Shown here in pieces: positions 1-64,000 of a DNA stretch of 64,000 bases. The notes below the pieces were generated by a model. That model was given only the letters and a program-made list of their open reading frames with translations, did not search any database and was not told the DNA's origin. Numbering within the stretch: the first letter of the stretch is position 1; the number at the start of each line of letters is the position of its first letter. A program made the translations under genes and the position numbers. The stretch is from Candidatus Margulisiibacteriota bacterium (GTDB lineage: Bacteria > Margulisbacteria > WOR-1 > O2-12-FULL-45-9 > XYB2-FULL-48-7). The DNA lies in contig JBAZKJ010000002.1 of assembly GCA_041650855.1 (NCBI GenBank), forward strand, positions 284,280 to 348,279. The letters are read 5' to 3'.

Positions 1-2288
<2,288 letters not shown>

Positions 2289-2318
2289 GGTCTTAAACGG
2301 CGGAGCAGGTGACTCTCT

Positions 2319-3386
2319 TTACTCCGGCTTGATCCGTTTGACCTGGGGGCCGAAATAGCTGATCTTGTTGCCGCCGCGGATCTCGCGCCTAAGCTTTTCG
2401 CGTTTGACCAGATAGACCCGGGTGCCGATCGTGGTCGTTTCCGTGAAAACCGCGTCTAACAGCCGCTCTTTTTTTTCCGGCAGGCAGAGGACTTCAAGCT
2501 TGACCGCCGCTCGCTGCTTTTTCATCCTGATCGGCTGGACCGAAGCGTCCAGCGCGCCGGCCTTCATCAGCCGGGCGATCGCCCGGTCGTAATGCCGGGG
2601 ATCCATGTCATCGATGTTGGCCTCAATTTGTAAAATTGCATCATGCTCGGTCGGCGGCAGCGCCTCGCCGATAAAGACCCGGAGCAGATTGGGCCGGGAA
2701 AGGTCGAGCGAGCCGGCGCCATAACCGATATTTTCGACCTTCAGTTTCGGCATCTCCGCGAACTCGGCGATGGCGGTAATGATCGCCGCGCCGGTCGGCG
2801 TGACCAGTTCGCCTTTAAGGCCGGTCGAGTAAGTTGGCGCTCCTTTAAGCAATTCCGCCGTCGCCGGGGCGGGATTCGGGAGTATTCCGTGGGCGTGGGC
2901 GATCTTGCCTTGGCCGGCGGGCAGAGGGGAGCAATAAACTTTTTCGATCCCGAGCTTTTCCAGGCCGAGGCAAGCGCCGACAATGTCGATGATCGCGTCG
3001 ACCGCGCCGACCTCGTGGAAATGGACCTTGTTGACCGGGAGGCCATGGACTTTCGCTTCGGCTTGCGCCAGCCGCCGGAAGATCTGGCCGCTTAGCTTTT
3101 TGACCGGTGCCGACAACTTGCTCCGTTTAATGATCTTTAAAATGTCGGCTAAATTACGAGGCCGATCGTTTTTCTTGAAGTTAACGTTAAAGTAAGTGCC
3201 CGCCAATCCTCTCTTTTTGGTCTTGGAGATTATGATTTGTGCCTTGTTTGGAAGTTTGAAGTTGGAAGTTTGAAGTTTCTGAAGCTCAGCCAATAGATAA
3301 GTCTTATCTAAACCAGCATCCAGCAATGCTCCTAGTATCATATTCCCAGAGATACCGGTAGGGCAGTCAAAGTAGGCGATCTTCAT
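2319..3386 (-). CDS. larC: LarC-like nickel insertion protein (DUF111) of nickel-pincer nucleotide cofactor biosynthesis
   Basis: N-terminus MKIAYFDCPTGISGNMILGALLDAG is characteristic of LarC/DUF111. 355 aa. Overlaps the upstream larB by 4 nt. Confidence 0.7.
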   Translation of the reverse strand: MKIAYFDCPTGISGNMILGALLDAGLDKTYLLAELQKLQTSNFKLPNKAQIIISKTKKRGLAGTYFNVNFKKNDRPRNLADILKIIKRSKLSAPVKKLSGQIFRRLAQAEAKVHGLPVNKVHFHEVGAVDAIIDIVGACLGLEKLGIEKVYCSPLPAGQGKIAHAHGILPNPAPATAELLKGAPTYSTGLKGELVTPTGAAIITAIAEFAEMPKLKVENIGYGAGSLDLSRPNLLRVFIGEALPPTEHDAILQIEANIDDMDPRHYDRAIARLMKAGALDASVQPIRMKKQRAAVKLEVLCLPEKKERLLDAVFTETTTIGTRVYLVKREKLRREIRGGNKISYFGPQVKRIKPE

Positions 3387-4051
3387 TTGGCGATATAGTA
3401 GGCCATCACGGCGGCGCCGAAGCCGTTATCGATATTGACGACCGCGATGCCGGGCGAGCAGGCGTTGAGCATCGTCAGCAGGGCGGACAGGCCTTTAAAA
3501 CTGGCGCCGTAGCCGACGCTGGTCGGCACGGCGATGATCGGTTTGTCGATCACGCCGCCAAGGACCGAGGGGAGGGCCCCTTCCATGCCGGCGACGACGA
3601 TGATGACCCGGGCTTTTTTAAGTTTGTCCAGGTTGCTGAACAGGCGGTGGATGCCGGCGACGCCGACGTCGAACAAGCGCTCGACCCTCAGCCCGAGGAA
3701 GGCGGCGGTGACGGCGGCCTCTTCGGCCACGGGGAGGTCGGCGGTCCCGGCGGTCACGATGGTAACCAAGGAACCCGAGACTGAACGTCTCGGTCTCTTG
3801 AGAGCGGTAATGACCCCGGCAGTTTCGTGATACTGCGCGGCTTTAATGACTTTACGGACGGCGGTGAACGCCTTACGGTCCGCCCGGGTAGCCAGGACGT
3901 CATGGCCGTGCGACCAGATCTTTTTAGCTATCTCAGCGACCTGTCGCGGAGTCTTCCCGGCGCAATAAATGACCTCGGGGAATCCTTTCCGTTGGTGGCG
4001 ATGGTGGTCGACCTTGGCAAAGCCGAGATCTTCGTAATGGCGCGACTTCAT
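3383..4051 (-). CDS. larB: LarB-like pyridinium-3,5-biscarboxylic acid mononucleotide synthase (PurE/AIR-carboxylase-like)
   Basis: N-terminus MKSRHYEDLGFAKVDHHRHQRKGFPEVIYCAGKT and a C-terminal PurE-like fold. 222 aa. Confidence 0.7.
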   Translation of the reverse strand: MKSRHYEDLGFAKVDHHRHQRKGFPEVIYCAGKTPRQVAEIAKKIWSHGHDVLATRADRKAFTAVRKVIKAAQYHETAGVITALKRPRRSVSGSLVTIVTAGTADLPVAEEAAVTAAFLGLRVERLFDVGVAGIHRLFSNLDKLKKARVIIVVAGMEGALPSVLGGVIDKPIIAVPTSVGYGASFKGLSALLTMLNACSPGIAVVNIDNGFGAAVMAYYIAK

Positions 4052-4058
4052 GGGCTAA

Positions 4059-4901
4059 TTATATCACGACCAGCCCGCGCAGAACTTTCAGGTTCTCGCA
4101 GTCCTGTTGGAGATCGGGATCTTTCGGGGTTTCCAGGACCATCGGCAGCTGAGCAAAACGCTCATCGTTCATTAACAAACGAAAAGCTTCCAGGCCAAGC
4201 TTCCCCTTGCCGATGTGTTCGTGACGGTCTTTCTTGGTGCCGAGATCGGACTGGGAATCGTTGAGGTGAAAAGCCAGCAGGTTATCCAGGCCGATCGTTT
4301 TAGCGAACTGCTCCCAGGTTGAGTGGTATCCTTCAGCCGTTCTTAATTCGTAACCGGCCGCGAAAGCGTGGCAGGTATCAAAGCAAACTCCCATGCGTGC
4401 CGGTTCGCCGACCAGATCGAGGATCTCGGCCAGGTGTTCGAACTTATAACCGAGGTTGGTCCCCTGGCCGGCGGTCGTCTCTACTGCGATCTTGACCTGA
4501 TATCCCTTGGTTTGTCCGAGCAACTCTTTTATGTTCTTGGCGACTTTCTTTAATCCGGCTTCTTCGCCCTCGCCTAAATGCGAACCGGGGTGGAGAACAG
4601 TGAAGGGAAGGGCCAGGGACTCGGCTAAATCAAGCTCCTGGCGGAGGGACTGAAGGGACTTTTCCAGGTTGTCGGGATTGATTGCCGCCAGGTTGATCAG
4701 ATAACCGGTATGGGCAAAGGCCAAGATCGTCTTTTTCTGCCGGAAGGCCGCGATTTGTTCTGCCGGTATCTCTTTGCTGAGCCACTGGTTATTGTTCTTG
4801 ACGAAGAGCTGAATGGCGGTGCAGCCGATCGACAAACCCCGGTCAAGCGCCTGGTCGACCCCGCCGGCAATGGACATGTGGGCCCCGAGCAATCTAGCCA
4901 T
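4059..4901 (-). CDS. nfo: Deoxyribonuclease IV (endonuclease IV, AP endonuclease family 2)
   Basis: MARLLGAHMSIAGG...TIM-barrel xylose-isomerase-like AP endonuclease motifs. 280 aa. Overlaps rarA by 8 nt. Confidence 0.85.
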   Translation of the reverse strand: MARLLGAHMSIAGGVDQALDRGLSIGCTAIQLFVKNNNQWLSKEIPAEQIAAFRQKKTILAFAHTGYLINLAAINPDNLEKSLQSLRQELDLAESLALPFTVLHPGSHLGEGEEAGLKKVAKNIKELLGQTKGYQVKIAVETTAGQGTNLGYKFEHLAEILDLVGEPARMGVCFDTCHAFAAGYELRTAEGYHSTWEQFAKTIGLDNLLAFHLNDSQSDLGTKKDRHEHIGKGKLGLEAFRLLMNDERFAQLPMVLETPKDPDLQQDCENLKVLRGLVVI

Positions 4902-6207
4902 TTTTCTTTAATTCGTCCATCCGGGCGCGGATCTTCTTCTCAAAGCCGATGTCTTTCGGCTCGTAATACTTTTTACTGACCGGTAAATAGTCTTGTTTGA
5001 CGTAACCGCCCTGATAATCATGGGCGTATTTATACCCTTGCCCTTTACCCATTTTCTTTTCGCCTTCGTAAACGGCGTTCTTTAAATGGTCGGGAACAGC
5101 TAGCGTCGGGCTTTCCTCGACGTCTTTCATCGCATTATTGATCCCCAGATAGGCCGCGTTGCTTTTCGGCGCGGTGGCGACGTAGACGGCGGCCTGGGCG
5201 AGGGGGATCCGCGCTTCCGGCAGGCCGACGAACTCGGCGACCTGCATGGCCGAATTAGAGATCACCAAGGCTAACGGGTCGGCGTTGCCGACATCTTCGG
5301 CGGCGCAGATGACGATCCGCCGGGCGATAAAGCGCGGGTCCTCGCCGGCGTAGATCATCTTGGCCAGATAGTAGAGGACGGCGTCCGGGTCGGAACCGCG
5401 CATCGACTTGATGAACGCGGAGATCGTGTTGTAATGCTCTTCGCCTTTCTTGTCGTAAACGATCTTTTTCTTCTGGATCGATTCTTCGGCGACCTTCAGG
5501 GTGATATTAATATGCCCCTTCTTATCCGGCTTGGTCGAGAGGACGCCGAGCTCCAGGGCAGAGAGGGCTCGTCTGGCATCACCGTCGGAAAGCTTGGCCA
5601 GATGCTCCAGGGCGTCGGCCGCGATCTTCACCTTGAGCTTGCCGAAGCCGCGTTCTTTATCGTTGATGGCCGTAGTGATCAACTGTTGCAGGTCGTCAAC
5701 GGCCAGCGGTTTGAGCTCAAAGATCTGCGAGCGGGAGACGAGGGCGGAATTAACGTAAAAGAACGGGTTCTCGGTCGTTGCGCCGATCAGGATCATGTTC
5801 CCTTCTTCCACGTCCGGCAGGAGCGCATCCTGCTGGAGCTTGTTGAAACGGTGGATCTCGTCCAGGAAAAGGATCGTCCGTGCCTTGTGGAGCTTGATCC
5901 GCTCTTTGGCTTCCAGGCTTACCCGGCGGATGTCGTCGACCTTGGCAACCGAAGCGTTGAGCCATTCAAAGTGCCCTTTAGTCGTGTTAGTTATTACCCT
6001 GGCGATGGCAGTTTTGCCGATACCGGGCGGGCCGTAGAGAATGACCGAGGTGACCTTGTCGGTCTCGATCAACCGCCGCAGCAGCTTGCCGGGGCCGATG
6101 ATGTGCGCCTGGCCCACGACCTCGTCCAGCGTGCGCGGCGCCATCCGATAAGCCAGAGGAGCGTCGTTTTGTTTAAAATCGGCCAGATTTTTGTCGAACA
6201 AGTCCAT
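4894..6207 (-). CDS. rarA: Replication-associated recombination protein A (AAA+ ATPase MgsA/RarA)
   Basis: Walker A GPPGIGKT, Walker B ILFLDEIHRF and MgsA C-terminal domain. 437 aa. Confidence 0.85.
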   Translation of the reverse strand: MDLFDKNLADFKQNDAPLAYRMAPRTLDEVVGQAHIIGPGKLLRRLIETDKVTSVILYGPPGIGKTAIARVITNTTKGHFEWLNASVAKVDDIRRVSLEAKERIKLHKARTILFLDEIHRFNKLQQDALLPDVEEGNMILIGATTENPFFYVNSALVSRSQIFELKPLAVDDLQQLITTAINDKERGFGKLKVKIAADALEHLAKLSDGDARRALSALELGVLSTKPDKKGHINITLKVAEESIQKKKIVYDKKGEEHYNTISAFIKSMRGSDPDAVLYYLAKMIYAGEDPRFIARRIVICAAEDVGNADPLALVISNSAMQVAEFVGLPEARIPLAQAAVYVATAPKSNAAYLGINNAMKDVEESPTLAVPDHLKNAVYEGEKKMGKGQGYKYAHDYQGGYVKQDYLPVSKKYYEPKDIGFEKKIRARMDELKKNG

Positions 6208-6244
6208 AACTTAATTATATCACCCTTTACCGGGGAAAATCGGC

Positions 6245-6273
6245 TTGCGCCGGACGGCAGGATTTATTATAAT
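6245..6273 (+). promoter_or_regulatory. Sigma-70-like promoter (TTGCGC-N17-TATAAT) for the hydrogenase operon
   Basis: -35 TTGCGC at 6245-6250 and -10 TATAAT at 6268-6273 with a 17-nt spacer, in the divergent rarA / hydrogenase intergenic region. Confidence 0.4.
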
Positions 6274-6282
6274 ATATGTAAC

Positions 6283-6305
6283 AACCCCACCTAACGGGTG
6301 GGGTT
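6283..6305 (+). promoter_or_regulatory. GC-rich 9-bp stem-loop in the 5' leader of the hydrogenase operon
   Basis: AACCCCACC-taacg-GGTGGGGTT perfect inverted repeat, 18 nt upstream of the ATG at 6324. Confidence 0.4.
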
Positions 6306-6323
6306 TGTCGTGTCAAACGCCTG

Positions 6324-9300
6324 ATGAAAAACGAAGCATTAGTCTTAAGCGCGGTCCTTGTTCCCGTTATCGGGGCATTCTTGCTGCCGCTGGCCGGTTT
6401 TATCTCCAAGCAGCTCCGTAACTGGCTGGCGCTGCTGCTGGTGGCGGTCCCGTTGCTTGCCTCGGCCTTGCTGCTGCCGCACGCTTTCAGCGGGGCGAAA
6501 GTTCTCTGTTTCATTATCGACCCGCTCTCGCTTTTTATGGCGCTGGTCTCCGCCGGCATCGGCCTGATCATTGTGCTCTACTCATTCGATTATATCGACC
6601 ATTACGCTAACCAGAACGAATATTACCTGATGGTCGTCCTTTTCCTCGGCTCAATGATGGGGCTGGTCTACTCCAATAACCTGATCGCTTTGTACGTCTT
6701 TTGGGAACTGACGGCGATCGCCAGCTGGCGGCTGATCGGCTTTTACCGGGAGCCCAAAGACGTGCTTAAGGCCGATAAGGCTTTTTTGGTCACCGCTTTT
6801 GGCGCGCTTCTGATGCTGTTGGCTTTTGTCGCTATTTATCAATTGACCGGAACATTGGAATTGACCGGGATGGTCGGTTACGCGCTCCCCGGGTCGCTGG
6901 TCGCCCTGATCCTGGCCGGTATCTTGAGCAAATCGGCCACACTGCCGTTCCATACCTGGCTTCCCGACGCCGGCGTCGCGCCTTCGCCGGTCACCGCCTT
7001 GCTTCACGCGGCGGTCCTGGTCAAGATCGGCGTTTACGTTTTTGCCCGGTTGTTCCTGGCCACCTTTGCCATTGGGCAATTCTGGCATACCGCCGTACCG
7101 GCGATCGCGGCGGTCAGCGCGCTGGTCGCGGCCGGCGCCGCGCTGGTCGAGACGGACATCAAACGGATCGTTGCTTATTCCACGGTCAGCCAGATCGCTT
7201 TCATTTTCTTCGGGTTGGCGATCAATAACGTGATCGGAGTGGTGGGGGGACTTCTTTACATATTAATGCACGGCCTGGCCAAAGCCGGGCTCTTCCTCTC
7301 GGCCGGGATCATCGAACAGAACACCAAGACCAAAGATATCACCTTGATGGGCGGCTTGATCAAAACAATGCCGGTGACGGCGGTCTCGTTCCTCTTTTGC
7401 GCCTTTTCCGTCATGGGGATACCGCCTTTTGGCGGATTCTTCAGCAAGTATTTGGTGATCGCCGGCGGCCTGCGGAGCGGCGAGCTTTGGATCACGTTCG
7501 CTTTTGTGCTCGGCGCCTGCCTGACGATCCTTTATCTGCTCCGGCTCTTTACCCTGGTCTTTCTCGGCGAGCCGCGCGGAGTAACGGCCAAGGAAGGGTC
7601 CTGGTTGATGGTCGCCTGCGTCGCTTTCCTGGCTTTTCTTTCCCTGGCCGCGACGCTGGTCATCAACCTGCCGCTTAACTATTTAATGAAAGCTTTCGGC
7701 CACGCCGACCTCGGCCTGGCGGTGCTTTTCCGGTTCGATCATTTCGGCGTGCTGATCGCCGGGGCGATCGTGGCGTTCGCCGCCCTGGTGGCGCTTTATT
7801 CGCTGGTCTTCATGAAGGGGAAAGAGGGGGCCGGCCAGTTCTGGCTTTATCTGTTATTGACCGTGATCATGTCGGTCGGGGCGGTCCTGGCGAACAACCT
7901 GATCCTCTTCCTCTTTTTCTGGGAAGGTTTGCTGTTGACCCTGTTTGGTATGATCTACATAGGCGGACGCGCTTCGTTTCGCACGGCCGTTAAAGCGTTC
8001 GTGATCGTCGGGATCACCGATCTTTGCTTAATGGCGGGCTTGGCCTTGACCGGTTTACTGGCCGGGACCTTTGTGATGTCGGCAATCGCGCTGCCGGTCA
8101 CCGGTTGGCCGGCGCTGGCCTTTGTCCTCCTGATGATCGGCGCGCTGGCGAAGGCGGGCGCGATGCCGTTCCACAGCTGGATCCCGGACGCGGCCAAGGA
8201 CGCGCCGCTGCCGTTCATGGCTTTTGTCCCCGGCGCGCTGGAAAAGCTGCTCGGCATCTACTTTTTGACCCGCATCAGTCTGGAGCTGTTCCGTCTGACT
8301 CCGCATTCCTCGCTTAGCTATTTGTTAATGATCATCGGCGGCGTCACGATCGTTCTGGCGGTCATGATGGCGCTGATCCAAAAGGATTTTAAAAAGCTCC
8401 TTTCTTATCACGCGATCAGCCAGGTCGGCTACATGGTCCTGGGGATCGGCACGGCGGTGCCGGCCGGCATCGTCGGCGGCCTGTTCCACATGCTCAATAA
8501 CGCTTTGTATAAATCGTGCCTTTTCCTGACCGGCGGCGCGGTGGAAAAAGAGGCGGGGACGACCGACCTCAGCAAGCTCGGCGGTCTTGGCGGGAAAATG
8601 CCGGTCACTTTCGGCTGTTTCATTATTGCCGCTCTTGCGATCTCGGGGGTGCCGCCGTTCAACGGTTTCTTCTCCAAAGAGCTGATCTATGACGGAGCGC
8701 TCGAGCGGGGTTGGCTCTTCTATCTGATGGCGGTCGGCGGCTCGTTCCTGACCGCCGCTTCGTTCCTGAAGCTTGGCCACGCGGCGTTCCTGGGCAAGGT
8801 TGCGGCGGCCAACCAAAACGTCAAAGAAACTTCGTGGCTGATGCTGCTGCCGATGATCGTGATCGCGGCGGTCTGCGTCCTCTTCGGCGTTTACAACGTT
8901 CTGCCGGTCAAGTATTTGCTCCAGCCGGTACTGGCGCCGCATTTGCTGGAAGGGCATAACTTTTACGGCTTGCCGTCCAATCTCCTGCTGATCGCGATCA
9001 CTCTCCTGGTCCTGATCGGCGCGCTGCTCAATCATCTTTACGGCGTCAGGAAGACCGGCCAGGGCTTAGGGGCGGTCGATCATATCCACTACGCACCGGG
9101 GCTCCATCAGGCTTATGATCTGGCCGAAAAGAAGGCTTTTGACCCTTATGAGATTGGGATGAAAGGGGTCGGGGCCCTGTCGCGGCTCTTGTATAAGCTG
9201 GACCGCTTGATCGACGGATTTTACGAGGTGGTCGTGGTTAAACTGGTGGAGTGGGGATCGGCCCTGACCCGCCGGGTGCAGAGCGGCAACGTCAGCGCCT

Positions 9301-9356
9301 ATGTCGCCTGGTCGCTGGTCGGCGGCCTGACCGTGCTCTGGTTGGTGTTGAGGTAA
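6324..9356 (+). CDS. Hydrogenase membrane subunit: fusion of two NuoL/MnhA-type antiporter-like modules
   Basis: 1010 aa, polytopic. Two separate copies of the proton-antiporter core (…GIPPFGGFFSKYLVIAG… and …GVPPFNGFFSKELIYDG…). Confidence 0.7.
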   Translation: MKNEALVLSAVLVPVIGAFLLPLAGFISKQLRNWLALLLVAVPLLASALLLPHAFSGAKVLCFIIDPLSLFMALVSAGIGLIIVLYSFDYIDHYANQNEYYLMVVLFLGSMMGLVYSNNLIALYVFWELTAIASWRLIGFYREPKDVLKADKAFLVTAFGALLMLLAFVAIYQLTGTLELTGMVGYALPGSLVALILAGILSKSATLPFHTWLPDAGVAPSPVTALLHAAVLVKIGVYVFARLFLATFAIGQFWHTAVPAIAAVSALVAAGAALVETDIKRIVAYSTVSQIAFIFFGLAINNVIGVVGGLLYILMHGLAKAGLFLSAGIIEQNTKTKDITLMGGLIKTMPVTAVSFLFCAFSVMGIPPFGGFFSKYLVIAGGLRSGELWITFAFVLGACLTILYLLRLFTLVFLGEPRGVTAKEGSWLMVACVAFLAFLSLAATLVINLPLNYLMKAFGHADLGLAVLFRFDHFGVLIAGAIVAFAALVALYSLVFMKGKEGAGQFWLYLLLTVIMSVGAVLANNLILFLFFWEGLLLTLFGMIYIGGRASFRTAVKAFVIVGITDLCLMAGLALTGLLAGTFVMSAIALPVTGWPALAFVLLMIGALAKAGAMPFHSWIPDAAKDAPLPFMAFVPGALEKLLGIYFLTRISLELFRLTPHSSLSYLLMIIGGVTIVLAVMMALIQKDFKKLLSYHAISQVGYMVLGIGTAVPAGIVGGLFHMLNNALYKSCLFLTGGAVEKEAGTTDLSKLGGLGGKMPVTFGCFIIAALAISGVPPFNGFFSKELIYDGALERGWLFYLMAVGGSFLTAASFLKLGHAAFLGKVAAANQNVKETSWLMLLPMIVIAAVCVLFGVYNVLPVKYLLQPVLAPHLLEGHNFYGLPSNLLLIAITLLVLIGALLNHLYGVRKTGQGLGAVDHIHYAPGLHQAYDLAEKKAFDPYEIGMKGVGALSRLLYKLDRLIDGFYEVVVVKLVEWGSALTRRVQSGNVSAYVAWSLVGGLTVLWLVLR

Positions 9357-9359
9357 ACA

Positions 9360-10766
9360 ATGAGCTATTTACTGTTATTTTTGCCTTTGGCCGCGCTGAT
9401 CGCGATGAACCTGGTCCCGGCCCGGTTCCGGACCAGGAGCGCGCTGGCGCTGGCCGCGGCGATCTGCCTGGCGCAGATCGCGATCGTGCTGGTCAATCCG
9501 ACCGGTTTTTGGGACCGGCTGATCATTGCCGAGCTGGAACCGGTCTTCGGTTTTAATCTGCAGATCAGCGGCCTGGCCGTGGTCATGATGCTGACGGCCG
9601 GTTTGGTCTCGCTGGCCGCCCTGCTGGTGGCCGCCGCTACCTGGCGGCGGGAAAATGACCTGCTTAATTTTTCTTCCCTCCTGATGATCGCCCTGATCGG
9701 GATGAACGGGATCGCCATGGTCAACGGCCTGTTCCAGCTCTACATCTTTATCGAAGTGACCGCCCTGGCGACGTTCGTCCTGATCTGCCTCCGCCATGAC
9801 CGGCTGGCTTTTGAGGGGGTCTGGAAATATCTCCTGCTTTCCGTCGTCGCCAGCGTCATGATGCTGGCGGCCATCGGCCTTGGGTTGATCTTCGCGCCGA
9901 GCAATACTTTCATCGCCCTGCGGCAGGCGATCCCGGCCGCGGCCGGGAGTTTCGCGCCCCGGGCGGCGATCGCCCTTTTTCTCAGCGGACTGCTGATCAA
10001 GAGCGGGGTCGTGCCGTTCCACGGCTGGCTGCCCGACGCGTACTCGTCGGCGCCCGGCCCGGTCGCCGTTCTTTTGGCCGGCATTATCACTAAGGCTACC
10101 GGCGTCTTTGCCTTGATCCGTTTAGTCAGCGAAGTTACCGGCCCGGCGCCGGTCGCCAATATCCTCTTATTGACCGGAGCGCTGTCGGTCGTGGTCGGCG
10201 CGCTGGCGGCCCTCGGCCAAACGGACGTTAAAAGACTGCTGGCTTATTCGAGCATCAGCCAGATCGGCTACATTATATTGGCGTTAGGCGCGGGGACCAG
10301 ACTGGGCTTGTTGGCCGCGCTGTTCCATTTCTTTAATCATGCTGTGTTCAAGTCCCAGCTGTTCGCCAATGCCGCCGCGCTGGAAGAACAGACCGGCAGT
10401 ACCGATCTGAACAAGATCGGCGGACTGGGCGGGAAAATGCCGGTGACCGGGGTAACGATGCTGATCGCTTCGCTCTCGACGGCCGGTTTGCCGCCGCTGG
10501 CCGGGTTCTGGAGCAAACTGGCGGTCGTCATGGCGCTCTGGTTCGCCGGCCAATATGTTTACGCGTTGATCGCCGTTTTGGCCAGCGTGTTGACCCTGGC
10601 GTATTTCCTGCTGCTGCAGCGGAAACTGTTCTTTGGCCGGGTCGATCCGGCGATGAGCGGCGTGACCGAGGCCGGCGCGCTGTTACTGCTGCCGGCGGTC
10701 GGCCTGTCCGTTATCACCGTGCTGCTGGGCCTGGCGCTGCCGCTCTTTTGGCTGGTGGGGAGATAA
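9360..10766 (+). CDS. Antiporter-like membrane subunit (NuoN/NuoM/MnhD-like)
   Basis: 468 aa, with a GLPPLAGFWSKLAVV core motif. Confidence 0.7.
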   Translation: MSYLLLFLPLAALIAMNLVPARFRTRSALALAAAICLAQIAIVLVNPTGFWDRLIIAELEPVFGFNLQISGLAVVMMLTAGLVSLAALLVAAATWRRENDLLNFSSLLMIALIGMNGIAMVNGLFQLYIFIEVTALATFVLICLRHDRLAFEGVWKYLLLSVVASVMMLAAIGLGLIFAPSNTFIALRQAIPAAAGSFAPRAAIALFLSGLLIKSGVVPFHGWLPDAYSSAPGPVAVLLAGIITKATGVFALIRLVSEVTGPAPVANILLLTGALSVVVGALAALGQTDVKRLLAYSSISQIGYIILALGAGTRLGLLAALFHFFNHAVFKSQLFANAAALEEQTGSTDLNKIGGLGGKMPVTGVTMLIASLSTAGLPPLAGFWSKLAVVMALWFAGQYVYALIAVLASVLTLAYFLLLQRKLFFGRVDPAMSGVTEAGALLLLPAVGLSVITVLLGLALPLFWLVGR

Positions 10767-10767
10767 G

Positions 10768-11259
10768 ATGTTGAACCTGGCATTATTGATCTTGCTCGTG
10801 ATCGTCGCGCTCTGGACCGCGCTGACGCCGCTGCTGTTGCGGTCGGCGATCGGCCTGGCTCTGACCAGCGTCCTGTTGACGGTGATCATGTTCCGCTTTA
10901 ACGCCCCGTACGCGGCCGCGTTCGAACTGTCGGTCTGTGCCGGTTTGATCCCGGTCATTTTTATCAGCATCATCAGCTTAACTCACCGCCTGCCGCTCAA
11001 AGAGTTCCTAAAAAGGCGCGAGAGCCGGATCAGCCGTTTCTGGCCGCTGCCGCTCTTGCTGCTGGCCGCAGCGGCCGGTCTTTATTTTGTCCGGGTCCCG
11101 CTCAATCTGGCTCTGCCCTGGCCGGAAACGATCGGCGATGTCCGGGTCGTCCTCTGGGAATACCGGCGGATCTACCTGTTCGGGCAGGTCATGGTCCTGC
11201 TGGCCGGAGTGTTCGGCGTCCTGGTGCTTTTCCGGGAGAGGAAAAAAGATGAACATTGA
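10768..11259 (+). CDS. Mrp/Mbh small membrane subunit (MnhB-like)
   Basis: 163-aa hydrophobic protein in an operon with antiporter modules. Start overlaps the previous stop. Confidence 0.5.
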   Translation: MLNLALLILLVIVALWTALTPLLLRSAIGLALTSVLLTVIMFRFNAPYAAAFELSVCAGLIPVIFISIISLTHRLPLKEFLKRRESRISRFWPLPLLLLAAAAGLYFVRVPLNLALPWPETIGDVRVVLWEYRRIYLFGQVMVLLAGVFGVLVLFRERKKDEH

Positions 11260-11569
11260 GCAAACGCTGTTTTTCTGGCAATACGCGTCGGCGGCGATCT
11301 TATTGATAGTGATCGGCTTCTACTGCCTGCTGGTCACTTACAACCTGTTCCGCGTCCTGATCGGCCTGGAATTGCTGATCAAGGGGGTAACTTTGTTCCT
11401 GCTGGCCGCCGGGGTGTTGGGCGGGCACGGCGCGGTCAGCCAGGGGATGATCATTACCGTGATCGTGATCGAGGTCGTGGTGATGATCGTCGCCGCCGGG
11501 GTAGTGCTGGCTTTCCAGAACGAATATGATTCGCTTAACGTCAAGAACGCGAGGCAACTGAAAGGATGA
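11249..11569 (+). CDS. NuoK/MnhC-like small membrane subunit
   Basis: MNIEQTLFFWQYASAAILLIVIGFYCLL..., three TM segments typical of NuoK/MnhC. The ORF-track 11087 start is an upstream extension overlapping the preceding gene; the ATG at 11249 follows AAAAAG. Confidence 0.55.
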   Translation: MNIEQTLFFWQYASAAILLIVIGFYCLLVTYNLFRVLIGLELLIKGVTLFLLAAGVLGGHGAVSQGMIITVIVIEVVVMIVAAGVVLAFQNEYDSLNVKNARQLKG

Positions 11570-11901
11570 ACATGCTGCTTAGTCCGCCGCTCGCTTTTTT
11601 GGTCTTGCTGCTGGCCGCGCTCGGCCTGTACTGGCTGCTGAGCCCGCTCGCTTTCAAGGTTAAACAAGCGCCAAGCGGCCTGACCAAGGCTTACACCGGC
11701 GGCGAAGAGGTCAAGACCCACCGGGTCCGGCCCGATTACAGCCAGTTCTTTCCCTTCGCCTTTTTCTTCACCATCCTGCACGTGGTCACCCTGGTGGTGG
11801 CGACCGTGCCGCTGGCCGCGCCCGGTTCGGTCGCGATCGCCGTTATTTACCTGGGCGGGGCCGCCTTCGGCCTGTTGCTCCTCTTCCGGAGGCAGGGATG
11901 A
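11566..11901 (+). CDS. Hydrogenase-associated small membrane protein
   Basis: 111-aa hydrophobic protein, translationally coupled within the operon. Confidence 0.45.
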   Translation: MNMLLSPPLAFLVLLLAALGLYWLLSPLAFKVKQAPSGLTKAYTGGEEVKTHRVRPDYSQFFPFAFFFTILHVVTLVVATVPLAAPGSVAIAVIYLGGAAFGLLLLFRRQG

Positions 11902-12335
11902 AGATCATCGATAAGATCGTCCACTGGTCGCGGCTCAAATCGCCGTGGATCCTCCATTTCAACACCGGGGCTTGCAACGCCTGCGACATCGAGATCATCG
12001 CGGCGCTGACGCCGCGCTTCGACCTGGAGCGATTCGGCGTCCAGCTCAAGGCGACGCCGCGCCATGCCGATATCCTGGTCTGTTCCGGCCCGGTCACCCG
12101 CCAGATCCGCGACCGGCTGGTGCGGATCTACGAGCAGATGGCCGAGCCGAAGTTCGTCGTCGCGGTCGGCAGCTGCGCCACCAGCGGCGGCGTTTTTTCC
12201 GGGCTGTACAATGTCCAGGGAGGGATCGATCAGGTCATCCCGGTCGACGCCTATATCCCCGGTTGTCCGGCCAGCCCGCAGGCGATCATCGACGGCGTGG
12301 TCAAATTGCTTAAGAAACTGGAGGGAGCGGCATGA
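11898..12335 (+). CDS. [NiFe]-hydrogenase small subunit (NuoB/MbhJ-like, [4Fe-4S])
   Basis: GACNACD, GSCATSGG and GCP cysteine motifs of the NuoB-type proximal cluster. 145 aa. Confidence 0.85.
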   Translation: MKIIDKIVHWSRLKSPWILHFNTGACNACDIEIIAALTPRFDLERFGVQLKATPRHADILVCSGPVTRQIRDRLVRIYEQMAEPKFVVAVGSCATSGGVFSGLYNVQGGIDQVIPVDAYIPGCPASPQAIIDGVVKLLKKLEGAA

Positions 12336-12799
12336 GCGATCTCACGCAGATTAAACAGCAGCTGGAAGATAAATTCGTTTACCTTAAAGGCGGCATCCGT
12401 GAGCAGGGGGAGCGCCGTCTCTGGAGCGAGGTCAGCTACGACCTCTTTTTCGACGTGTTCGGCTACGCGGTCAAAGAACTCGGATTTGACGCGCTCTGCA
12501 CGATCACCGGGCTGGATGAGGGAGAATACCTGGCTTTCATCTATCACCTGAGCAAGGGTGGGCTGGTCTTTAACCTGAAAACGAAGATCTTAAAGGACAA
12601 GGAAGATCTCCGGACGGTTATCGACTATTTCCCCGGCGCGGCGATCTATGAGCGGGAAGTCGTCGACCTGCTCGGCGTGAAAGTCGCTGGATTGCCGGAC
12701 GGCGTCCGTTATCCGCTGCCGGACGACTGGCCGGCCGGCCAATATCCGCTCCGCAAGGACTGGGACCCTAAGGTCCTGGACCAGAAGGAGGCCGGCTAA
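12332..12799 (+). CDS. NuoC-like (30 kDa) hydrogenase subunit
   Basis: 155 aa, NuoC/HycE N-domain-like. Start overlaps the previous stop. Confidence 0.8.
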   Translation: MSDLTQIKQQLEDKFVYLKGGIREQGERRLWSEVSYDLFFDVFGYAVKELGFDALCTITGLDEGEYLAFIYHLSKGGLVFNLKTKILKDKEDLRTVIDYFPGAAIYEREVVDLLGVKVAGLPDGVRYPLPDDWPAGQYPLRKDWDPKVLDQKEAG

Positions 12800-12800
12800 C

Positions 12801-14006
12801 ATGGACGATAAAGACCGGGATATGCTGATCTCGATCGGGCCGCAGCACCCGGCGTTAAAAGAGCCGACCAGCTTTAGCCTGGCTCTGCGCGGCGAAAAGA
12901 TCGACGCGATCCAGGTCAAGATCGGCTACAACCACCGCGGGATCGAAAAAGGCTGCGAATCGCGCACCTATATCCAGGACATGTACTTGCTGGAACGGAT
13001 CTGCGGGATCTGTTCCCACGCCCATTCCACCGCTTACGTCCAGGCGGTGGAGACGATCGCCGGTCTGCAGGTCCCCCGGCGGGCCTTGTATATCCGGACA
13101 CTGATCGGCGAACTGGAGCGGATCCACAGCCATCTCCTCTGGCTCGGCGTGGCCGGCCACGAGATCGGCTTTGACACGTTATTAATGTATACCTGGCGCG
13201 ACCGGGAAGCGGTCATGGACCTGCTGGCCGAGCTGACCGGCAACCGCGTCAACTACGGCATTAACACGATCGGCGGCGTCCGCCGCGATCTCACCAAAGA
13301 AGAGGGGGAGAAGATCCTCAAGATCATCGACAAACTGGAGGAACAGACCAAATACTACGTGCAGATCGCGCAGGAGGAATCGACCTTGATCCAGCGGCTT
13401 TCCGGGGTCGGCAAGCTGCCCAAAGCGGACGCGCTCCGGCTTGGCGCGGTCGGGCCGACCGCCCGGGCGTCCAGCATCGCTTTTGACGTCCGCAAGGACG
13501 ACCCGTACGCCGCTTACGGCGAGCTCGATTTCAAAGTGGTCAGCGCCGACCAGGCCGACGTTTACGGCCGGACGGTCGTCCGGCTCGGCGAACTGCTGGA
13601 AGCGTATTCGCTCATCCGGCAGGTGATCAAGAACCTGCCGGACGGGCCGATCGCGGTCCGCGCGCCGCGCAAGATCCCGGCGGGCGAAGCGCTGAGCCGC
13701 TACGAAGCGCCGCGCGGCGAAGACGTCCATTATGTCAAAGCGAACGGCACGGATATGCCCGAACGGGTCAAAGTGCGCGCGCCAACATTGGCGAACAGCC
13801 AGGCGATCGCCAAGATGCTGGAAGACCGTTATCTGGCCGACCTGCCGATCGTGGTGGCGGCGATCGATCCGTGCTTCTCCTGCACCGACCGGGCGATCGA
13901 GGTCGAAGGGAAGGGGCTGATGTCGTGGGAAAAACTGCGGCAGTACAGCATCGACTGGTACCGTAAACAGGGAGTGGATTTCCGCAATGTTAAGCGCATT
14001 ATTTAA
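12801..14006 (+). CDS. Group 4 [NiFe]-hydrogenase large subunit (NuoD/MbhL-like)
   Basis: N-terminal RICGICSHAHS and C-terminal DPCFSCTDR nickel-iron ligating motifs, with a ~35-aa C-terminal extension as expected for protease-processed large subunits. Confidence 0.88.
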   Translation: MDDKDRDMLISIGPQHPALKEPTSFSLALRGEKIDAIQVKIGYNHRGIEKGCESRTYIQDMYLLERICGICSHAHSTAYVQAVETIAGLQVPRRALYIRTLIGELERIHSHLLWLGVAGHEIGFDTLLMYTWRDREAVMDLLAELTGNRVNYGINTIGGVRRDLTKEEGEKILKIIDKLEEQTKYYVQIAQEESTLIQRLSGVGKLPKADALRLGAVGPTARASSIAFDVRKDDPYAAYGELDFKVVSADQADVYGRTVVRLGELLEAYSLIRQVIKNLPDGPIAVRAPRKIPAGEALSRYEAPRGEDVHYVKANGTDMPERVKVRAPTLANSQAIAKMLEDRYLADLPIVVAAIDPCFSCTDRAIEVEGKGLMSWEKLRQYSIDWYRKQGVDFRNVKRII

Positions 14007-14925
14007 TATCCTGGTCTTTCCGGGACTGTTATTCCTGTCGTTCCTCGGGACGACGGCGGAATACATCGACCGGAAGCTTTATGCCCGGTTCCAGAACCGG
14101 GTCGGCCCCCCCTGGTTCCAGCCGGTCGCCGACCTGATCAAGCTGTTCGGCAAGAGCGAAGTCGTGCCGGAGGAGGCGGACCCGGCGATGTTCAAACTAG
14201 TGCCGCTGGTCGCCCTGGCGGCGACTTGCGCCGCTTACCTCTACATCCCGATCTGGGGAACTAAAGCGCTTTATTATTTCAAGGGCGACCTGATCGTCAT
14301 CCTTTATCTCTTGACCTTGCCGACCTTTACTTTTTTCCTCGGCGGTTGGTACTCGCGTTCGCTCTACGCCACGATCGGGGCGATCCGCTCGGTCACCCAG
14401 CTTTTTGCTTATGAAATCCCGCTGCTGTTGGCCGTGCTCGCCCCGGCGCTTTTAGCCAACACCTGGTCGCTGTCGGAAATGGTCGAGTATTACACGGTCC
14501 ACCCGTGGTACTGGCTTTTTAACCTGATCGGCTTCGGCGTCGCCCTGATCGCCCTGCTGGGCAAACTGGAGCGCGTCCCTTTTGACAGTCCGGAGGCGGA
14601 GACCGAGATCGTCGCCGGCAGCTTTACCGAATACAGCGGCCGCTTCCTGGCGTTCTTCCGCTGGGCGATCGATATCGAGGCGGTGGTCGGCGCGTCGCTG
14701 CTGGCGGCGGTTTTTATGCCGTTCGGCCTCGGCTATGCTCCGGTCGTCGCTTTTACGCTTTATTTAATAAAGATCCTGTTCATCCTTTGCCTGCTGACGC
14801 TCGCTCGGACGGTCATGGCCCGCCTGCGCATCGACCAGATGATCGATTTTTGCTGGCGGATCGTCGCGCCGGTCGCTTTTCTGCAGATCCTGATCAACCT
14901 GATCTTAAAGGAGATACTGCTCTGA
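13987..14925 (+). CDS. NuoH/MbhM-like membrane subunit
   Basis: 312 aa; NuoH signature RKLYARFQNRVGPP. Confidence 0.8.
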   Translation: MLSALFNILVFPGLLFLSFLGTTAEYIDRKLYARFQNRVGPPWFQPVADLIKLFGKSEVVPEEADPAMFKLVPLVALAATCAAYLYIPIWGTKALYYFKGDLIVILYLLTLPTFTFFLGGWYSRSLYATIGAIRSVTQLFAYEIPLLLAVLAPALLANTWSLSEMVEYYTVHPWYWLFNLIGFGVALIALLGKLERVPFDSPEAETEIVAGSFTEYSGRFLAFFRWAIDIEAVVGASLLAAVFMPFGLGYAPVVAFTLYLIKILFILCLLTLARTVMARLRIDQMIDFCWRIVAPVAFLQILINLILKEILL

Positions 14926-15326
14926 TGGCCAAAAAGATCTTTAGCCGCCCGGGGGCGATGATCGCCCTGGTCCTGAAAACGCTCTTCCAGAAACCGGCGA
15001 CGGTCGATTATCCGAACAAGCCGATGCCGATGACGAAAAACTTCCGGGGCAAACTTAATTTTTTACCGGAGAAGTGCATCGGCTGCCTGATCTGCATGAA
15101 AGATTGCCCGACCGACGCGATCGAGATCAAGAAGCTCGGCGACAAGAAGTTCGAAATGGATATCGACCTGGGAAAATGCATCTACTGCGGCCAGTGCGTC
15201 GACAGCTGTCCGAAAAAAGCGCTGGCGATCACCCCGAACTTCGAACTGGCCCAGTTCTCTCACGACAAGCTGAGGATCGTTTTTAATGCCGACGGACCTG
15301 AAGGCGGAACTGACCAGCCGTCTTAA
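14925..15326 (+). CDS. NuoI/MbhN-like 2x[4Fe-4S] ferredoxin subunit
   Basis: Two CxxCxxCxxxCP motifs (CIGCLICMKDCP, CIYCGQCVDSCP). The ATG at 14925 overlaps the previous TGA. Confidence 0.8.
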   Translation: MAKKIFSRPGAMIALVLKTLFQKPATVDYPNKPMPMTKNFRGKLNFLPEKCIGCLICMKDCPTDAIEIKKLGDKKFEMDIDLGKCIYCGQCVDSCPKKALAITPNFELAQFSHDKLRIVFNADGPEGGTDQPS

Positions 15327-15765
15327 GGGGGCGACGCGGGTCGTCCTGCTCGGCGTCGGCTCCGACCTGCGCGGCGACGACGCGGCCGGCATGCTGGTCG
15401 CCGCACAACTGCAAAACGCCCCAAAACCGACGGTCCTCCTGGGCGGGACCGCGCCGGAAAACCTGACCGGCGAGATCAAAAAACTCAAGCCTTCCCATTT
15501 ATTGATCGTTGACGCGGCCGAGTTGAAAGCGGCGCCGGGGACGGTCAAACTCCTGACGCCGGAGGAGATCGGCGGCTTTTCTTTTTCCACCCACGCTTTG
15601 CCGCTCAAGGTGATGATCGATTTTATCCTGGCCGATTGGCAATGCGCCGTGACCATAATCGCGATCCAACCGGCCGACACGCGTTTCGGCGCGCCGGTCC
15701 ATCCGGCGGTAAACCGGGCGGTCGGGGAGCTTGCCGACAGCCTAAAAGCGGTTATTTCTTCTTAG
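15286..15765 (+). CDS. Hydrogenase maturation endopeptidase (HycI/HyaD family)
   Basis: LLGVGSDLRGDDAAGMLVA motif typical of hydrogenase C-terminal processing proteases. 159 aa. Confidence 0.75.
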   Translation: MPTDLKAELTSRLKGATRVVLLGVGSDLRGDDAAGMLVAAQLQNAPKPTVLLGGTAPENLTGEIKKLKPSHLLIVDAAELKAAPGTVKLLTPEEIGGFSFSTHALPLKVMIDFILADWQCAVTIIAIQPADTRFGAPVHPAVNRAVGELADSLKAVISS

Positions 15766-16024
15766 TTTTAGCGGTTTGGTCCCGTTCGACCGAGATCGTG
15801 CACTCGGTGACGAGCGCGGCGACCGCGCCGACGGCGGCCAGGACCGGGGCGAGCAGGGCGCCGACCACGCCGAACGTCAGCGGGAACGACATCAGCTCTT
15901 TTCCGTCCTTACCCTTGATCGTGATCTTGCGGACGTTCCCTTCCTTAACGATCTCTTTGACCTTGGCCAGCAGCAGCTCACCGTTCACCTTGAACTCTTC
16001 AATGATCTCTTCTTTTTCTACCAT
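15752..16024 (-). CDS. DUF4342-family small protein
   Basis: 90 aa; GNVRKITIKGKDGKEL...GVVGALLAPVLAAVGAVAALVTECTISVERD resembles DUF4342. Convergent with the protease gene and overlapping its 3' end by 14 nt. Confidence 0.5.
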   Translation of the reverse strand: MVEKEEIIEEFKVNGELLLAKVKEIVKEGNVRKITIKGKDGKELMSFPLTFGVVGALLAPVLAAVGAVAALVTECTISVERDQTAKTKKK

Positions 16025-16101
16025 ATTGACTTACCCCCTTTTCGCTGGCATTATAACACCTGCGGGGTGAGAAAACCCTGACTTTTCCCAAGGAGCATGA
16101 A

Positions 16102-17253
16102 ATGAAAAAATGGAATTTGTTGCTTGGGCCTTGTTTGTTTTTGGTGCTTTGTTGCTTGTTGTTTACCCTTACCGGTTGCGGCGGGGGCGGAACGGCGGCG
16201 ACCACGACCACGATCGCGCCGACGACCACGGCGGCGCCGGCCACGACCACCACGACCGGCACCTCTGCCACGACCACTACGACCGGCTCGTCGCCAACGA
16301 CGACCGCCGCCCCGGGTACAACCACAACCACTACAACGACCAGCACCACGACCACGACCTTGACCCCCGGCAGCGTTTGGACCCAGGCGACCGCTGAAGC
16401 CGCGTTCTCTGGTAGGTCCGGGCAGTCCAGCTTGGTGTTTGACAACAAGATCTGGGTGATCGGTGGCATGGGGGCTGGTTCGATCGGGCTAAAGGATGTT
16501 TGGAATTCGAGCAACGGGGTCAACTGGACCAGGGTGACGGACGAGGCGGCGTTCGGCCCTAGGAGCGACCATGGCAGCGCCGTCTTCCTGAACAAAATGT
16601 GGGTTGTCTGCGGCCGAGACCCGTCCGTTTCTTATTCGAACGACGTCTGGTCTTCCAGCGACGGCGTCTTGTGGGAAAGGGCAACGGCCGAAGCGACCGG
16701 CATTGCCAGATGGCGCCCATCCGTGATCGCGTACGATAATAAGCTCTGGATCATCGCCGGTTATACCAGCGACGATGTTCCGACCAACGAAGTCTGGAGT
16801 TCGGCCGACGGGATTATCTGGGAATGCGTCACTCGGGAAGCGGCGTTCGAGCCCAGATTCAGTGCCGGCGTGGTTTCCTTCGAAGGGAACGTCGGCTTGA
16901 TGGGCGGTTATAATAATTATACGTCCACTTATTTTAACGACGTCTGGTTAACTCAGGACGGAACGAACTGGGCGAAACTCGCGCCGACGGCCGATTATTC
17001 CGCCAGGGGCGGACAGACCAGCGTGGTTGCCGCCGGCAAGGTTTGGCAGATCGGCGGCGATAACGGCGGGGTGCTGCATGACGTTTGGAATATCAGCAAC
17101 GTTGACAATACCTGGACGGAAGTGACTGCGGCGGCGGCGTTCAGCGCCCGGGGCAGCCACAGCAGTGTCGTTTTTAATAATAAACTGTGGGTCATCGGCG
17201 GTTGGAATGGGAGCGCCGCCTTGAACGATGTCTGGTATTCACCCTTGCCATAG
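16102..17253 (+). CDS. Surface lipoprotein with Thr-rich stalk and Kelch-type beta-propeller
   Basis: Signal peptide plus lipobox LTGC, then GGGGTAATTTTIAPTTTAAPATTTTTG stalk, then ~6 Kelch-like blades (…IWVIGG…DVWNSSNGVNWTRV…). Confidence 0.65.
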   Translation: MKKWNLLLGPCLFLVLCCLLFTLTGCGGGGTAATTTTIAPTTTAAPATTTTTGTSATTTTTGSSPTTTAAPGTTTTTTTTSTTTTTLTPGSVWTQATAEAAFSGRSGQSSLVFDNKIWVIGGMGAGSIGLKDVWNSSNGVNWTRVTDEAAFGPRSDHGSAVFLNKMWVVCGRDPSVSYSNDVWSSSDGVLWERATAEATGIARWRPSVIAYDNKLWIIAGYTSDDVPTNEVWSSADGIIWECVTREAAFEPRFSAGVVSFEGNVGLMGGYNNYTSTYFNDVWLTQDGTNWAKLAPTADYSARGGQTSVVAAGKVWQIGGDNGGVLHDVWNISNVDNTWTEVTAAAAFSARGSHSSVVFNNKLWVIGGWNGSAALNDVWYSPLP

Positions 17254-17284
17254 CTAACCTTTCCCTTGCTGGTCAGGTTGAAGG

Positions 17285-18907
17285 TTGCGTATAAATAATA
17301 GGGGGGAAATGTTAGTGAATATTAAATTGGCGGGCTTCGTTGGTTTGGTTGGCGCTTTTTGTTTTCTGCTCATAACCGTTTCCGGTTGCGGCGGAGGCGG
17401 GACGGCGGCCACGACGACCACGATCGCGCCGACGACCACGGCGGCGCCGGCCACGACTACCACGACCGGCAGCTCCGCCACGACCACCACGACCGGCTCG
17501 TCGCCAACAACGACCGCCGCGCCGGGGACAACTACCACGACGACGACCGGCACGACCACGACGACCGCCGCGCCGGGGACAACTACGACAACTACTATGA
17601 CCAGCACGACCACCACGACGATCGGCACATTGACGATCACGATGGTCCCGGCTTCCGGCTCGCTCGAGGCGAACAGCATACCGGTGACGATCGAAGCGAA
17701 CGCCGGCGGCGCCACGATCTATTACACAACCGACGAATCGACCCCGACCACGGCTTCGCTGGTCTATTCCGGCCCGATCACGGTCGAAACCTCGCAGGTC
17801 ATCAAGGCCAAGGCTTTCATGGCCGGTTGGACGGACAGCGCCGTCGGGACCAGGAATTATGACCTCTACTGGTGGCAGCCGCTCGGTTCGGGTTTGAGTA
17901 GCGGCGGCTGGGGATATGCGCTTTATTGCGATGGAGCGAACGGCCTCTACGTTGGCGGTGATTTTACTTCTGCCGGCGGGGTTAACGCGGCCAATCTTGC
18001 CAAATGGAATATCGCCCTCCAAACCTGGGAAGCGGTGGGCAATACGGCGTCAGATGTTAATGATATGGTCTGGGCGATCGACGGGATCGGTTCGGCGCTT
18101 TACATCGGCGGAAAATTTACCGCGCCGGCCATAAAGGTCGCGAAATGGGAAAGCAGCGCCTGGTCGGCATTGGGCGGCGGGCTTGATAAAAATGTCCAAG
18201 CTCTGGCGCACAACGAAGCCGGCAGATTATTCGCCGGCGGCGTCTTTACAACAGAGGTTGGTTGGGCCGCGGAAAGCATGATCGCTTACTATGAGAGCGG
18301 CCATTGGAACAATATGACCAACGGCCTTAATGACTCGGTCTCGGCGATGGTTTACGACGGAATTGGGAGTTTATATGCCGGCGGGGCTTTTACCTGCGAA
18401 GCGATCGGCGCTTCATCATTAAGCCGGGTCGCGTATTGGAACGGCAGCTGGCACAATGTCGGCAGTGAGATCCCTGATACCGGTTCCAATACTGTTTATG
18501 CCTTAGCTCTGGATGCGGCCAATAACCTTTATGCCGGCGGCACGTTTATTGTCACCAGCTCGGGTTATTATCAATATTTGGCCAAGTGCAGCGATCCGGC
18601 CGGGACGCCGGCCTGGAGCGCGCTGGGAAATCCGAACGGGGTGGTCAACGCGCTGAAAATGGCCGGTAACGGCGCGTTGGTCGCCGGCGGAGACTTTACC
18701 TCGATCGACAGCGTTACTGTCAACCATATTGCCATCTGCCTTAATCCCGGGACTTCTCCGCAGTGGCAAGCTATCAGTAACGGAACGGACGGGAATATCA
18801 TGGCCGTTGCCTTTGACAGCAGCGGGAATCTTTATGTTACCGGCGGTTTCACCAAAGCGGGGGATGTAACAGTCAATTATGTCGCCAAATGGGGGAAGAA
18901 ATTTTAA
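17285..18907 (+). CDS. Surface lipoprotein with Thr-rich stalk, CHB_HEX_C/Fn3-like module and unclassified beta-propeller repeats
   Basis: Lipobox VSGC and a stalk identical to the neighbours. A GATIYYTTDESTPT module, then 7 repeats of LY(V/A)GG(D/A)FT. Confidence 0.6.
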   Translation: MRINNRGEMLVNIKLAGFVGLVGAFCFLLITVSGCGGGGTAATTTTIAPTTTAAPATTTTTGSSATTTTTGSSPTTTAAPGTTTTTTTGTTTTTAAPGTTTTTTMTSTTTTTIGTLTITMVPASGSLEANSIPVTIEANAGGATIYYTTDESTPTTASLVYSGPITVETSQVIKAKAFMAGWTDSAVGTRNYDLYWWQPLGSGLSSGGWGYALYCDGANGLYVGGDFTSAGGVNAANLAKWNIALQTWEAVGNTASDVNDMVWAIDGIGSALYIGGKFTAPAIKVAKWESSAWSALGGGLDKNVQALAHNEAGRLFAGGVFTTEVGWAAESMIAYYESGHWNNMTNGLNDSVSAMVYDGIGSLYAGGAFTCEAIGASSLSRVAYWNGSWHNVGSEIPDTGSNTVYALALDAANNLYAGGTFIVTSSGYYQYLAKCSDPAGTPAWSALGNPNGVVNALKMAGNGALVAGGDFTSIDSVTVNHIAICLNPGTSPQWQAISNGTDGNIMAVAFDSSGNLYVTGGFTKAGDVTVNYVAKWGKKF

Positions 18908-20061
18908 CCGGCAATAAGAACAGGGAGTTCGGGCTTATTGTTTGTTTGCTGTGTATTGCTTGTTACTTTTTAATTAACCTGACTGGTTGCGGCGGGGGCG
19001 GAACTGCGGCGACCACGACCACGATCGCGCCGACGACCACGGCAGCTCCGGCCACGACCACCACGACCGGCAGCTCTGCCGCGACCACCACGACCGGCTC
19101 GTCGCCAACGACGACGACCGGCCCCACGACCACAACTTCGGCTGCCACGACAACTACAACAACTACAACTACGACAACCACGACCACTCCCCCCCCGGAA
19201 ACTTACGGTTTTGACAGCAAATGGGGGAGCTATGGGACAGGAGAAGGGGAATTTAGATCGCCGGCCGGGATAGCTGTCCTGCCGAGCGGCGGGGACGTTT
19301 TTGTCAGCGACACAAGCAATAATCGGGTGCAAAAATTCACTTCGACCGGCGCATTTATCGATAAATTCGGCACGTTCGGTACCTTTGAGGCCAATTATAA
19401 AAATCCGAACGGGCTCTGTTTTACCAGGACTTATGATACTTTTCTGGTCGCGGATAGAAGCAACCACCGGTTCGTTGAACGGAGTCTTGATGGTAGTGCT
19501 CCAGAGGTGTGGGGAACGCAGGGGACCAGCGACGGTCAATTGGATTATCCGCGTGATGTGGGGGTAGAGGGGGCATTAAATCAGGCTTTTGAAGTTGATG
19601 CCGCCAGGGTCCAAGTGTTCGGCGCACATACCGGTGCTTTTATTAGGAGATGGGGAACAGGCGGTGCGGCGCCGGGGCAGTTTGATTCGCCCTGCGGCAT
19701 CGCGGTCGATCGCACCGCTCAATGGGTCTACGTTGCCGATACCGGTAATCACCGGGTCCAAAAATTCAGTTTTTACGGCACGTTTGAGGCAACCTGGGGA
19801 TCGTATGGGTCAGGCAATGGTCAATTTCATTCTCCCAAGGGGATAGAAGTAGATACTGACGGCAACGTTTATGTGGCCGACACCTTGAACCATCGCGTCC
19901 AGAAATTTAATCCAACGGGGAGTTTAATGGCGATCTGGGGAAGTTACGGAACCGGGGATGGTCAGTTTGTCACCCCGGAAACGCTGGCCGTTTACGGAAC
20001 GAAAGAGGTTTATGTGGCCGATACCGGCAATCACCGGATCCAGAAGTTCGTAAAGCAATAA
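18889..20061 (+). CDS. Surface lipoprotein with Thr-rich stalk and NHL-repeat beta-propeller
   Basis: Lipobox LTGC and the same stalk. Repeated NHRVQKF / NHRIQKF NHL motifs. Confidence 0.65.
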   Translation: MGEEILTGNKNREFGLIVCLLCIACYFLINLTGCGGGGTAATTTTIAPTTTAAPATTTTTGSSAATTTTGSSPTTTTGPTTTTSAATTTTTTTTTTTTTTPPPETYGFDSKWGSYGTGEGEFRSPAGIAVLPSGGDVFVSDTSNNRVQKFTSTGAFIDKFGTFGTFEANYKNPNGLCFTRTYDTFLVADRSNHRFVERSLDGSAPEVWGTQGTSDGQLDYPRDVGVEGALNQAFEVDAARVQVFGAHTGAFIRRWGTGGAAPGQFDSPCGIAVDRTAQWVYVADTGNHRVQKFSFYGTFEATWGSYGSGNGQFHSPKGIEVDTDGNVYVADTLNHRVQKFNPTGSLMAIWGSYGTGDGQFVTPETLAVYGTKEVYVADTGNHRIQKFVKQ

Positions 20062-20076
20062 AGGGGGCAAAAGAAG

Positions 20077-20322
20077 ATGGATTTCCTGCATCCGTTCTCG
20101 ATCCTGCTGGAAGCGGTCGCGGCGGTGTTAGGTGTCTTGCTGGCGACGCAAAAGCGGAAGGCGTGGGGCTGGTGCCTGGCGCTGACGTTCGCGATCTACG
20201 TATATTACGACCTGGCGCGCTATCTTAACTGGGGAGTGTCGCCCGACATTCTCTATCTCAGCTTCTTTATCGCTTCGGTCTCCGTCACCTGGGCGGTCTG
20301 GCAGAGCTATAAGAGCTGCTAA
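20077..20322 (+). CDS. Small membrane protein, unknown function
   Basis: 81 aa with two predicted TM helices. Confidence 0.4.
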   Translation: MDFLHPFSILLEAVAAVLGVLLATQKRKAWGWCLALTFAIYVYYDLARYLNWGVSPDILYLSFFIASVSVTWAVWQSYKSC

Positions 20323-20954
20323 GCTTTGCGCCGGCGCTTTGACCGCCAGTTGATGACGGTCATGATCAGCGGGATCAGCAGGAAGATGTTGGCGCTGTGC
20401 CGGGGGAAAACAAGCGCGCCGAGCATCGCCAGCAGGGAGACGGCCGGGATCGTCATGGAGGCGATCAGCGAAGAGTTGATGAAATCCTCTTCCAACGGCC
20501 GGTCGGTAAAATGTTTCCCTTTCACCGCGTAGGCCCAATTGGCCAGGAAGAAGAGGCCGACCAGGAACATATTCCCGGCAAAGAAGAGCTCCGCCAGCAT
20601 CTGTCCTTCAAAATCACCTTCCAGCGACGCCGAGAACGGGATCAGGACGATGGCGGCGAGCAGGCCGATGTTGATCCAGAGGAGGAGCTTGTCCATCTTC
20701 CTGATGTGATGGAATTGCTGGGTGTGGATCACCCAGAAAACGGCCAGCAGGACAAAACTGAGCAGGAAGTTGAAGAAGCGGGGGATCTGGCCAAAGAGCA
20801 GGGAGGAAAGCGAGATCCCGGAACTGGCGGCGGCGTCCGGGAACTGCAGGTCCAGGACGAGGAGCGTCATGGCGAAAGCAAAGATCCCGTCCGATAATCC
20901 TTCGATCCGGTGGGTGGAGAGCTGGTGATGGTGTTCCGGCTGTTTTTCGTCCAT
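20319..20954 (-). CDS. TMEM175/DUF1211-like putative potassium channel
   Basis: RIEGLSDGIFAFAMTLLVLDL signature of DUF1211/TMEM175 with 6 TM helices. Start taken at MDEKQPE (the 21098 start is an upstream extension). Confidence 0.6.
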   Translation of the reverse strand: MDEKQPEHHHQLSTHRIEGLSDGIFAFAMTLLVLDLQFPDAAASSGISLSSLLFGQIPRFFNFLLSFVLLAVFWVIHTQQFHHIRKMDKLLLWINIGLLAAIVLIPFSASLEGDFEGQMLAELFFAGNMFLVGLFFLANWAYAVKGKHFTDRPLEEDFINSSLIASMTIPAVSLLAMLGALVFPRHSANIFLLIPLIMTVINWRSKRRRKA

Positions 20955-20990
20955 GGTTGTATTATAATACCGGCAGAGGAGGACAACAAC

Positions 20991-21152
20991 ATGCAAAAAG
21001 AAATTAAACTTAAAGGGGTCAAGGTCTTCAAGATCCGGAACCGCTCCGGCTACGCCGCGCTTTACCAGAACAATTTGACCGAAGGGACGACGCCGCAAAT
21101 GGCTCTGGCCCGGATGGCCAAGGCCGCCCGCCGCAAAGCAAAACGCCGGTAA
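20991..21152 (+). CDS. Small basic protein (53 aa), unknown function
   Basis: Strong GAGGAGGA RBS and a TATAAT box at 20964-20969. MQKEIKLKGVKVFKIRNRSGYAALYQ...KAARRKAKRR. Confidence 0.4.
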   Translation: MQKEIKLKGVKVFKIRNRSGYAALYQNNLTEGTTPQMALARMAKAARRKAKRR

Positions 21153-21848
21153 TTATAACCGGATCGGCTGGCTGAGCGAGAAGAATATCCCTTCGGCAAA
21201 GAGAGCGTCGGTGATCCGGTAGCTGCCGTAGCCGATGGTCATCCCGGTCCTGCCGCCCGGCAGGGTTGGATCGCTTTCCACGCCGCCGTAGAATTGAAAC
21301 CCGATCCCCCCCGAACGATTATTGGTGCCGAAGAGGTTGAGCGACAACGCGGTGCCGACGTACGGGGTCATCCCCAGAAAAGATCTCTCCCGCAGAAAAA
21401 GCGTGGCGCCCAGATTGAGCGGCAGGGAGAACATGGCCTGGCTGTTGAGCCCGTTGCCGATTACCAGGCCGAGTCCGGTCTCGTATTCCAGCGCGTCTTC
21501 GGCCAGACCGAGCAGCGCCCCCAGCTTAGAGGGATCGTGGAATACTATATTGCAGCCGCCGCCGACCAGGCCAAACAAGCCTTGCTGGCCGGTCCGGTTA
21601 TAGAGGTAAAGGCCGCTGAGCCGGGCGTCCAGCGAGCGGCCGAACACGCCGCGCTCGCGTTCGTATTTTTGGTATTCAGCGGCGGGTGAGGCCGGCGGCT
21701 CATTGAGCGTGCCGTTGGCCGCGTCCGGGGGCGGCAGCGGGGTCGTTTGCGGCGCGAAAGCGGGCGGCGCGTTCACGCCCCAGGCGGCCGAGCAACAAAG
21801 CAATAATACCAGGGCCAGATGGTTTTTCATCCACGGCAAGAATATCAA
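21153..21848 (-). CDS. Secreted / putative outer-membrane protein
   Basis: Signal peptide (…LALVLLLCCSAAWG), Pro-rich linker, then a Gly/aromatic-rich region with alternating hydrophobic residues. The true start may be MKNHL at 21830. Confidence 0.45.
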   Translation of the reverse strand: MIFLPWMKNHLALVLLLCCSAAWGVNAPPAFAPQTTPLPPPDAANGTLNEPPASPAAEYQKYERERGVFGRSLDARLSGLYLYNRTGQQGLFGLVGGGCNIVFHDPSKLGALLGLAEDALEYETGLGLVIGNGLNSQAMFSLPLNLGATLFLRERSFLGMTPYVGTALSLNLFGTNNRSGGIGFQFYGGVESDPTLPGGRTGMTIGYGSYRITDALFAEGIFFSLSQPIRL

Positions 21849-21872
21849 TTTTGTAGTACAATATCAAGGAAG

Positions 21873-24617
21873 ATGCGCAAGCCAATATCGACCGTTCTGC
21901 TTCTCCTGGCCCTGGTGACCGGCGCGCTGGCGCAGGACGGCTTTGAAAGTCTCCGCCTGATCAACGCCGCCAACTGGGGAAAACTGTTCAACGAAATGCT
22001 CGGCGCAATCGCCCCCAGCAAAGGGGACTTGCATTTTGCCCCGGTCGACGCCTATCTGCTTTACCGGATCCTGCCGGTCGGTTTGCCGTTAACGGTCAAG
22101 CCGTATCACCTGGCCGGCGCTGATCCCTCTTTTCGGCCCGAGGCCATACCGTTTTTGGCCGATATCACGCTGGCCGAGACCGACATCGAGAAACACCAGA
22201 AAAGATTAGGCCAGAACGCGTCGGCGGCCGTTTATCCCTCGCTCGGCCGTCTTTTCTTGCTGGCGGACGGAGCGCCCTACGCCCAGGTCAGGGTCGCGGC
22301 CGGCCCGGTCGAGGACTTTCTTTTACCCAACGACCCGTTCCTGAACAAACAGACCCCGGCCGGATGGTACAAGCTGTCGGCCCGGACCAATCATTATTTA
22401 AGCGGCGCTTTCTACGAAGAATCGGTCGTCCCGTTCGGCGCCTGGCTCCAGCCGGTCAACGGGACCTGGAGCTATCAGGAAGGCGGAGCGTGGTTCCGGC
22501 TGCCGGGCCGGATCGCGGCCGACCTGGCCGCCGCTCCCGACCGGCGGGTTGGCCGTTATTTCGACGTGCAGACCGATAGCGACGGCCGGATAACGGCGGC
22601 GCGCTGGGGCGACAACCGGTTCGGACGTTACGCGCTCTTTTGGTCGGTCGACGGCCGGGTCGGTTCGCCGTTTAGCGGCTATGCTCCCGGCGGAGCGGTT
22701 TTTGAACAAGTCATGTTGACCAAGGACCTGGTCGAATTGCTGACCGCGCCCGGACCGGATGATTTTGACGCGGCCGTCAGCCGGAACCGCGACCTGGCAA
22801 ACTATCAGGCCAGCGGCTCGGTAAAACCGGCGTTGACGCCGGCGGAGGCAAAAGCGGTCGGCGAATTCACCGAGGACCGGCTGCCGCGGGAAAAAGGGGC
22901 GCGGCGAGCGGCTCTCGGCCGTTACTGGCAGGTGCAGACCGATCAGCTGGCCTTGGCCAGGCGTGCCGGCTGGTATGAGCGGATCAGGCGGGAATGGCCG
23001 TTTTTCCGGCAATTGCGGGAACAGCTGCGGGCCGACTTTACGCGAATGGGCGTTTATGCGCTGGAAAACCGGCAGAACGTGCTGGAGGAGTGGTTAACCG
23101 ACCGGTTGGAATACCGGACCGTCACGCCGCCCGGCGAAGCGAAGTATGTCCAGGAGCTGAACTTTTCGACTTTTTTCCGTCCCGTGGAAAAGCCCTCGGT
23201 CTTCACCGAGCGCGAACGGGCGGTGATGAAAACGGTCATCCGCCGGGCGGCAAGCGGCGAGGCTGGCGGGTTAGCTCTGCGCTCGGTCATGGCGCTTAAC
23301 GAGTACAACTTCGGTCTGATCCTGAACGATATCCTGGGGGACCTCTATAAGAGCCACGGCTGCATCCACGTCTCCCCGCGCAACAGCTATTTCCTTTACG
23401 AGATCCTGCCGCTTGGGGCGGAGATGGTCGTCCACCCGTATACCGACCGGCTCAGCGCAGAAGCGATCGCCGCCGTGCCGCCGCTGGCCAACCTGGTCAA
23501 TTACGCGGAAGACCTGGAAAAGTTAAAAGCCGCCTTTGCCGACCGGAAAGCCGTGCGGATCGACGTTTATCCGAGCTCTGGTTTTTGGCTGGTTAGCCTG
23601 GATGGTAAGCCGTTCGCCCGGTTAGCCGTCAAGGGCGGAGCGCAAAAAGTGATGCAGATGGTGATGAGCCGCGATGCCAAGGGGCGTCCGGTCTTTGAAG
23701 CCGCACTGGCTTACCCAACTTCGCCCGGGCGGTTCCGGATCTTGAAGCGGACGACCAATTACGTTTCCAATCTTTACCGCGATACGACGATCATCCCGAT
23801 GGGCGGGGAGATCGTCAGCCGGGGGGACCACTGGTCCTTTCAGGACAGCACCGGCCAATGGCGCGACCTGCCGGCTAGCGTGGCCGACGACCTGAACAAG
23901 CCGAGCGAAGCGCGGCAATATACTTTTTACGACCCGGCCGTCAACGCCAGCGGCGAGGTCGCCAGCGTCAAGTGGGGGAGCCACCCGTTCGGCAAGTACG
24001 CGCTGATCACGACCAAGGACGGCCGGACCGCCTGGCCGGAGCTGATCCATTCGTCCGGCGACCTGATCATGGAAGAGCGGCAACTGATCAATGATCTGAT
24101 CTATGTCCTGGCGGCGCCGCACGACGCGCTGGACGATTGTCTTGATAACAGCCCCAACTTCGGCCTGTACAAGGATTGTTACGATTTTGTCAGCGGCGTT
24201 AACTCCGGCGAGGTTTTGGGGGACCGGGAACGGGCCGCCTACAAGCTGCATTACGGCCTGCCCAGGACGGCGAGCGAGGAAGCGACTTTGCCGCCGGATA
24301 CGGTGGCTGCTTACCGGTCCAATCGGGGAGGGCTCAAAATGAAGCTGGACCAGCGGAAGATCGACGGCTTGGTCTACGATAATTACATGTACGTAGTGAC
24401 GGTCGAGAAATACGCCCACCATTACGCGACGCTGCGGCGTTACTGGCAGGAGCTGAGCGGTTTAAGATTAGCGATGCTCCGGGACTTCAATGATTTCGTG
24501 GTCAAAGACCCGGTGATCTTTCATTCGTTCATGAGGGAATTAATGCTGGCTCGGACCCGCCTGGAGCGGTTGTCGCAGGAGAACGCCATTAGGCAATTAG
24601 CGAAATTGCTCGAGTAG
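21873..24617 (+). CDS. Large secreted protein with tandem L,D-transpeptidase-like modules (paralog 1)
   Basis: Signal peptide MRKPISTVLLLLALVTGALA. C-module YKSHGCIHVSP matches the LDT SHGC catalytic motif; the N-module has SKGDLHF in place of SHGC. Internal duplication, and paralogous to 41974-44901. Confidence 0.6.
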   Translation: MRKPISTVLLLLALVTGALAQDGFESLRLINAANWGKLFNEMLGAIAPSKGDLHFAPVDAYLLYRILPVGLPLTVKPYHLAGADPSFRPEAIPFLADITLAETDIEKHQKRLGQNASAAVYPSLGRLFLLADGAPYAQVRVAAGPVEDFLLPNDPFLNKQTPAGWYKLSARTNHYLSGAFYEESVVPFGAWLQPVNGTWSYQEGGAWFRLPGRIAADLAAAPDRRVGRYFDVQTDSDGRITAARWGDNRFGRYALFWSVDGRVGSPFSGYAPGGAVFEQVMLTKDLVELLTAPGPDDFDAAVSRNRDLANYQASGSVKPALTPAEAKAVGEFTEDRLPREKGARRAALGRYWQVQTDQLALARRAGWYERIRREWPFFRQLREQLRADFTRMGVYALENRQNVLEEWLTDRLEYRTVTPPGEAKYVQELNFSTFFRPVEKPSVFTERERAVMKTVIRRAASGEAGGLALRSVMALNEYNFGLILNDILGDLYKSHGCIHVSPRNSYFLYEILPLGAEMVVHPYTDRLSAEAIAAVPPLANLVNYAEDLEKLKAAFADRKAVRIDVYPSSGFWLVSLDGKPFARLAVKGGAQKVMQMVMSRDAKGRPVFEAALAYPTSPGRFRILKRTTNYVSNLYRDTTIIPMGGEIVSRGDHWSFQDSTGQWRDLPASVADDLNKPSEARQYTFYDPAVNASGEVASVKWGSHPFGKYALITTKDGRTAWPELIHSSGDLIMEERQLINDLIYVLAAPHDALDDCLDNSPNFGLYKDCYDFVSGVNSGEVLGDRERAAYKLHYGLPRTASEEATLPPDTVAAYRSNRGGLKMKLDQRKIDGLVYDNYMYVVTVEKYAHHYATLRRYWQELSGLRLAMLRDFNDFVVKDPVIFHSFMRELMLARTRLERLSQENAIRQLAKLLE

Positions 24618-24622
24618 CGGTT

Positions 24623-24928
24623 TTACTTGGCCCGGGATTTAGCTAAAAATTCGTTGCCGACGTCGGCCGCCTTCCGCGCTTCAAAATAAAGCTTGGAAAG
24701 CATCTGATGGCGTTTGTCTTCCGTTGTCTTCGGGGAAAGGAACGTCCTGATCGAGCTCGCGTCAACGGTGGTGGAGAACTTGGGGTCAACGCTCTTGATA
24801 ACGGTCGTTATCCCCAACGAAAGCGCCAGCCGGATAACCTCTGAGAAACTGAGATCATAGGTCTCAGCGATCTGCTTCATGTGATCGGCCTGCCAGTCTT
24901 CCAACAATACTTGAAACCTTTTTAACAT
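24623..24928 (-). CDS. Ribbon-helix-helix (CopG-like) small protein
   Basis: KRFQVLLEDWQADHMKQIAETYDLSFSEVIRLALSLG fits a beta-strand/helix/helix RHH fold. 101 aa. Confidence 0.4.
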   Translation of the reverse strand: MLKRFQVLLEDWQADHMKQIAETYDLSFSEVIRLALSLGITTVIKSVDPKFSTTVDASSIRTFLSPKTTEDKRHQMLSKLYFEARKAADVGNEFLAKSRAK

Positions 24929-24978
24929 GGGTGTCCTCCTGTTTGTGTATAATTATAGCACAATAAAGCGGTTTTTGG

Positions 24979-25623
24979 TCAGAGCGGCAGTTCCCACTCA
25001 TTCCAAAAGACGTTGACCGGCTTGCCGAAATCCAGGTGGAAGTAGAATTGCCAGGCGTGGTCATTGGCCAGAGTGGAAAAAATGATCTTCTTTTCGCCCA
25101 GCGTGACGGCGGTATTGTACAGCGCCGCCAGCGTCCGGCCGCCGATCCCGCGGGCGGGCGTTTTGACGTAAAGACCGCTTAATTCGAGCAAATTGGTCGG
25201 TTTGATCAGGAGAAAAGTCAGGTCAAGGAGCCGGCCGGCGTCGGTCCCCAGATAGAGAGGATTATCATTGAGCGAGACGGTCTTTTCGTAGGCATGCAGC
25301 GCAACCCTGAGGGTGGTCGGCCCGTTCCCCTTGAGCGCCAAATTGACATTAGCCTGGTCGAAGATCGAGCCGAGATTGGCGATCAATGTGGCGGTCGTGG
25401 CTGGATCGGCCAGTTCTCCCTCGCGGGAGAGGGCAAAATCGACCTGGCCGATGGTAAAACGCCGCTCGTCGATATGTTCCCGAGCTTGCCCGTAGGAGAT
25501 CGCCTGGGTCTCGGCTGCTTTCAGGGCGCGTTCCTTGATCGGGACCCTGGGCTGTGCCAGCTGGGCTGGCCGGAGATGGAACATTATCTGGACCCGCGGG
25601 TCACTCGCTGATAAGTGGAACAT
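24979..25623 (-). CDS. GNAT-family acetyltransferase-like protein
   Basis: Motif A-like VKTPARGIGGRTLAALYNTAV. 214 aa; start uncertain. Confidence 0.5.
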   Translation of the reverse strand: MFHLSASDPRVQIMFHLRPAQLAQPRVPIKERALKAAETQAISYGQAREHIDERRFTIGQVDFALSREGELADPATTATLIANLGSIFDQANVNLALKGNGPTTLRVALHAYEKTVSLNDNPLYLGTDAGRLLDLTFLLIKPTNLLELSGLYVKTPARGIGGRTLAALYNTAVTLGEKKIIFSTLANDHAWQFYFHLDFGKPVNVFWNEWELPL

Positions 25624-25692
25624 GACCAGAATTTATCGAACAAGAGAGCGGAAAATTTCGCCAATTCGGCGAACCGTGGTATAATCAACCAT

Positions 25693-26901
25693 ATGCCAAA
25701 CAGCAATTTTTTCGGCCTCGGAATCGCCCCTGGTCTCCTGGAGATCCTGCAGCGGCTCAAATTCGTGACGCCGACGCCGATCCAGGCGAAAGCGATCCCG
25801 ACCTGCATTGAAGGGAAAGACCTGATCGGGGTCGCCCAGACCGGCACCGGCAAGACGCTCGCCTTCGGCATCCCGATGATCCAGCGGTTAGCCGCGTTAA
25901 AAGGCAAGGGCTTGGTCCTGGCGCCGACCCGGGAGTTGGCCCTGCAGATCGACGATGCGCTCCGGCCTTTTGTCAGCTCTTCCGGGATCAGGACGGCCGT
26001 CCTGATCGGCGGCGCCTCGATGCACCTGCAGGTGCAAGCTATCCGCCGGCAGGCGCGGATCCTGATCGCTACCCCGGGGCGGCTCAATGACCACCTGGAA
26101 CAGCGGACGGTCAACCTGGCCGACGTCAAGATCTTTGTGCTCGACGAAGCCGACCGGATGCTGGACATGGGTTTTGCCCCGCAGATCGCCCGGATCGCCC
26201 GCCACATCCCCGCCGACCGGCAGACGATGCTTTTTTCGGCGACGATGCCCGGGTCGATCGTCAACCTGGCCCGTTCCTACATGAAACTGCCGGTCCAGGT
26301 GGAGGTCGCGCCTTCCGGCACGGCGGCGGAAAAAGTCACCCAGGAGGTCTTTTTTATCCGCAAAGAAGACAAGCCGAAGCTGCTTGGCACGATGCTGGAA
26401 CAGTACCGCGGCACCGTCCTCATTTTTTCCCGGACCAAACGCGGGGCTTCCCGCATCACCCGCGGCCTGCGCGGGATGAACTATAACGCGGCGGAGATCC
26501 ACTCCGACCGGTCGCTCTCCCAGCGCCGGGAAGCGCTGGACGGTTTTAAGTCCGGTAAATACCGGATCCTGGTGGCGACCGACATTGCCGCCCGGGGGAT
26601 CGACGTGACCGGCATCGAGCTGGTCGTTAACTACGACCTGCCCGACGACGCCGAGAACTATGTCCACCGGATCGGCCGGACGGGGCGGGCGGGGCAGGAG
26701 GGGCATGCCGTGACTTTTGCCACGCCGGAGCAGAGCAGCGATGTCCGCAATATCGAGAAATTGATGAGAACGGCCTTGCCGGTCGCTAAACATCCCGAGC
26801 TTTCGATCGAAGTGATGCGGCCGCAGGCCAAGCCCGATACTTCGCACTGGCGCCAGCGCGGCATGAGCAGCTACGGCGCCCGCCACCGCCGCCGCCGCTA
26901 A
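25693..26901 (+). CDS. DEAD-box ATP-dependent RNA helicase
   Basis: Q-motif, GTGKTLAF (motif I), VLDEADRMLDMGF (DEAD box) and an Arg-rich C-tail. Start taken at MPNSNFF. Confidence 0.88.
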   Translation: MPNSNFFGLGIAPGLLEILQRLKFVTPTPIQAKAIPTCIEGKDLIGVAQTGTGKTLAFGIPMIQRLAALKGKGLVLAPTRELALQIDDALRPFVSSSGIRTAVLIGGASMHLQVQAIRRQARILIATPGRLNDHLEQRTVNLADVKIFVLDEADRMLDMGFAPQIARIARHIPADRQTMLFSATMPGSIVNLARSYMKLPVQVEVAPSGTAAEKVTQEVFFIRKEDKPKLLGTMLEQYRGTVLIFSRTKRGASRITRGLRGMNYNAAEIHSDRSLSQRREALDGFKSGKYRILVATDIAARGIDVTGIELVVNYDLPDDAENYVHRIGRTGRAGQEGHAVTFATPEQSSDVRNIEKLMRTALPVAKHPELSIEVMRPQAKPDTSHWRQRGMSSYGARHRRRR

Positions 26902-27767
26902 TTACCGATTATTTTAGCAGCTAACCGCTGAGCCAGCGGGATCGCGACCAGCTGGTCGGCAAAGCCGGGGCTGGTGGCGATGGTGACGACCCCGGCCTGC
27001 TGCGCGATCAGGGCCAAAAATTCCTCAGCCGCCGTGAAACTCTCCGCGTCGGGCAGCGCGCCCTGGTACTTTATCTTGACGATCGCGTCGAGGTCGATAT
27101 CGAGGGCGAACCGTTCCCGGCCGCTGGCCCGGCTAATGATCTCGCTAAGCGGGACCTCTTTGCTCAGTGGCCTGATTTGTATACGACCAAGAGGAAGCTG
27201 GTTGGAATTGCCGACCATTCCTCCCGGACAGCCGAACGAAAGCCGCCCGTTAGTTAAAAAAGTGTAGGCCCACCAGAATTCCCCCAGAAGCTGTTGCCGT
27301 AGCGCCGGCATGATGAAATTGGCGTTATTCAGTTCCCGCCGGATAAAATTGGCTGCGTCACCCAACGTCAGCATCTTGCCGGGCGGCGGTTGCAGGCTAT
27401 CGTCGGGATGGGCGTCAATGTGCAGTAATATTGCCCCTTCTTTCAGGTGCCCGGTCAAGCGGGCCTCGTGCCAGGCAAAATAAGCCATCAGGTGATTATC
27501 CATGACGTAAACAGCCGGTCCGCCGGCTTTTTCCAGCCGGACGCAATTTTCCAGGCCGGTGAACTGGAGATCGGGCCTGTCGCTGAAGGAATTGCACGGG
27601 TGGCTGCCTGGCGTGATCGCGGCGGGATCGCCGGCGATCAGCGGCGTGTAATAAACGTGCGGTTTCTGCCGCGAAAGTTGCAGCTCGGTGAAATGGGCTG
27701 ACCTGACCAGGCCGTCACGGCCTGCCAAATAATGGCCTCTTTGCGCTAAGATCGGCGGAAGATGCAT
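26898..27767 (-). CDS. Hypothetical protein with HIDAHPDD metal-binding-like motif (possible UPF0489 / arginase-deacetylase-like fold)
   Basis: 289 aa; LLHIDAHPDD motif. No confident family assignment. Confidence 0.4.
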   Translation of the reverse strand: MHLPPILAQRGHYLAGRDGLVRSAHFTELQLSRQKPHVYYTPLIAGDPAAITPGSHPCNSFSDRPDLQFTGLENCVRLEKAGGPAVYVMDNHLMAYFAWHEARLTGHLKEGAILLHIDAHPDDSLQPPPGKMLTLGDAANFIRRELNNANFIMPALRQQLLGEFWWAYTFLTNGRLSFGCPGGMVGNSNQLPLGRIQIRPLSKEVPLSEIISRASGRERFALDIDLDAIVKIKYQGALPDAESFTAAEEFLALIAQQAGVVTIATSPGFADQLVAIPLAQRLAAKIIGN

Positions 27768-27823
27768 GACAGCGATATATCGTTAGCCGACGTCGGTGAT
27801 TTCAGTGTGCTACAATTGGGCCG

Positions 27824-28768
27824 ATGCGGGCAAGATTCGCTTTATTGCTAATGGCGATTGTTTTAGCCGCCCCGGCGGCAGCCAAACAACCGGCGGAGTT
27901 TAACCCGGAGTCGCTGCCGGAGATCGCCGCACAGCAGTTTGACGGGCGGGAATTGAAGATCGTCAAAACGCTGGCGAGAAACGCCCAGTATACCCGCTAT
28001 CTGATCAATTATCTGAGCGGACAGCTGAACATTTCCGGTATCATGAACGTACCGGTGGGCAAGGGGCCGTTCCCGGTCGTTATCACCAACCACGGTCACA
28101 TTCCGCCGCGGCTCTACACCGTCGGCCGCGGCTTGAAGCGCGAGCAGGATTACCTGGCCCGGCGCGGCTTCGTCGTTATCCATCCCGACTACCGCAATCA
28201 CGGTTTATCGGCTAAGGACCCGGACAGCGAAAGTGGCTTGCGCCTTGGCTATGTCGAAGACGTCATTAACGTTGTCCTGGCGGTCAAGCAAAGCGGCTAT
28301 AAATTTTTGAACAAGGAGAAGATCGGGATGATGGGACACTCGCTTGGCGGCGGTATTTGTCTTAACATCATGACGACCAAGCCCGACCTGGCCCAAGCTT
28401 TCGTCCTCTACGCGCCGGTCAGCGCCGATTACATCGATAACTTCAACCGCTGGGGCCGGCGGAACCACGGGGGGCCGGGCGCAAGTCTTTTGGCCAAATA
28501 CGGTTCGCCGGAGCCGACAGCCGAGTTCTGGCGCAACATGTCGGCCATTAATTTCCTGGACAAGGTAACTGCCCCGGTCGCGATCCACCACGGGACCAGG
28601 GATGAGTCGTGTTATATCGCCTGGTCCGACCGGTTGGCGGCCGAGCTGAAAAGAGCCGGCAAGGATGTCGCTTATTATCGTTACGCCGGCGAGCGCCATG
28701 AGTTCGGCCCGCAATGGGGCTTGTTCATGGAACGGACCGCAAGATTCTTCCGCCAACATTTGGGGTAA
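27824..28768 (+). CDS. Secreted alpha/beta-hydrolase (esterase/peptidase-like)
   Basis: Signal peptide, GHSLGG nucleophile elbow, and downstream Asp/His candidates. 314 aa. Confidence 0.7.
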   Translation: MRARFALLLMAIVLAAPAAAKQPAEFNPESLPEIAAQQFDGRELKIVKTLARNAQYTRYLINYLSGQLNISGIMNVPVGKGPFPVVITNHGHIPPRLYTVGRGLKREQDYLARRGFVVIHPDYRNHGLSAKDPDSESGLRLGYVEDVINVVLAVKQSGYKFLNKEKIGMMGHSLGGGICLNIMTTKPDLAQAFVLYAPVSADYIDNFNRWGRRNHGGPGASLLAKYGSPEPTAEFWRNMSAINFLDKVTAPVAIHHGTRDESCYIAWSDRLAAELKRAGKDVAYYRYAGERHEFGPQWGLFMERTARFFRQHLG

Positions 28769-28809
28769 TCTGCTATAATGCCTGTATCAACGGAAAGGAG
28801 CTAAACAAC

Positions 28810-28980
28810 ATGATCGCAGAAAGAAGCGAGTTCAAAGGGAAGCCGACCATCGTACTGAAGAGGAGCGAGGACGAGAAATATCCGTTCTCCTTCGGCATGG
28901 CCAAGGCGAAAATGATCCTCGATCACCTCGAGGATATCAAGAAGTTCGTCGCCGAGAACGAAAAAGCGGCCGGCGAATAA
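28810..28980 (+). CDS. Small hypothetical protein (56 aa)
   Basis: AAAGGAG RBS upstream. MIAERSEFKGKPTIVLKRSEDEKYPF…. Confidence 0.3.
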   Translation: MIAERSEFKGKPTIVLKRSEDEKYPFSFGMAKAKMILDHLEDIKKFVAENEKAAGE

Positions 28981-28985
28981 CCCGC

Positions 28986-30509
28986 CTATTTATTTAATTT
29001 CTTAGCCGTCCAAACCCAGCGCTCGCCGAGCAGCTTGCCGGCGCTCTCCGGCATGGTGTCGCAAACGGCGGTCGGCGCCTGCAGAGCCATGGCGAAAAAG
29101 AGCGGTTCCGCCGGTTCCGGCGTCAGCGGCACGTCAACATCGTTCTGGATCTGCCAGCGGCAATTGTCCTGCCCCCCAAAGAAATAAGCCATATAAGCCT
29201 GGCGCTCGCTTTTGCTTAACCCCGGATAATAACGGACAAGCTGGCCGACCGAAGTATCGACCGGGATCCACCCGTAATCAGGCAGATAGAACTCCGCCCA
29301 AAAGTGATCGCCGGCCCCGCGCTGGCCGATGGGGAAAGTCTGCAAGCCGCCGGGACAGCGGGCCGGGATGCCGAGCGAACGGCAGAGCGCGGCAAAGTAG
29401 ATGCTCTGGGCGCCGCAATCGCCAAAACGGTGCCGGTGGACATAGATCGATTCCGGGACCTTGAGGACCTCCAGCGCCAGGTGCGGCATAAAACTGTAAT
29501 TGATCTGCTCGACCACGTAGTAGTAAAGTTTTTGCGCGGCCAGGTACGGATTCTTTTCCCCGGCCACGACTTTCCGGGCGGTGTCCCTGATCCCGGCGTC
29601 AAAGATGATGTTCCGGGCGGAACGGGTGTAACGGCGATAAAGCTGGCTGTTCCGATCGTAACTGCCGACCTTGGCCGGATCGATCTTGAACCGCTGGGCA
29701 AAATGACGGAATTCGTATCTTGCCTCTATTTTGAGATCGTTCTTCAGGGTGTCCAGCGGTACCTCCAGATAAGCCAACCCGATATCGCCGCTGGTCAGGA
29801 ACGGACCTTTGACATATTTGGCCGGTTCAATGGCCACGATCTTGATGTTGTCTTGCGCGGCGGTCGCGATCGGCAGGGGGATCCAGATCTTGAACGTCCC
29901 GGCCGCGGGCAATTCCGCCCGTTTGAGCACCGCGCGGCCGCTCGCCAGGTAGGTGGCAGGCATAAAAAATGTTTTGTCGGCCGGACCGGCAGCCTGCTGT
30001 TTAAGCAGCGCCAGTAAAAGTTTGAGCGGGTCTTGCCCTTTGCCCAGGGCCGTTCCCTGCTGACTGGCCCGGAAATCGGGGTAGAGGTGGTAAAGTGTGT
30101 TCAGGAGATCGGCAAAATAATATTTTTTCCCGCCCATGGTCAAATTATCGATTCGGTTATCCTTAATGACCTGATCGATCCGGGCCTGGCTGATCTTGGG
30201 ATAGGACTGCGTGATCAGCCGTCTGACCGCCTCCAGTGAATGCGGGTAAGAAAGCATCACTTTTTGCGCCCGCCAGTAGCCGGCACAACATTCCCGCCCG
30301 AGGCAGCAATTCTTTTCCTGGCGGTAAGCGGTCCGCGCCAGGTTAAAGTATTCCAGCGCTTTCGGGTAATTGCCGTGTCCCTCAAAGCGCATCGCCTGCT
30401 GGCAGTATTTATCGCCCCGAGTGGAGAAAAGACTGGAACAGCTGATGACCAAGAGGACGATCAGGACTAAGCCCGCGGCTGCCAGAAAAAACTTGCGCAT
30501 GTTCCACAC
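28986..30509 (-). CDS. Secreted transglutaminase-like cysteine protease-fold protein
   Basis: Signal peptide; HRHRFGDCGAQSIYFAALCRSLGIPAR transglutaminase core Cys motif. 507 aa. Confidence 0.65.
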   Translation of the reverse strand: MWNMRKFFLAAAGLVLIVLLVISCSSLFSTRGDKYCQQAMRFEGHGNYPKALEYFNLARTAYRQEKNCCLGRECCAGYWRAQKVMLSYPHSLEAVRRLITQSYPKISQARIDQVIKDNRIDNLTMGGKKYYFADLLNTLYHLYPDFRASQQGTALGKGQDPLKLLLALLKQQAAGPADKTFFMPATYLASGRAVLKRAELPAAGTFKIWIPLPIATAAQDNIKIVAIEPAKYVKGPFLTSGDIGLAYLEVPLDTLKNDLKIEARYEFRHFAQRFKIDPAKVGSYDRNSQLYRRYTRSARNIIFDAGIRDTARKVVAGEKNPYLAAQKLYYYVVEQINYSFMPHLALEVLKVPESIYVHRHRFGDCGAQSIYFAALCRSLGIPARCPGGLQTFPIGQRGAGDHFWAEFYLPDYGWIPVDTSVGQLVRYYPGLSKSERQAYMAYFFGGQDNCRWQIQNDVDVPLTPEPAEPLFFAMALQAPTAVCDTMPESAGKLLGERWVWTAKKLNK

Positions 30510-30573
30510 GCTCCTGTTGTGTAACCGGATTACTCAATTATAATGCACGAAGCGGCGGCGCGCAACGCCGGGC

Positions 30574-31371
30574 TCAAGGTTTGAGCGCGATGATCTTGAG
30601 CCCCTGGCCCCAGTCGTCGAACCAGAGGGCGCCGTTGCCGATCATATAGCCGCGATAGTCGGCGTAGATCTCTTCCGGCCGCTGGGCCAGGATAGTTTCC
30701 TTGACCCGGGGAGTGAACAGCTCGGGGTAGCGGGCGCTGAAGTCGGCCTGGCCCTTGAGCCGGATCGTCGCGCGGCCGGTGGTCACTGCCAGCGGGTAAT
30801 GTACCAGACCGGCGAGCTCGGTTTTCTTGTCCTGCCGGACGAGCTCTTTGAGCCTGGCCAGGAAGCGGGTCGCTTCGTTCGCGGAGTAGAGGTTGATCAC
30901 GCCGCGTTCGTGGAAGCGGTTTTGCGGATTGGTAAAGGCGAAGCGGTCGAGGGTGAGGCCGTTCTCCAGGACGAAGCCCCGCCGGCCGGCGCGGAAAAGA
31001 TCGAGGCTGGGGCTATCCGCCCATTCCAGGGTGTAATGGAAAGCGTCGGCCACTTTGCCGTCCCTGTCCAGTTTCACGACCAGGATATCGTGGAAGCGTT
31101 CTTTGCCGGCCTCGGCCGAGCGCCCCCGGTATTCCGCCTGGAATTTGTAGAGAGTGCCGTCGCCGCCCGCGATCGGCAGCTCTCCGACCTGGAACGGGCT
31201 TCCAGGCGGGTAAGGGGTCGGCAGCCGATCGATTTCCTGGAGCGCCTGGTAGTCAAAATCGGCATGCTTGACCGAGTCGATGAACCTGTAGACCTTGACC
31301 GGCCGGTTATCCGCGCAGCCGGACGCCAGCACCAGCGCGGCGAGGACCAGCGGCACGAGCCGGTTGTTCAT
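30574..31371 (-). CDS. Lipoprotein, unknown function
   Basis: MNNRLVPLVLAALVLASGC lipobox. The ORF-track start at 31398 is an upstream extension. Confidence 0.5.
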   Translation of the reverse strand: MNNRLVPLVLAALVLASGCADNRPVKVYRFIDSVKHADFDYQALQEIDRLPTPYPPGSPFQVGELPIAGGDGTLYKFQAEYRGRSAEAGKERFHDILVVKLDRDGKVADAFHYTLEWADSPSLDLFRAGRRGFVLENGLTLDRFAFTNPQNRFHERGVINLYSANEATRFLARLKELVRQDKKTELAGLVHYPLAVTTGRATIRLKGQADFSARYPELFTPRVKETILAQRPEEIYADYRGYMIGNGALWFDDWGQGLKIIALKP

Positions 31372-32171
31372 TGCACCGCGGAGACGATCAGGCGCCACTG
31401 CGTGCCGTAGAGCCCCACGGTCGCCCAGGTTGCCTGTTTATGGACGGTGGTGGCGCGGTCCCGGTCGAGGAATTCGTAATGGCCGCTCCCTTCCGGCGTG
31501 GCGACGACCTGTTGGGCAAAAGCGACCAGCGAGGGGAATTGCGCATAGCCGGGATCGGAAAAGGTCATTTTGCCGACTTGCAGGATGTCCCGGTCAAAGA
31601 TCACTTTGCCGTCGAGCTGGATGGCGAGCGCTTCAAAGGTGACGCCGCCGGCCTGGTCGTTAACGATCTTCCTGATCAGCGCGTCCGGTTGGAAGACGAG
31701 GGTGGTGTAACCGATCGTTTTGCCGTCCGGTTGGGAAACTATCGGGTAGCCGAGCGCTACGGCGTTGAACCCTTCGACCGCCAGGAACATTTGGCCCATG
31801 GCCGGTTTGTTCGTTGAGCGCAGGGTTTGGAAAAGGGCCTGGTTGGTGATGCTCTGGCCGACTCCCGAAGAATAGCGGGCGGATGGTTCAACGGCCAGCA
31901 GCGTGCCGTCCAGGCTGATCGAGGAAACGACGATCGCCGAATTGACGTCGCTATAGACGTCATAAAGGGCCTGGCGGGCATTCAGCCCTTTGAGGTCGGT
32001 GGCGGCCAGCTTGATCGCCGCCAGCTTCATCACCCCGTTCATCCGGTTGAGCTCGTTTTGCACGGCGGTTTGCAGGTCGGCAACCGCCGGCGGTTTTGGC
32101 GCTGTTCCCATGGCACCGGCGGTCGTGGCGACAAAAAGCAGGACGGTGAGCGCGAATAGTAGTTTGTTCAT
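31368..32171 (-). CDS. Secreted periplasmic protein (Cache-like sensor fold possible)
   Basis: Signal peptide MNKLLFALTVLLFVATTAGA. 267 aa. Confidence 0.45.
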   Translation of the reverse strand: MNKLLFALTVLLFVATTAGAMGTAPKPPAVADLQTAVQNELNRMNGVMKLAAIKLAATDLKGLNARQALYDVYSDVNSAIVVSSISLDGTLLAVEPSARYSSGVGQSITNQALFQTLRSTNKPAMGQMFLAVEGFNAVALGYPIVSQPDGKTIGYTTLVFQPDALIRKIVNDQAGGVTFEALAIQLDGKVIFDRDILQVGKMTFSDPGYAQFPSLVAFAQQVVATPEGSGHYEFLDRDRATTVHKQATWATVGLYGTQWRLIVSAVQ

Positions 32172-32234
32172 GAATTCCTCCTGGCGTTATTATACAACGG
32201 ATTCTGCTATAATTCCTGCCAGGAGGTATCCATT

Positions 32235-32711
32235 ATGTGGCTGTTCATGTTCGTTTTGGCGCTGGCCGTCTCGCTGGCCAACATTTTTTTCTCTAAGAAG
32301 CCGCGGACGCTCAAAAACATCATTGGGATCATCGCTCTTTACCTGCTGGTCATCGACATCGGGGTCGGCGGCTTGATCGGCGCGTATATGCACACGGCCA
32401 GGGCGGATTACACCGCGCAAATGATCGGCTGGGCGGCTGGCAGCCCATTCCAGTATGAAGTGGCGATGATGAACCTGGGGATCGGCGTGCTTGGCATCCT
32501 TTGTCTTTTCTTCCGCCGGGAGTTTTGGCTGGCTGCGGCGCTTAACGTCTTGGTCGTCTATTGGGGCTGCGGCGTCGGGCATGTCCGGGAAGTGCTGCTC
32601 AAGGCGAACGTTGCCGCCTGGAACGCCGGTCCCGGCATCATGTTCGGCGACTTCATTCTGCCGGCGCTGGTGCTCGCCCTGGTGATCGTCCACGGCCGGC
32701 TGAAAGATTAG
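32235..32711 (+). CDS. Integral membrane protein, unknown function
   Basis: 158 aa with 4-5 TM helices. Confidence 0.5.
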   Translation: MWLFMFVLALAVSLANIFFSKKPRTLKNIIGIIALYLLVIDIGVGGLIGAYMHTARADYTAQMIGWAAGSPFQYEVAMMNLGIGVLGILCLFFRREFWLAAALNVLVVYWGCGVGHVREVLLKANVAAWNAGPGIMFGDFILPALVLALVIVHGRLKD

Positions 32712-32714
32712 CGC

Positions 32715-32870
32715 CTAGTCGAACAGGATGATAAGGACGCCGTGGATCGTGGCCGCGGTGATCGCGGCGTAGGCTATCCACCGATGATATTGCAGCTTGA
32801 CCCTTCTTAGCCCGGTCAGGAGCGTTAGCAGCACCAGCGCGTAGGTCGTTATTCCGAGTAATTTAAACAT
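32715..32870 (-). CDS. Possible 51-aa membrane peptide
   Basis: MFKLLGITTYALVLLTLLTGL… Below the ORF-track threshold; overlaps the next gene's end by 8 nt. Confidence 0.25.
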   Translation of the reverse strand: MFKLLGITTYALVLLTLLTGLRRVKLQYHRWIAYAAITAATIHGVLIILFD

Positions 32871-33507
32871 CCTTTTTTACCTGGGGGAGGAACTTAATGA
32901 TGTGCGGTTCCCCTTTGATCTTAACGGTCAGGGTCAAAGGATATTCCAGCTGGAAGTCGGGGACAAAACAGAGGACGCCGCCCCGCCGGTCGTTGGCGTA
33001 GACCGGCCGAAAATCAAAATATTCCGCGATCCCCTGGTCAATGATCTTGATCAGTTTTTCTTTGGTCGGGGTGTTCATCGTGTTCATGATCGTGTCGACG
33101 GTCGCCTGGATCAGCTGGTCCTGGATGGCGCCGCCGGTGCCGCCGGACATCTTGGCCCGGGTGGCGACCAGGTCCTGGCGCGTGAGCATTTTGACCGGCT
33201 TCAGGTCGCGCCCGTCGGCCAGGGAGACGGCATATTCCTTAACGCCGAGGTCCTGGCCGGTCAGGTTGCGGATCTCCAGGCTGACGGCGATAACGTTGTT
33301 AAATTCGAAGATCGCGCTGGTGATCCGGCAATCCGGCAAGGTGTATTCGGCAAAAGTGTCGTTGCCGATCACGACGCTCTTTAAGCCCGGTTGGTCTACC
33401 TGCGGTTCGTAATTGGTGGTGGCCAGGGGGACCTGGGCGCAGCCCAAGGTCATGAACAGCCCGGCCAACAGCGCTAAGTATCCTAAATGGCGCAGCCGCT
33501 TCTTCAT
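32863..33507 (-). CDS. Lipoprotein, unknown function
   Basis: MKKRLRHLGYLALLAGLFMTLGC lipobox. 214 aa. Confidence 0.5.
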   Translation of the reverse strand: MKKRLRHLGYLALLAGLFMTLGCAQVPLATTNYEPQVDQPGLKSVVIGNDTFAEYTLPDCRITSAIFEFNNVIAVSLEIRNLTGQDLGVKEYAVSLADGRDLKPVKMLTRQDLVATRAKMSGGTGGAIQDQLIQATVDTIMNTMNTPTKEKLIKIIDQGIAEYFDFRPVYANDRRGGVLCFVPDFQLEYPLTLTVKIKGEPHIIKFLPQVKKDV

Positions 33508-34055
33508 TATTTGGCGAGCTGGAAGATGTAGAGCGTCTTCCTGGCCGGCATGTCATAGAGCTCCATGCAGGCGCCCAGCTCGGCTTTTTTGGCGTTCATT
33601 GCCTTATTAAGCTCCGGATAGGCTTTGAACGGCCCGATCATGTAGGATAGGTTGTTCCTGATCGGGAATTCGGCGACCAGGCAGTCGCTGGCCCGCCAAG
33701 TCTTAATTTTGAACTTTTTCCGCAGCTGCCGGGCTTTACCAAAGTCTTTTGCTTCCAGGACGCAGCCGATCTCGCTCCGCATCTTGTTTTGGTCGACCAT
33801 TTTCGGGTCGTTCAGGTAAATGCCGAACCCTTTTTCGGTCATGACCCCTTCCAGGGTGCAGCCGTCGTAGACCCGCTGGATCACTTTGCCGGTGTTGGAG
33901 TAAGGGCCGACGTACTCTTCGTAGACGAGCGTGTAGGGGCCGACCTTTTGGACGGTCACTTTGGGCGTGGAGAAAACCCCCATGTAAGCCAGCCAGGCGG
34001 CGACGATCAAAACCAGAGCGACGATCACGATCAATCCCCATTTGATTATTTTCAT
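33507..34055 (-). CDS. Membrane-anchored GyrI-like small-molecule-binding domain protein
   Basis: N-terminal TM helix then a GyrI-like / AraC-effector-binding-like fold. 182 aa. Confidence 0.5.
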   Translation of the reverse strand: MKIIKWGLIVIVALVLIVAAWLAYMGVFSTPKVTVQKVGPYTLVYEEYVGPYSNTGKVIQRVYDGCTLEGVMTEKGFGIYLNDPKMVDQNKMRSEIGCVLEAKDFGKARQLRKKFKIKTWRASDCLVAEFPIRNNLSYMIGPFKAYPELNKAMNAKKAELGACMELYDMPARKTLYIFQLAK

Positions 34056-34129
34056 TGTTTTTTCCTCCCGTTGAAGGTATTATACTGCCAGGTCGCAAAA
34101 GGCGCAACCGGAACAAGGAGGAAACATCG

Positions 34130-35317
34130 ATGCCTAAAGTTACAGTGCTCGGCGCCGGTAATGCCGGACAAACCCACGCGTTCCACCTCACCACCAAAGG
34201 CCACGAGATCTGCCTCTACGAACATCCCGATTTCGCGAAAGCGCTCGACAGCATCAAACAGAACGGGAATGCCATCGAAGCGGTCGCGGAGTTCAAAAAG
34301 GGCGACCTGACGATCAAGAGCGCTTTGAGCGGGACCGCCAAGGTCGCCAAGGTGACCACCGACATCAAAGAGGCGCTCGACTGGTCGGACATCATCATCA
34401 TGCCGGTGCCGGCTTTTGCCCAGGCGAACATGTTCAAGCAGATGATGCCGCACCTGCGCGACGGCCATCTTTTTACCATCCTGCCGGGGAACGAAGCGTC
34501 GCTGATCTTTGCCAAGATGCTGCGCGAAGCGGGGATCAAGAAGAATGTCACCTTCTGCGAAGCGGCCTCCATCCCCTACGCCTGCCGGATCGTCGGCCCG
34601 GCCAAGATCTTTATCGGCGGGATGAAAGACGCCTTTGAGTTCGGCGTCTTCCCGGCGAACCGGACCGCGGCGGCGGTGAAAACGATGAAAGCGATCATGC
34701 CGCTGGAGCTGGACGTCAAGCAGAACGTGATCGAGGTCCATTTTTACAATTTGAACATCATTGCCCATCCGGTGACCGCGACGCTGAATATGGGAGCGTT
34801 CGAGAGCCGCAAAGGCGAGTTCTTCTTCTACAAGGAAGGGATGTCGCCCTCGGTCAGTAAAGTCCAGCAGAAGGTCGACGACGAGCGGATCGCTATCGGC
34901 GCCAAGTTCGGCTTCCAACTGGACTCGTTCATTTCCTTGATCAAGCTCTGGTACCACATCGACGCCAAGGATATCCATGATTTCTCGCAGATCACGCCGA
35001 TCCATAACGCCTTCGGCTACGACGCGCCGAAAAGCCCGCAGGAACGCTATATCGCGGAGGATACGCCGTATATCCTGGTAACGATGCACGAGTATGCCGG
35101 TCTGGCGGGTGTGGCAGACCCGGCGATCCGGAGCATCATCGATATCGATAACATATATAATGATACCGATTACTTCCTGCACGGCCGGACGCTGGTCTCA
35201 CTAGGTTTGGCAGGGATGACGATCAAGGAGATCCTGGAATACGCCAAGACCGGCGAACTGAAGGTCGGCAAAGCCGCTGCGAAAACGGCCCAGCCCAGCA
35301 AAGAGCTGAGGCCGTAA
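34130..35317 (+). CDS. NAD(P)-dependent opine dehydrogenase-family oxidoreductase
   Basis: MPKVTVLGAGNAGQTHAF Rossmann motif; octopine/nopaline DH-like architecture. AAGGAGG RBS. The ORF-track 34055 start is an extension. Confidence 0.6.
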   Translation: MPKVTVLGAGNAGQTHAFHLTTKGHEICLYEHPDFAKALDSIKQNGNAIEAVAEFKKGDLTIKSALSGTAKVAKVTTDIKEALDWSDIIIMPVPAFAQANMFKQMMPHLRDGHLFTILPGNEASLIFAKMLREAGIKKNVTFCEAASIPYACRIVGPAKIFIGGMKDAFEFGVFPANRTAAAVKTMKAIMPLELDVKQNVIEVHFYNLNIIAHPVTATLNMGAFESRKGEFFFYKEGMSPSVSKVQQKVDDERIAIGAKFGFQLDSFISLIKLWYHIDAKDIHDFSQITPIHNAFGYDAPKSPQERYIAEDTPYILVTMHEYAGLAGVADPAIRSIIDIDNIYNDTDYFLHGRTLVSLGLAGMTIKEILEYAKTGELKVGKAAAKTAQPSKELRP

Positions 35318-35319
35318 CG

Positions 35320-36345
35320 ATGAAGGCGGCATTCTTCGACCTGGAGGGCTGGGAGCTCCCCATCATTAATGACGCCTGCCAAGGGGCAGGGATCGAGATC
35401 GTGAAAGCCGAGAGCGGCCTGCTGACCAAGGGCATGCTGCCGGAGCTCAAGGAGATCGAGCTGATCTCGGTCTCCTTTTCGGCCGTTGATAAAAGTGTGA
35501 TTGATGTCCTCCCCAAACTGAAACTGATCAGCACCCGCACTACCGGTTTTGACCAGATCGACCTTCCCTTGGCAAAGCAGCAGGGGATAGCGGTGATCAA
35601 TGTCCCGAGTTACGGCGAAAATACCGTGGCCGAGTACGCGTTCGCCCTGCTCCTGACCCTCTCGCGCCGGCTCAGCGTCACTTTTATCCGCAGTATGTTC
35701 GGGATCTTTGACCAGAAAGCGGTCAGGGGGAACGATATGCTCGGCAAGACGCTGGGGGTGATCGGTACCGGCCGGATCGGCCAGCGGCTGATCAAGATGG
35801 CGGCGGGCTTTGAGCTGAACATTATCTGCTTCGATCCTTACCCGAACCAGGGGCTGATCGACAAGTTTGCCGTTAAATACGTGCCGCTCGAAGAGCTATT
35901 GAAGAACTCGGACCTGATCAGCATTCACGCCCCTTATACCAAGGAGAACCACCATTTGATCAATGCCGATTCCCTGAAGCTGGTCAAAAAGGGATTACTC
36001 CTGGTCAACACCGCCCGCGGGCCGATCGTTGATACGACCGCGGTCTTGCAGGCGGTCAAGGACGGAGTGCTCGGCGGGGTGGCGCTCGACACCTTCGAAG
36101 GCGAGCAGGTCTGGATCAAGGAAGAGAACATCCTGGCGATGGAAACGGATGCTCTGCCCCCGGCCGAAGCTTTTAAAAAGGCGCTCGAAGGCTTTTTCTT
36201 GCAAAGATTCAAGAATGTGGTCCTAACCCCGCATAATGCGTTCAACAGCCACGAAGCGGTCAGGCGGATCATTGACACTGCTTTAGCGGATATGGCCGCT
36301 TTTGCCGCCAAAGGCGATTGCGACCACCGCCTCGACAAGAAATAA
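35320..36345 (+). CDS. D-isomer-specific 2-hydroxyacid dehydrogenase (D-lactate dehydrogenase-like)
   Basis: GVIGTGRIGQRL NAD-binding motif, catalytic Arg/Glu/His region (…NTARG…, …LDTFEGE…, …TPHNA…). Confidence 0.8.
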   Translation: MKAAFFDLEGWELPIINDACQGAGIEIVKAESGLLTKGMLPELKEIELISVSFSAVDKSVIDVLPKLKLISTRTTGFDQIDLPLAKQQGIAVINVPSYGENTVAEYAFALLLTLSRRLSVTFIRSMFGIFDQKAVRGNDMLGKTLGVIGTGRIGQRLIKMAAGFELNIICFDPYPNQGLIDKFAVKYVPLEELLKNSDLISIHAPYTKENHHLINADSLKLVKKGLLLVNTARGPIVDTTAVLQAVKDGVLGGVALDTFEGEQVWIKEENILAMETDALPPAEAFKKALEGFFLQRFKNVVLTPHNAFNSHEAVRRIIDTALADMAAFAAKGDCDHRLDKK

Positions 36346-36346
36346 A

Positions 36347-37774
36347 ATGGAAGACCATGTCGTCCGCGACCGCCGGCAGCAATTCTGGCTGATCGCGATC
36401 ATCTCCGCGATCTCTTTTTTGATCACCCTTGATTACAATAGCCTCAACATCTCCCTCCCGTCGATCGCCAATTCTTTTGGCGTAAAAGTCGGCGTGGTTT
36501 CTTGGTTGCCGACCCTTTATCTGCTCACGATCACCGGCACGCTGCTCGGGTTTGGCAAGCTTGGCGACATGAAGGGGTACAAGCTGGTCCTCTGTCTCGG
36601 CCTCGGTCTGTTCGCCCTGGGCGGACTGGCGTGCGCTCTGGCCCCGACCTTCCCGGCGCTTTTAGCCGCCCGGGTTTTCCAGTCATTGGGGCAGGCGATG
36701 TACAGTCCGATCTGCATTGCCATGCTGACGACTTTCCTGCCGACCGACATGAAGGGGAAAGCCCTGGGCCTGTACGCGACTTTTCAGGGGCTCGGGTTGG
36801 CTTCCGGTCCGGCACTCGGTGGGTTGATGAACTCGCTCATCAGCTGGCGCGGCGTTTTTCTTTTTACGGCGCCGCTTGCCTTGCTGATCCTGCTGGCCGC
36901 AGTTAAGCTCCTGCCGTCCAAACAACCGCCGGCCAGGGAAACGAGATTTGATCTGTTGGGCGCGATAGTTCTGCTGCTCGGCATGGCGGCGATCTTGTAC
37001 GCGCTTAACCAGGGGATCCGGGTCGGTTGGACCGATCCGTTGATCCTGGCTTGCCTCCTGACGTTCCTGGCGGCGTTCGGCGCCTTTTTCCTTCGGGAAA
37101 AGAGCTGCGCTTACCCGCTGCTCGATCTGAACCTGTTCCGGAACCTCAATTTTACCTTTGCGGTCCTGGCTGCTTTTATCGCCCTGGGGATGCACATCGG
37201 CAACAGCTTTCTCTTTCCTTTCTATCTGCAAATGATGCGGCATCTCTCCGTCGGTGAGATCGGCCTGCTGGCGATGGTCCCTTCGGTTATGATGATGCTG
37301 CTGGCACCGTTCGCCGGCAACCTGTCGGACCGGTACGGCTCAAGGTATATCTGTTTGGCCGGGATGGGTCTGGCGGCTGCGGCTTTTGCGCTTTATTTTT
37401 GCTTGTCGCCCGATTCGAACATTTATTATATTGCCGGGGCGATGTTCCTGCTTGGCAGCGGGATGGGGCTTTTTATCGCCCCGAACAACAAGCTGATCAT
37501 GGCGCAGGCGCCGGCCGACAAGCAGGGGGTCGCTTCCGGCGTTTACAAGATCGCCTTGAACGCCGGTTCCTCGGTCGGGATCGCTTTCTACATGCTGGTC
37601 CTGGCGCAGGTTGTCCTGTTCGATATCGCCAAAATGAACATAATGCTTAACCAGGTCCGCCAGCACACTGATGTCATGATGGCCGGTTTCCGTGGGGCCT
37701 TTCTGTTCGGCCTGTCGCTGGCGTTGCTTGGTATGCTTCTCTGCTACTTGGCGAAAGATAAAACGCCAGCGTGA
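36347..37774 (+). CDS. MFS transporter (DHA2-like, 14 TMS)
   Basis: MFS motifs (GKLGDMKGYK, drug:H+ antiporter-like organisation). ATG at 36347 immediately after the upstream TAA. Confidence 0.8.
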   Translation: MEDHVVRDRRQQFWLIAIISAISFLITLDYNSLNISLPSIANSFGVKVGVVSWLPTLYLLTITGTLLGFGKLGDMKGYKLVLCLGLGLFALGGLACALAPTFPALLAARVFQSLGQAMYSPICIAMLTTFLPTDMKGKALGLYATFQGLGLASGPALGGLMNSLISWRGVFLFTAPLALLILLAAVKLLPSKQPPARETRFDLLGAIVLLLGMAAILYALNQGIRVGWTDPLILACLLTFLAAFGAFFLREKSCAYPLLDLNLFRNLNFTFAVLAAFIALGMHIGNSFLFPFYLQMMRHLSVGEIGLLAMVPSVMMMLLAPFAGNLSDRYGSRYICLAGMGLAAAAFALYFCLSPDSNIYYIAGAMFLLGSGMGLFIAPNNKLIMAQAPADKQGVASGVYKIALNAGSSVGIAFYMLVLAQVVLFDIAKMNIMLNQVRQHTDVMMAGFRGAFLFGLSLALLGMLLCYLAKDKTPA

Positions 37775-39981
37775 TTAAACGATTATTTAAACTATTGGCG
37801 TTGCTGCTGGTCTTGTCCGCTCTTTTATCGGCCGGCGCCTGGTACGGTTTTAATTCTTACCTGCTTCCCCGGGTGATCGTTCCGGCAGTCTTCAAGGAAC
37901 TGTCCAGAACCAACCAAGACCTGCCGATCGAGATCTACATTCGCGGGCTCGACTACCATCCTTTCCGGGGATTCCTCTTCAAAAAGATCGAGCTTTATGT
38001 CGAGCAGCCAAAAGGGAAAGACCTGGTTTTTCAGGCGGCGGAGGTTGATACCGACCTGGACTGGCTGGCGCTGGTCTGGAAAAAGGTGAGGATAACCCGC
38101 TTCAAGGTTAGTGGAGCGACGCTCAATATCAAGCGGGACAAGGCCGGCGCCTGGAATTTTGCTCCGCTCCTCAAGATCGACCGCCAAAGTACGGCGACGC
38201 AGGAGTGGAGCGTAGCGCTGGAGCGGATCGAATTCAACGACGCCGCGGTCAATTACGCCGACCGGGCGAACAAAAAGAATGAGTTAACGCGTTCGTTCCC
38301 GAAAGTCGACCTGGCGATCGGCTGGGAAGGGAAAGGGCAGTTTGCGGTCGACCTCCGGGGAGAAGCGGCCGACCCCCGGCAGGAGTCATTTTCCGCCCGG
38401 TTCAAGGCCGATGCCGCCCGAAAAAGCGTGAGCGGCGAAGCGGCGGTCAAGACCGTCCGCCTCAACGATTACTGGCAATATTATCTGGATGATCTCTGCC
38501 GGCCGTGGCATCTCAAAGCCCAGAGTGTCGCCGCCACCGTTAAATTCTCCGTTGCCAGCCGGGAAGCGACTTACGCCGGACAGATCAACGTCAAACAAGG
38601 AGCATTGCGCAACGGCGAGTACAGCGGTTCCGGCAATCTGACGTTCGGCTACAAAGCGCGGCTGGAAAAAGGGCGGCTGGTCAATAAAGGGACGGTCTTT
38701 AAACTAACGGCAGATAACCTGGCGATCTTTTCCGGCCGCAACAAACTGATCACCAGGGCGCGGCTCAAGACGCTGATCGACGGGGACCGGTTCGCCATCG
38801 AAAGATTCAGCGGCGAATCGTTCAAGGGGAAATTCGACCTGCATAGCGAAATGACCCAGAAGGGGGACGACCTCGAGCAGCTTCGGTTGGAGGGGACGGT
38901 GCAAGACGCCTATGCCGGGATCAAGATGAAGTTCTATCCGAACTGGCAGGCAACGGCCGGCGTGTTGCTGACCGCCGAGTCGTCCCGGGTGCTGGCCAAT
39001 ATCACTTTTACCGACCTGCGGCAGCTCCGGTTCATTGCCGCGGTCACCGGCGAGGTCAGTTTGCCTGATCTTGCCGACCTCATCGATCTGAAGTTTGTGC
39101 TGGTGCTCCCCGGCCTCTCCCAGGAGGTAACGCAGAAAGACCTGAAGGGGAAGGTTGTCCTGGCCGGTTATCTGAAGGGGCGGTATGGTGAAGGGAAAAG
39201 CCTGGATGGCTGGCTGGACGTGGCGTTCCGCAACTTCAGGATCAAGAAAGCGGAAGAACGTTCTTTTATCCTCAACCTCAAAGCTAATAACGGTCGTTTT
39301 CAGGCGGTCATTCCCGTCATGCCGCTTTACCACGGCTATTTTGGCGGCGGCTTTGTCTTTGATCCCGACCGCTGGGGCGTCGAGCTCCATTTTGAGGATC
39401 TCGACCTGGCGGCGCTCGGTTCGACCGACAAACGGTTCCAGGGGATGGCCGGCAAACTAGCGGCCAACGGGGCTTGTCTGGCCCCGTGGAGCGATCTGTC
39501 CTCGATCAAAGGGGGCGGTTATTTTAAGATGACCGACGCTAATCTCCAGCCGGCGCCGATCTTCAAGATCATCGAAGAGGGGATCGCCAGCGTTAACAAG
39601 GGCTTTACCTTGCCGGACTTCAAGAGTATCGAGGGGAATTTTCAGGTCGCGGACGAGAAACTGACGATCGATAACGCTTATGCCAAAGCGTCTAATATGG
39701 ACCTGAAGATCGAAGGCGATTACGCTTTTTCCGGCGAAACGGACTTTACGCTCGGGGTCAAATTCTCGCGCGGCAGCAACTGGAAGCTCGCCCGGCAGGT
39801 CCTTTTTCCGGTGACGATCGGGTTCGACGTACTGGCCAATTCGATCCAGGTCGACATCAAGGGCAAATGGCCCGATCTCCAGCAGAAGACGCTGATCAAG
39901 ACGCTGCAGTGGATGGACGCGCTCTTTGACCCGAACATGAAGTTCGAGCCGGATAAATACACGCTTAAGCAGATCTGGTGA
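37771..39981 (+). CDS. AsmA-family / DUF748-like outer-membrane biogenesis protein
   Basis: N-terminal TM anchor then a long beta-rich periplasmic region typical of the AsmA/TamB-like family. 736 aa. Confidence 0.45.
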   Translation: MIKRLFKLLALLLVLSALLSAGAWYGFNSYLLPRVIVPAVFKELSRTNQDLPIEIYIRGLDYHPFRGFLFKKIELYVEQPKGKDLVFQAAEVDTDLDWLALVWKKVRITRFKVSGATLNIKRDKAGAWNFAPLLKIDRQSTATQEWSVALERIEFNDAAVNYADRANKKNELTRSFPKVDLAIGWEGKGQFAVDLRGEAADPRQESFSARFKADAARKSVSGEAAVKTVRLNDYWQYYLDDLCRPWHLKAQSVAATVKFSVASREATYAGQINVKQGALRNGEYSGSGNLTFGYKARLEKGRLVNKGTVFKLTADNLAIFSGRNKLITRARLKTLIDGDRFAIERFSGESFKGKFDLHSEMTQKGDDLEQLRLEGTVQDAYAGIKMKFYPNWQATAGVLLTAESSRVLANITFTDLRQLRFIAAVTGEVSLPDLADLIDLKFVLVLPGLSQEVTQKDLKGKVVLAGYLKGRYGEGKSLDGWLDVAFRNFRIKKAEERSFILNLKANNGRFQAVIPVMPLYHGYFGGGFVFDPDRWGVELHFEDLDLAALGSTDKRFQGMAGKLAANGACLAPWSDLSSIKGGGYFKMTDANLQPAPIFKIIEEGIASVNKGFTLPDFKSIEGNFQVADEKLTIDNAYAKASNMDLKIEGDYAFSGETDFTLGVKFSRGSNWKLARQVLFPVTIGFDVLANSIQVDIKGKWPDLQQKTLIKTLQWMDALFDPNMKFEPDKYTLKQIW

Positions 39982-40009
39982 TATAATAACCGGCAGACCC
40001 GCAAAAGGA

Positions 40010-41974
40010 GTGACGATCGTGAAGAAAACGACCTGGGCCATTATTCTGCTCCTCTCTCTGGCCGTGACCGCTTTTGCCGCTGAACCGAAAGACGCCTCGG
40101 ACCAGACCAAAGCGCTCAATGCCGCGCTGCGGCAACAACTTCCTTTTAATAATAATGAAGATTTTGCCGATGCCGCGCGTGGTTTGATCACCGCGGAAAC
40201 CGGCCTGATCGTTCGCGACGATCAGGGGAAGGCGGTCTGGGACCTGCAGCAGTATGCTTTCCTGGACGGCGACCCGGCTTGTCCGGACACCGTCAACCCG
40301 AGCCTTTGGCGCCATGCCCGGACCGACTATATTCACGGCCTCTTCAAGGTCACGGATCACGTTTATCAGGTGCGCGGTTACGATCTGTCCTGCATCAGTT
40401 TTATCGAGGGCAAGACCGGTTATATAGTAGTTGACCCGCTAGTCTGCGCCGAAACTGCGAAAGCGGCCCTGGCGCTGGTCCATAAGCACGTCGGCCAGAA
40501 ACCGGTCGTGGCCGTGATCTACACCCACAGCCATGTTGACCACTGGGCCGGCGTCAAGGGGGTCGTGTCCGAAGCGGACGTTAAAGCGGGAAAGGTCAAG
40601 ATCATCGCTTCGCAAGGTTTTCTGGAGGAAGCGGTCAGCGAGAATGTCATGGCCGGGAACGCGATGTCGCGCCGGGCAGCATACATGTACGGCAACTTGA
40701 TCCCGAAAGGGCCCAGGGGGCAGCTGAACGCCGGCCTTGGCCCGACGGTCTCGCAAGGCACGATCACCATCATCGCGCCGACCGACGTCATCAAGAAGAC
40801 CGGGGAGACGCGGACGATCGACGGGGTCAAGATCGTCTTCCAGTATACGCCGAACACGGAAGCGCCGACCGAGATGAACTTCTATTTCCCGCAGTACAAG
40901 GCGCTCTGCATCGCGGAGAACTGCGTCCACACCCTGCATAATCTTTACACGCTGCGCGGCGCCAAGGTGCGCGACGCCAAGTCGTGGGCTTATTTCCTGA
41001 ACGAAGCGATCGACCTGTTCGGCGGCCAGGCCGACGTCATGTTCGCCAGCCACCACTGGCCGAGCTGGGGGAGCGAAAAGATCACCGGCATGCTGGCCAA
41101 ACAGCGCGACGCTTATAAATATATCCACGACCAGACGCTCCGCCTGGCCAATGAAGGATTGAACATGGTCGAGATCGCCGAGCAGATCAAATTGCCGGAG
41201 ACGCTGGCGCAGGCGTGGTATAACCGCGGTTACTACGGGACGGTCAACCACGACAGCAAAGCGGTCTACCAGCGGTACCTCGGCTGGTTCGACGGCAACC
41301 CGGCGACGCTTGACCCGCTGACACCGGTTGCCGCCGGCAAGAAATACGTCGAGTTCATGGGCGGCGCCGAGGCGGTCATCAGTAAGGCGAAAAAGGAGTT
41401 TGTGAAAGGGGAATACCGCTGGGTTGCCCAGGTCCTGAACCACGTGGTCTTTGCCGATCCGGGGAACAAGGCGGCGCGCGAGCTGGAAGCGGACGCGCTG
41501 GAACAGCTCGGCTACCAGGCCGAGTCCGGCGTTTGGCGCAACTTTTATCTGACCGGGGCGCGCGAGCTGCGCGCCGGGATAGTCAGGATCCCGGCCAAGA
41601 CGAATAGCCCCGACGTCATCGGCGCGATGTCGCTCGACATGATCTTTGACTTCATGGCGATCCGCCTGAACGGCCCGCAGGCGAACGGGAAGACGATCAG
41701 GATCAACTGGGTCCTGACCGACACCGGCGAAAAATATCTGCTGACGGTGGCCGATTCGGTCTTAAACTACTTCCCCGGGAAGCAGTCCGCTAAGGCGGAC
41801 GTCACGGTCACGCTCAAACGCTCGACGCTGAACGAAGTGCTGTCGGGGGTGGCGTCGTTCAAGAACAAGATCGTTGCCGGCCAGATCAAGATCAAAGGGA
41901 ACATCTTTAAGCTTATCGAGCTGATGGAGCTGCAGGACAAGTTCGACCCGAACTTTAGGATAGTCGACCGGTAA
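40010..41974 (+). CDS. Alkyl/aryl-sulfatase-like metallo-beta-lactamase-fold hydrolase (SdsA1/BDS1 family)
   Basis: Signal peptide, THSHVDHWAG MBL metal motif, and C-terminal SCP2-like dimerisation region. 654 aa. Confidence 0.7.
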   Translation: MTIVKKTTWAIILLLSLAVTAFAAEPKDASDQTKALNAALRQQLPFNNNEDFADAARGLITAETGLIVRDDQGKAVWDLQQYAFLDGDPACPDTVNPSLWRHARTDYIHGLFKVTDHVYQVRGYDLSCISFIEGKTGYIVVDPLVCAETAKAALALVHKHVGQKPVVAVIYTHSHVDHWAGVKGVVSEADVKAGKVKIIASQGFLEEAVSENVMAGNAMSRRAAYMYGNLIPKGPRGQLNAGLGPTVSQGTITIIAPTDVIKKTGETRTIDGVKIVFQYTPNTEAPTEMNFYFPQYKALCIAENCVHTLHNLYTLRGAKVRDAKSWAYFLNEAIDLFGGQADVMFASHHWPSWGSEKITGMLAKQRDAYKYIHDQTLRLANEGLNMVEIAEQIKLPETLAQAWYNRGYYGTVNHDSKAVYQRYLGWFDGNPATLDPLTPVAAGKKYVEFMGGAEAVISKAKKEFVKGEYRWVAQVLNHVVFADPGNKAARELEADALEQLGYQAESGVWRNFYLTGARELRAGIVRIPAKTNSPDVIGAMSLDMIFDFMAIRLNGPQANGKTIRINWVLTDTGEKYLLTVADSVLNYFPGKQSAKADVTVTLKRSTLNEVLSGVASFKNKIVAGQIKIKGNIFKLIELMELQDKFDPNFRIVDR

Positions 41975-44901
41975 TGGCGAGATATTTCTGGACGGCGCTG
42001 TTCTTGCTCTGTTGCCTGGCGCCGCTCCAGGCCGCGACTTACGAAAGCCAGGCGCTGCTCAACGGGACCAACCTGGCGGATTTCATCGGCGACCATCTCG
42101 GTTTTCTCTACGATAGCCACGGTTGTTTGCATTTTACCCCTTCCGATATCTACCTTTTGGTCAGAACGGTCCCCAAAGGGGCGAAGCTGACGATCAAAAG
42201 TTACAATCAGAGAACGCTGCCGGACGGCTACGCGGCGGCGCCGGTCTTCAGAAAACTGGTCACGACCCGGGGCGACGTCAATAAATATGCCGATATGTTC
42301 AAGAAAGGGAACGCCCGGCTGGTCGTTTATCCCGGGCTCGGCCAACTATTTGTCCTGGTCGGCGACCAGCCGCTGGTCAAGATGAAGACGTCGCCCGGTC
42401 CAGCCCAAGACTACCGGCTGGTTTTCTCTGCCGACCCGGACGGGCGGATCGGTTGGGATAGCTCGCTTTCCACGCCGACCGACCCCGGCGACTATAAGAT
42501 CCTCGGGACGACCGCTCATTACCTCAGTAACGCTTATCGCGATATCACGATCGTGCCGTTCGGCGGCTGGCTGGTCAAGCAGAAAGGGAACTGGGTTTTC
42601 CAGAACGACGACCGCAAGTGGTACCAGGCGCCCGGTTTCATTGCTAACGATCTGAACCAGCCGTATGGCCAGCAGACGGAGAACTATCTCGATATTAATC
42701 TGGATAAACAGGGGAAGATAACCGGCGCCCGCTGGGCGGGGAACGATTTCGGCAAGTACGCGCTCCTCTGGACGGTGGACGGCCGGAACCGCTATCCGGA
42801 GCTGGGTTACTGCGAAGGGCAGCTCCTTTATGAACAATCGGTCTTGATCAAGGACCTCGCCCAGCTTTTAACCGTGCCGGGCCCCGATTCGTTGGAGGCG
42901 TGCATTGCCGGGAATGAGAACTTCAAGCTCTACCGCGCCGTTCATGATTTTCTGGTATCCAGCGGCGAGGTCGCGGCGGCGAGCCTTGATCCGGTTTCCT
43001 GCAGTTATGTGAAGCTCTTTAATGGTTTTCCCTTGAACGCGGCCGATAAAGTGAATATCGACGACCGGGTGGAAAAAGCGTTCCGTGATCAACGGGCGGG
43101 GAAATATCCGCTGCTGCCCGATCAAAAGCAGCGCCAGCTCGGCTTGTATAACTTTGTCCGCGATTACGATAATGTTTTTGACAAGAACGCCGGCTGGTAC
43201 GTCATGGTCCGCGACCACTGGGACGTCTTGAGCGATTTACGGGCCAAGCTGCGCCGCGATTATAACGCCTTTGGCCTGTACTCTCCGGATAACCGGGTCA
43301 TCGCCTTGGAGCGGTTCTTGAACGACCGGCTGGAGTTCCGCCAGGTCGTTATCCCCAAGCGGGGCAAGCCGCGGTTGACCTTTGCCGATTTTGCCAGCAC
43401 GGCGGAAGAACAGTCGATCTTCAACGCCCGGGAGAAAGAGGCGCTCCGCGGCCTGATCCGCGCCGCCGCCTCGGGGGAAACGGCGGTGCCGGAGATCTCT
43501 TCAGTTCAGGCGCTCAACGACTACAACTTCGGCGTCCTGCTTAACGCGATGCTGGGCAACTTATATAAAAGCCACGGCTGCATGCACGTCTCGCCGCTTA
43601 ACGTTTATATATTGAACAAAGTCCTGCCGGTCGGCGCCCGGATCACGATCAAGCCGTACGCGGAGAAAGCGCCGGCCGGGTACGATAAGCTCCCGTTCCT
43701 AGCGGAGATGGTGAACTTCAACGACGATCTTACCGGCCTGGCGGCGCAGTTAGCCGATCCGGGCTCCGTCAGGGCGATAGTCTATCCGGGATCCAACTTA
43801 TGGATAATTTCTTTAAAAGATAAACCTTTTGCCCGGATGATGATCGAAGCCGGTTTCCAGCAGAAGGTCAATATCATGCAGGGGCGGGACAAGAACGGTT
43901 ATCCGCTGTTCGCCAAGGACATCGCTTACCCGACGCCCCCCGGCAGTTATTCCGTCTTGCGGAAGGTCGATAATTACGTTTCCAACCTTTATTACGACAC
44001 GACCGTCGTGCCGCAGGGGGCGCAGCTGAAGAAGACCGGCGGCAACTGGTCGTACCGGAAAACGGACGGCAGCTGGGGAAACGTGCCGGACGCGATCAAC
44101 GACGACTTGAACGGGTCGCGCCGGGAACGGACCTACGAATATTACGACCTGGGACGGGACGACAACGACAAGCTGGTCCGCGCGAAGTGGGGGAGCAACA
44201 CTTTCGGCCGCTTCCCGATCCTGCTGACCAAAGACGGCCGGACGCCGGCTCCCGAGCTGGTCCACACGACCGGCGACCTGATGATGGAACAGCGGCGGCT
44301 GGTCGGCGACCTGATCAGGGTGATGGCCTCGACTTTTGAGAGCTTTAACGCCGCGACCGCGGCCAGCCGGAACTTCGATCTCTACACGATCTGCTACCAG
44401 TTCACGCAGGACCCGCAGCGCGCCGACCTGCTTGAGCCGATCGAAAGCGGCAGCTACAAAGCTTATCTGGACCTGCCGCTCAATGCCGACGAGCAAGCGG
44501 CGCTGCCGCCCGATGTCATTGCCTGTTTTAAGCTATACAAGGGGAAAGAACCCCTGACCCAGGCGGAAGCGGACCTGCTCGTCAGGGAAGGATTGGCCCG
44601 CTGGCAGGGGGGAACTTTGAAGGTCGATGACGCCAAGGCCTACGGGGTCCTGTACGACCTCTATCAATACGTCGTTTCGATCAGGAAGAATGCCAATATA
44701 TACTCGACCCTGCAGGACAACTGGAACGCGCTGGCCGATATCCGCCAGGCGATGCTCCGGGACCTGGGCCGGCTCCGGATCAAGGACCCGGCCGTTTTTG
44801 CCGAACTGATGCGGGAGCTGATCACCGAACGGGCGCAAATGGAGCGGTTGACCCAAAAGGACGCATACCGGATACTCGACGAACAACTCGAAGACAATTG
44901 A
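41974..44901 (+). CDS. Large secreted protein with tandem L,D-transpeptidase-like modules (paralog 2)
   Basis: Signal peptide; both modules retain SHGC (YDSHGCLHFTP and YKSHGCMHVSP). Same internal-duplication architecture as 21873-24617. Confidence 0.6.
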   Translation: MARYFWTALFLLCCLAPLQAATYESQALLNGTNLADFIGDHLGFLYDSHGCLHFTPSDIYLLVRTVPKGAKLTIKSYNQRTLPDGYAAAPVFRKLVTTRGDVNKYADMFKKGNARLVVYPGLGQLFVLVGDQPLVKMKTSPGPAQDYRLVFSADPDGRIGWDSSLSTPTDPGDYKILGTTAHYLSNAYRDITIVPFGGWLVKQKGNWVFQNDDRKWYQAPGFIANDLNQPYGQQTENYLDINLDKQGKITGARWAGNDFGKYALLWTVDGRNRYPELGYCEGQLLYEQSVLIKDLAQLLTVPGPDSLEACIAGNENFKLYRAVHDFLVSSGEVAAASLDPVSCSYVKLFNGFPLNAADKVNIDDRVEKAFRDQRAGKYPLLPDQKQRQLGLYNFVRDYDNVFDKNAGWYVMVRDHWDVLSDLRAKLRRDYNAFGLYSPDNRVIALERFLNDRLEFRQVVIPKRGKPRLTFADFASTAEEQSIFNAREKEALRGLIRAAASGETAVPEISSVQALNDYNFGVLLNAMLGNLYKSHGCMHVSPLNVYILNKVLPVGARITIKPYAEKAPAGYDKLPFLAEMVNFNDDLTGLAAQLADPGSVRAIVYPGSNLWIISLKDKPFARMMIEAGFQQKVNIMQGRDKNGYPLFAKDIAYPTPPGSYSVLRKVDNYVSNLYYDTTVVPQGAQLKKTGGNWSYRKTDGSWGNVPDAINDDLNGSRRERTYEYYDLGRDDNDKLVRAKWGSNTFGRFPILLTKDGRTPAPELVHTTGDLMMEQRRLVGDLIRVMASTFESFNAATAASRNFDLYTICYQFTQDPQRADLLEPIESGSYKAYLDLPLNADEQAALPPDVIACFKLYKGKEPLTQAEADLLVREGLARWQGGTLKVDDAKAYGVLYDLYQYVVSIRKNANIYSTLQDNWNALADIRQAMLRDLGRLRIKDPAVFAELMRELITERAQMERLTQKDAYRILDEQLEDN

Positions 44902-44909
44902 GGCGTTAA

Positions 44910-46136
44910 ATGCTCATTAAGTTGGCGTGGCGTAATATTTTCCGCAATTTCCGCCGGACTTTCTTTACCTTTATTGCTATTGCGATCGGCCTGGGACTGA
45001 TGCTGCTGGCCGACTCGATGCTCTCCGGGATCGATGCCCAATCTTTCGCCAAGATCATTGATTATGAGACCGGCCACGTTAAGATCTTCCAGCGCGGTTA
45101 CCAGCAAGATAAAGATAATCTGCCGCTTGATAAATTGATCACCGCGCCGGCCGGGGTGATCGATACTGTCCGCCGCGACCCCGCAGTTGCCGGCGTCACT
45201 TCCCGGGTCAACTTCCGGATCATGCTTTCCGACCGGATCGACCAGATCCCGGCGATCGGCATTGCCGTTAACCCGGCCGATGACGAGTCGGTCTTTCTGT
45301 TGAAGCAGGGGTTAACGCAAGGCGAGTTCCTGGTCAGCTCCGAAGAGGCGATGCTGGTCGGCAAGAAGCTGGCCGATGATTTTGGGGTCGGGGTCGGCGA
45401 CTACCTGACCGTTCTGGCCAGGACCAAATACGATACTTACCAGGCGCTCGACCTCCGGATCAAGGGGGTCCTGCAGACCGAGGATCCCCAGATCGACTGG
45501 TATTCGATCGTCATCCCGCTCGACGTCGGCCAGAGCTCGCTCGACCTGAGCCGGGGTGTCACAGAGATCGACATCAAGTTGAAGGATATCAACGCAGTCG
45601 ACCAGTTCAAGAATAAATTGGCCAAAGAACTTCCCGGCTTAGAGATCGCCACCTGGAAAGAGATGGCCGAAGATGTCCTGGCCATCTCCAAGGCAAAATA
45701 TTCCGGCACCTTCACGATCTTCGGCTGCATTGTTTTGATCGCCCTGATCGGCATCACCAACACGATCCTGATGGCCGCCTTTGAGCGGGTCAAGGAGATC
45801 GGGATGATGGGGGCGATGGGGATGAAACGCGGCCAGATCGTCCGGCTCTTTGTCCTGGAAGGGACAATGATCGGCCTGCTCGGCAGCATCACCGGTTGCA
45901 TCCTTGGCGCTCTGCTGATCGGTTTCTGGATGGTCCCGTACGGGATCGATTTTTCCGCCTTTATGCGGGAGATGGGGCCGATCGGCTACCGGACCACCGG
46001 CAAGTTCACCGGCCAGTGGCATCTGATCATGTTTCCGGTCGCTTTTATCTTTGGTCTGGTCGTGTCAGCCTTGACCAGTATTTATCCGGCCAGAGTGGCT
46101 TCACGAATGGAGCCGAGCGAGGCGTTGAGGAAATAA
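44910..46136 (+). CDS. ABC transporter permease, FtsX/MacB/LolE-like (type A)
   Basis: 4 TM helices, large periplasmic loop, FtsX C-terminal domain. 408 aa. Confidence 0.75.
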   Translation: MLIKLAWRNIFRNFRRTFFTFIAIAIGLGLMLLADSMLSGIDAQSFAKIIDYETGHVKIFQRGYQQDKDNLPLDKLITAPAGVIDTVRRDPAVAGVTSRVNFRIMLSDRIDQIPAIGIAVNPADDESVFLLKQGLTQGEFLVSSEEAMLVGKKLADDFGVGVGDYLTVLARTKYDTYQALDLRIKGVLQTEDPQIDWYSIVIPLDVGQSSLDLSRGVTEIDIKLKDINAVDQFKNKLAKELPGLEIATWKEMAEDVLAISKAKYSGTFTIFGCIVLIALIGITNTILMAAFERVKEIGMMGAMGMKRGQIVRLFVLEGTMIGLLGSITGCILGALLIGFWMVPYGIDFSAFMREMGPIGYRTTGKFTGQWHLIMFPVAFIFGLVVSALTSIYPARVASRMEPSEALRK

Positions 46137-46137
46137 G

Positions 46138-47361
46138 ATGTTCAGATTAGCTTTAAGGAATGTTTTGCGCAATAAAAGGCGGTCGTTCCTGACCGGGCTC
46201 TCGATCGCCTTCGCGGTGATGGTCGTCATCTTTCTCTGGACGTTCGTTTCCGGGATCATCAGCGGGATGTTCCAGAATTACGTGACCAATTCGGTCGGCC
46301 ATATCCGGATCATGAACGCCGATTATCGGAAAAGGGAGACGATGCTGCCGCTTAGCGCCACGGTTTATAATTACCAGAATGTCATCAATCAGATCGAACG
46401 GGACCCGAACGTGAAGCTGGCGACCGGCCGGATCAAGTTCGGCGTCCTGATGGATATCAAGGGGAGGAACAAGCCGGTCCTCGGCGTCGGCCTTGATCCG
46501 GTCAAGGAAGAGTCGGTCATCGGTCTGTCAGGCAAAATGGTGTCCGGTAGGATGTTCGCCGGCGGGACCAGCGAAACGGTCGTCGGCCTCGGCCTGGCCA
46601 AAGAGTTGGGCCTGAAAGCGGGCGACACGCTCACGGTCATCACCCAGACGGCGCACGGCTCGCTCTCCGGCTTGAACCTGAAAGTCGCCGGCATCTTTAG
46701 CCTCGGTGTCCCTTCGATCGATAACCGGACCTTCTATTTGCCGCTTAATCAAGCGCAGCAGCTCCTTGACCTCGATGGCCGGGTGACCGAGATCTTTTTG
46801 CTGATCAGGGATCATGATCGGGCGGTCGAAGTGGCAAAAAAGCTGGACAAGACCTTGCCGTCCGGACTAATTGCCGTGCCGTGGCAGGCGAACGGCTTTT
46901 TGTTCTACATGATGGTGCTGATCAAGTACATGTACGCCGGGATCTACGCCTTCATCCTTCTCCTGGCCAGCTTCACCATTCTCAACACGATGTTCATGGC
47001 GGTCATGGAGCGGACGCGCGAGATCGGGATGATGAAAGCGCTTGGGATGAAAGAAGGGGAGATCGGCCGGCTGATCACTTTGGAAGCGTTGATTCTCGGT
47101 GTAATGGCTAGTCTGGCCGGCGCCGCCGGTGGAACACTGCTCGCTTATTACGTCAGCACTGCCGGGATCGATTATACGGCGGCTTTTAAGAGCATCAGGG
47201 ATATCGAGATCCCGCTCTCTTATGTTTACAAAGGAGAATTCAGCTGGCTGACGATCGGGACCGGTTTTCTGATGGGAGTGTTTTTTTCCGTTCTGGCCTC
47301 GATCTTGCCCGCCCGGCGGGCAGCCAAACTGGAGCCAACCGAAGCGATGAAAGCGGGTTGA
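46138..47361 (+). CDS. ABC transporter permease, FtsX/MacB/LolE-like (type B)
   Basis: 407 aa FtsX-fold permease. Confidence 0.75.
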   Translation: MFRLALRNVLRNKRRSFLTGLSIAFAVMVVIFLWTFVSGIISGMFQNYVTNSVGHIRIMNADYRKRETMLPLSATVYNYQNVINQIERDPNVKLATGRIKFGVLMDIKGRNKPVLGVGLDPVKEESVIGLSGKMVSGRMFAGGTSETVVGLGLAKELGLKAGDTLTVITQTAHGSLSGLNLKVAGIFSLGVPSIDNRTFYLPLNQAQQLLDLDGRVTEIFLLIRDHDRAVEVAKKLDKTLPSGLIAVPWQANGFLFYMMVLIKYMYAGIYAFILLLASFTILNTMFMAVMERTREIGMMKALGMKEGEIGRLITLEALILGVMASLAGAAGGTLLAYYVSTAGIDYTAAFKSIRDIEIPLSYVYKGEFSWLTIGTGFLMGVFFSVLASILPARRAAKLEPTEAMKAG

Positions 47362-47408
47362 CGAGTTTCCGTTCCGGCCTATAATTGTCGGTAACAGGGG
47401 GAGATAAC

Positions 47409-48104
47409 ATGGCAGTCGTTAAAATGGAAAATGCGGTCAAGAACTATAAGGTAGGGAAGCTGGAGGTGCCGGCTTTAAGGGGGATCAACTTGGCGATCGA
47501 AAAGGGGGACTTTGCCGCCATTGCCGGCCCGTCCGGTTCCGGCAAGACGACAATGCTCAACCTGTTCGGCTGTCTCGACAAGCCGACTGGGGGGAAAGTC
47601 TTTATCGAGGAGCACGATATCATCACCCTGAAACCCGACCAGCTGGCCGACGTCCGGAACGAACATATCGGTTTCATCTTCCAGAGCTTTAACCTGATCC
47701 CGGTCCTGACCGCGTTTGAGAACGTCGAATTCCCTTTAATTCTCTTAAAAAAGGACGGGCCGGGCATCCGCAAGAAGAAAGTGATGGAGATGCTGGCTTC
47801 GGTCGGCATCGCCGATCTGGCCAACCGACTGCCCAGCGAAATGAGCGGCGGACAGCAGCAGCGGGTGGCGATCGCCCGGGCGCTGGTCAAGAATCCCGAT
47901 TACGTCCTGGCCGACGAGCCGACGGCGAACATCGATACCAAGACCGGCCACGAGATCCTTGATCTGATGCAGGCGATGAACAAGAACCTCGGCACGACGT
48001 TCATCTTTTCCACCCACGATCCCAAAGTGATGGAGCATGCCCGGCGGCTGATCCGCGTCCGCGACGGACAAATAGAATCGGATGTTGCTCAAGCTGGCGT
48101 ATAG
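47409..48104 (+). CDS. ABC transporter ATP-binding protein (LolD/MacB-NBD-like)
   Basis: Walker A GPSGSGKTT, signature LSGGQQQRVAIARAL, Walker B VLADEPT. GGGGGAG RBS. Start at MAVVKMEN. Confidence 0.88.
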   Translation: MAVVKMENAVKNYKVGKLEVPALRGINLAIEKGDFAAIAGPSGSGKTTMLNLFGCLDKPTGGKVFIEEHDIITLKPDQLADVRNEHIGFIFQSFNLIPVLTAFENVEFPLILLKKDGPGIRKKKVMEMLASVGIADLANRLPSEMSGGQQQRVAIARALVKNPDYVLADEPTANIDTKTGHEILDLMQAMNKNLGTTFIFSTHDPKVMEHARRLIRVRDGQIESDVAQAGV

Positions 48105-49305
48105 AAATATCTTCCGTAATTTCCGGCGGACGCTGTTGACCCTGTCGGCGCTGGCCTTTGCCATTTTAATGTTGATCATCTTCGATTCTTACTTTAAAGG
48201 CCTCGATCTTAAAACCTATGAGAAAATAATCAATTACGAAAACGCCCACCTCAAGTATTTTCCGCAAGGTTACAAGGAAGATATCGATAATTTGCCCATC
48301 GAGAAAGCTTTTGACCCGGCGCCGGTGCTGGCGGTCTTGCGGGCCGACCCGCTGGTCCAGGCGGCGGCGCCCCGGCTCAGCTTTCGTTCGACGTTGTCAA
48401 ACGGCGTCGACCAGTTGCCGGCCGTCGGGTTGGCGGTCGATCCGGCCCAGGATCAGACCGTTTTTACGATGAAGCAAGCGGTTAATCAGGGAGAGTATCT
48501 GGCTGGGGCCGAAGAAGCAATGGTCGTTGGCGCTGACTTGGCGAAGGATTTCAATGTTAGTCCGGGTGATATGCTGACCGTTCTCTGCCGGACCAAGTAT
48601 TCGACTTTCCAGGCGCTCGATCTGCCAATTAAGGGGGTTATCAAGAGCGATGACTATGCCATTGATACGAACTCGATCATTGTCCCCCTGGGGTTGGCCC
48701 AACAAGCGCTGGATCTGGGGCAGGGTGTGACCGAAGTTAATATTTTACTGAAAGATGTCAAACAGATCGACGCTTTTAAGAAGCAATACGCTGGCCGCTT
48801 CCCCGGCTTGGAACTCTGGACCTGGAAAGAAGTGGCGGAAGATGTTGTCGCCCATTCCGAATCTCATGCCATGAGCAAGAACATCATTTTCGCCTGCATA
48901 ATCATTATTGCGCTGGTCGGGATCAGCAATACTATCCTGATCGCGGCGTTCGAGCGGACGCGGGAGATCGGCATGCTTGGCGCCATGGGGATGAAGCGCC
49001 GGCAGATCGTTGGGCTTTTTGTCCTGGAAGGGACGATGATCGGGGTGGTGGGGAGCGCGCTCGGTTGTCTGGCCGGATTATTGCTGGTGGTATTCTGGAC
49101 CACCCGGTTCGGTTTTGACCTTTCTTTCGCGATGAGGGACTGGGGCAATATTGGTTTTCGGACCGGAGTGTTTTTAGGCGCCTGGAATCTTGACCTGATC
49201 CCGCAGGTCTTTGGTTTCGGAGTAGTGGTCGCCTTGCTGTCCAGCATCTATCCGGCGCTGGTCGCTTCGCGCCTGGAGCCGACCGAGGCCTTGAGAAAAT
49301 ATTAG
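48082..49305 (+). CDS. ABC transporter permease, FtsX-like (type A')
   Basis: 407 aa. N-terminus MLLKLAYRNIFRNFRRT is near-identical in pattern to 44910. Confidence 0.75.
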   Translation: MLLKLAYRNIFRNFRRTLLTLSALAFAILMLIIFDSYFKGLDLKTYEKIINYENAHLKYFPQGYKEDIDNLPIEKAFDPAPVLAVLRADPLVQAAAPRLSFRSTLSNGVDQLPAVGLAVDPAQDQTVFTMKQAVNQGEYLAGAEEAMVVGADLAKDFNVSPGDMLTVLCRTKYSTFQALDLPIKGVIKSDDYAIDTNSIIVPLGLAQQALDLGQGVTEVNILLKDVKQIDAFKKQYAGRFPGLELWTWKEVAEDVVAHSESHAMSKNIIFACIIIIALVGISNTILIAAFERTREIGMLGAMGMKRRQIVGLFVLEGTMIGVVGSALGCLAGLLLVVFWTTRFGFDLSFAMRDWGNIGFRTGVFLGAWNLDLIPQVFGFGVVVALLSSIYPALVASRLEPTEALRKY

Positions 49306-49306
49306 G

Positions 49307-50530
49307 ATGAATTTTATCTTAAAGCTGGCGATCAGGAATGTTTTCCGCAATACCCGGCGGTCGATACTGACCGGCGCTTCGATCATGTTTTCGGTGGCGA
49401 TCTTGATCTTTGCCTGGTCGTTTATCGAAGGAACGGTCAAGGACATGTCCGACGCTTATATCCGGTTCCAGAGCGGGCATGTCCGGGTCTTGACCAAAGA
49501 GTTCGCCAGGCGTGAAAAGATGTTCCCGCTCCAGTATTCGATCGCCGATTATCGCGCGGTGCAGCGGCAGATCGCGGCCACTCCCGGGATCAAGACCGTT
49601 ACCGGCCGGCTCAAGTTCGGCGTCCTCTTGGATTACGCGGGGAATACCAAGCAGACGTTGGGCATGGGGATCGAACCGGCGGCGGAGGAGTCGATCCTTG
49701 AGCTTAATAAGAATATTGTGCAGGGACGGGTGATCCGCGCCGGCACAGACGAAGTCAATATCGGAGTGAACATGGCCAAGGACCTTAAACTTAAGCTGGG
49801 GGACATCTTAACGGTTGTGACCCAGACCGCCTACGGTTCCTTGAGCGCCAAGAACTTTACCGTGGTCGGGATCTTTAATTTTTCTTCGCCAACCATTGAT
49901 CGGAAGGTCTTTTTGATCCCGATCGAGAGCGCGCAGTATTTGCTCGAACTCCCGGGCAGCGCCAGCGAGATTTTCATTATCACCGAAAAAGCCGATGCCG
50001 CCCGCCGGGTGGCGTCAATGATCGCCGCCACGCTCGGACCGGGTTATAAAGTAACCGCCTGGCAGGACCAGAGCTCAATTTATATGTTTCTGGTCCTGAT
50101 CAAGTATCTGTACCTTATTATCTTGATCCTGATCGTTTTACTGTCCGCTTTTACCATTCTGAATACTATGTTCATGACGGTGCTGGAGCGGACGCGGGAG
50201 ATCGGGATGATGAAGGCGCTGGGGATGACCAACCGTCAGTTGATAATTATGGTGCTGCTGGAAGCGCTGGTGCTGGGCGCCTTGGCGAGTGTAATTGGGA
50301 TGTTTTTGGGTGCCGCTTTGAGCTACTATATGAGCATTTACGGCCTGGACGTGACTGCTTCCGTCGAGAAAATGGATTTTCCGACCTTTACTGTTTATTA
50401 CTGCGATTTCAGCTGGACCTATGTTTTCAGCGGTTTTGTGGTCGGCATGGCTTGTGCCGTATTGGCGGCGGTCTTTCCCGCTTTGCGGGCGGCAAAATTA
50501 GAACCAACGGAGGCGTTACATGAAATATAA
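49307..50530 (+). CDS. ABC transporter permease, FtsX-like (type B')
   Basis: 407 aa; paralog of 46138. Confidence 0.75.
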   Translation: MNFILKLAIRNVFRNTRRSILTGASIMFSVAILIFAWSFIEGTVKDMSDAYIRFQSGHVRVLTKEFARREKMFPLQYSIADYRAVQRQIAATPGIKTVTGRLKFGVLLDYAGNTKQTLGMGIEPAAEESILELNKNIVQGRVIRAGTDEVNIGVNMAKDLKLKLGDILTVVTQTAYGSLSAKNFTVVGIFNFSSPTIDRKVFLIPIESAQYLLELPGSASEIFIITEKADAARRVASMIAATLGPGYKVTAWQDQSSIYMFLVLIKYLYLIILILIVLLSAFTILNTMFMTVLERTREIGMMKALGMTNRQLIIMVLLEALVLGALASVIGMFLGAALSYYMSIYGLDVTASVEKMDFPTFTVYYCDFSWTYVFSGFVVGMACAVLAAVFPALRAAKLEPTEALHEI

Positions 50531-51290
50531 ACTCGCGATCCTGATGATCTGGGTGCTGGGGACCGGGTGCTGGGGGATCACGGGGGAGGAAATAATCAAT
50601 AAGGTCGACGCTAATATGACGTTCAAGACCGCCCGGTCGGAATCGAAGATGGTCATCCATGTTGATCAGGAAGTCAGGGAGAAGACGATGATCGGCTATG
50701 ATAAGGGGACCGATACGGGCTATGCTGAATTTCTCTCTCCGGCCAGGGACAAAGGGGTCAAGTACCTCAAGATCAAGGATAATATGTGGATGTACCTGCC
50801 GTCGGTCGATAAGATCATCAAGATCTCCGGGGCGATGCTCCGCCAGTCGATGATGGGCTCTGATTTTAGCTACGAGGATGCATTGGAGAGCAGCAAGCTG
50901 CTGGAAAAATACACCGCCACACTGATCTCCGAAGAGGTTGTCCCGCTTACTTTTCGCGAAGGGGAGAAGCTGGTCCGCCGCCAGCGGCGTTGCTATGTGG
51001 TTGACCTGACCGCCAAGGTCAAGGATGTCACTTATTTCCGCCGGGTCGTTTATGTCGATAAAGAACTGTTCGTCCCGGCCCGGGAAGACCTGTTCGCCCT
51101 CTCCGGAAAAAAATTAAAAGAAATGACCATGGGGGATGTGCGGCGCTATGGGGTGCGTTATTATCCGACCTACATGACGATGAGCAACCTGCTGCGGGCG
51201 AATTCCCAGACCGAACTGTTCACCACCAAGATCGAGTTCGACCTGCCTGTCGATGCCAAGGTCTTTACCCAGGGCAATTTGACAAAGTGA
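50520..51290 (+). CDS. LolA-like outer-membrane lipoprotein-sorting-family protein
   Basis: Signal/lipobox (…LGTGC), 256 aa; resembles LolA-like proteins that co-occur with FtsX/ABC modules. Confidence 0.5.
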   Translation: MKYKLAILMIWVLGTGCWGITGEEIINKVDANMTFKTARSESKMVIHVDQEVREKTMIGYDKGTDTGYAEFLSPARDKGVKYLKIKDNMWMYLPSVDKIIKISGAMLRQSMMGSDFSYEDALESSKLLEKYTATLISEEVVPLTFREGEKLVRRQRRCYVVDLTAKVKDVTYFRRVVYVDKELFVPAREDLFALSGKKLKEMTMGDVRRYGVRYYPTYMTMSNLLRANSQTELFTTKIEFDLPVDAKVFTQGNLTK

Positions 51291-52369
51291 GAAGACTGCT
51301 GGTGATAGGGGTCGGGTGGTGGATACTGGGGAGCGTGGCGTTCGGGCTGCAGCTTGCCGGTTCCTACGAGAACGACCTGCTGACCCTGCTCAAGAAGAAC
51401 GGCAGCGCCGGGCTTGGCGACCTGAACAAACTCCGGCTGAAGCTCGACCAGCAAGCCGGGGATAATTTGGCCATCCACCTTGAGCCCCGCTATTATTTCC
51501 TCGCCAAATCGCAAGCGATCTTGGTCACCGGCGCGACCGACCTGGACCAACTGGTCTTTGACCGGGCTTATGCCAAATACCGGACCGATCTTTGGTCGTT
51601 GACCGCCGGCAAACAGCGGATCGCCTGGGGGACCGGCTATATCTGGAACCCGGTCGACATTTTTAACCCGATGGTCCTCTCCTTCGCCGTCCGCGATGAA
51701 GATAAGACCAATGTCGAAGCGGTCCGCCTGGAAGTGCCGGTCGGTGAAGCGGGCGGGGTCGATGCGTTCGTAGTCGCGGGAAAACCCTGGGAGCAAACGG
51801 GGAGAGGGTTGCGGGTAAAGGGGAACACCGGATCGTTCGATCTGGCACTCAGCTACGTCGACCAGGGGACGCTCGGGCATCAGGTCGGTTTAGAAACAGC
51901 CGGCGATATCATTAAAGATGTCGGGGTAAGGGGAGAGATCGCGGTCAAGACCGTTCCGGGCCTGAACGGGTATGTCGCTCAAGCGGTCGCTGGCGGCGAT
52001 TACACGCTCGATAACGGGATCGGCCTCAACTGCGAGTATTATTACAACGGCCTTGGTAGCCGGAACAGCGGCAATTATAACTGGGGAACGGCGGAATCGG
52101 TCGGCATGGATTATCTCTATCTTAGCGGCAATAAGATCATCGATGAGATCACGACCGTTACTGTTTCCTTGTTGACCAACCTTGATGACCAGAGCTACAT
52201 GGTCTACCCGCAATACGCCCGCAATATCGGCCAGAACCTCGACTTATACCTGGAGGGGATGTGGCTGGGCGGTCCGGACGGGTCGGAATTCGTGCCGCCT
52301 TCTTCGGCTGATCCGCTCGGTTTCGGCGGGAGCAAGATGGGGCTTGTCCGGCTCGTTTACTCATTTTGA
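51287..52369 (+). CDS. Putative outer-membrane beta-barrel protein
   Basis: Signal peptide, beta-strand-rich sequence, C-terminal aromatic (…LVRLVYSF). 360 aa. Confidence 0.4.
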   Translation: MRRLLVIGVGWWILGSVAFGLQLAGSYENDLLTLLKKNGSAGLGDLNKLRLKLDQQAGDNLAIHLEPRYYFLAKSQAILVTGATDLDQLVFDRAYAKYRTDLWSLTAGKQRIAWGTGYIWNPVDIFNPMVLSFAVRDEDKTNVEAVRLEVPVGEAGGVDAFVVAGKPWEQTGRGLRVKGNTGSFDLALSYVDQGTLGHQVGLETAGDIIKDVGVRGEIAVKTVPGLNGYVAQAVAGGDYTLDNGIGLNCEYYYNGLGSRNSGNYNWGTAESVGMDYLYLSGNKIIDEITTVTVSLLTNLDDQSYMVYPQYARNIGQNLDLYLEGMWLGGPDGSEFVPPSSADPLGFGGSKMGLVRLVYSF

Positions 52370-52376
52370 CCGGCGC

Positions 52377-52405
52377 GGAACCTTTTAACCGCCCCAATTG
52401 TCCAA
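52377..52405 (+). promoter_or_regulatory. ECF (sigma-E-type) promoter GGAACC-N17-GTCCAA upstream of the ECF sigma gene
   Basis: Direct match to the GGAAC-N16/17-GTCTAA class of ECF promoters. Confidence 0.5.
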
Positions 52406-52413
52406 TATAATGT

Positions 52414-52917
52414 ATGGCAACAGCCATGGCTGCATACGAATTCGACCGAGTTTATCTGGACCACAAGGACCAGGTCTGGCGCCTGGTTAATAAATATGTT
52501 GCCGGGCAGCATGACCGGGAGGACCTTTTTCAGGAGGTCTTTCTCAAGGTCCATCAGGCCTTGCCGAAATTCCGCGGCGACTCTTCCCTGGAGACCTGGC
52601 TCTACCGGCTCACGGTCAACACGGCGATCAATTACGTCAAGAAACAGAAACGCTATAAGCTTTTTTCCGTTCTCCTGGCCGGTTTAAGGTTCGAAGAGAG
52701 CATCCCGACATCGGACGTTGAAGCGACCAGCCTGCTCAAGCCGTTAGAGAAGCTCAACCCGCGCCAGCGGACCATTTTATTGCTGGCTGACGTCGAAGAG
52801 TACAAACTCGAGGAAATCGCCCGGCTAATGGAGTTGCCGGTCGGAACGGTTAAATCAAACCTGGCCCGGTCCCGGGCGATCATGCAAAAGGAGTTGAAGC
52901 AAAATGACCGATTATAA
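52414..52917 (+). CDS. RNA polymerase sigma-70 ECF-family sigma factor
   Basis: Region 2 (…DLFQEVFLKVHQALPKF…) and region 4 (…EEIARLMELPVGTVKS…). 167 aa. Confidence 0.8.
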   Translation: MATAMAAYEFDRVYLDHKDQVWRLVNKYVAGQHDREDLFQEVFLKVHQALPKFRGDSSLETWLYRLTVNTAINYVKKQKRYKLFSVLLAGLRFEESIPTSDVEATSLLKPLEKLNPRQRTILLLADVEEYKLEEIARLMELPVGTVKSNLARSRAIMQKELKQNDRL

Positions 52918-53185
52918 CGAATACCTGAAAGAGTTGAAAAAGGTCAGGGGTCCGTTCGATTCCGATCGGCTCTACCGCGCGATCAAGCAACGGGCAACTG
53001 TTAGGTCGGTCGCCTGGGTTTGGCCGACGGCGGTCTCGCTGGCCGGCGCGGTAGCCGTGCTTTTGGTCGGCCTGGTCTTTTTTGTCAACCTGGAGACCGG
53101 CAGTGACGAGACGATCGCCAGCTACCTGAACGAAGGCCAAGCCATTAACGGCAGTCCGCTGATTAGTTATGTTTTCGGCGAGTGA
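52904..53185 (+). CDS. Putative anti-sigma factor (single TM)
   Basis: 93-aa protein overlapping the sigma gene's 3' end, with one TM helix. Confidence 0.4.
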   Translation: MTDYNEYLKELKKVRGPFDSDRLYRAIKQRATVRSVAWVWPTAVSLAGAVAVLLVGLVFFVNLETGSDETIASYLNEGQAINGSPLISYVFGE

Positions 53186-53186
53186 G

Positions 53187-53215
53187 GGAACCTTTGCGTG
53201 ACTTGGCTTGTCTAA
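53187..53215 (+). promoter_or_regulatory. ECF (sigma-E-type) promoter GGAACC-N17-GTCTAA upstream of the spy-like / tolC / macAB genes
   Basis: -35 GGAACC at 53187-53192 and -10 GTCTAA at 53210-53215. Confidence 0.55.
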
Positions 53216-53247
53216 TCTGGCAGGATGGGTTTAAAGGAGGAAATAAT

Positions 53248-53694
53248 ATGAAAGTGATAATTAAGTCGGTAGCGTTAGCCTTGCTGGTGCTGGTCTTTAG
53301 CACCGCCTCTCTGGCGGCCCCGTGGTGGGGCGGCAAAGAGAGAAAGCGCGATCCGGGCAAACAGATCGCCCAGCGGTTAAACTTAACTGCCGCCCAACAG
53401 GCGCAATTCAAGACGGCCAGGGAGAAGCTGGAAAAGGAGAACAAGCCGTTATTCGACAAGATCAAGGAGCGTTCCGATAAATTACGGAGTGAGCTGGAAA
53501 AAGACAAGCCGGACCAGCGGCTGATCGAACAGTCGATCAAGGAGATCAACGGCTGGCGGACCGAGATCGAGATCAAACGGGTCAAGTCGTTGCTGGAGCT
53601 CAAGGCCAGCCTGACGCCGGACCAGCGGCAAAAATTCCAGGGGATGATGCGGCCGCCGCGCCCGCGCGGGTTTGGCCGCGGACCGCAGAAGTGA
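53248..53694 (+). CDS. Periplasmic Spy/CpxP-family (LTxxQ) stress protein
   Basis: Signal peptide; LNLTAAQQAQFK and LTPDQRQKFQ LTxxQ motifs. AAAGGAGG RBS. Confidence 0.6.
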   Translation: MKVIIKSVALALLVLVFSTASLAAPWWGGKERKRDPGKQIAQRLNLTAAQQAQFKTAREKLEKENKPLFDKIKERSDKLRSELEKDKPDQRLIEQSIKEINGWRTEIEIKRVKSLLELKASLTPDQRQKFQGMMRPPRPRGFGRGPQK

Positions 53695-53708
53695 TAGAAT
53701 AAACCAAG

Positions 53709-54941
53709 ATGTCCTGGCAGAGAACACTGACGATCGTTTGGGCCGCTGTCTATCTGGCGGCGTCCGCCTCAGCGCTCACCTGGCCGGAAGCGCTCAAACT
53801 GGCGCAGCGGAACAATCCGGAACTAAAGAGCGCCCGCAAACAGACCGAGGTGGCGCAGTGGAGCCTGTACCGCAGCTATTCGTCTTTCCTTCCCCAACTT
53901 TCGGCCAATGCTTCGACCGGCCAGTCGACCTCAGGAACCCCGGCGACGACGGCCAACAGCTCGTCTTACGGTTTAAGCGTCTCCCAGACGCTCTTTGCCG
54001 GCCTGGATAACTATTATAGCGCCCAGTCGGCCCGGGCCAGTTACGATTATTATCAAGCGGCCCTGCAAAAAGCGGAAGCCGACGTCTATTATCAGCTCCG
54101 GCAGGCGTTCGTCGACCTGGCGCTGGCCGACGAGAACGTCACCCTCTACCAGCAAATACTGGAGCGCCGGAAAAATAACAGCGATCTGATCGGGCTCCGC
54201 TACGACAGCGGCCGCGAAGACAAAGGGGCGCTGCTGCGGACGCAAGCCGACCAGGCCGATGCCGCCGCCGCCGTGACCGCGGCGGAAAGGGCCCAGACGT
54301 TGGCCGGCCTTAAGCTTTCCCAGCTCATCTCCGCGGAAGCGGCAAAGGCCGACGGCGAACTGGCCGCCAACAGCCTGGCCGTGCCCGATTACGGCCAGCT
54401 CCTGGCGGCGGCTCCGGCCAACGCGATGAACCTGAAACAATTAGAAAGGGCCGAGATCGCGCTGCGGCAGACGATCGGCGAGTTCCTGCCGAACGTTTCC
54501 CTGAGCGGTTCGTACCGCAGAAGCGGCACCGATTGGCCGCCGCAGAGCAACAGCAACAGCTGGTCGCTGAACCTGTCTTATTCATTGTTCCCGGGCGGGG
54601 CGAACATTGCGGATCGGGTCATTTATACGGCGCAGTACGATCAGGCCAAACAGGATTTCCAGAACGCCAGCAACGACCTCCGCTACGGCTTGCAGTCCGC
54701 TTACCAGGCGCTGCTCGACGCGCTCGAGACGGAAAAGACCGCCCAGCTGTCGCTCTCTGCCGCCGCCCTGCGGGCGGAGATCGCCCGGACAAAGTACATC
54801 AACGGCCTGGTCAGCTACGACGAATGGGACCGGATCGAGAACGACTACATCAGCGCCCAGCGGAATTTATTATTACGGAAGAAAGCGGCCCTTTATGCCG
54901 AAGCGGCGTGGTACAACTCATACGGAGGTTACGTTAAATGA
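53709..54941 (+). CDS. TolC-like outer-membrane efflux protein
   Basis: Signal peptide and two OEP repeats. 410 aa. Confidence 0.7.
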   Translation: MSWQRTLTIVWAAVYLAASASALTWPEALKLAQRNNPELKSARKQTEVAQWSLYRSYSSFLPQLSANASTGQSTSGTPATTANSSSYGLSVSQTLFAGLDNYYSAQSARASYDYYQAALQKAEADVYYQLRQAFVDLALADENVTLYQQILERRKNNSDLIGLRYDSGREDKGALLRTQADQADAAAAVTAAERAQTLAGLKLSQLISAEAAKADGELAANSLAVPDYGQLLAAAPANAMNLKQLERAEIALRQTIGEFLPNVSLSGSYRRSGTDWPPQSNSNSWSLNLSYSLFPGGANIADRVIYTAQYDQAKQDFQNASNDLRYGLQSAYQALLDALETEKTAQLSLSAAALRAEIARTKYINGLVSYDEWDRIENDYISAQRNLLLRKKAALYAEAAWYNSYGGYVK

Positions 54942-55879
54942 AAATCAGAAATTTGGGGGTCTTGTTCGTCGGGGTTTTAATGCTGACTTCCTGCGCTCCT
55001 AAGAAAGAGGTCCCGCTCGAGCTGGTGAGCGCCGCCAAGGGGGATATCGAATCGAGCATCCCGGCAACCGGCACGGTGATGCCGCGCAATCGCCTGGAGA
55101 TCAAGCCGCCGGTCGCCGGCCGGATCGAATCGGTCCTCGTCAGCGAGGGGCAGGAAGTTTACAAAGGACAGATCATCGCCTGGATGAGCTCGCTCGACCG
55201 GGCGACCTTGATCGATGCCGCCCGGGCCAAGGGGGAAGAAGAGGTCAAGCGGTGGGAAGAAATGTACAAACCGACGCCGGTCATCGCGCCGATCAACGGT
55301 TTCATTATCCAGCGGGGCGTGGAAGCGGGGCAAAGTCTGACCAGTAACGACGTTGTCCTGGTGATGGCCGATAAATTGATCGTTAAGGCGTCGATCGACG
55401 AGACCGACATCGGCCGGATCAAGGTTGGCCAGCAGGTCAAGATCGTCCTAGATGCTTATCCCAAAGAAGAGATCAACGGGAGCGTGGAGCATATCGCCTA
55501 CGAATCCAAGGTCGTCAGCAATGTCACCGTTTACGAAGTGGACGTTATCCCGGATACCGTGCCGTCATTCTTCCGCGCCGGAATGAGCGCCACGGTCAAT
55601 TTTTCCCAGAACGCTCGGGCAGGGGTCCTGACCGTGCCGCTCAAGGCGATCAAGAAGCGGGGTAAAGCGGTCTACGTTTTCAAGCCGAGCGCCGATAACA
55701 AGACCGCTCAGGCAGTCCAGATCGAGACCGGGCTGGAGAACGGCGACAACATCGAGGTCATTTCCGGCCTGGCCGAGGGGGAGAAAGTGGCCGTCCCGAC
55801 CAAAGCGATGACCGACGCGCTTTCCCAGCGGCGCGGCCCGCCCAATCTGAATCCCTTCGGTACCCAGCGTAGCCGCTAA
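54938..55879 (+). CDS. macA: Efflux periplasmic adaptor (MacA/HlyD family)
   Basis: Lipobox-like LTSC, biotinyl-lipoyl and beta-barrel domains. 313 aa. Confidence 0.75.
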   Translation: MKIRNLGVLFVGVLMLTSCAPKKEVPLELVSAAKGDIESSIPATGTVMPRNRLEIKPPVAGRIESVLVSEGQEVYKGQIIAWMSSLDRATLIDAARAKGEEEVKRWEEMYKPTPVIAPINGFIIQRGVEAGQSLTSNDVVLVMADKLIVKASIDETDIGRIKVGQQVKIVLDAYPKEEINGSVEHIAYESKVVSNVTVYEVDVIPDTVPSFFRAGMSATVNFSQNARAGVLTVPLKAIKKRGKAVYVFKPSADNKTAQAVQIETGLENGDNIEVISGLAEGEKVAVPTKAMTDALSQRRGPPNLNPFGTQRSR

Positions 55880-57837
55880 TGAGCTTGATCGAGATCAAAG
55901 GCCTTTGTAAAACTTATTACATCGGCGGCAAAATACCGGTCTACGCCCTGCGCGACGTTTCTCTGTCGATCGAACCGGGAGAATTTGTGGCCATTATGGG
56001 GCCTTCCGGTTCCGGTAAATCGACCCTCTTGGCCGTTCTCGGTTTACTGGACCGGCCGGATTGCGGCGAATACCGGATCTTGGGCAAGGAAGTTTCCCGT
56101 TTGACCGAAAGGGAAACGTCGCGTCTGCGCAATCATCTTCTCGGTTTTGTCTTCCAGGCGTTCAATCTGCTCCCCCGGCTCGATATCGTCACCAATACGA
56201 TGCTCCCTTTTGTCTATGATGAGGGGATCACGGAGGCGAGCCGTAAAGCGGCGAAAGAACTGCTGGGCAGGGTCGGGCTCGGCGATCGTCTCCGCCACCG
56301 GCCGACGGAACTGTCGGGCGGACAGCAACAGCGGGTAGCGCTGGCCCGGGCGCTGGCCAACAAACCGCTGGTGATCATGGCCGACGAACCGACGGGAAAC
56401 CTGGATACCAAGTCCGCCCAGGAGATCATCAATTTATTCAAAGAGATCAACCGCCAGGGTAATACCATTATCATGGTGACCCATGAACCGAACCTGGCGA
56501 ACGAAGCCAGCCGGCGGATCACGCTCTCCGACGGCCGGATCGTTTCCGACGAGCGATTGCGGGAAACGGCAGGCGGCGCCGTTTCTCTGCCGGAACTCAA
56601 GCCGCGCAATTTTAATCTCTTTTCCCTGAGCCGTTTGGCGAACTATTTCAATGAGGCCTTTCTCTCTTTGCTGACGAACAAGCTCCGCTCATTCCTGTCG
56701 ATCCTCGGCGTGGTCATCGGCGTCGGTGCGGTCATCGCCATGCTGGCGATCGGGACCGGCGCCCAGCGGCAGGTGGAACAGTCGCTCTCGGCGCTCGGGA
56801 CCAATTTGCTCAGCGTCCGGACGTCGTTCCGGCAGGGCGGGATCTCGCTCGGCTCCGATTCGGTCCCCCGGTTCAATCTCGAGGATTTGAAGGCGCTGCA
56901 GGCGCTCGATGGGGTGAAGTACGTTATCCCTTACGTCCAGGGGAGGGGGCAGGCCGTTTACGGCAACCGGAACTGGAGCACCAGTATTAACGGGACGAGC
57001 GTCGATTACCAGTATGTTCGCGACGCGGTTCCGGTCCAGGGGAGATTCTTTACCCAGACGGAAGAGCACCTGCGTGCCAAGGTCGCCGTTCTCGGTAAGC
57101 AGGTGGCCGACCAGCTTTTCCCGGACGGGAACCCCCTCGGCAAGTGGATCAAGATCAACCGGATCAATTTCCAGGTGATCGGCGTCCTGCCGGAAAAAGG
57201 GGGAGGCGGGTTCATGAACCAGGATGACCAGATCTTTGTTCCGCTCTCGACCGCGATGCACCGGCTGCTCGGCCGCGATTACATCAGCAATTTCGACGTC
57301 CAGGCCCAGAGTGCCGACGACTTGACCGGCCTGGCCGAAGAGATCGGTCCGCTGTTGGTTCGGCTCCATCGCTTGCCCGCTTCCCTGTCCGACAGCTACG
57401 ACGTCCGGAACATGGCCGACATCCAGAAAGCGGCGAGCGAGACGGTCCAGACTTTTTCTTTCCTGCTGGGGGCGATCGCCGCGGTCAGTCTGCTCGTTGG
57501 CGGCATCGGCATCATGAACATCATGCTCGTCATGGTGATGGAGCGGACGCACGAGATCGGGCTGCGCAAGGCGCTCGGCGCCGAAGACCGCGACATCATG
57601 ACCCAATTCCTGGTCGAGGCGGTATTGATCTGCGGTCTGGGCGGGCTGATCGGAGTAGGGGTGGGCGGCATCATTTCGTTCTCGATCGGCGCGGCTGCCG
57701 GCTGGTCGGTCGTGATCACCGCGCAGTCGGTCCTGCTCGCTTTTGTCTTTTCGGTGCTGGTCGGGGTGGTGTTCGGCCTCTGGCCTGCCAGAAGAGCCTC
57801 GCGGCTGCTGCCGATCGAAGCGCTCCGCTACGAGTAA
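55879..57837 (+). CDS. macB: MacB-type ABC transporter (fused ATPase-FtsX permease)
   Basis: Walker A GPSGSGKST, LSGGQQQRVALARAL, then 4-TM FtsX permease. 652 aa. Confidence 0.88.
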   Translation: MSLIEIKGLCKTYYIGGKIPVYALRDVSLSIEPGEFVAIMGPSGSGKSTLLAVLGLLDRPDCGEYRILGKEVSRLTERETSRLRNHLLGFVFQAFNLLPRLDIVTNTMLPFVYDEGITEASRKAAKELLGRVGLGDRLRHRPTELSGGQQQRVALARALANKPLVIMADEPTGNLDTKSAQEIINLFKEINRQGNTIIMVTHEPNLANEASRRITLSDGRIVSDERLRETAGGAVSLPELKPRNFNLFSLSRLANYFNEAFLSLLTNKLRSFLSILGVVIGVGAVIAMLAIGTGAQRQVEQSLSALGTNLLSVRTSFRQGGISLGSDSVPRFNLEDLKALQALDGVKYVIPYVQGRGQAVYGNRNWSTSINGTSVDYQYVRDAVPVQGRFFTQTEEHLRAKVAVLGKQVADQLFPDGNPLGKWIKINRINFQVIGVLPEKGGGGFMNQDDQIFVPLSTAMHRLLGRDYISNFDVQAQSADDLTGLAEEIGPLLVRLHRLPASLSDSYDVRNMADIQKAASETVQTFSFLLGAIAAVSLLVGGIGIMNIMLVMVMERTHEIGLRKALGAEDRDIMTQFLVEAVLICGLGGLIGVGVGGIISFSIGAAAGWSVVITAQSVLLAFVFSVLVGVVFGLWPARRASRLLPIEALRYE

Positions 57838-57840
57838 GCG

Positions 57841-58554
57841 CTACTTCCGCAAACCGCAGCGAACGATGATCACCGCCTGGTTGTCGGGGGTTTCCTGCAA
57901 AAAGATCTGGCAGACCAGCTCGTTCTGCCGGTAACCGTTCATCGCCTCGGTGACGTTCAGCTGGTCGGCGCTAAACCCCATTTTAACCAGGGCGGAACCG
58001 ATCGCGCCGGCCGTTTGGTTGACGGCGGTAAAATCCCCGTCCACCGGCACGGTCGCGGTCATTTCAAACCCGTCGACGTCGACCTGGTCGCCGCCCGGCA
58101 GCAGCCAGGGAAAGGTCGTGGTCAGCGGGCCGGAGAAGACCAGGCCGCTCCGTTTGCGCAGGAAACGGAAGACCGGATTGCAGCGCCGGCTCCGGTCGCT
58201 CCCCCGCAGGACGACTGCGGTCCCGTCCTGGACGTAACGCAGAGCGTTCCCCTTGATCAGGAGCGCGGAGCATTCATAAGTGTTGTTCTCGTTGGCGAAC
58301 AGGAGGAGCTTGTCGCCGTTGATCGTGTAGGTCCCCGATTCATAAGGACGGCCGGTCAGCGTCGTGTTGAAATAGTGAACGTCGTCCGCGCCGGCCGAAA
58401 AATAGTAATCGGAAGCGTCGGCGCCGGCCACGGTCTGCCATTCGCCCAGGATCTCGTCGGCCGAGGGGACATGCCCCTTTTGGTTGAACGAGCAGGCGGA
58501 CAAGATCACGCCGAGCGTCAATAAAAAGGCGGCCAGGCGTATCGCGGTTTTCAT
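57841..58554 (-). CDS. Lipoprotein, unknown function
   Basis: MKTAIRLAAFLLTLGVILSAC lipobox. 237 aa. Confidence 0.5.
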   Translation of the reverse strand: MKTAIRLAAFLLTLGVILSACSFNQKGHVPSADEILGEWQTVAGADASDYYFSAGADDVHYFNTTLTGRPYESGTYTINGDKLLLFANENNTYECSALLIKGNALRYVQDGTAVVLRGSDRSRRCNPVFRFLRKRSGLVFSGPLTTTFPWLLPGGDQVDVDGFEMTATVPVDGDFTAVNQTAGAIGSALVKMGFSADQLNVTEAMNGYRQNELVCQIFLQETPDNQAVIIVRCGLRK

Positions 58555-58570
58555 GGCAGCGTCAATTTTA

Positions 58571-59671
58571 TCATAAATTGGCGCGCGGGGGCGCTTGATT
58601 GCCGAAACGGAGCCGGTTGAAAAGGGCGAACGCCTGCTGGTCGGTCAGCGCGACGATGTTGTCGATCACCGCCCGGGCGTCGCCCCGGTGCTGCTCCGCG
58701 AAATAACCGATCAGGACGTTGAGGCAGGCGGCGATATTTTTGCGGAATTCGACGTTGCGCCGGCTGTAGTAAATGTGCTGGTAATTGAAGTCAAAAAGCC
58801 GGTCGAGCGGTTCGCGGACCAGCGGGCTCAGCGCGATCTCGCCCCGGCCGGCGCTCATCTCGATCACGTTCGTCGCCAGCGCGTTGATCATCTCGCTGGT
58901 CTGGCTGCCCAGGATCTCGGTGATCCCGGACGGCAGCTGATCGCGGCTGACCAGGCCGAGCCGGATACCGTCCTCCAGGTCGAGCGGCAGGTAAGAAAGG
59001 CGGTCGGCAAGCCTGACCACGCACGCTTCCAGGGTCGAGGCCGGCTCGTTGTCGCGCAGAGAATATTTGCCGGGGCGGAGGACGGCGTCCTTGGTCTCGC
59101 CGTCGTGTTTCAATATGCCTTCCTGCACCTCATAGCTCAGGTTCAGGTCGGCGATCTCCCGCACGATCCGCAAACTTTGCCGGTTATGCTTGAACGGTTC
59201 GCCGAGCTTTTCCCGGCTGTATTCGCTCAAGATCTTTTCCCCCTCGTGGCCGAACGGCGAATGGCCCAGGTCGTGCCCCAGGGCGATCGCCTCGGCCAGG
59301 TCTTCGTTCAAGCCCAGCGCCCGGCAGATATCGCGGGCGAGCTGGGCGACCTTGATCACGTGAAAGAGCCGGGTATGCACCTGCTGGCTGCTCGGCAGCG
59401 GCAGCGATTCCGGCGAAAAGACCTGGGTCTTGCCCGACAGGGCGGTAAAATAGGGCGAATAGATGATCCGGTCGCGGTCGCGGACAAAAGCGGTCCGGTA
59501 TTCGCAGGGGAGCTCGAGGCGCGCCCGGCCGAGCGACTCCACGCTTTTGGTCGCGTGCCGCGCCAGGCCGGCCAATTCGGCCATCTCGACCTGCGGCCGC
59601 AAAACCGGCAAGGTTCTCGGCCTGCCGGCCAAGAGCCGCAAATAGTGCTGGACATTGCTGGCGATCTTCAT
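58571..59671 (-). CDS. dgt: dGTP triphosphohydrolase-like HD-domain protein
   Basis: HD motif (…IALGHDLGHSPFGHEGE…). Start taken at MKIASNV (the 59833 start is an extension). Confidence 0.75.
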   Translation of the reverse strand: MKIASNVQHYLRLLAGRPRTLPVLRPQVEMAELAGLARHATKSVESLGRARLELPCEYRTAFVRDRDRIIYSPYFTALSGKTQVFSPESLPLPSSQQVHTRLFHVIKVAQLARDICRALGLNEDLAEAIALGHDLGHSPFGHEGEKILSEYSREKLGEPFKHNRQSLRIVREIADLNLSYEVQEGILKHDGETKDAVLRPGKYSLRDNEPASTLEACVVRLADRLSYLPLDLEDGIRLGLVSRDQLPSGITEILGSQTSEMINALATNVIEMSAGRGEIALSPLVREPLDRLFDFNYQHIYYSRRNVEFRKNIAACLNVLIGYFAEQHRGDARAVIDNIVALTDQQAFALFNRLRFGNQAPPRANL

Positions 59672-59732
59672 GCTACAATATCCTTGATTTGGCGGCCGAA
59701 TTTCAAAAGAATTGTTAAAGGGGGAGAAAAAA

Positions 59733-59993
59733 ATGCCGATCGTCTTAAAAGCGCTGGTGTTGCTGGGCGGGTTGACCGGGCTGCTGTCGGGTCTAGCCAT
59801 GCTGCTCCTGTTCGAAAAGTTCATGGCGTTCAATGATTACATAAACAAGAACTTTTTCCGGGCGAAAGGTTATGACTGGCACCAGTACGGCTGGGAGCAC
59901 TGGCTGTTCACGATGAGCTATCTGACCGCGGTATTCCTGATCGCGGCCGGCGGTTACCTGTTATACATTTTTTCGCAGTACGCCCCTTACTGA
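59733..59993 (+). CDS. Small membrane protein
   Basis: AGGGGGAG RBS; 2 TM helices. 86 aa. Confidence 0.4.
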   Translation: MPIVLKALVLLGGLTGLLSGLAMLLLFEKFMAFNDYINKNFFRAKGYDWHQYGWEHWLFTMSYLTAVFLIAAGGYLLYIFSQYAPY

Positions 59994-60661
59994 GCGATCT
60001 TGTTGAGCGACCGGGGCGCGTAGCGGTCGTAGCGGATGGTGTTCCAGGCGGCGAACAGTTCGGGCTTCGCCCGGGCGGGCAGCTTTCTCACCCCAGCCGG
60101 TTTTGCCGCTTTCTTTGACCCCGCGCTTTGCGCCAGCTTGACCGCGCCGGCTTCTTCGGCCGGGACGGCGGCGATCATATCCATCGTGAAGTTGAGACTG
60201 CGCAGGTAGCGGTCGAACGGCGGGACAGCTTTATAAACCCTGATCAGGTCCATCAGATTTTTCGTTTTCCGGAACTTCCGGTACCATTTCTTCTCGGCGA
60301 TCGTCGCCTGGGTGTACTGGATATTATGCTTGATGGAGCGGAAGCGGGCGCCGCCGTTGCTGATCCCGGTAAAGTTGTAGCTCCGTTTCGGGCAGTTCTT
60401 CCCCCAGGTGCTTTCCGCGCCGGCGAGCGCCATATATAAGCGGTAATCAAGCTGATAGCGGTCGGCTTGCTCGACGATCTCCCGGCCGTAGCCGCGCAGC
60501 GGGCTGGAAGGGCAATAGCGCTCCAGGAATTTTTCGATCCGGTGCGGGCGCAGGTCCCGGGCCGCGGCCAGGCCGGCGGCCAGCAGGCAAAAAAGCAGGG
60601 CAAGACAGAGCCGTTTATTGCGCATCAGGAGAATATCGCCCATTGATTGACCTGATTTCAA
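59987..60661 (-). CDS. Secreted protein with glucosaminidase (FlgJ/GH73)-like ALAGAESTWG motif
   Basis: Signal peptide (MRNKRLCLALLFCLLAAGLAAA); LYMALAGAESTWG resembles the GH73 active-site region. The start may be at 60625. Confidence 0.4.
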   Translation of the reverse strand: MKSGQSMGDILLMRNKRLCLALLFCLLAAGLAAARDLRPHRIEKFLERYCPSSPLRGYGREIVEQADRYQLDYRLYMALAGAESTWGKNCPKRSYNFTGISNGGARFRSIKHNIQYTQATIAEKKWYRKFRKTKNLMDLIRVYKAVPPFDRYLRSLNFTMDMIAAVPAEEAGAVKLAQSAGSKKAAKPAGVRKLPARAKPELFAAWNTIRYDRYAPRSLNKIAQ

Positions 60662-60663
60662 CC

Positions 60664-61257
60664 TCAGGCGAAAGTGCTGAAACTGGAGGCGTCCCAGTTG
60701 CGCGGGTCCAGCTTGGGGTAGACCGGCATCCGGCCGCCGACCATGCCGTCGACCATATCGGCAAGCCGGTCCAGGTATTGGGGCGTAGCGCCGGCGGAGA
60801 GCTGGGGCTGGCCGGTCCGGATATCGACCACGGTGGCGCCCAGGTCGCTGATGATCTGGATGTCTTCCGCGTACAGCCGGCCGTTCTCGACCCGCCAGGC
60901 GAACAGCTCCGGATTATAACGGTCTTTGAGGCCGACGATAAACAGGTATTTCTGGTTATGGGTCAGGTCTTGCGCCGAGGGGAGCGGCACGCCGCCCGGG
61001 TGGCTGTGGTAAACGCCCAGGTACTCCAGCTTATGCTTGACCAGGAACCGGTAAGCGAGCTCGATGTCGTCGGCGCCCAGGGCGAAGGTCTGGGTCCGGT
61101 CGCCCAGGTTTTTATTGGGGATCGGCAGGACGCCCAGGATCCGGTTGTCGTGGCCGCCGAGAAAACCGCCGGTCTCCTGGGGGAAGCAAGCCTGGGCTTG
61201 CTTCATGATTATATTGTATTGCCGTTCGGTAATGATAAACATATTTTTACGAAACAA
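60664..61257 (-). CDS. JAB/MPN (JAMM) metalloprotease-domain protein
   Basis: E…HSHPGGVPLPSAQD JAMM motif, plus a ~90-aa C-terminal extension. 197 aa. Confidence 0.6.
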   Translation of the reverse strand: MFRKNMFIITERQYNIIMKQAQACFPQETGGFLGGHDNRILGVLPIPNKNLGDRTQTFALGADDIELAYRFLVKHKLEYLGVYHSHPGGVPLPSAQDLTHNQKYLFIVGLKDRYNPELFAWRVENGRLYAEDIQIISDLGATVVDIRTGQPQLSAGATPQYLDRLADMVDGMVGGRMPVYPKLDPRNWDASSFSTFA

Positions 61258-61334
61258 TCGGACTGTTGAATTTTATTATAGCATAGTTTATAATGCGTCC
61301 TGTTTGATCTTGGAAAATCGAAGGGAGTAATAAA

Positions 61335-63332
61335 ATGTTAGGTTACATTTCCTGGTCCCTGGCCGCCGGTCTGCTGGGTGTCTTGTTCGCGGGGTATCTG
61401 TTCTGGAAAATCCTGCAGATGCCGGCGGGGACGGCGAAGATGAAAGAGATCTCCGGCCTGATCTATGAAGGGGCGATGGCCTACCTGAACCGGCAATACC
61501 GGGTAGTCCTGATCTTTATCCTCTTTATCTTCCTGGTGCTGACCTTTCTGATCAATATATATGTGGCGCTGGCCTATGTTTTCGGCGGCGTTTGTTCCAT
61601 GCTGGCCGGTTACATCGGCATGAACGCGGCCACCCGGGCCAACGTGCGCACCGCCAACGCGGCGGCCGGCAAGAACCAGGCCCAGGCGCTCGGCGTCGCT
61701 TTTTCCGGCGGGGCGATCATGGGAATGGCGGTCGCTTCGATCGGCGTGCTCGGCTTGGGCCTCATTTTCTTCTTTGTTAAAGGGGTCGCCCTGAAGGCGG
61801 CGGTCGTCGGCGGTTATTCCATGGGCGCTTCTTCGATCGCCTTGTTCGCCCGCGTCGGCGGCGGTATTTACACCAAATCGGCCGACGTCGGCGCCGACCT
61901 GGTCGGCAAGATCGAGGCCGGCATTCCCGAAGACGATCCGCGCAACCCGGCGGTCATCGCCGATAACGTCGGCGATAACGTCGGCGACGTAGCCGGTATG
62001 GGGGCCGATCTCTTTGAATCGTACGTTGGCGCCGTGGTGGCGACCATCGCGCTCGGCGCCCTGATGCTGAGCGCGCCGTTCCAGTGGATGATCCTGCCGA
62101 TCCTCTTGATCGCGGCCGGCACGGTCGCTTCGATCGTCGGAGTCCTGTTCATTCAGGTGATCCAGGGGATGAACCCGCAGGCGGCGCTCCGCTACGCGAC
62201 CTACGTCGCCCAGGGCCTGTTCATCATTGCCGCTTTCTTCCTGACCAAGATGGTCGTCGGCAACGTCGGGATCTTCTGGGCGATCCTTTCCGGCATCCTG
62301 GCCGGGATGGCGATCGGCATCATTTCCGAATTTTACACTTCCGGCAAGATCCTGAAGGAGATCGCCGAGGCTTGCAAGACCGGCCCGGCCACCAATATCA
62401 TCGCCGGTTTGGCGATCGGGATGAAGAGCACCATTTTCCCGATCCTCTCGATCTGCGCGGCGATCTGGGTCTCTTACCTGTTCGGCGGCCTGTACGGCAT
62501 CGCTATCTCCGCGGTCGGCATGCTCGGCACGACCGGGATCATCATGTCGGTTGACGCTTACGGCCCGATCGCCGATAACGCCGGCGGGATCGTCACCATG
62601 TCTGGCCTGCCGTCCGAGGTCCGCAAGATCACCGATACGCTCGATTCGCTCGGCAATACGACGGCGGCGATCGGCAAGGGCTTTGCGATCGGTTCGGCGG
62701 CCTTGACCGCTCTGGCGCTTTTTGTCGCTTACACCCAGGCGGTCGGGATTAAATCGATCGATATCCTGAAGGCGGACGTGGTGATCGGCCTTTTCCTCGG
62801 CGGCCTGATCCCTTTTGCTTACGTTTCGATGACCATGCAGGCGGTCGGCCGCGCGGCGTTCAAGATGGTCGAAGAGGTCCGCCGCCAGTTCCGGGAGATC
62901 AAGGGCTTGATGGAAGGCAAGGCGAAGCCGGAGATCAAGAAATGCGTTGATATCGCGACGACCGCGGCCTTGCACGAGATGGTCGTTCCCGGCATTTCCG
63001 CCGTGCTGATCCCGGTCGTGGTCGGCGTCGTGCTCGGCGGCGAGGCGCTCGGCGGCTTGCTGGCCGGTTCGCTCTGCGTCGGCGTCCCGATGGCGATCAT
63101 GCTGGCCAACGCCGGCGCGGTCTGGGACAACGGCAAGAAGCTGATCGAAGACGGTTACTTGGGCGGGAAGGGTACTCCGGTCCACGCGGCGGCGGTCGTC
63201 GGCGACACCGTGGGCGATCCGTTCAAGGATACCAGCGGTCCGGCGATGAATATCTTATTGAAGCTGATGTCGATCGTTTCCCTGGTCCTGGGCCCGGCGA
63301 TCGTCCAGTTCCATCACGTGCTTTTTAGATAA
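61335..63332 (+). CDS. hppA: Membrane-bound H+-translocating pyrophosphatase
   Basis: GGG…[27 protein letters not shown] and C-terminal [13 protein letters not shown] motifs. 665 aa. Confidence 0.92.
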
Positions 63333-63355
63333 TTTATTTTCTTTAGCTGACAAAA

Positions 63356-63386
63356 AGGGGAGCTTTCGCGGCTCCCCTTTTTTGTG
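63356..63386 (+). terminator. Rho-independent terminator of hppA
   Basis: GGGGAGC-tttcgcg-GCTCCCC hairpin followed by TTTTTTG (coordinates +/-1). Confidence 0.8.
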
Positions 63387-63403
63387 TTATTATAGTGTTT
63401 AGC

Positions 63404-63477
63404 GCGCCCATAGCTCAGCTGGATAGAGTACTTCCCTGCGAAGGAAGGGGTCGGGCGTTCGAATCGCCCTGGGCGCA
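63404..63477 (+). tRNA. tRNA-Arg, anticodon read as GCG
   Basis: Hand-folded cloverleaf: acceptor GCGCCCA/TGGGCGC, D-arm GCTC…GAGT, anticodon stem CTTCC/GGAAG with loop CTGCGAA, T-arm GGGCG-TTCGAAT-CGCCC. No encoded CCA. Confidence 0.6.
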
Positions 63478-63484
63478 TATTTCT

Positions 63485-63571
63485 GGAAGGGTGTCCGAGT
63501 GGTTGAAGGAGCACGCCTGGAAAGCGTGTTTACGGGAAACCGTAACGAGAGTTCGAATCTCTCCCCTTCCG
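63485..63571 (+). tRNA. tRNA-Ser (GGA)
   Basis: Acceptor GGAAGGG/CCCTTCC, anticodon loop CTGGAAA, long variable arm, T-loop TTCGAAT. Confidence 0.75.
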
Positions 63572-63582
63572 AATTTTTTCTT

Positions 63583-63669
63583 GGAGGAGTGGCCGAGTGG
63601 TTGAAGGCGGACGCCTCGAAAGCGTCTTTACCAGCAATGGTAACGGGGGTTCGAATCCTCCCTCCTCCG
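63583..63669 (+). tRNA. tRNA-Ser (CGA)
   Basis: Acceptor GGAGGAG/CTCCTCC, anticodon loop CTCGAAA, long variable arm, T-loop TTCGAAT. Confidence 0.75.
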
Positions 63670-63679
63670 ATTTACTAAA

Positions 63680-64000
63680 ATGATAAAAATAGGTCCCGAA
63701 GGTTGGGTAGCCGAGCTTTCGGCCGACTTCACCTATGACAACGTCAAAAAGGTGGGGCGGGCGATCGCCGTTTTTCTGCTCACCCACGACCAGGCGGCAA
63801 AACCTTTCCTGGTCAGTTACGATCCCCGTTTCCAAGCTGAACGGTTCGCGGTGGAGCTTGCCAAGCTGCTGGAATCGGCCGGCATTAACGTTCTTTTTAC
63901 CGAACGAGATACCCCCACGCCGATCGTCGCCTGGGAGACGGTCGACCGGGGAGCGGCCGGCGCGGTGTCCGTGACCGCCAGCGGCCGGGGTCACCGGTTC
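63680..64000 (+). CDS. Phosphoglucomutase/phosphomannomutase-family protein, 5' partial (runs off the window)
   Basis: MIKIGPEGWVAELSADFTYDNVKKVGRAIAVFL resembles the FGTDGWRG…FTxENV N-terminus of alpha-D-phosphohexomutases. No stop before the window end; not in the ORF track. Confidence 0.4.
   Translation, partial: MIKIGPEGWVAELSADFTYDNVKKVGRAIAVFLLTHDQAAKPFLVSYDPRFQAERFAVELAKLLESAGINVLFTERDTPTPIVAWETVDRGAAGAVSVTASGRGHRF

Follow-up and report, generated by a model that had tools for sequence, protein, structure and literature searches.

The membrane-bound hydrogenase Mbh of Pyrococcus furiosus (MbhA to MbhN; PDB 6CFW) belongs to HydDB group 4d and couples H2 evolution to Na+/H+ exchange (PMC8679088). 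The sulfane-sulfur reductase MBS/Mbx of Pyrococcus (PDB 6U8Y) does not have the Ni-Fe cysteines; it contains two antiporter-like subunits and retains homologues of MrpEFG (PMC8165549), and the lack of these cysteines defines both Ehr and Mbx (PMC6349859). E. coli Hyf/formate hydrogenlyase (PDB 7Z0S) is a group 4a enzyme, and NuoA- and NuoJ-like subunits have been reported missing from hydrogenases (PMC3144371). Both occur in the 11-subunit core of complex I/NDH-1 (NuoA, B, C, D, H, I, J, K, L, M and N). Group 4g has been described as uncharacterized, "loosely clustered" and presumed ferredoxin coupled (PMC5037454), and as polyphyletic (PMC13582414).

An eleven-gene operon

The window analyzed here is a 64-kb stretch of DNA from an uncultured Candidatus Margulisiibacteriota bacterium. 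We confirmed eleven ORFs on its plus strand across positions 6324 to 15765 and assigned their products to families with Pfam and NCBIfam, which upholds the complete operon proposed in the first-pass annotation. The genes are tightly packed, with gaps of -41 to +3 nt (in order, +3, +1, -11, -4, -4, -4, +1, -20, -1, and -41 nt), and because the junctions are so close, the eleven genes are very probably cotranscribed and, as the annotation also held, translationally coupled. Two starts were corrected: gene 4 most likely begins at ATG 11249 (106 aa) and gene 10 at ATG 14925 (133 aa), rather than with the longer, mechanically listed TTG ORFs, and the gene calls of the contig itself match both corrections.

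The catalytic module is that of a [NiFe]-hydrogenase

The large (catalytic) subunit precursor (12801 to 14006; 401 aa) matched Complex1_49kDa and NiFeSe_Hases. It carries the L1 motif RICGICSHAH and the L2 motif DPCFSCTDR, followed by a 37-aa C-terminal tail, so the cysteines and tail had been read correctly at the outset. Among 80 relatives, L1 takes the form R[IV]CGICS[HY][SAT]H, L2 is DPCFSCTDR in 80/80, the tail is 36 to 54 aa long, and the four Ni-Fe cysteines, all present in the window copy, are invariant (80/80). The best PDB match was Pyrococcus MbhL (E = 1.4e-97; 49% identity), the closest solved relative, whose mature chain terminates exactly at ...DPCLSCTDR. E. coli HycE was next (39% identity), and both outscored every NuoD chain. 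The operon ends with a HycI-type large-subunit C-terminal endopeptidase gene (15286 to 15765; 159 aa; HycI PF01750, E = 5.1e-17), which also closes the cassette in relatives; this type of protease is shared with Hyf/formate hydrogenlyase.

The remaining catalytic subunits all matched Pfam families, as did the NuoH-like anchor described below. The NuoB-like hydrogenase small subunit (11898 to 12335; 145 aa; Oxidored_q6, E = 1.5e-32) scored above the cutoff of NCBIfam nuoB_fam and has four Cys for one [4Fe-4S] cluster; its CxxC, GxCxxxGG, and GCP motifs were present in 75 of 77 relatives. The NuoC-like subunit (12332 to 12799; 155 aa; Complex1_30kDa, E = 3.4e-21) is a separate protein here; some relatives have a NuoC-large subunit fusion of 550 to 595 aa. 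The NuoI-like 2x[4Fe-4S] ferredoxin-type subunit (14925 to 15326; 133 aa; Fer4 families) matched the NCBIfam models for NuoI and the FHL iron-sulfur subunit, and its two CxxCxxCxxxCP motifs are CIGCLICMKDCP and CIYCGQCVDSCP. The order NuoB-NuoC-large subunit-NuoH-NuoI is that of mbhJKLMN, as first noted.

The top NCBIfam names for the large subunit were NuoD and FpoD, all under their cutoffs, and JGI annotates the large subunits of several relatives as NuoD, as would be expected of a complex-I- or Mbx/Ehr-type oxidoreductase that is not a hydrogenase. We rejected this reading, whose probability we consider vanishingly small, since it is refuted by the sequence motifs of the large subunit. The invariant cysteines, the cleavable tail, the dedicated HycI protease, and the closeness to MbhL instead sustain the original view of a genuine group 4 energy-converting [NiFe]-hydrogenase and not a derivative of Mbx or complex I.

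Genes for formate dehydrogenase, CO dehydrogenase, or NuoEFG are neither attached to the cassette here nor conserved in relatives, which leaves ferredoxin as the default electron donor. A formate- or CO-coupled hydrogenlyase (4a/4b/4c-like) with its dehydrogenase encoded elsewhere is quite improbable. The three-module membrane arm does resemble those of Hyf and of 4b complexes linked to Mrp (PMC3144371, PMC13582414), but the large subunit is nearer to MbhL than to HycE, and neither CooF nor HyfA-type genes lie in or beside the cassette or are conserved in the 80 relatives. Unlike Hyf/formate hydrogenlyase, the window operon also has no HyfA/HycB partner, has a NuoC that is not fused to the large subunit, and includes NuoA- and NuoJ-like subunits.

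A membrane part with a probable complex-I-like set of subunits

Three antiporter-like modules, two of them fused, had been claimed for this locus, and Pfam bore this out. The fused subunit (6324 to 9356; 1010 aa) has two Proton_antipo_M stretches and Proton_antipo_N. Module 1 (about residues 1 to 457) is of the NuoL/MrpA type, with NuoL and MrpA as best PDB matches, and module 2 (about residues 458 to 1010) is of the MrpD/MbhH type, with MbhH and MrpD as best matches. Separate genes encode the two modules in 56 of 59 relatives; the fusion removes TM1 and TM2 of module 2, which is left without its first two TM helices and ends with TM15, a lateral helix, and TM16. This C-terminal extension aligned with MbsH' of MBS in the PDB comparison. 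The lateral helix is supported by an AlphaFold2 model (pLDDT 88.5; best Foldseek matches NuoL, MrpA, and MrpD) that predicts a TM helix at residues 887 to 911, a long helix at 941 to 985, and a TM helix at 990 to 1009.

The third antiporter-like subunit (9360 to 10766; 468 aa; Proton_antipo_M) is of the MrpD/MbhH/NuoN type and matched MbhH (188 bits), MrpD (177 bits), and MbsH (169 bits), and Mbh is the closest solved relative of modules 2 and 3. Every module keeps a Glu, two Lys, a His, and a further Lys, a set that we equated by eye with that of TM5/TM7/TM8/TM11/TM12. In about 60 relatives, these residues (E128/K203/K234/H316/K320 and E534/K610/K641/H722/K730 of the fused protein; E132, K214, K245, H323/H327, and K331 of the 468-aa protein) are 97 to 100% conserved.

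The first-pass annotation listed three small Mrp-like subunits; there are three small membrane subunits, but the Mrp-like label needs refinement. The 163-aa NuoJ-like protein (10768 to 11259) gave a weak Oxidored_q3 match (E = 4.9e-6; residues 14 to 153), under the curated cutoff, and its N-terminal half matched MbhD (E = 2.9e-4; residues 8 to 73). Its PDB matches were MbsD (E = 9e-5), MbhD (E = 0.18), and, weakly, NuoJ, and its E53, which is 100% conserved, aligned to the Glu of the MbhD "IAEAAV" stretch. This protein is better described as a probable equivalent of MbhD plus MbhE in a single chain.

The 106-aa NuoK/MrpC/MbhG-like protein (11249 to 11569; Oxidored_q2 [NuoK], E = 8.5e-15) matched MbsG, MbhG, NdhE, and NuoK in the PDB, and MbsG, like MbsD for the 163-aa subunit, was the best match. 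Its "LIGLELLIKG" aligns residue by residue with E. coli NuoK "LIGLEIMINA," it has Ile and Thr where MbhG "LIDSGIH" has Asp37 and His41, and E41, K45, and E75 are 100% conserved. It is better described as a NuoK-like subunit with the complex-I-type Glu.

The 111-aa protein (11566 to 11901) had no Pfam or NCBIfam match and no PDB match by single sequence. Its family profile matched only ND3/NuoA chains, over the full length (E = 0.014 to 0.03), and hhalign against E. coli NuoA gave a P of 3e-4 and a probability of 39%. An AlphaFold2 model shows TM1, a long loop, TM2, and TM3, and JGI names many family members "NADH:ubiquinone oxidoreductase subunit A." The ND3 loop "FECGFD" has a counterpart in the family motif Y-A-C-G-E-D, which reads YTGGEE in the window copy. 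Together, these data weakly suggest a NuoA/ND3-like subunit. Its gene occupies the position of mbhI in Pyrococcus.

The NuoH/MbhM-like anchor (13987 to 14925; 312 aa; NADHdh, E = 3.3e-75) matched MbhM (136 bits) slightly better than Nqo8 (134 bits), and its acidic set (E143, E195, D200, E203, E205, E207, E215, and E231) is 100% conserved.

The label Mbh/Mrp-type therefore stands in part. The catalytic module is closest to Mbh, and the operon shares with it MbhD/E- and MbhG-like small subunits, an MbhM-like anchor, a cleavable C-terminal tail, and a ferredoxin-type NuoI/MbhN entry subunit. The enzyme is not Mbh in the strict sense, however: Pfam and NCBIfam detected no MrpE, F, or G (MbhA, B, or C) homologue in the operon, there is no recognizable MbhF, and Mbh has a single antiporter-like module against the three found here. 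Further differences are that the MbhD and MbhE equivalents form one chain, that the subunit at the mbhI position matches NuoA/ND3 and not MbhI, and that the lateral helix sits on module 2 and not on an MbhI-like subunit.

Judged from the sequences, the membrane part appears to be built much like complex I, with NuoA-, H-, J-, and K-like subunits, three L/M/N-type modules (one NuoL/MrpA-type with Proton_antipo_N), and a lateral helix, next to a NuoB/C/D/I peripheral module. This likeness, which is one of subunit inventory, is the sole notable trait of the enzyme. Unlike in complex I, NuoD is represented by a true Ni-Fe large subunit, and therefore the acceptor would be H+ and not quinone; the membrane genes come first, unlike in nuoA-N, and the lateral helix is about 45 residues long and lies on the middle gene product.

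The cassette is widespread and carries the 4g label

Hundreds of anaerobe genomes carry this cassette, which is therefore real but not new. Of 80 related loci from about nine phyla, 75 are collinear with the window cassette (54 complete and 21 truncated by contig ends), with Margulisiibacteriota, Omnitrophota, Planctomycetota, Spirochaetota, Thermotogae, Bipolaricaulota, Verrucomicrobiota, Endomicrobiales, and Bdellovibrionota among the lineages. The cassette is very widespread in bacteria and has spread laterally.

In a genome survey, Ca. Velamenicoccus archaeovorus is listed with a membrane-bound hydrogenase of HydDB group 4g (PMC10066038); its genome holds a collinear locus with a large subunit 71% identical to that of the window, and related enzymes of Omnitrophota, Cloacimonadota, and Endomicrobium have also been called 4g (PMC8542988, PMC11257099). 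The window enzyme thus falls in a cassette group called 4g in HydDB-based papers, a label carried over indirectly from relatives. This label differs from the 4d of Mbh and denotes an uncharacterized catch-all class; in other 4g clades, such as Thermoanaerobacter kivui Ech2 and the Thermodesulfobium enzymes, the gene cluster is of another, Ech-like kind. We found no biochemical or structural study of any member of the clade in the literature searched.

Genomic context and the pumped ion

A Pfam search of the window gave no match to hyp maturation genes, in line with the first reading, and left a few small ORFs without any Pfam match. The H+-PPase reported at 61335 is real (61335 to 63332). About 8.7 kb upstream of the window, the contig encodes a V-type ATPase. 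Among the related loci, 24 have a membrane PPase next to the cassette (median gap, 196 nt), and about 10 to 12 have F-ATP synthase genes in its vicinity. These neighbors strengthen the earlier inference of a chemiosmotic lifestyle.

They also bear on a possible, if doubtful, reading in which the enzyme is a Na+-pumping Mbh-like complex, with redox-driven H+ movement leading to Na+ export and at least one module acting as a Na+/H+ exchanger, as the coupling known from Mbh would allow. The window PPase has the motifs GNTTAA and DLFESY, which are typical of K+-dependent, Na+-type PPases; those beside the cassette in relatives, however, are mostly of the K+-independent GNTTKA type. The c subunit of the upstream V-type ATPase has L54, T57, Q58, Y61, Q108, and E137, residues that we equated by eye, against the NtpK sequence, with the Na+ ligands of the E. 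hirae enzyme. Those ligands are L61, T64, Q65, Y68, Q110, and E139 (PMC10382590). Against Na+ pumping, the proposed Na+ carriers of Mbh/Mrp (MbhA-C/MrpEFG) are absent, and the O-site residues Asp37 and His41 of MbhG (PMC8679088) are not conserved in the NuoK-like subunit, which has the complex-I-type Glu.

Proposed function

We consider it likely that ten of the gene products form a membrane-bound energy-converting [NiFe]-hydrogenase and that the eleventh is its maturation protease, and ferredoxin-driven H2 evolution coupled to export of H+ or Na+ is its most likely, probably reversible, activity. The donor, direction, pumped ion, and stoichiometry are those we infer by homology. HycI would cut the 37-aa tail off the large-subunit precursor after metal insertion. 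Electrons from reduced ferredoxin would enter at the NuoI-like subunit with its two [4Fe-4S] clusters, cross the one cluster of the NuoB-like subunit, and reach the Ni-Fe site of the large subunit, where protons would be reduced to H2. The energy released may be transmitted through the NuoH/NuoA/NuoJ/NuoK-like connecting region to the three antiporter-like modules, which would export H+ (or Na+).

Outward pumping by all three modules and the connecting channel is difficult to square with how little free energy electron transfer from ferredoxin to protons yields. Several ion channels per turnover may suit the high "gear ratio" of an uphill reaction, in which H2 uptake and inward flow of H+ or Na+ through the modules drive ferredoxin reduction. 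Inward ion flow drives ferredoxin reduction by Eha, Ehb, and Ech in methanogens. Group 4 enzymes are reversible, as discussed for Ech (PMC6349859), and many 4g-bearing Omnitrophota encode Wood-Ljungdahl or acetogenic pathways (PMC10066038). That the enzyme works mainly in this reverse direction is nevertheless unlikely, as the window organism comes from a lineage that has been described as fermentative and H2 producing (PMC6349859), the window showed no genes for CO2 fixation, and Mbh, the closest characterized relative, evolves H2. With ferredoxin-driven H2 evolution, the resulting gradient would drive the rotary ATPase and other ion-coupled systems; were the enzyme to run mainly in reverse, low-potential electrons would become available for biosynthesis or CO2 fixation.

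Results

The first-pass annotation had described an eleven-gene hydrogenase operon at window positions 6324 to 15765, and when we re-read the plus-strand open reading frames (ORFs), families, and motifs, this description proved correct in all essentials. We corrected two start codons, to ATG 11249 and ATG 14925, and the contig's own gene calls concur. The junctions between successive genes then measure +3, +1, −11, −4, −4, −4, +1, −20, −1, and −41 nt, and because they are so short or overlapping, the block is a single tightly packed unit that is almost certainly cotranslated. Pfam and NCBIfam searches placed two Proton_antipo_M domains and one Proton_antipo_N domain in the 1010-aa product of gene 1 and one Proton_antipo_M domain in the 468-aa product of gene 2. 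In the 163-aa product of gene 3, NuoJ matches weakly over the full length and MbhD matches at the N terminus; gene 4 encodes a 106-aa NuoK/MrpC-like protein, and gene 5 encodes a 111-aa protein with no family assignment. These are followed by NuoB-like and NuoC-like proteins (genes 6 and 7), the large subunit (gene 8; Complex1_49kDa and NiFeSe_Hases), a NuoH-like protein, a NuoI-like protein with two [4Fe-4S] sites, and HycI (genes 9 to 11). Some Margulisiibacteriota and Omnitrophota encode NuoC and the large subunit as one fused protein (550 to 595 aa; database proteins P0014, P0015, P0018, and others).

A stem-loop (CCCCACC-loop-GGTGGGG, then TTTGT) lies at 6286 to 6310, about 15 nt 5′ of the operon start codon, which has no obvious Shine-Dalgarno sequence. 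Its minimum free energy is −18.8 kcal/mol (z −2.6), and the stem is identical at 3463 to 3487 of L002, a 92%-related Margulisiibacteriota locus in which the loop and flanks differ. This element may be a 5′-untranslated-region regulatory or attenuator element. A sigma-70 promoter scan of the 116-nt region 5′ of the operon found nothing, terminator-like matches occurred at chance level only, and an Rfam scan turned up no RNA family, riboswitches included, close to the operon. It matched only three tRNAs, which cluster near the window end at 63404 to 63669 (+), directly after a pyrophosphatase gene.

Close relatives of the large subunit number in the thousands, and identity to it is at least 70% for every one of the top 120. 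A scan of one genome per species confirmed at least 576 relatives, and we analyzed the best 80 loci. These came from Margulisiibacteriota (up to 92% identity), from Omnitrophota, including the complete genome of "Candidatus Velamenicoccus archaeovorus," and from Phycisphaerae and other Planctomycetota, Spirochaetota, Thermotogae, Bipolaricaulota, Verrucomicrobiota, Endomicrobiales, and Bdellovibrionota. When the eleven window proteins were used as tblastn queries, the same gene order was found in 54 complete loci and in 21 loci truncated by a contig end; the other 5 of the 80 lacked only a divergent small subunit or module at the identity threshold used. The cassette is therefore conserved and laterally distributed, not peculiar to the window. 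At least several hundred species-level genomes matched, and few membrane hydrogenases of uncultured anaerobes are more common.

The catalytic module is that of a hydrogenase

The large subunit (PF00346 and PF00374) carries the two Ni-Fe-binding motifs, RICGICSHAH (L1) and DPCFSCTDR (L2), followed by a 37-aa tail. Across the 80 relatives, L2 is invariant, L1 reads R[IV]CGICS[HY][SAT]H, and the tail ranges from 36 to 54 aa, so that the claim of intact ligating motifs with a maturation tail stands, with all four cysteines read and conserved in 80 of 80. Its best solved relatives were Pyrococcus furiosus MbhL (330 bits; 49% identity over 355 columns), Escherichia coli HycE (271 bits; 39% identity), Thermus Nqo4 (218 bits), and MbsL (191 bits). 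The mature MbhL chain in the solved structure stops at DPCLSCTDR, the exact point where the tail of the window protein starts, which would fit cleavage by HycI after the Arg. The HycI endopeptidase (PF01750) is encoded in the operon, and the 37-aa extension is its predicted substrate feature. The NuoB-like subunit has a four-Cys pattern for one [4Fe-4S] site, and CxxCxxCxxxCP occurs twice in the NuoI-like subunit.

The operon shows the features expected of group 4: a NuoD-homologous large subunit with both CxxC motifs, NuoB-, NuoC-, NuoI-, and NuoH-like subunits with at least one antiporter-like subunit (from Pfam, NCBIfam, and the Cys motifs), and, by sequence, a large-subunit C-terminal extension with a specific endopeptidase. 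We ruled out an Mbx-, Ehr-, or complex-I-type derivative because L1 and L2, the tail, and the NuoB and NuoI Cys patterns are intact. With these motifs and a large subunit nearest to MbhL, the protein is predicted to be the genuine hydrogenase that had been proposed.

Three antiporter-like modules, two of them fused

The 1010-aa protein contains modules 1 and 2. Module 1 is of the NuoL/MrpA type (top PDB matches, NuoL at 235 bits and MrpA at 211 bits); by PDB search, module 2 is of the MbhH/MrpD type, with a C-terminal extension that aligns with MbsH′ of the Pyrococcus MBS complex, and module 3, the 468-aa protein, is of the MbhH/MrpD/MbsH type. An AlphaFold2 model of the 1010-aa protein (pLDDT 88.5, pTM 0.87), which Foldseek matched to NuoL, MrpA, and MrpD, has a transmembrane (TM) helix at residues 887 to 911, a 45-residue helix at 941 to 985, and a final TM helix at 990 to 1009. 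As modeled, the C terminus of module 2 is predicted to be a TM15, lateral-helix, TM16 unit. Each module has a conserved Glu, two Lys, a His, and one more Lys, with conservation of 97 to 100% across the family at these positions. Aligned by eye, this set probably represents the TM5, TM7, TM8, TM11, and TM12 residues, and with such conservation, no module looks degenerate.

In most complete relatives (56 of 59), modules 1 and 2 have a gene each, encoding about 485 and 620 aa. The fusion of about 1,000 aa is confined to near relatives of the window; it was found at L002 of the locus set and in three database proteins (998 to 1010 aa; 88%, 83%, and 69% identity). The presence of equal-length fusions in these independent assemblies led us to reject an assembly artifact. 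Alignment of the junction showed that the window fusion lacks the first two TM helices of module 2, and since an even number was lost, the topology is preserved. Independent module 1-module 2 fusions of about 1,100 aa occur elsewhere (locus L018 and proteins P0125 and P0126) without this deletion. The fusion is the only feature particular to the window's lineage; the rest of the cassette is not window specific.

The small membrane subunits probably resemble those of complex I

The N-terminal half of the 163-aa protein matches MbsD/MbhD, and its whole length matches NuoJ weakly, under the Pfam cutoff, and it would correspond to MbhD plus MbhE, that is, to NuoJ, as a single chain. MbsG, MbhG, NdhE, and NuoK all align with the 106-aa protein. 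Its stretch LIGLELLIKG aligns residue for residue with LIGLEIMINA of E. coli NuoK, and it therefore has the complex-I-type Glu (E41, 100% conserved). Opposite the Asp and His of the MbhG stretch LIDSGIH, which are taken to be Asp37 and His41, it has Ile and Thr; Asp37 and His41 of MbhG are part of a proposed sodium site (PMC8679088).

No match to the 111-aa protein was found in Pfam, NCBIfam, or a single-sequence PDB search. A family profile built from 22 members matched ND3/NuoA chains only, over the full length but weakly (E values, 0.014 to 0.03), and matched no chain of the Mbh structure 6CFW at E values up to 10. Alignment of the family with E. coli NuoA by hhalign gave a P value of 3e-4 in the same register as the profile match. 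The family has more than 2,300 members, many of which JGI names NuoA and NCBI names hypothetical. An AlphaFold2 model (pLDDT 73.5) shows TM1, a long loop, TM2, and TM3, and the loop motif Y-A-C-G-E-D of the family parallels the FECGFD loop of ND3. Foldseek found nothing significant with this model, the complex I entries 8q0j_A and 6zkh_A, which are presumably ND3 chains, appearing only at an E value of about 6.

Taken together, the subunit assignments suggest that the membrane part equals, in inventory, NuoA, NuoH, NuoJ, and NuoK plus three L/M/N-type modules. One antiporter-like subunit is present in MBH, two in MBS, and three in complex I (PMC8165549), and according to an older survey, hydrogenases seem to lack NuoA and NuoJ (PMC3144371). 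Of the eleven modules in the complex I 11-subunit set, ten are clearly homologous, with the NuoA-like match weak and the NuoJ-like match under the Pfam cutoff. However, NuoD of complex I lacks the Ni-Fe cysteines and has a quinone site, whereas all four cysteines are present in the window protein, for which the NCBIfam NuoD models scored under their cutoffs.

Class of the enzyme

The Mbh/Mrp-type label of the first-pass annotation held for the catalytic module, which shares the J-K-L-M-N gene order of Mbh and has its large subunit nearest to MbhL. It did not hold for the membrane part, which has no MrpEFG, three modules, and a subunit weakly like NuoA rather than one like MbhI. The MrpE/F/G-type sodium module (MbhA, MbhB, and MbhC) is absent, with the ten structural genes all falling in other families, and neither the operon nor the genes called on the contig across the window matched an Mrp E/F/G/B Pfam family. 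Mbh has one MbhH, which the lateral helix of MbhI clamps; the window enzyme has three Proton_antipo_M modules, and its lateral helix is predicted to be part of the fused protein (residues 941 to 985). The formate or CO dehydrogenase with a ferredoxin-like partner that marks groups 4a, 4b, and 4c was found neither in the operon nor in its flanks, and no formate or CO dehydrogenase is conserved beside the cassette in the flanks of the 80 relatives.

HydDB group 4g is a nearest-neighbor class, drawn by sequence similarity, with no defining function. "Ca. Velamenicoccus archaeovorus" has been credited with a "4g nickel-iron membrane-bound hydrogenase" (PMC10066038), and the locus from its genome (L068) is collinear, with a 71% identical large subunit, the tie to that report being through the organism and not the locus. 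Enzymes of group 4g have also been reported in Ace Lake Omnitrophota and Cloacimonadota and in Endomicrobium (PMC8542988, PMC11257099). Saganbacteria have comparable Mrp-antiporter-linked group 4 hydrogenases that lack an oxidoreductase module, as Matheus Carnevali et al. described (PMC6349859). The 4g label that we propose for the window enzyme comes from the literature, through the published labels of its relatives. Given these reports, the family is already catalogued, though uncharacterized, and the window enzyme is a member of this known and very common family. We would label it a group 4 (4g-type) hydrogenase, related to Mbh and with membrane subunits that form a complex-I-like set, instead of a Pyrococcus-type Mbh/Mrp enzyme.

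Neighborhood and ion-motive partners

Upstream of the operon, on the opposite strand, are genes for RarA/MgsA, a xylose-isomerase-like TIM-barrel protein, and LarB- and LarC-like proteins. The LarC-like nickel insertion protein (PF01969; E value, 1e-123) adjoins the LarB-like AIR-carboxylase-family protein at 2319 to 4051 (−), divergent from the operon. From the family names, we take this pair to serve nickel-pincer cofactor synthesis, not Hyp maturation, and its proximity to a nickel enzyme may be coincidence. As had been stated, the window has no hyp maturation genes: the gene calls and leftover ORFs were checked against Pfam, and the leftover ORFs, where hyp genes might have been hidden, had unrelated matches or none. 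Formate dehydrogenase, CO dehydrogenase, pyruvate:ferredoxin oxidoreductase, and Rnf genes were likewise not found in the window.

Downstream lie a DUF4342 gene and three tandem lipoprotein-like genes at 16102 to 20061 (+). The N-terminal signal/Cys and Thr-rich linker are nearly identical in all three and the beta-propeller differs in each (Kelch, Rax2/CHB_HEX_C, and NHL), which looks like a cassette-style surface protein family. Farther along, at 44910 to 50530 and 55879 to 57837 (+), several MacB/FtsX-type ABC transporter permease genes stand in tandem, accompanied by genes for ATPases and an ECF-type sigma factor and by an outer-membrane/periplasmic adaptor efflux set.

The same contig carries a V-type ATPase operon about 8.7 to 11.8 kb before the window start (positions 1 to 3110 of the upstream stretch L084). 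The 156-aa c subunit of this ATPase has L54, T57, Q58, Y61, Q108, and E137 (LPGTQGFY ... YQG ... VET), which, compared by eye with the NtpK sequence, we take to be the full Enterococcus hirae-type Na+-binding set. This suggests that the ATPase is sodium coupled; the Na+ ligands of the E. hirae enzyme are given in PMC10382590. In the window, a membrane pyrophosphatase gene at 61335 to 63332 (+) has the motifs GNTTAA and DLFESY. We assume that these mark a K+-dependent, Na+-type enzyme. A membrane pyrophosphatase gene stands beside the cassette in 24 related loci, including L017 (median gap, 196 nt), and the motif reads GNTTKA in 13 of the 14 long flanking proteins that have it. F-type ATP synthase genes lie within a few kilobases of the cassette in about 10 to 12 related loci, and ExbB/ExbD genes in about 8. 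These flanking genes and the upstream V-type ATPase support the chemiosmotic role that had been suggested.

Discussion

The sequence establishes a conserved cassette with a maturation protease and with cofactor motifs and ion-translocation residues that read as intact. By homology with Mbh, FHL, and complex I, ferredoxin would be the donor, its electrons entering via the NuoI-like subunit, and the Ni-Fe site would form H2. The energy would pass through the NuoH/A/J/K region to the antiporter-like modules, which would export ions. The ferredoxin-to-H+ span is small and should not cover the cost of three or four channels unless H2 stays very low; other possibilities are that some modules run as exchangers or that the enzyme runs in reverse.

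We suggest, as a tentative and rather doubtful reading, that the 4g cassette is a true hydrogenase with a complete complex-I-type membrane arm, that is, NuoA/H/J/K-like subunits and three functional modules tied by a lateral helix, with no Mrp sodium module. If this complete-arm reading is true, the cassette would be, among living systems, the closest analogue of the intermediate proposed between hydrogenase and complex I, and a structure could tell whether the three-module arm and complex-I-like geometry predate the loss of the Ni-Fe site and how a low-energy ferredoxin-to-proton reaction drives such an arm. With its inventory of NuoA-, NuoJ-, and NuoK-like subunits and three modules, the cassette, which is common and probably still in the uncharacterized 4g bin of HydDB, is a good candidate for structural work on the evolution from hydrogenase to complex I, and it also suits study of the number of ions that a low-energy reaction can move. 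For the Margulisiibacteriota organism, the operon predicts an ability to shed reducing power as H2 and to save energy as an ion gradient, and with the V-type ATPase and membrane pyrophosphatase, it would amount to a minimal respiratory chain for a fermenter.

Follow-up and report, generated by a model that had tools for sequence, protein, structure and literature searches.

Secreted Margulisiibacteriota proteins predicted to pair two circularly permuted L,D-transpeptidase-like modules

L,D-Transpeptidases (LDTs) influence how strong the cell wall is, how susceptible cells are to carbapenems and how the outer membrane is anchored. According to a recent review, LDTs fall into just two families, YkuD and VanW (PMC12729407). 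The canonical YkuD motif is phi-G-phi-H-G-(S/T)-X10-17-(S/T)-X-G-C-phi-R-(M/L), in which the catalytic His is that of the upstream phi-H-G-(S/T) and not the His of SHGC, and VanW-type LDTs such as C. difficile LdtCd4/5 act on peptidoglycan through a Cys-His-small residue triad (PMC12729407). LDTs also anchor Lpp, and outer-membrane proteins of the beta-barrel type, to peptidoglycan; examples are E. coli LdtA/B/C with Lpp and Coxiella Ldt2 with the beta-barrel proteins BbpA/B (PMC12729407). Margulisbacteria are diderm Terrabacteria with reported homologues of OmpM, an SLH-domain tether (bioRxiv 10.1101/2021.05.31.446380).

The window analysed here, a 64,000-nt stretch of DNA from a Candidatus Margulisiibacteriota bacterium, encodes two secreted ~100-kDa paralogs on the + strand, which share 38% identity over their full length (663 bits) and each carry a signal peptide; a sequence-only reading of this DNA had reported the two as secreted paralogs. 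ORF1 (21819..24617) encodes 932 aa counted from its first ATG, and an alternative start at 21873 (Met19, with AAGGAAG ahead of it) gives a paralog 1 of 914 aa (21873..24617) with a typical signal peptide, MRKPISTVLLLLALVTGALA, followed by QD. The earlier description of a 932-aa ORF at 21873 was right about the ORF itself and had combined a length and a coordinate from two different starts. ORF2 (paralog 2, 975 aa, 41974..44901) matches a MAG protein of Candidatus Margulisiibacteriota, annotated as hypothetical, at 100% identity, and its translation starts with the signal peptide MARYFWTALFLLCCLAPLQA, followed by AT (residues 1-20, ending in APLQA, 41974..42033; pLDDT below 50 at residues 15-20). 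Both proteins are internal duplications, their halves sharing 29% identity in paralog 2 (E=4e-66) and 28% in paralog 1 (E=4e-39). The motifs quoted previously were recovered at residues 46-56 (YDSHGCLHFTP) and 531-541 (YKSHGCMHVSP) of paralog 2 and at residues 47-55 (APSKGDLHF) and 492-502 (YKSHGCIHVSP) of paralog 1. Each half also carries an FG-type motif (ARWAGNDFGKY and KWGSNTFGRF in paralog 2, ARWGDNRFGRY and KWGSHPFGKY in paralog 1).

Each half had been described as an LDT-like module joined to a separate WGSxxFG beta-rich module. BLASTP and hhalign indicate that these belong together as the halves of a single, circularly permuted YkuD domain. As judged from the alignments, each module of ~470 aa combines such a permuted domain with a helical one, and the two modules of each protein very probably form a permuted YkuD-like pseudo-heterodimer. 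The reference for this comparison came from an exhaustive profile search, in which the short proteins P0112 and P0113 were found to share the SHGCIH signature, with the catalytic His ahead of SHGC as in canonical YkuD. P0112 matches Pfam YkuD (PF03734) over positions 38-146 above the cut-off, and 41 of the 47 members of the P0113 family, from Bacteroidota, match the same model (best E=2.6e-9), the only PDB sequence matches of this family being weak ones to LdtMt2. With the modules in native order, hhalign against the Bacteroidota family returned two separate matches whose order is swapped, one at 96.6% probability (E=5e-10) and one at 95.5% (E=1e-8), and BLASTP gave swapped order likewise. After in-silico un-permutation, a single collinear match of 185 columns was obtained (98.8%, E=7e-17), which places H764 of paralog 2 on the His of IHTT and SHGC on SHGC of the Bacteroidota family. 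The FG motif falls on the FG of NDFGH, which is invariant in that family, on the strand preceding the catalytic-His strand.

Within a module, the SHGC loop precedes the strand of the canonical catalytic His by ~230 residues (C536 and H764 in paralog 2). The first elements of the chain would thus be the nucleophile loop with SHGC and the strands that close the canonical fold; the canonically first strands would follow, including a ~60-residue beta insertion, and the catalytic-His strand would be last, with a helical domain of ~200 aa after each permuted catalytic fold. In paralog 2, the N-module (42034..43431) is predicted to consist of a permuted core at residues ~25-281 and a helical domain at residues ~282-470, and the C-module (43432..44898) of a core at residues ~512-766 and a helical domain at residues ~767-975. 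The whole proteins reach 23.9 bits against the Pfam YkuD cut-off of 23.4, over profile positions 118-146 of 146 only; the match is the SHGC tail, which in paralog 2 lies only ~25 residues past the signal peptide. When the halves were searched separately, as had been proposed, the C-halves matched with 18.7 (paralog 1) and 14.4 bits (paralog 2), both under the gathering score, and the N-halves gave no match. Artificial un-permutation of the paralog 2 modules left the YkuD score at 15-18 bits, not raised, and lengthened the C-module match to profile positions 39-146. Against PDB sequences, the sole match of the family profile was the 28-residue SHGC tail of 4xxt. The AF2 model of paralog 2 has a pLDDT of 88.5 and a pTM of 0.70, and a Foldseek search of this full model against the PDB returned nothing with E<0.2, a negative that carries no information when the domain is permuted and the query 975 aa long. 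The resemblance to YkuD assumed in the sequence-only reading was found at the profile level, and the fold is predicted to be similar. The architecture is uncharacterised, as that reading had suspected; searching the literature for LDTs in permuted order, or for pseudo-enzymes of the YkuD type, gave nothing relevant.

The contiguous YkuD motif is absent from these proteins: (S/T)HGC is present, the His strand lies downstream and the canonical Arg is replaced by His. The residue two past the Cys is His in 69/69 C-type and 64/70 N-type modules; because of this change, substrate binding may differ from that of LDTs. The catalytic Cys corresponds to C51 and C536 in paralog 2 and to C497 in paralog 1, whose N-module has Asp instead. 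In a 47-sequence alignment, the SHGC Cys is invariant in the C-module and at least 90% conserved in the N-module, a check that the sequence-only reading had set for orthologs. The catalytic His had been sought in SHGC itself, whereas in LDTs it is the upstream phi-H-G-(S/T) His (PMC12729407), here H764 in paralog 2 and H726 in paralog 1. The C-modules, referred to as H-type, thus hold a complete predicted active site of Cys, His and Ser/Thr. In paralog 2, this set comprises S533-H534-G535-C536 (43570..43581), with C536 as the predicted nucleophile, and H764-T765 (PELVHTTGD; H764 at 44263..44265); in paralog 1, it comprises S494-H495-G496-C497 (23352..23363) and H726-S727 (PELIHSSGD; H726 at 24048..24050). 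Among H-type modules, SHGC is kept in 68/68, the His in 78/78 and a Ser/Thr right after it in 78/78. Given these conservation patterns, and since single-module proteins exist, we infer that Cys536 and His764 pair in space.

The C-module is, on balance, likely to be an active Cys/His acyl-transferase or hydrolase acting on peptidoglycan stem peptides. If it works as LDTs do, the Cys thiolate would attack the L,D bond within a stem peptide, forming an acyl-enzyme whose acyl group would then be passed to an amine or to water. It is a distinct, if lesser, possibility that water is the acceptor, which would make the protein an LDT-like hydrolase rather than a transpeptidase, either an L,D-carboxypeptidase/endopeptidase like Csd6 or Pgp2 or an amidase that detaches proteins, like DpaA. 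Csd6 and Pgp2 are YkuD-fold L,D-carboxypeptidases, and DpaA/LdtF is an Lpp-peptidoglycan amidase. The sequence does not discriminate between acyl transfer to water and to an amine, and the neighbouring protein with a Lys-rich tail, described below, fits attachment and detachment alike.

The N-modules, referred to as Y-type, differ at the canonical His position, which is occupied by Tyr in 74 and Phe in 1 of 75 modules. This residue is Y279 in paralog 2 (42808..42810), scored as invariant, and Y270 in paralog 1 (SGYAPGG; 22680..22682). Therefore, even the N-module of paralog 2 is without the canonical Cys-His pair and is not a canonical LDT site, and the full catalytic signature that had been credited to both modules of this paralog is complete in the C-module only. 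In paralog 1, the N-module motif S49-K50-G51-D52 (22017..22028) is a decayed SHGC without a nucleophile, in agreement with the earlier prediction. Such decay is not confined to this genome; it recurs in several lineages and in many ways (SKGD, SRDC, TRGG, SRGE, SNGD, DDGN, GNGS and others), at a minimum of six places of a C-module tree, and C-module decay never occurs. The earlier reading, with two LDT domains of canonical order per protein, catalytically competent in both halves of paralog 2 and dead in the N-terminal half of paralog 1 alone, draws on the SHGC motifs kept in both modules of paralog 2 (N-module S48-H49-G50-C51, 42115..42126, at least 90% conserved) and in most orthologs. It also draws on a His specific to the Y-type class (H182 in paralog 2, in xHY(L/I)S, 42517..42519), found in 59/73 Y-type and 5/72 H-type modules, the latter having Asn/Asp, which could in principle stand in for the missing base; together with the retained SHGC, it means that the N-module might be catalytic after all. 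However, the Tyr/Phe substitution in all 75 N-type modules and the permuted domain order speak against this reading, and the one-sided decay shows that the two sites are not equivalent, making it improbable.

Both paralogs are predicted to be periplasmic. Their family is tiny, with 64 cluster representatives found in a set of 1.84 billion proteins. All members with a named source, as well as all GTDB loci, are from Margulisiibacteriota/Saganbacteria/WOR-1 except for one probably mis-binned contig. It is best read as a phylum-restricted variant of the YkuD LDT family, not described before. In some members, the two module types are carried by adjacent overlapping genes, in the order Y-type then H-type with a 4-nt overlap (locus L004) or H-type then Y-type with an 8-nt overlap (L005/L006), and other combinations occur at L007, L009 and L035. 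This suggests that the Y-type and H-type modules are an obligate pair, which would act as a fixed unit. The split pairs in both gene orders argue against an assembly across modules, in which the N-module beta part and the C-module SHGC loop form a canonical-order YkuD core, the helical domain is an insertion, and a second, swapped domain arises from the first SHGC segment together with the last beta part. Genuine single-module secreted proteins also exist (P0083-P0086, P0088, P0090 and P0094), and the isolated C-module core of paralog 2 is predicted to fold confidently alone (pLDDT 84.6, pTM 0.82). Moreover, clades with a decayed N-terminal SHGC would be left with H764 lacking a nucleophile and C536 facing Tyr, without any complete site, and C536 and H764 are nonetheless both invariant, so that this topology is highly unlikely. 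Very improbable too is a non-enzymatic peptidoglycan-binding scaffold on a degenerate LDT fold, which would suit the large helical domains and the N-module decay in several lineages, since the C-module Cys, His and following Ser/Thr are invariant in every non-redundant member, a signature of selection on catalysis.

A possible client of the permuted pair is encoded next to paralog 1. The gene (225 aa, 21156..21830, - strand) is divergent from paralog 1, with start codons 42 bp apart, and encodes a putative small outer-membrane beta-barrel with a signal peptide, a Pro-rich spacer and a Gly-rich amphipathic beta region of ~150 aa, ending in SQPIRL. Members of this neighbour family carry a signal peptide, in most cases a Lys-rich tail after the cleavage site, a Pro-rich spacer and ~8 amphipathic strands; against Pfam, weak OmpW matches only were obtained (best E=0.0023, 3/22 members). 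Of 38 distinct loci, ~23 encode such a secreted protein of ~230 aa beside the family gene, and no other real neighbour gene is common to more than 7. Within the window, paralog 2 is without such a neighbour. An apparent neighbour cluster at 14 loci proved to be an antisense ORF inside the family gene itself, and the upstream genes of ~226-240 aa at the split-pair loci L004/L005 look analogous, with homology to the neighbour family that is marginal (E=0.011) or that an independent HMM did not detect. In the window, the start codon of paralog 2 overlaps by 1 nt the stop of an alkyl-sulfatase gene, which is not kept beside homologs. The FtsX/LolA-like operon, for which a survey of co-occurrence had been suggested, lies downstream of paralog 2 in the window; linkage to FtsX/ABC/LolA-like genes was rejected, since the homolog loci inspected closely lack them and they do not figure among the recurrent neighbour clusters.

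The Lys-rich tail is present in 13/13 neighbours beside intact N-modules and in 0/4 beside decayed N-modules (3 lineages), a co-variation based on four decayed cases and a crude tree; the neighbour copy in the window lacks the tail. By analogy with known anchoring systems, the neighbour is tentatively regarded as a client of the enzyme, or a candidate acceptor. An enzyme with such a client would tether, or untether, the outer membrane and peptidoglycan, so the paralogs are possibly outer-membrane-to-peptidoglycan tethering enzymes. It is conceivable, though rather unlikely, that the enzyme and the Lys-tailed barrel form a previously unknown covalent tether between outer membrane and peptidoglycan in Margulisbacteria/Saganbacteria, in which the H-site would activate the stem peptide. 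The Lys-rich tail would be recognised or processed by the Y-site (SHGC, Tyr and the relocated His); this would explain the joint loss of the tail and the Y-site motif in three lineages, one of them that of paralog 1 and its neighbour in the window.

In summary, the best overall explanation, with a probability of about 0.6, is a permuted LDT-fold pair with an active C-module and the neighbour as its candidate client, in which the Y-type module would be a partner subunit, constrained in paralog 2, where SHGC is kept, and a decayed pseudo-enzyme in paralog 1. The pair shows how far the YkuD fold can be rearranged with its catalytic residues retained, and provides a natural example of enzyme/pseudo-enzyme pairing in which one site decays repeatedly. 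It may also be part of an envelope-tethering system, for which it is a candidate in a phylum of diderm Terrabacteria; among homologues of the main tethers, OmpM, which is non-covalent, is the only one reported there (bioRxiv 10.1101/2021.05.31.446380).

Compared with canonical YkuD LDTs, the proteins described here are circularly permuted with a ~60-residue beta insertion, have His rather than Arg/Asn two residues past the Cys, carry a ~200-aa helical domain per core, and fuse two modules, one without the catalytic His, into proteins of 3-5 times the size. At the cut-off, the Pfam match covers only 29 of 146 profile positions, and the NCBIfam scan of both proteins gave no significant match, so that curated models largely miss the pair, a warning that LDT-like enzymes are under-called by annotation pipelines. 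The P0113-family proteins of Bacteroidota (Mucilaginibacter, Pedobacter; 220-265 aa) share TPTxxG, NDFGH, IHTTP, SHGCIHVKP and the beta insertion with the Margulis modules, but they are single-domain proteins of another phylum with the His ahead of SHGC, no helical domain and no obvious signal peptide; since their C-terminal strand aligns with the strand after the Margulis SHGC segment, the two seem cut elsewhere on the same ring. Csd6, Pgp2 and DpaA/LdtF are likewise of canonical order and single-domain, and VanW-type LDTs (LdtCd4/5) have a similar triad on an unrelated fold, no VanW match being found in either paralog by the Pfam scan. With the anchoring LDTs, this case would share an LDT-fold enzyme and a putative outer-membrane protein with an amine-bearing periplasmic tail; the gene of the candidate client adjoins that of the enzyme, and the two co-vary. 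The known anchoring enzymes have a canonical single YkuD domain, with a C-terminal Lys (Lpp) or an N-terminal Gly-Gly as acceptor.

The two secreted L,D-transpeptidase (LDT)-like proteins of the window are encoded on the plus strand, in an ORF at 21819..24617 for paralog 1 and at 41974..44901 for paralog 2. Paralog 1 comprises 914 aa from a Met at 21873, which is preceded by AAGGAAG, and has a typical signal peptide. Paralog 2 comprises 975 aa, and a Candidatus Margulisiibacteriota MAG encodes a 100% identical protein annotated as "hypothetical"; the ATG of paralog 2 shares 1 nt with the stop of the alkyl-sulfatase gene that precedes it, the overlap reading TAATG. Their paralogy is borne out by 38% identity over a full-length alignment, and comparison of the halves confirmed an internal duplication in each protein (29%, E=4e-66 and 28%, E=4e-39). 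Every motif cited in the sequence-only reading was found in the two proteins, including the decayed first half (N-module) of paralog 1, where SKGD replaces SHGC.

Both proteins scored 23.9 bits against Pfam YkuD (PF03734; cut-off 23.4), with the match confined to profile positions 118-146, that is, the SHGC loop and the part downstream of it. The sequence-only reading had proposed searching the halves separately; each then scored below the cut-off, which only the whole proteins reach. As the YkuD-matching segment of paralog 2 begins ~25 residues past the signal peptide, the first ~117 canonical YkuD positions cannot precede it. In LDTs, the catalytic His is that of phi-H-G-(S/T), lies upstream of (S/T)xGC and is part of a Cys-His-small-residue triad (PMC12729407). 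When 1.84 billion representatives were searched exhaustively with a profile, only 64 relatives were recovered, two of which (P0112 and P0113) share the signature and carry the catalytic His before SHGC in the canonical YkuD order, TPTxxG ... NDFGH ... IHTTP ... SHGCIHVKP. For P0112, the Pfam YkuD match spans positions 38-146 and exceeds the cut-off. P0113 represents a Bacteroidota family in which 41/47 members match PF03734 (best E=2.6e-9) and whose only sequence matches in the PDB are weak ones to LdtMt2.

Profile-profile comparison of the native-order Margulis module with the P0113 family gave two significant matches in swapped order, module 20-105 with family positions 183-250 (96.6%, E=5e-10) and module 110-258 with 21-169 (95.5%, E=1e-8), and the swap was also seen by BLASTP. 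When the module was cut and re-joined in silico, a single collinear match of 185 columns was obtained (98.8%, E=7e-17), placing PELVHTTGD on DFIHTTP and SHGCMHVSP on SHGCIHVKP. Together, these alignments bear the hallmark of a circular permutation of a YkuD-like domain. The WGSxxFG(K/R)(Y/F) stretch, previously read as a separate beta-rich module, is part of the same domain, since its motif aligns with the invariant FG of "NDFGH", in the strand preceding the catalytic-His strand. This FG strand may correspond to the one that reads "NP(L/M)G" in E. coli-type LDTs. The P0113 family may, in turn, represent the same ring opened at a third point, as its C-terminal strand "HFYPGxxKIxxY" aligns with the module strand after the SHGC segment (AIVYPGSNLWII) and P0112 is matched only from Pfam position 38; a third cut point is as expected if the permutation arose by duplication-and-truncation.

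A confident AlphaFold2 model of paralog 2 (47-sequence alignment; pLDDT 88.5, pTM 0.70) places a helical domain of ~200 residues after the beta-rich core of each module. Foldseek found no match in the PDB for the full model, and the fold matches obtained were partial and low in Z yet strongly enriched, as expected of a sequence-order aligner on a permuted, insertion-bearing domain. Membership of the modules in the YkuD fold is, on these models, likely rather than proven.

In a non-redundant census of second halves (C-modules, n=78) and N-modules (n=75), with some positions scored in fewer, the catalytic-His position is His in 78/78 C-modules (H-type), and Tyr in 74 and Phe in one of the 75 N-modules (Y-type). 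The next residue is Ser/Thr in all 78 H-type modules and mostly Ala (50/75) in the Y-type. SHGC is kept in 68/68 H-type modules, and its Cys in 63/70 Y-type modules; His at Cys+2 occurs in 69/69 and 64/70, respectively. Paralog 2 retains SHGC in both modules, as first described, but with Tyr/Phe in 75/75 Y-type modules even its N-module is without the canonical Cys-His pair. The sequences point to a reciprocal His switch at the xHY(L/I)S position (H182 of paralog 2, 42517-42519), which is His in 59/73 Y-type and 5/72 H-type modules, the latter having mostly Asn/Asp. The equivalent in the C-modules is Asn (DNYVS), and the P0113 family has His at both positions; H182 may be a relocated base in the Y-type site.

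Decay of the N-module SHGC takes varied forms in other members (SRDC, TRGG, SRGE, SRGD, SNGD, DYGC, DDGN, GNGS, SAGD, SQGC and SHGS) and is found at six or more positions of a crude neighbour-joining C-module tree, whereas no C-module has decayed. Genuine single-module proteins with signal peptides are encoded in couples: a Y-type gene (477 aa) then an H-type gene (506 aa) with a 4-nt overlap at locus L004, and an H-type (648 aa) then a Y-type gene (480 aa) with an 8-nt overlap at L005 and L006. At L035:435-4852, a Y-type single-module gene with intact SHGC overlaps a fused gene whose N-module is dead (DDGN). Such couples indicate that the window paralogs are fusion ("Rosetta stone") forms of a Y+H heteropair. 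We argue that Cys536 of the paralog 2 C-module pairs with His764 inside one module rather than across modules, because single-module proteins exist, the isolated core is confidently modelled alone, and both residues are invariant even in clades without an N-module nucleophile.

A secreted protein of ~230 aa accompanies the family at ~23/38 distinct loci, usually divergent and directly upstream of the family gene; any other real neighbour gene is common to at most 7 loci. The start codons of the window copy (21156-21830, minus strand) and of paralog 1 are separated by 42 bp, and homologs of the neighbour lie, for example, at L001:9152-9829 and L020:3598-4290 (both minus strand). The neighbour precedes an H-type single-module gene (544 aa) and a fused Y+H gene at L007:1817-7386, and an H-type then a Y-type single gene at L009:1880-5835. 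It consists of a signal peptide, a Lys-rich motif (K[VI][IV][KR]K.[VI].K[VI][IV].P) directly after the cleavage site in most members, a Pro-rich spacer, ~8 amphipathic Gly-rich strands and an SQPIKL end. It is a putative small outer-membrane barrel, for which Pfam gave only weak OmpW matches and the PDB no match. All 13 canonical neighbours of enzymes with an intact N-module SHGC (L001, L010, L014, L020, L022, L024, L026-L030, L032 and L038) have the Lys-rich motif, and all four next to a decayed N-module (L019, L033, L034 and the window copy) lack it, these four falling in three lineages on the crude tree. This pattern could mean that a site and its ligand were lost together.

The FtsX/LolA-like operon singled out earlier does lie directly downstream of paralog 2 (44910-52369, plus strand: two FtsX/MacB_PCD genes, an ABC ATPase, two further FtsX/MacB_PCD genes, a LolA_like gene and a Wzi/porin-like gene), but is not conserved at the homolog loci checked. 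It is unusual in having its LolCE-like pairs duplicated, and is followed by an ECF sigma factor (52414-52917) and a TolC-like OEP (53709-54941). Upstream of paralog 2, 37771-41974 (plus strand) encodes an AsmA/DUF748/YhdP-like protein (736 aa) and the alkyl-sulfatase-like metallo-beta-lactamase-fold protein (654 aa). Near paralog 1 are minus-strand genes for a transglutaminase-core protein (507 aa, 28986-30509) and a TMEM175-type potassium-channel homolog (259 aa, 20319-21098). The window also carries tRNA-Asp (GTC; 16170-16260, minus strand) and a tRNA-Arg (GCG), tRNA-Ser (GGA) and tRNA-Ser (CGA) cluster (63404-63670, plus strand).

Named homologs all belong to Margulisiibacteriota, Saganbacteria or WOR-1. 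In 185,579 species genomes, a pattern scan detected 34 loci, several labelled only "bacterium", with two family copies in each of several genomes; loci from named taxa fall in the same groups except one on a 3.9-kb contig (L040, JAQVRT010000065.1) binned as the archaeon "Candidatus ainarchaeum" and probably mis-binned rather than archaeal.

By analogy with LDTs, the H-type module would act on the stem peptides of peptidoglycan as a Cys/His acyl-transferase or hydrolase. The Y-type module would be its obligate partner, serving either to bind a substrate or client or as a second, non-canonical site, and that of paralog 1 would have turned pseudo-enzyme. LDTs anchor Lpp as well as beta-barrel proteins to peptidoglycan (PMC12729407), and Margulisbacteria are diderm Terrabacteria with reported OmpM homologues (bioRxiv 10.1101/2021.05.31.446380), which makes the neighbour a plausible client for covalent tethering to peptidoglycan, or for its reversal. 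The 29-residue Pfam match is all that curated families offer for these proteins, whose source annotations read "hypothetical" or, occasionally, "L,D-transpeptidase". Full-text literature searches turned up neither permuted LDTs nor YkuD pseudo-enzymes, and a 2025 LDT review (PMC12729407) does not mention permutation. The fold and the proposed chemistry are already known from LDTs; the novelty lies in the topology, in the fixed pairing of Y- and H-type modules and in the gene linkage.

Follow-up and report, generated by a model that had tools for sequence, protein, structure and literature searches.

The window analysed here is a 64,000-nt stretch of a Candidatus Margulisiibacteriota contig, and its features of interest are listed in Table 1. 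An earlier note, made from the sequence alone, had described positions 36347–52369 as a co-directional envelope operon of about 16 kb, in the order MFS transporter, AsmA-family protein, alkyl-sulfatase-like hydrolase, L,D-transpeptidase (LDT)-like giant protein, two FtsX permeases, ABC ATPase, two more FtsX permeases, LolA-like protein and outer-membrane protein (OMP). This gene order and these identities were essentially confirmed by the ORF listing and by Pfam and NCBIfam scans, and the tight packing is real: all 13 genes of the run are on the + strand, with junctions between -23 and +47 nt. Both limits are nevertheless arbitrary. Two dehydrogenase genes, separated by 2 and 1 nt from the genes that follow them, lie directly ahead of the MFS gene, and a set of ECF sigma to MacB genes follows the OMP gene after 44 nt, so neither 36347 nor 52369 is a natural boundary; by Pfam content and spacing, the tight + strand run comprises 19 genes from 34130 to 57837. 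The dehydrogenase pair, which has no envelope function, is its true start, and the gene ahead of it is divergent and ends at 34055.

Table 1. Genes and candidate promoter elements of the array and its surroundings (positions in the window).
Feature	Position	Strand	Basis
Second giant paralogue, stand-alone, 932 aa, clade B	21819–24617	+	Same YkuD-end match as array giant
Opine-dehydrogenase-like and D-2-hydroxyacid dehydrogenase genes	34130–36345	+	Octopine_DH 118 bits, 2-Hacid_dh_C 161 bits (Pfam)
DHA2-family MFS efflux permease, EmrB-like	36347–37774	+	Pfam MFS_1, 234 bits
AsmA-family protein, N-terminal membrane anchor	37771–39981	+	Pfam AsmA PF05170, 43.9 bits (cutoff 29.8)
Extended -10-like element TGATATAAT	39979–39987	+	Candidate internal promoter
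Secreted type III (metallo-beta-lactamase fold) alkyl sulfatase, SdsA1/PSdsA family	40010–41974	+	Pfam, PDB matches
Giant secreted protein, 975 aa, two ~480-aa repeats	41974–44901	+	SHGC(L/M)H(F/V) in each repeat
Permease pair 1 (FtsX1 44910–46136, FtsX2 46138–47361)	44910–47361	+	Pfam FtsX plus MacB_PCD
TTGACG-16 nt-TATAAT	47358–47385	+	Candidate internal promoter, 24 nt before ABC start codon
Single ABC ATPase, LolD/MacB-NBD-like	47409–48104	+	Pfam ABC_tran, 113 bits
Permease pair 2 (FtsX3 48082–49305, FtsX4 49307–50530)	48082–50530	+	FtsX/MacB_PCD
LolA-like soluble periplasmic carrier, PF17131, TP_0789-like	50520–51290	+	Pfam LolA_like, 176 bits
18-stranded outer-membrane beta-barrel (OMP)	51287–52369	+	Family not in Pfam
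TATAAT	52406–52411	+	Candidate sigma-70 promoter just upstream of ECF sigma gene
ECF sigma, putative anti-sigma (93 aa), LTXXQ/Spy-like, TolC-like OEP, MFP, MacB	52414–57837	+	Pfam
MacB-MFP-OEP set	53709–57837		

Tight packing is not special to these genes. Over the whole window the median same-strand gap is 1 nt, with 35 of 40 such gaps at or below 50 nt, and about 97% of the sequence is coding by a crude greedy ORF call that counts overlaps twice. Since packing of this kind is genome-wide, spacing says little about functional coupling.

The MFS protein scores 216 bits against the efflux_EmrB model TIGR00711 (cutoff 230), and no homologue of it was found beside the FtsX module or the giant gene in other loci, apart from a single 32% match (L023). 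In the AsmA-like protein, whose N-terminus is hydrophobic, the family match covers residues 33–169 only; matches to YhdP and DUF748 are weak and under their cutoffs, and one to GspN is weak too. The anchor and above-threshold family match typical of AsmA-like bridge lipid-transfer proteins are thus present, in the N-terminal 140 residues only. Homologues were absent from all other fetched loci.

The sulfatase was correctly described as a secreted alkyl-sulfatase-like metallo-beta-lactamase (MBL) hydrolase. It has a signal peptide and three Pfam domains (Alkyl_sulf_dimr, 219 bits; Alkyl_sulf_C, 141 bits; Lactamase_B, 56 bits), and its full-length PDB matches include 4nur (E 8e-235) and SdsA1 itself (2cfu, E 6e-200). 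With an MBL domain carrying the HxHxDH signature (THSHVDH, residues 173–178), a dimerisation domain and an SCP2-like C-terminal domain, it is by sequence a member of the SdsA1-type alkyl sulfatases, sharing all three domains, the metal-binding motif and the signal peptide with them and differing in nothing notable. The start used here is a GTG at 40010; the deposited gene call begins at 40019. The gene overlaps the giant gene by 1 nt, a pairing that recurs in two related loci (L129 and L130) and is limited to this sub-lineage.

The giant protein is part of a very small family, all of whose known members come from MAGs of the Margulisbacteria group; the array copy falls in its clade A. Each repeat carries one conserved SHGCxH motif; among 46 sequences the SHGC is invariant in repeat 2 and present in at least 90% in repeat 1, matching the (S/T)HGC catalytic-Cys motif conserved in L,D-transpeptidases. 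The description "LDT-like" holds for this motif but not for a complete YkuD catalytic domain. The whole protein scores 23.9 bits against PF03734 (cutoff 23.4), but no stretch is individually significant, and the alignment takes in 29 residues at the C-terminal end of the model (positions 118–146 of 146). Fold similarity to L,D-transpeptidases is weak, and a sequence comparison with the PDB returned no LDT and nothing relevant, the top match being SgraIR (E 0.8). Beyond the short alignment there are further differences from YkuD-fold L,D-transpeptidases and L,D-carboxypeptidases such as LdtMt2, YkuD, Csd6 and Pgp2. The first motif lies about 30 residues past the signal peptide, so that the usual N-terminal YkuD strands cannot precede it, and the domain would be permuted or otherwise rearranged relative to that fold. 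No catalytic His is evident at the usual place upstream, and a conserved His is found at Cys +2. Two copies of the domain are present, joined to large beta and helical regions without known relatives. The giant is most likely a periplasmic, Cys-dependent enzyme that diverges from the YkuD type and has the cell wall or envelope as its predicted substrate. Its stand-alone paralogue in the same window, 38% identical and placed in clade B by a neighbour-joining tree, has a degenerate motif in its first half (SKGD) and an intact one in its second (SHGCIHV).

The seven genes that follow form the most coherent part of the array. All four permeases match FtsX (66–78 bits) and MacB_PCD (52–54 bits) in Pfam, and have the type VII ABC layout of a four-TM FtsX protein with MacB_PCD between TM1 and TM2. 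Pair 1 is LolC/E-like, with a MacB-type periplasmic domain, best PDB matches to LolF (E 1e-28) and LolE, and orthologues in nearly all related loci. Pair 2 is an old duplicate of pair 1: FtsX1 and FtsX3 are 55% identical and FtsX2 and FtsX4 46.5%, compared with 27–32% for the other pairings. The four-permease layout recurs in nine other loci (L049, L052, L054, L055, L059, L061, L064, L068 and L077). The single ATPase between the pairs has intact Walker A (GPSGSGKT), signature (MSGGQ), Walker B (YVLADEP) and H-loop (STHD) motifs, is 70–91% identical across the Margulisbacteria-type module loci, and scores similarly against DarD, the MacB NBD, DevA (202 bits to that family) and FtsE. None of the five reaches a Lol equivalog cutoff; the permeases score 128, 159, 128 and 158 bits against lolCE (TIGR02212, cutoff 362.45), and the ATPase 221.9 bits against LolD (TIGR02211, cutoff 307.75).

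The LolA-like carrier matches no other Pfam family at E ≤ 0.01, LolA itself (PF03548) included, and its PDB matches (9tp6, 3bk5, 3buu and 4z48) are uncharacterised "LolA superfamily" proteins. Identity is 53–89% among the 120 best-listed homologues and 55–83% within Margulisbacteria-type loci. The sequence LGTGC in the window copy raised the possibility of a lipoprotein, which was rejected: this Cys is not a conserved residue, and in most homologues (I/L)TGEEII follows an AxA site for signal peptidase I. A literature search on TP0789, PF17131/LolA_like and LolA-like proteins with FtsX found no functional study of the family. The OMP has a signal peptide, a C-terminal aromatic residue and a closed 18-strand barrel of the OprD/AlgE/Wzi class; its best structural matches (ChiP, Occ/OprD, AlgE and Wzi) are substrate channels and polymer exporters, and one member of its family weakly matches DUF1302.

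The neighbourhood of a PF17131 carrier with FtsX permeases, an ABC ATPase and a barrel, present in full in the window, had been described in the earlier note as conserved, and this is so. Among 80 loci fetched with the LolA-like profile, nearly all of those that extend beyond the LolA-like gene have FtsX, ABC and OMP homologues adjoining it, in one of three orders: FtsX-FtsX-ABC-(FtsX-FtsX)-LolA-OMP, ABC-FtsX-FtsX-LolA-OMP or OMP-ABC-FtsX-FtsX-LolA. The ECF sigma/envelope-stress unit that the note placed immediately downstream was also confirmed. All six of its genes recur in L129, L131 and L132 and most of them in L070, and it can be regarded, from this distribution, as a separately conserved envelope-stress and efflux unit. 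Its MFP (HlyD) protein has an N-terminal lipobox, LMLTSC.

Conservation of the wider gene order, proposed in the earlier note as a check, is absent. The loci compared are MAG or metagenome contigs, many of them short; those with at least 6 kb of extra flank around a LolA-like gene number 35, and homologues of the giant, AsmA, sulfatase and MFS proteins are missing from all of them. Among 36 loci with at least 8 kb of flank around a giant gene, module genes were found in two, ECF-MacB genes in eight and a sulfatase in one, and AsmA or MFS genes in none. In L129, which carries the closest relative of the giant (83% identity), the order is P-type ATPase, sulfatase, giant, ECF sigma and on to MacB, and the FtsX module is absent; the sulfatase-giant-ECF-MacB adjacency is retained in both L129 and L130. 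L132 has the same flanks as the array (dCache sensor and DUF6790 genes, then the module, then ECF-MacB) but different insertions, which consist of trehalose genes and three small genes. In L010 a 56%-identical giant lies between FtsX2 and the ABC gene, an order unlike that in the window, and in another relative the giant is 7 kb away from the module. The embedding in L010, together with the abutment on FtsX1 in the window, hints at a functional tie between the clade-A giant and the module. An obligate subunit role was considered and rejected, given linkage at 2/36 loci and the stand-alone paralogue; the giant is a frequent regional neighbour of the module and of the ECF-MacB unit, and an obligate part of neither.

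The earlier note had named internal promoters or terminators as signs of independent transcription; three well-placed TATAAT boxes, one of which has a -35 element and is conserved in relatives, are candidates for the former, while its observation that terminator hairpins are lacking was upheld. The element TGATATAAT stands 23 nt before the sulfatase GTG, or 32 nt before the deposited start. The one ahead of the ABC gene matches the consensus at 11 of 12 positions, the best in a 20-kb scan, and has counterparts in relatives (TTGACA-17-TATAAT in L068; a TATAAT box in L049, L052 and L059). Over the window, 17 of 43 TATAAT hexamers fall within the 4.2% that is intergenic, roughly a 15-fold enrichment, and several others stand 24–28 nt upstream of start codons. 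The genes for the sulfatase, the ABC ATPase and the ECF sigma factor are each preceded by a likely sigma-70 promoter. A terminator scan found no + strand terminators in the short intergenic gaps of the run, the largest gaps fold no better than shuffled sequences, and a comparison of the region with Rfam gave no RNA element. The array as a whole may be transcribed by read-through in the host.

Taken together, the run is probably a juxtaposition, peculiar to this lineage, of four or more units that are each conserved on their own, in a compact genome dense with operons: MFS with AsmA-like protein (i), alkyl sulfatase with giant (ii), the seven-gene module (iii) and the ECF sigma/Spy-like/TolC-MFP-MacB genes (iv). 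Unit iii alone (44910–52369) would then constitute a physical trans-envelope system. FtsX1-FtsX2 and FtsX3-FtsX4 would form LolC/E-like heterodimers served by the one ATPase encoded between them, and these would act as type VII mechanotransmission extractors, pulling acylated or otherwise hydrophobic cargo from the outer leaflet of the inner membrane. The cargo would be handed to the soluble LolA-like carrier and ferried through the periplasm to the 18-stranded barrel, which would take the part of LolB by accepting the cargo, inserting it or letting it out through a channel. Gene content, domain and fold assignments, the conservation of the module and the lack of a conserved link to the upstream genes are observed here; how the permeases pair, which way transport runs, how the cargo is passed on and what it consists of are conjectural.

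The earlier note had instead seen a single trans-envelope system, which in its full form would have all 13 genes encode one machine modifying and exporting a lipid or lipoprotein cargo. The unbroken same-strand packing without terminators is compatible with this, as are the membrane or periplasmic location of all the products and the giant gene embedded in the module in L010. It is nonetheless very improbable, and on comparative sequence grounds already largely refuted by the lack of conserved linkage: the connection to AsmA, MFS and sulfatase genes is missing at every other module locus and in all but one lineage of giant loci, and the closest relative has no module between its giant and ECF sigma genes. 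The two genes for cytoplasmic dehydrogenases at the 5' end are spaced no less tightly, packing is genome-wide, and internal promoter candidates are present. A looser coupling, in which the units form a lineage-specific supra-operon for envelope defence, co-expressed against surfactants or envelope damage and possibly controlled by the downstream ECF sigma, is unlikely, if less so. The theme is coherent: efflux by MFS and MacAB-TolC, lipid transfer through an AsmA bridge, detergent hydrolysis by an alkyl sulfatase of the SDS type, a putative cell-wall enzyme and a stress sigma, joined by a Spy-like chaperone and the Lol-like module. There are 23.7 kb without terminators; the ECF-MacB genes adjoin the sulfatase-giant pair in L129/L130 and occur at 8/36 giant loci; and in L070 and L132 about 5 kb at most separates the module from the ECF-MacB unit. 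On the other hand, no ECF-type promoter was identified and the candidate internal promoters are sigma-70-like, two metabolic dehydrogenases open the array, and inherited regional synteny rather than selected co-regulation could explain the adjacency.

The comparison with known systems bears on what the module might carry. Its type VII ABC architecture is that of LolCDE or LolDF with LolA and LolB (E. coli; Acinetobacter LolDF, PMC13575116): a four-TM FtsX protein with a MacB-type periplasmic domain, a separate ATPase and a co-encoded LolA-superfamily carrier, with LolF and LolE the best solved relatives of the permeases. It differs from canonical Lol in its scores (128–159 against a lolCE cutoff of 362, 222 against a LolD cutoff of 308), in a carrier of PF17131 rather than PF03548, in an 18-stranded barrel instead of the LolB lipoprotein, and in having two permease pairs per ATPase. 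Since all Lol equivalog models are below cutoff, lipoprotein transport is an analogy rather than a demonstrated membership. The Borrelia BBJ23-BBJ29 cluster (PMC13078400), like the module known by prediction only, has an Omp85/BamA-like barrel, a homodimeric permease and extra chaperone-like genes, compared with an OprD/AlgE/Wzi-class barrel and four permeases here. MacAB-TolC shares the FtsX and MacB_PCD permease fold and the mechanotransmission logic; the module, however, has no membrane-fusion protein or TolC, encodes permease and ATPase separately, and has a soluble carrier in place of a continuous duct.

A small hydrophobic molecule, glycolipid or polymer is a possible though not favoured cargo, the barrel then being a true surface channel, as in cassettes of a LolA-fold DUF1329 protein and a DUF1302 barrel with RND pumps, or in DevBCA-type glycolipid export. 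The resemblance of the barrel to substrate channels and polymer exporters, the DUF1302 match, the DevA score of the ATPase and the unmet Lol cutoffs all point this way, as does a survey that found Lol practically absent from Terrabacteria, including Cyanobacteria, their sister clades and the group to which the array belongs (10.1101/2021.05.31.446380). Against it, the permeases are nearer to LolF/LolE than to MacB or DevC, the carrier has both the name and the fold of lipoprotein carriers, and the host makes lipoproteins, as the lipobox in the MFP indicates. A further proposal, that the module is the Margulisbacterial equivalent of Lol, with a PF17131 carrier, a barrel for LolB, two permease pairs for two cargo classes, and the clade-A giant as an accessory enzyme covalently processing or tethering the delivered cargo or the underlying wall, is more speculative still.

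Only in Proteobacteria, to our knowledge, is the traffic of lipoproteins and lipids to the outer membrane well understood. The window illustrates that in compact genomes same-strand tight packing by itself is not evidence for one system. Its giant SHGC-repeat proteins offer a rare case of an uncharacterised candidate periplasmic enzyme that is modelled with confidence, and four permeases to one ATPase is an unusual stoichiometry that needs explanation. The conserved Lol-like extractor-carrier-barrel module is a concrete candidate for the transport of hydrophobic cargo to the outer membrane in such diderms; if the Lol-equivalent reading were true, it would carry lipoproteins or lipids to the outer membrane of a Terrabacteria lineage that reportedly has no Lol system.

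The array, the plus-strand gene run from an MFS transporter to an outer membrane protein (OMP) candidate, lies on a 431-kb metagenome contig of which the window is a piece. Its gene content, order and tight same-strand packing are as the earlier note described; adjacent genes overlap by up to 23 nt or lie up to 47 nt apart. The reported lack of internal terminators also held: a scan found none on the plus strand in the short intergenic gaps of the array, predicted folds of the longest gaps do not improve on shuffled controls, and Rfam has no RNA element in the region. The proposed limits, 36347 and 52369, are not true ends, since tightly packed plus-strand genes continue on both sides. Upstream of the MFS gene are opine-dehydrogenase-like and D-2-hydroxyacid dehydrogenase genes (gaps of 2 and 1 nt), and the nearest opposite-strand gene ends at 34055; downstream, after 44 nt, come the six genes of the ECF-MacB unit. 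Packing says little about shared function, because the spacing of the two cytoplasmic dehydrogenase genes is as tight as that of the envelope genes and same-strand gaps in the whole window have a median of 1 nt (≤50 nt in 35 of 40). ORFs cover about 97% of the window by a crude greedy call that counts overlaps twice.

Positions of the array genes and other features within the window
Feature	Positions	Strand	Basis
DHA2-type MFS	36347-37774	+	ORF listing, Pfam, NCBIfam
AsmA-family protein	37771-39981	+	ORF listing, Pfam, NCBIfam
Alkyl sulfatase	40010-41974	+	ORF listing, Pfam, NCBIfam
Giant, 975 aa, secreted	41974-44901	+	ORF listing, Pfam, NCBIfam
FtsX/MacB_PCD permeases 1 and 2	44910-46136, 46138-47361	+	ORF listing, Pfam, NCBIfam
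ABC ATPase	47409-48104	+	ORF listing, Pfam, NCBIfam
Permeases 3 and 4	48082-49305, 49307-50530	+	ORF listing, Pfam, NCBIfam
PF17131 LolA-like protein	50520-51290	+	ORF listing, Pfam, NCBIfam
OMP candidate, 360 aa	51287-52369	+	ORF listing, Pfam, NCBIfam
ECF sigma, 93-aa putative anti-sigma, LTXXQ/Spy-like, TolC-like OEP, MFP, MacB	up to 57837	+	
MacA-like MFP	54938-55879	+	
Second giant paralogue, 932 aa	21819-24617	+	
Promoter candidate, FtsX2-ABC gap	47358-47385		
TGATATAAT	39979-39987		
TATAAT 5' of ECF sigma gene	52406-52411		
Other TATAAT examples	6268, 24952(-), 30537(-), 34079(-), 39982, 47380, 61289		
LarC-like/LarB-like pair	2319-4051	-	
Antiporter/hydrogenase-like cluster	6324-14925	+	
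Three beta-propeller proteins	16102-20061	+	
Three tandem tRNA genes, window end	63404-63669	+	

A profile from 33 LolA-like homologues yielded 80 metagenome loci, which were compared with all 19 window proteins by tblastn. FtsX permeases, ATPase and OMP adjoin the LolA-like gene in nearly every locus reaching beyond it, so that this part of the array is indeed a conserved neighborhood, as had been claimed; it is a variant of a known, itself still uncharacterised, kind. Three gene orders occur: FtsX-FtsX-ABC-(FtsX-FtsX)-LolA-OMP, ABC-FtsX-FtsX-LolA-OMP and, at 39-47% LolA-like identity, OMP-ABC-FtsX-FtsX-LolA. None of the 35 LolA-anchored loci that extend a further 6 kb or more has a homolog of the giant (the SHGC-repeat protein), AsmA-like, sulfatase or MFS genes. 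A 527-kb Margulisbacteria contig (L132) has the outer flanks of the window (dCache sensor and DUF6790 upstream, ECF sigma through MacB downstream) and the module, without any of the window's six upstream genes. Here an insert of three small genes (one DUF559-like; L132 6443-8076) separates FtsX1 from FtsX2, and genes for trehalose synthesis (GT20, TPP, DUF5752, TreT; 11955-16043) stand between OMP and ECF sigma; on its conserved backbone, the region acts like a hotspot for insertions.

The giant, whose exact product is in the databases as a hypothetical protein from a MAG of Candidatus Margulisiibacteriota, has 51 homologues by word index, the named ones all from Margulisbacteria, Saganbacteria or WOR-1. 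Searched exhaustively with HMMER, 1.84 billion representatives contained just 64 family members including half-length forms, with single-repeat forms of ~450-536 aa. Loci were taken from GTDB genomes (37) or through exact-protein look-ups, and neighbors were counted in the 36 with at least 8 kb of flank. Genes of the ECF/LTXXQ/OEP/HlyD/MacB unit are nearby in eight, module genes in two, a sulfatase in one, and AsmA or MFS in none. In the closest relative (L129/L130, 83% identity), the order is P-type ATPase, sulfatase, giant, ECF sigma, anti-sigma, LTXXQ, OEP, MFP, MacB, relative to which the window's seven-gene module is an insert between giant and ECF sigma; the ECF-MacB unit likewise follows the giant in L131 (79%). 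An exception is L010 (56%), with the giant inside the module (FtsX-FtsX-giant-ABC-LolA-OMP), and the L033 copy has the module 7 kb downstream, beyond opposite-strand genes. A neighbor-joining tree places the array copy with P0002-P0012 (clade A) and all other homologues in clade B, including a second, stand-alone window copy (38% identity to the array copy) that groups with stand-alone copies found in most Margulisbacteria. Its repeat 1 motif is degenerate (SKGD, Cys lost) and its repeat 2 intact (SHGCIHV). The clade A giant is thus a recurrent regional neighbor of the module and ECF-MacB unit, not a fixed component. Elsewhere, L012 has two matches close together (9799-14327; a 58% piece, then directly a 67% full copy), and one contig (L043/L044) carries two copies; duplication, fusion and splitting appear to have shaped the family.

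After its signal peptide, the giant has two repeats of ~480 aa that share 31% identity over 425 residues. Both start with SHGC(L/M)H(F/V), whose Cys never varies in repeat 2 and is kept in at least 90% of sequences in repeat 1. Since the motif falls ~30 residues past the signal peptide, with segments resembling the usual N-terminal YkuD strands after it, the putative catalytic unit would be a rearranged, possibly circularly permuted, YkuD-like one. The label "LDT-like" is apt as a resemblance; family membership is not established. The sulfatase matches 4nur (E 8e-235), with all three domains, the THSHVDH motif and a signal peptide, and by these features is a straightforward SdsA1/PSdsA-type enzyme. 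In the AsmA-like protein, only the N-terminal 140 residues match Pfam AsmA, with a score above threshold; at none of the module or giant loci examined does this gene or the MFS gene have a counterpart nearby.

TATAAT is strongly informative in this genome: it is ~15-fold enriched in intergenic DNA (17 of 43 occurrences in 4.2% of the window), and several such boxes lie 24-28 nt upstream of start codons. Promoters of the sigma-70 type with very short 5' UTRs are thereby implied for this Margulisbacterium. In a 20-kb scan the top sigma-70-like match, TTGACG-16-TATAAT, falls between FtsX2 and ABC, 24 nt ahead of the ABC start codon. It is kept in L068 as TTGACA-17-TATAAT, and the TATAAT box also in L049, L052 and L059; other relatives have no gap at this junction. 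Further candidates are TGATATAAT, 23 nt before the sulfatase GTG at 40010 (32 nt before the deposited start, 40019), and a box just 5' of the ECF sigma gene. The positions of these candidates match the borders between units that synteny suggests, with one exception: FtsX1-FtsX2 would share a transcript with sulfatase-giant. Read-through is possible.

All four permeases have FtsX and MacB_PCD domains (Pfam), score 128-159 bits on the lolCE equivalog (cutoff 362), and find their best solved-structure matches in LolF (E 1e-28) and LolE. FtsX1/FtsX3 (55% identity) and FtsX2/FtsX4 (46.5%) are closer than other combinations (27-32%), which indicates an old duplication of one presumed heterodimer pair. 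At least nine related loci (L049, L052, L054, L055, L059, L061, L064, L068, L077) share this layout of one NBD gene between two paralogous LolC/E-like heterodimer pairs; L060 has a different order (FtsX4-LolA-FtsX1-FtsX2), and remaining relatives have one pair only. In the ATPase the Walker A, Walker B, signature and H-loop motifs are intact, and its closest match is LolD (222 bits, cutoff 308). The LolA-like carrier (PF17131, 176 bits) matches uncharacterised LolA-superfamily crystal structures. It is a soluble periplasmic protein, given that in most homologues a conserved (I/L)TGEEII is immediately preceded by a signal-peptidase I site.

Several other clusters were seen in the window. One combines two Mrp/Nuo-type antiporter-like subunits (one of 1010 aa, apparently fused or duplicated) with NuoJ-like, NuoH-like and Complex1_49kDa/NiFe-hydrogenase large-subunit-like proteins, and resembles a membrane-bound hydrogenase of group 4 or an Mbx-like complex. 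Adjoining LarC-like (Ni_insertion, 414 bits) and LarB-like (AIRC) genes, syntenic in L010, suggest nickel-pincer cofactor biosynthesis. The three consecutive beta-propeller proteins have Kelch repeats, Rax2/CHB_HEX_C and NHL repeats.

Across relatives the module is thus conserved and its links to the MFS, AsmA-like, sulfatase and giant genes are not, and the single trans-envelope system proposed for the array is not demonstrated. Its envelope-related units are truly adjacent, in a juxtaposition specific to this lineage. On the models of LolCDE/LolDF-LolA (PMC13575116) and the predicted Borrelia BBJ23-29 cluster (PMC13078400), the module's ABC complexes would extract acylated or hydrophobic cargo from the inner membrane and pass it to the LolA-like carrier, which would dock on the barrel. 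A cargo other than lipoprotein is a serious alternative, the barrel class being one of channels and polymer exporters. The MacA-like MFP has a lipobox (LMLTSC), so the organism makes lipoproteins, although canonical Lol is reported absent from its clade (10.1101/2021.05.31.446380). The part worth following is the Lol-like module, which is conserved and combines a duplicated permease pair with a barrel partner in a phylum that reportedly lacks Lol; the rare SHGC-repeat family comes second.
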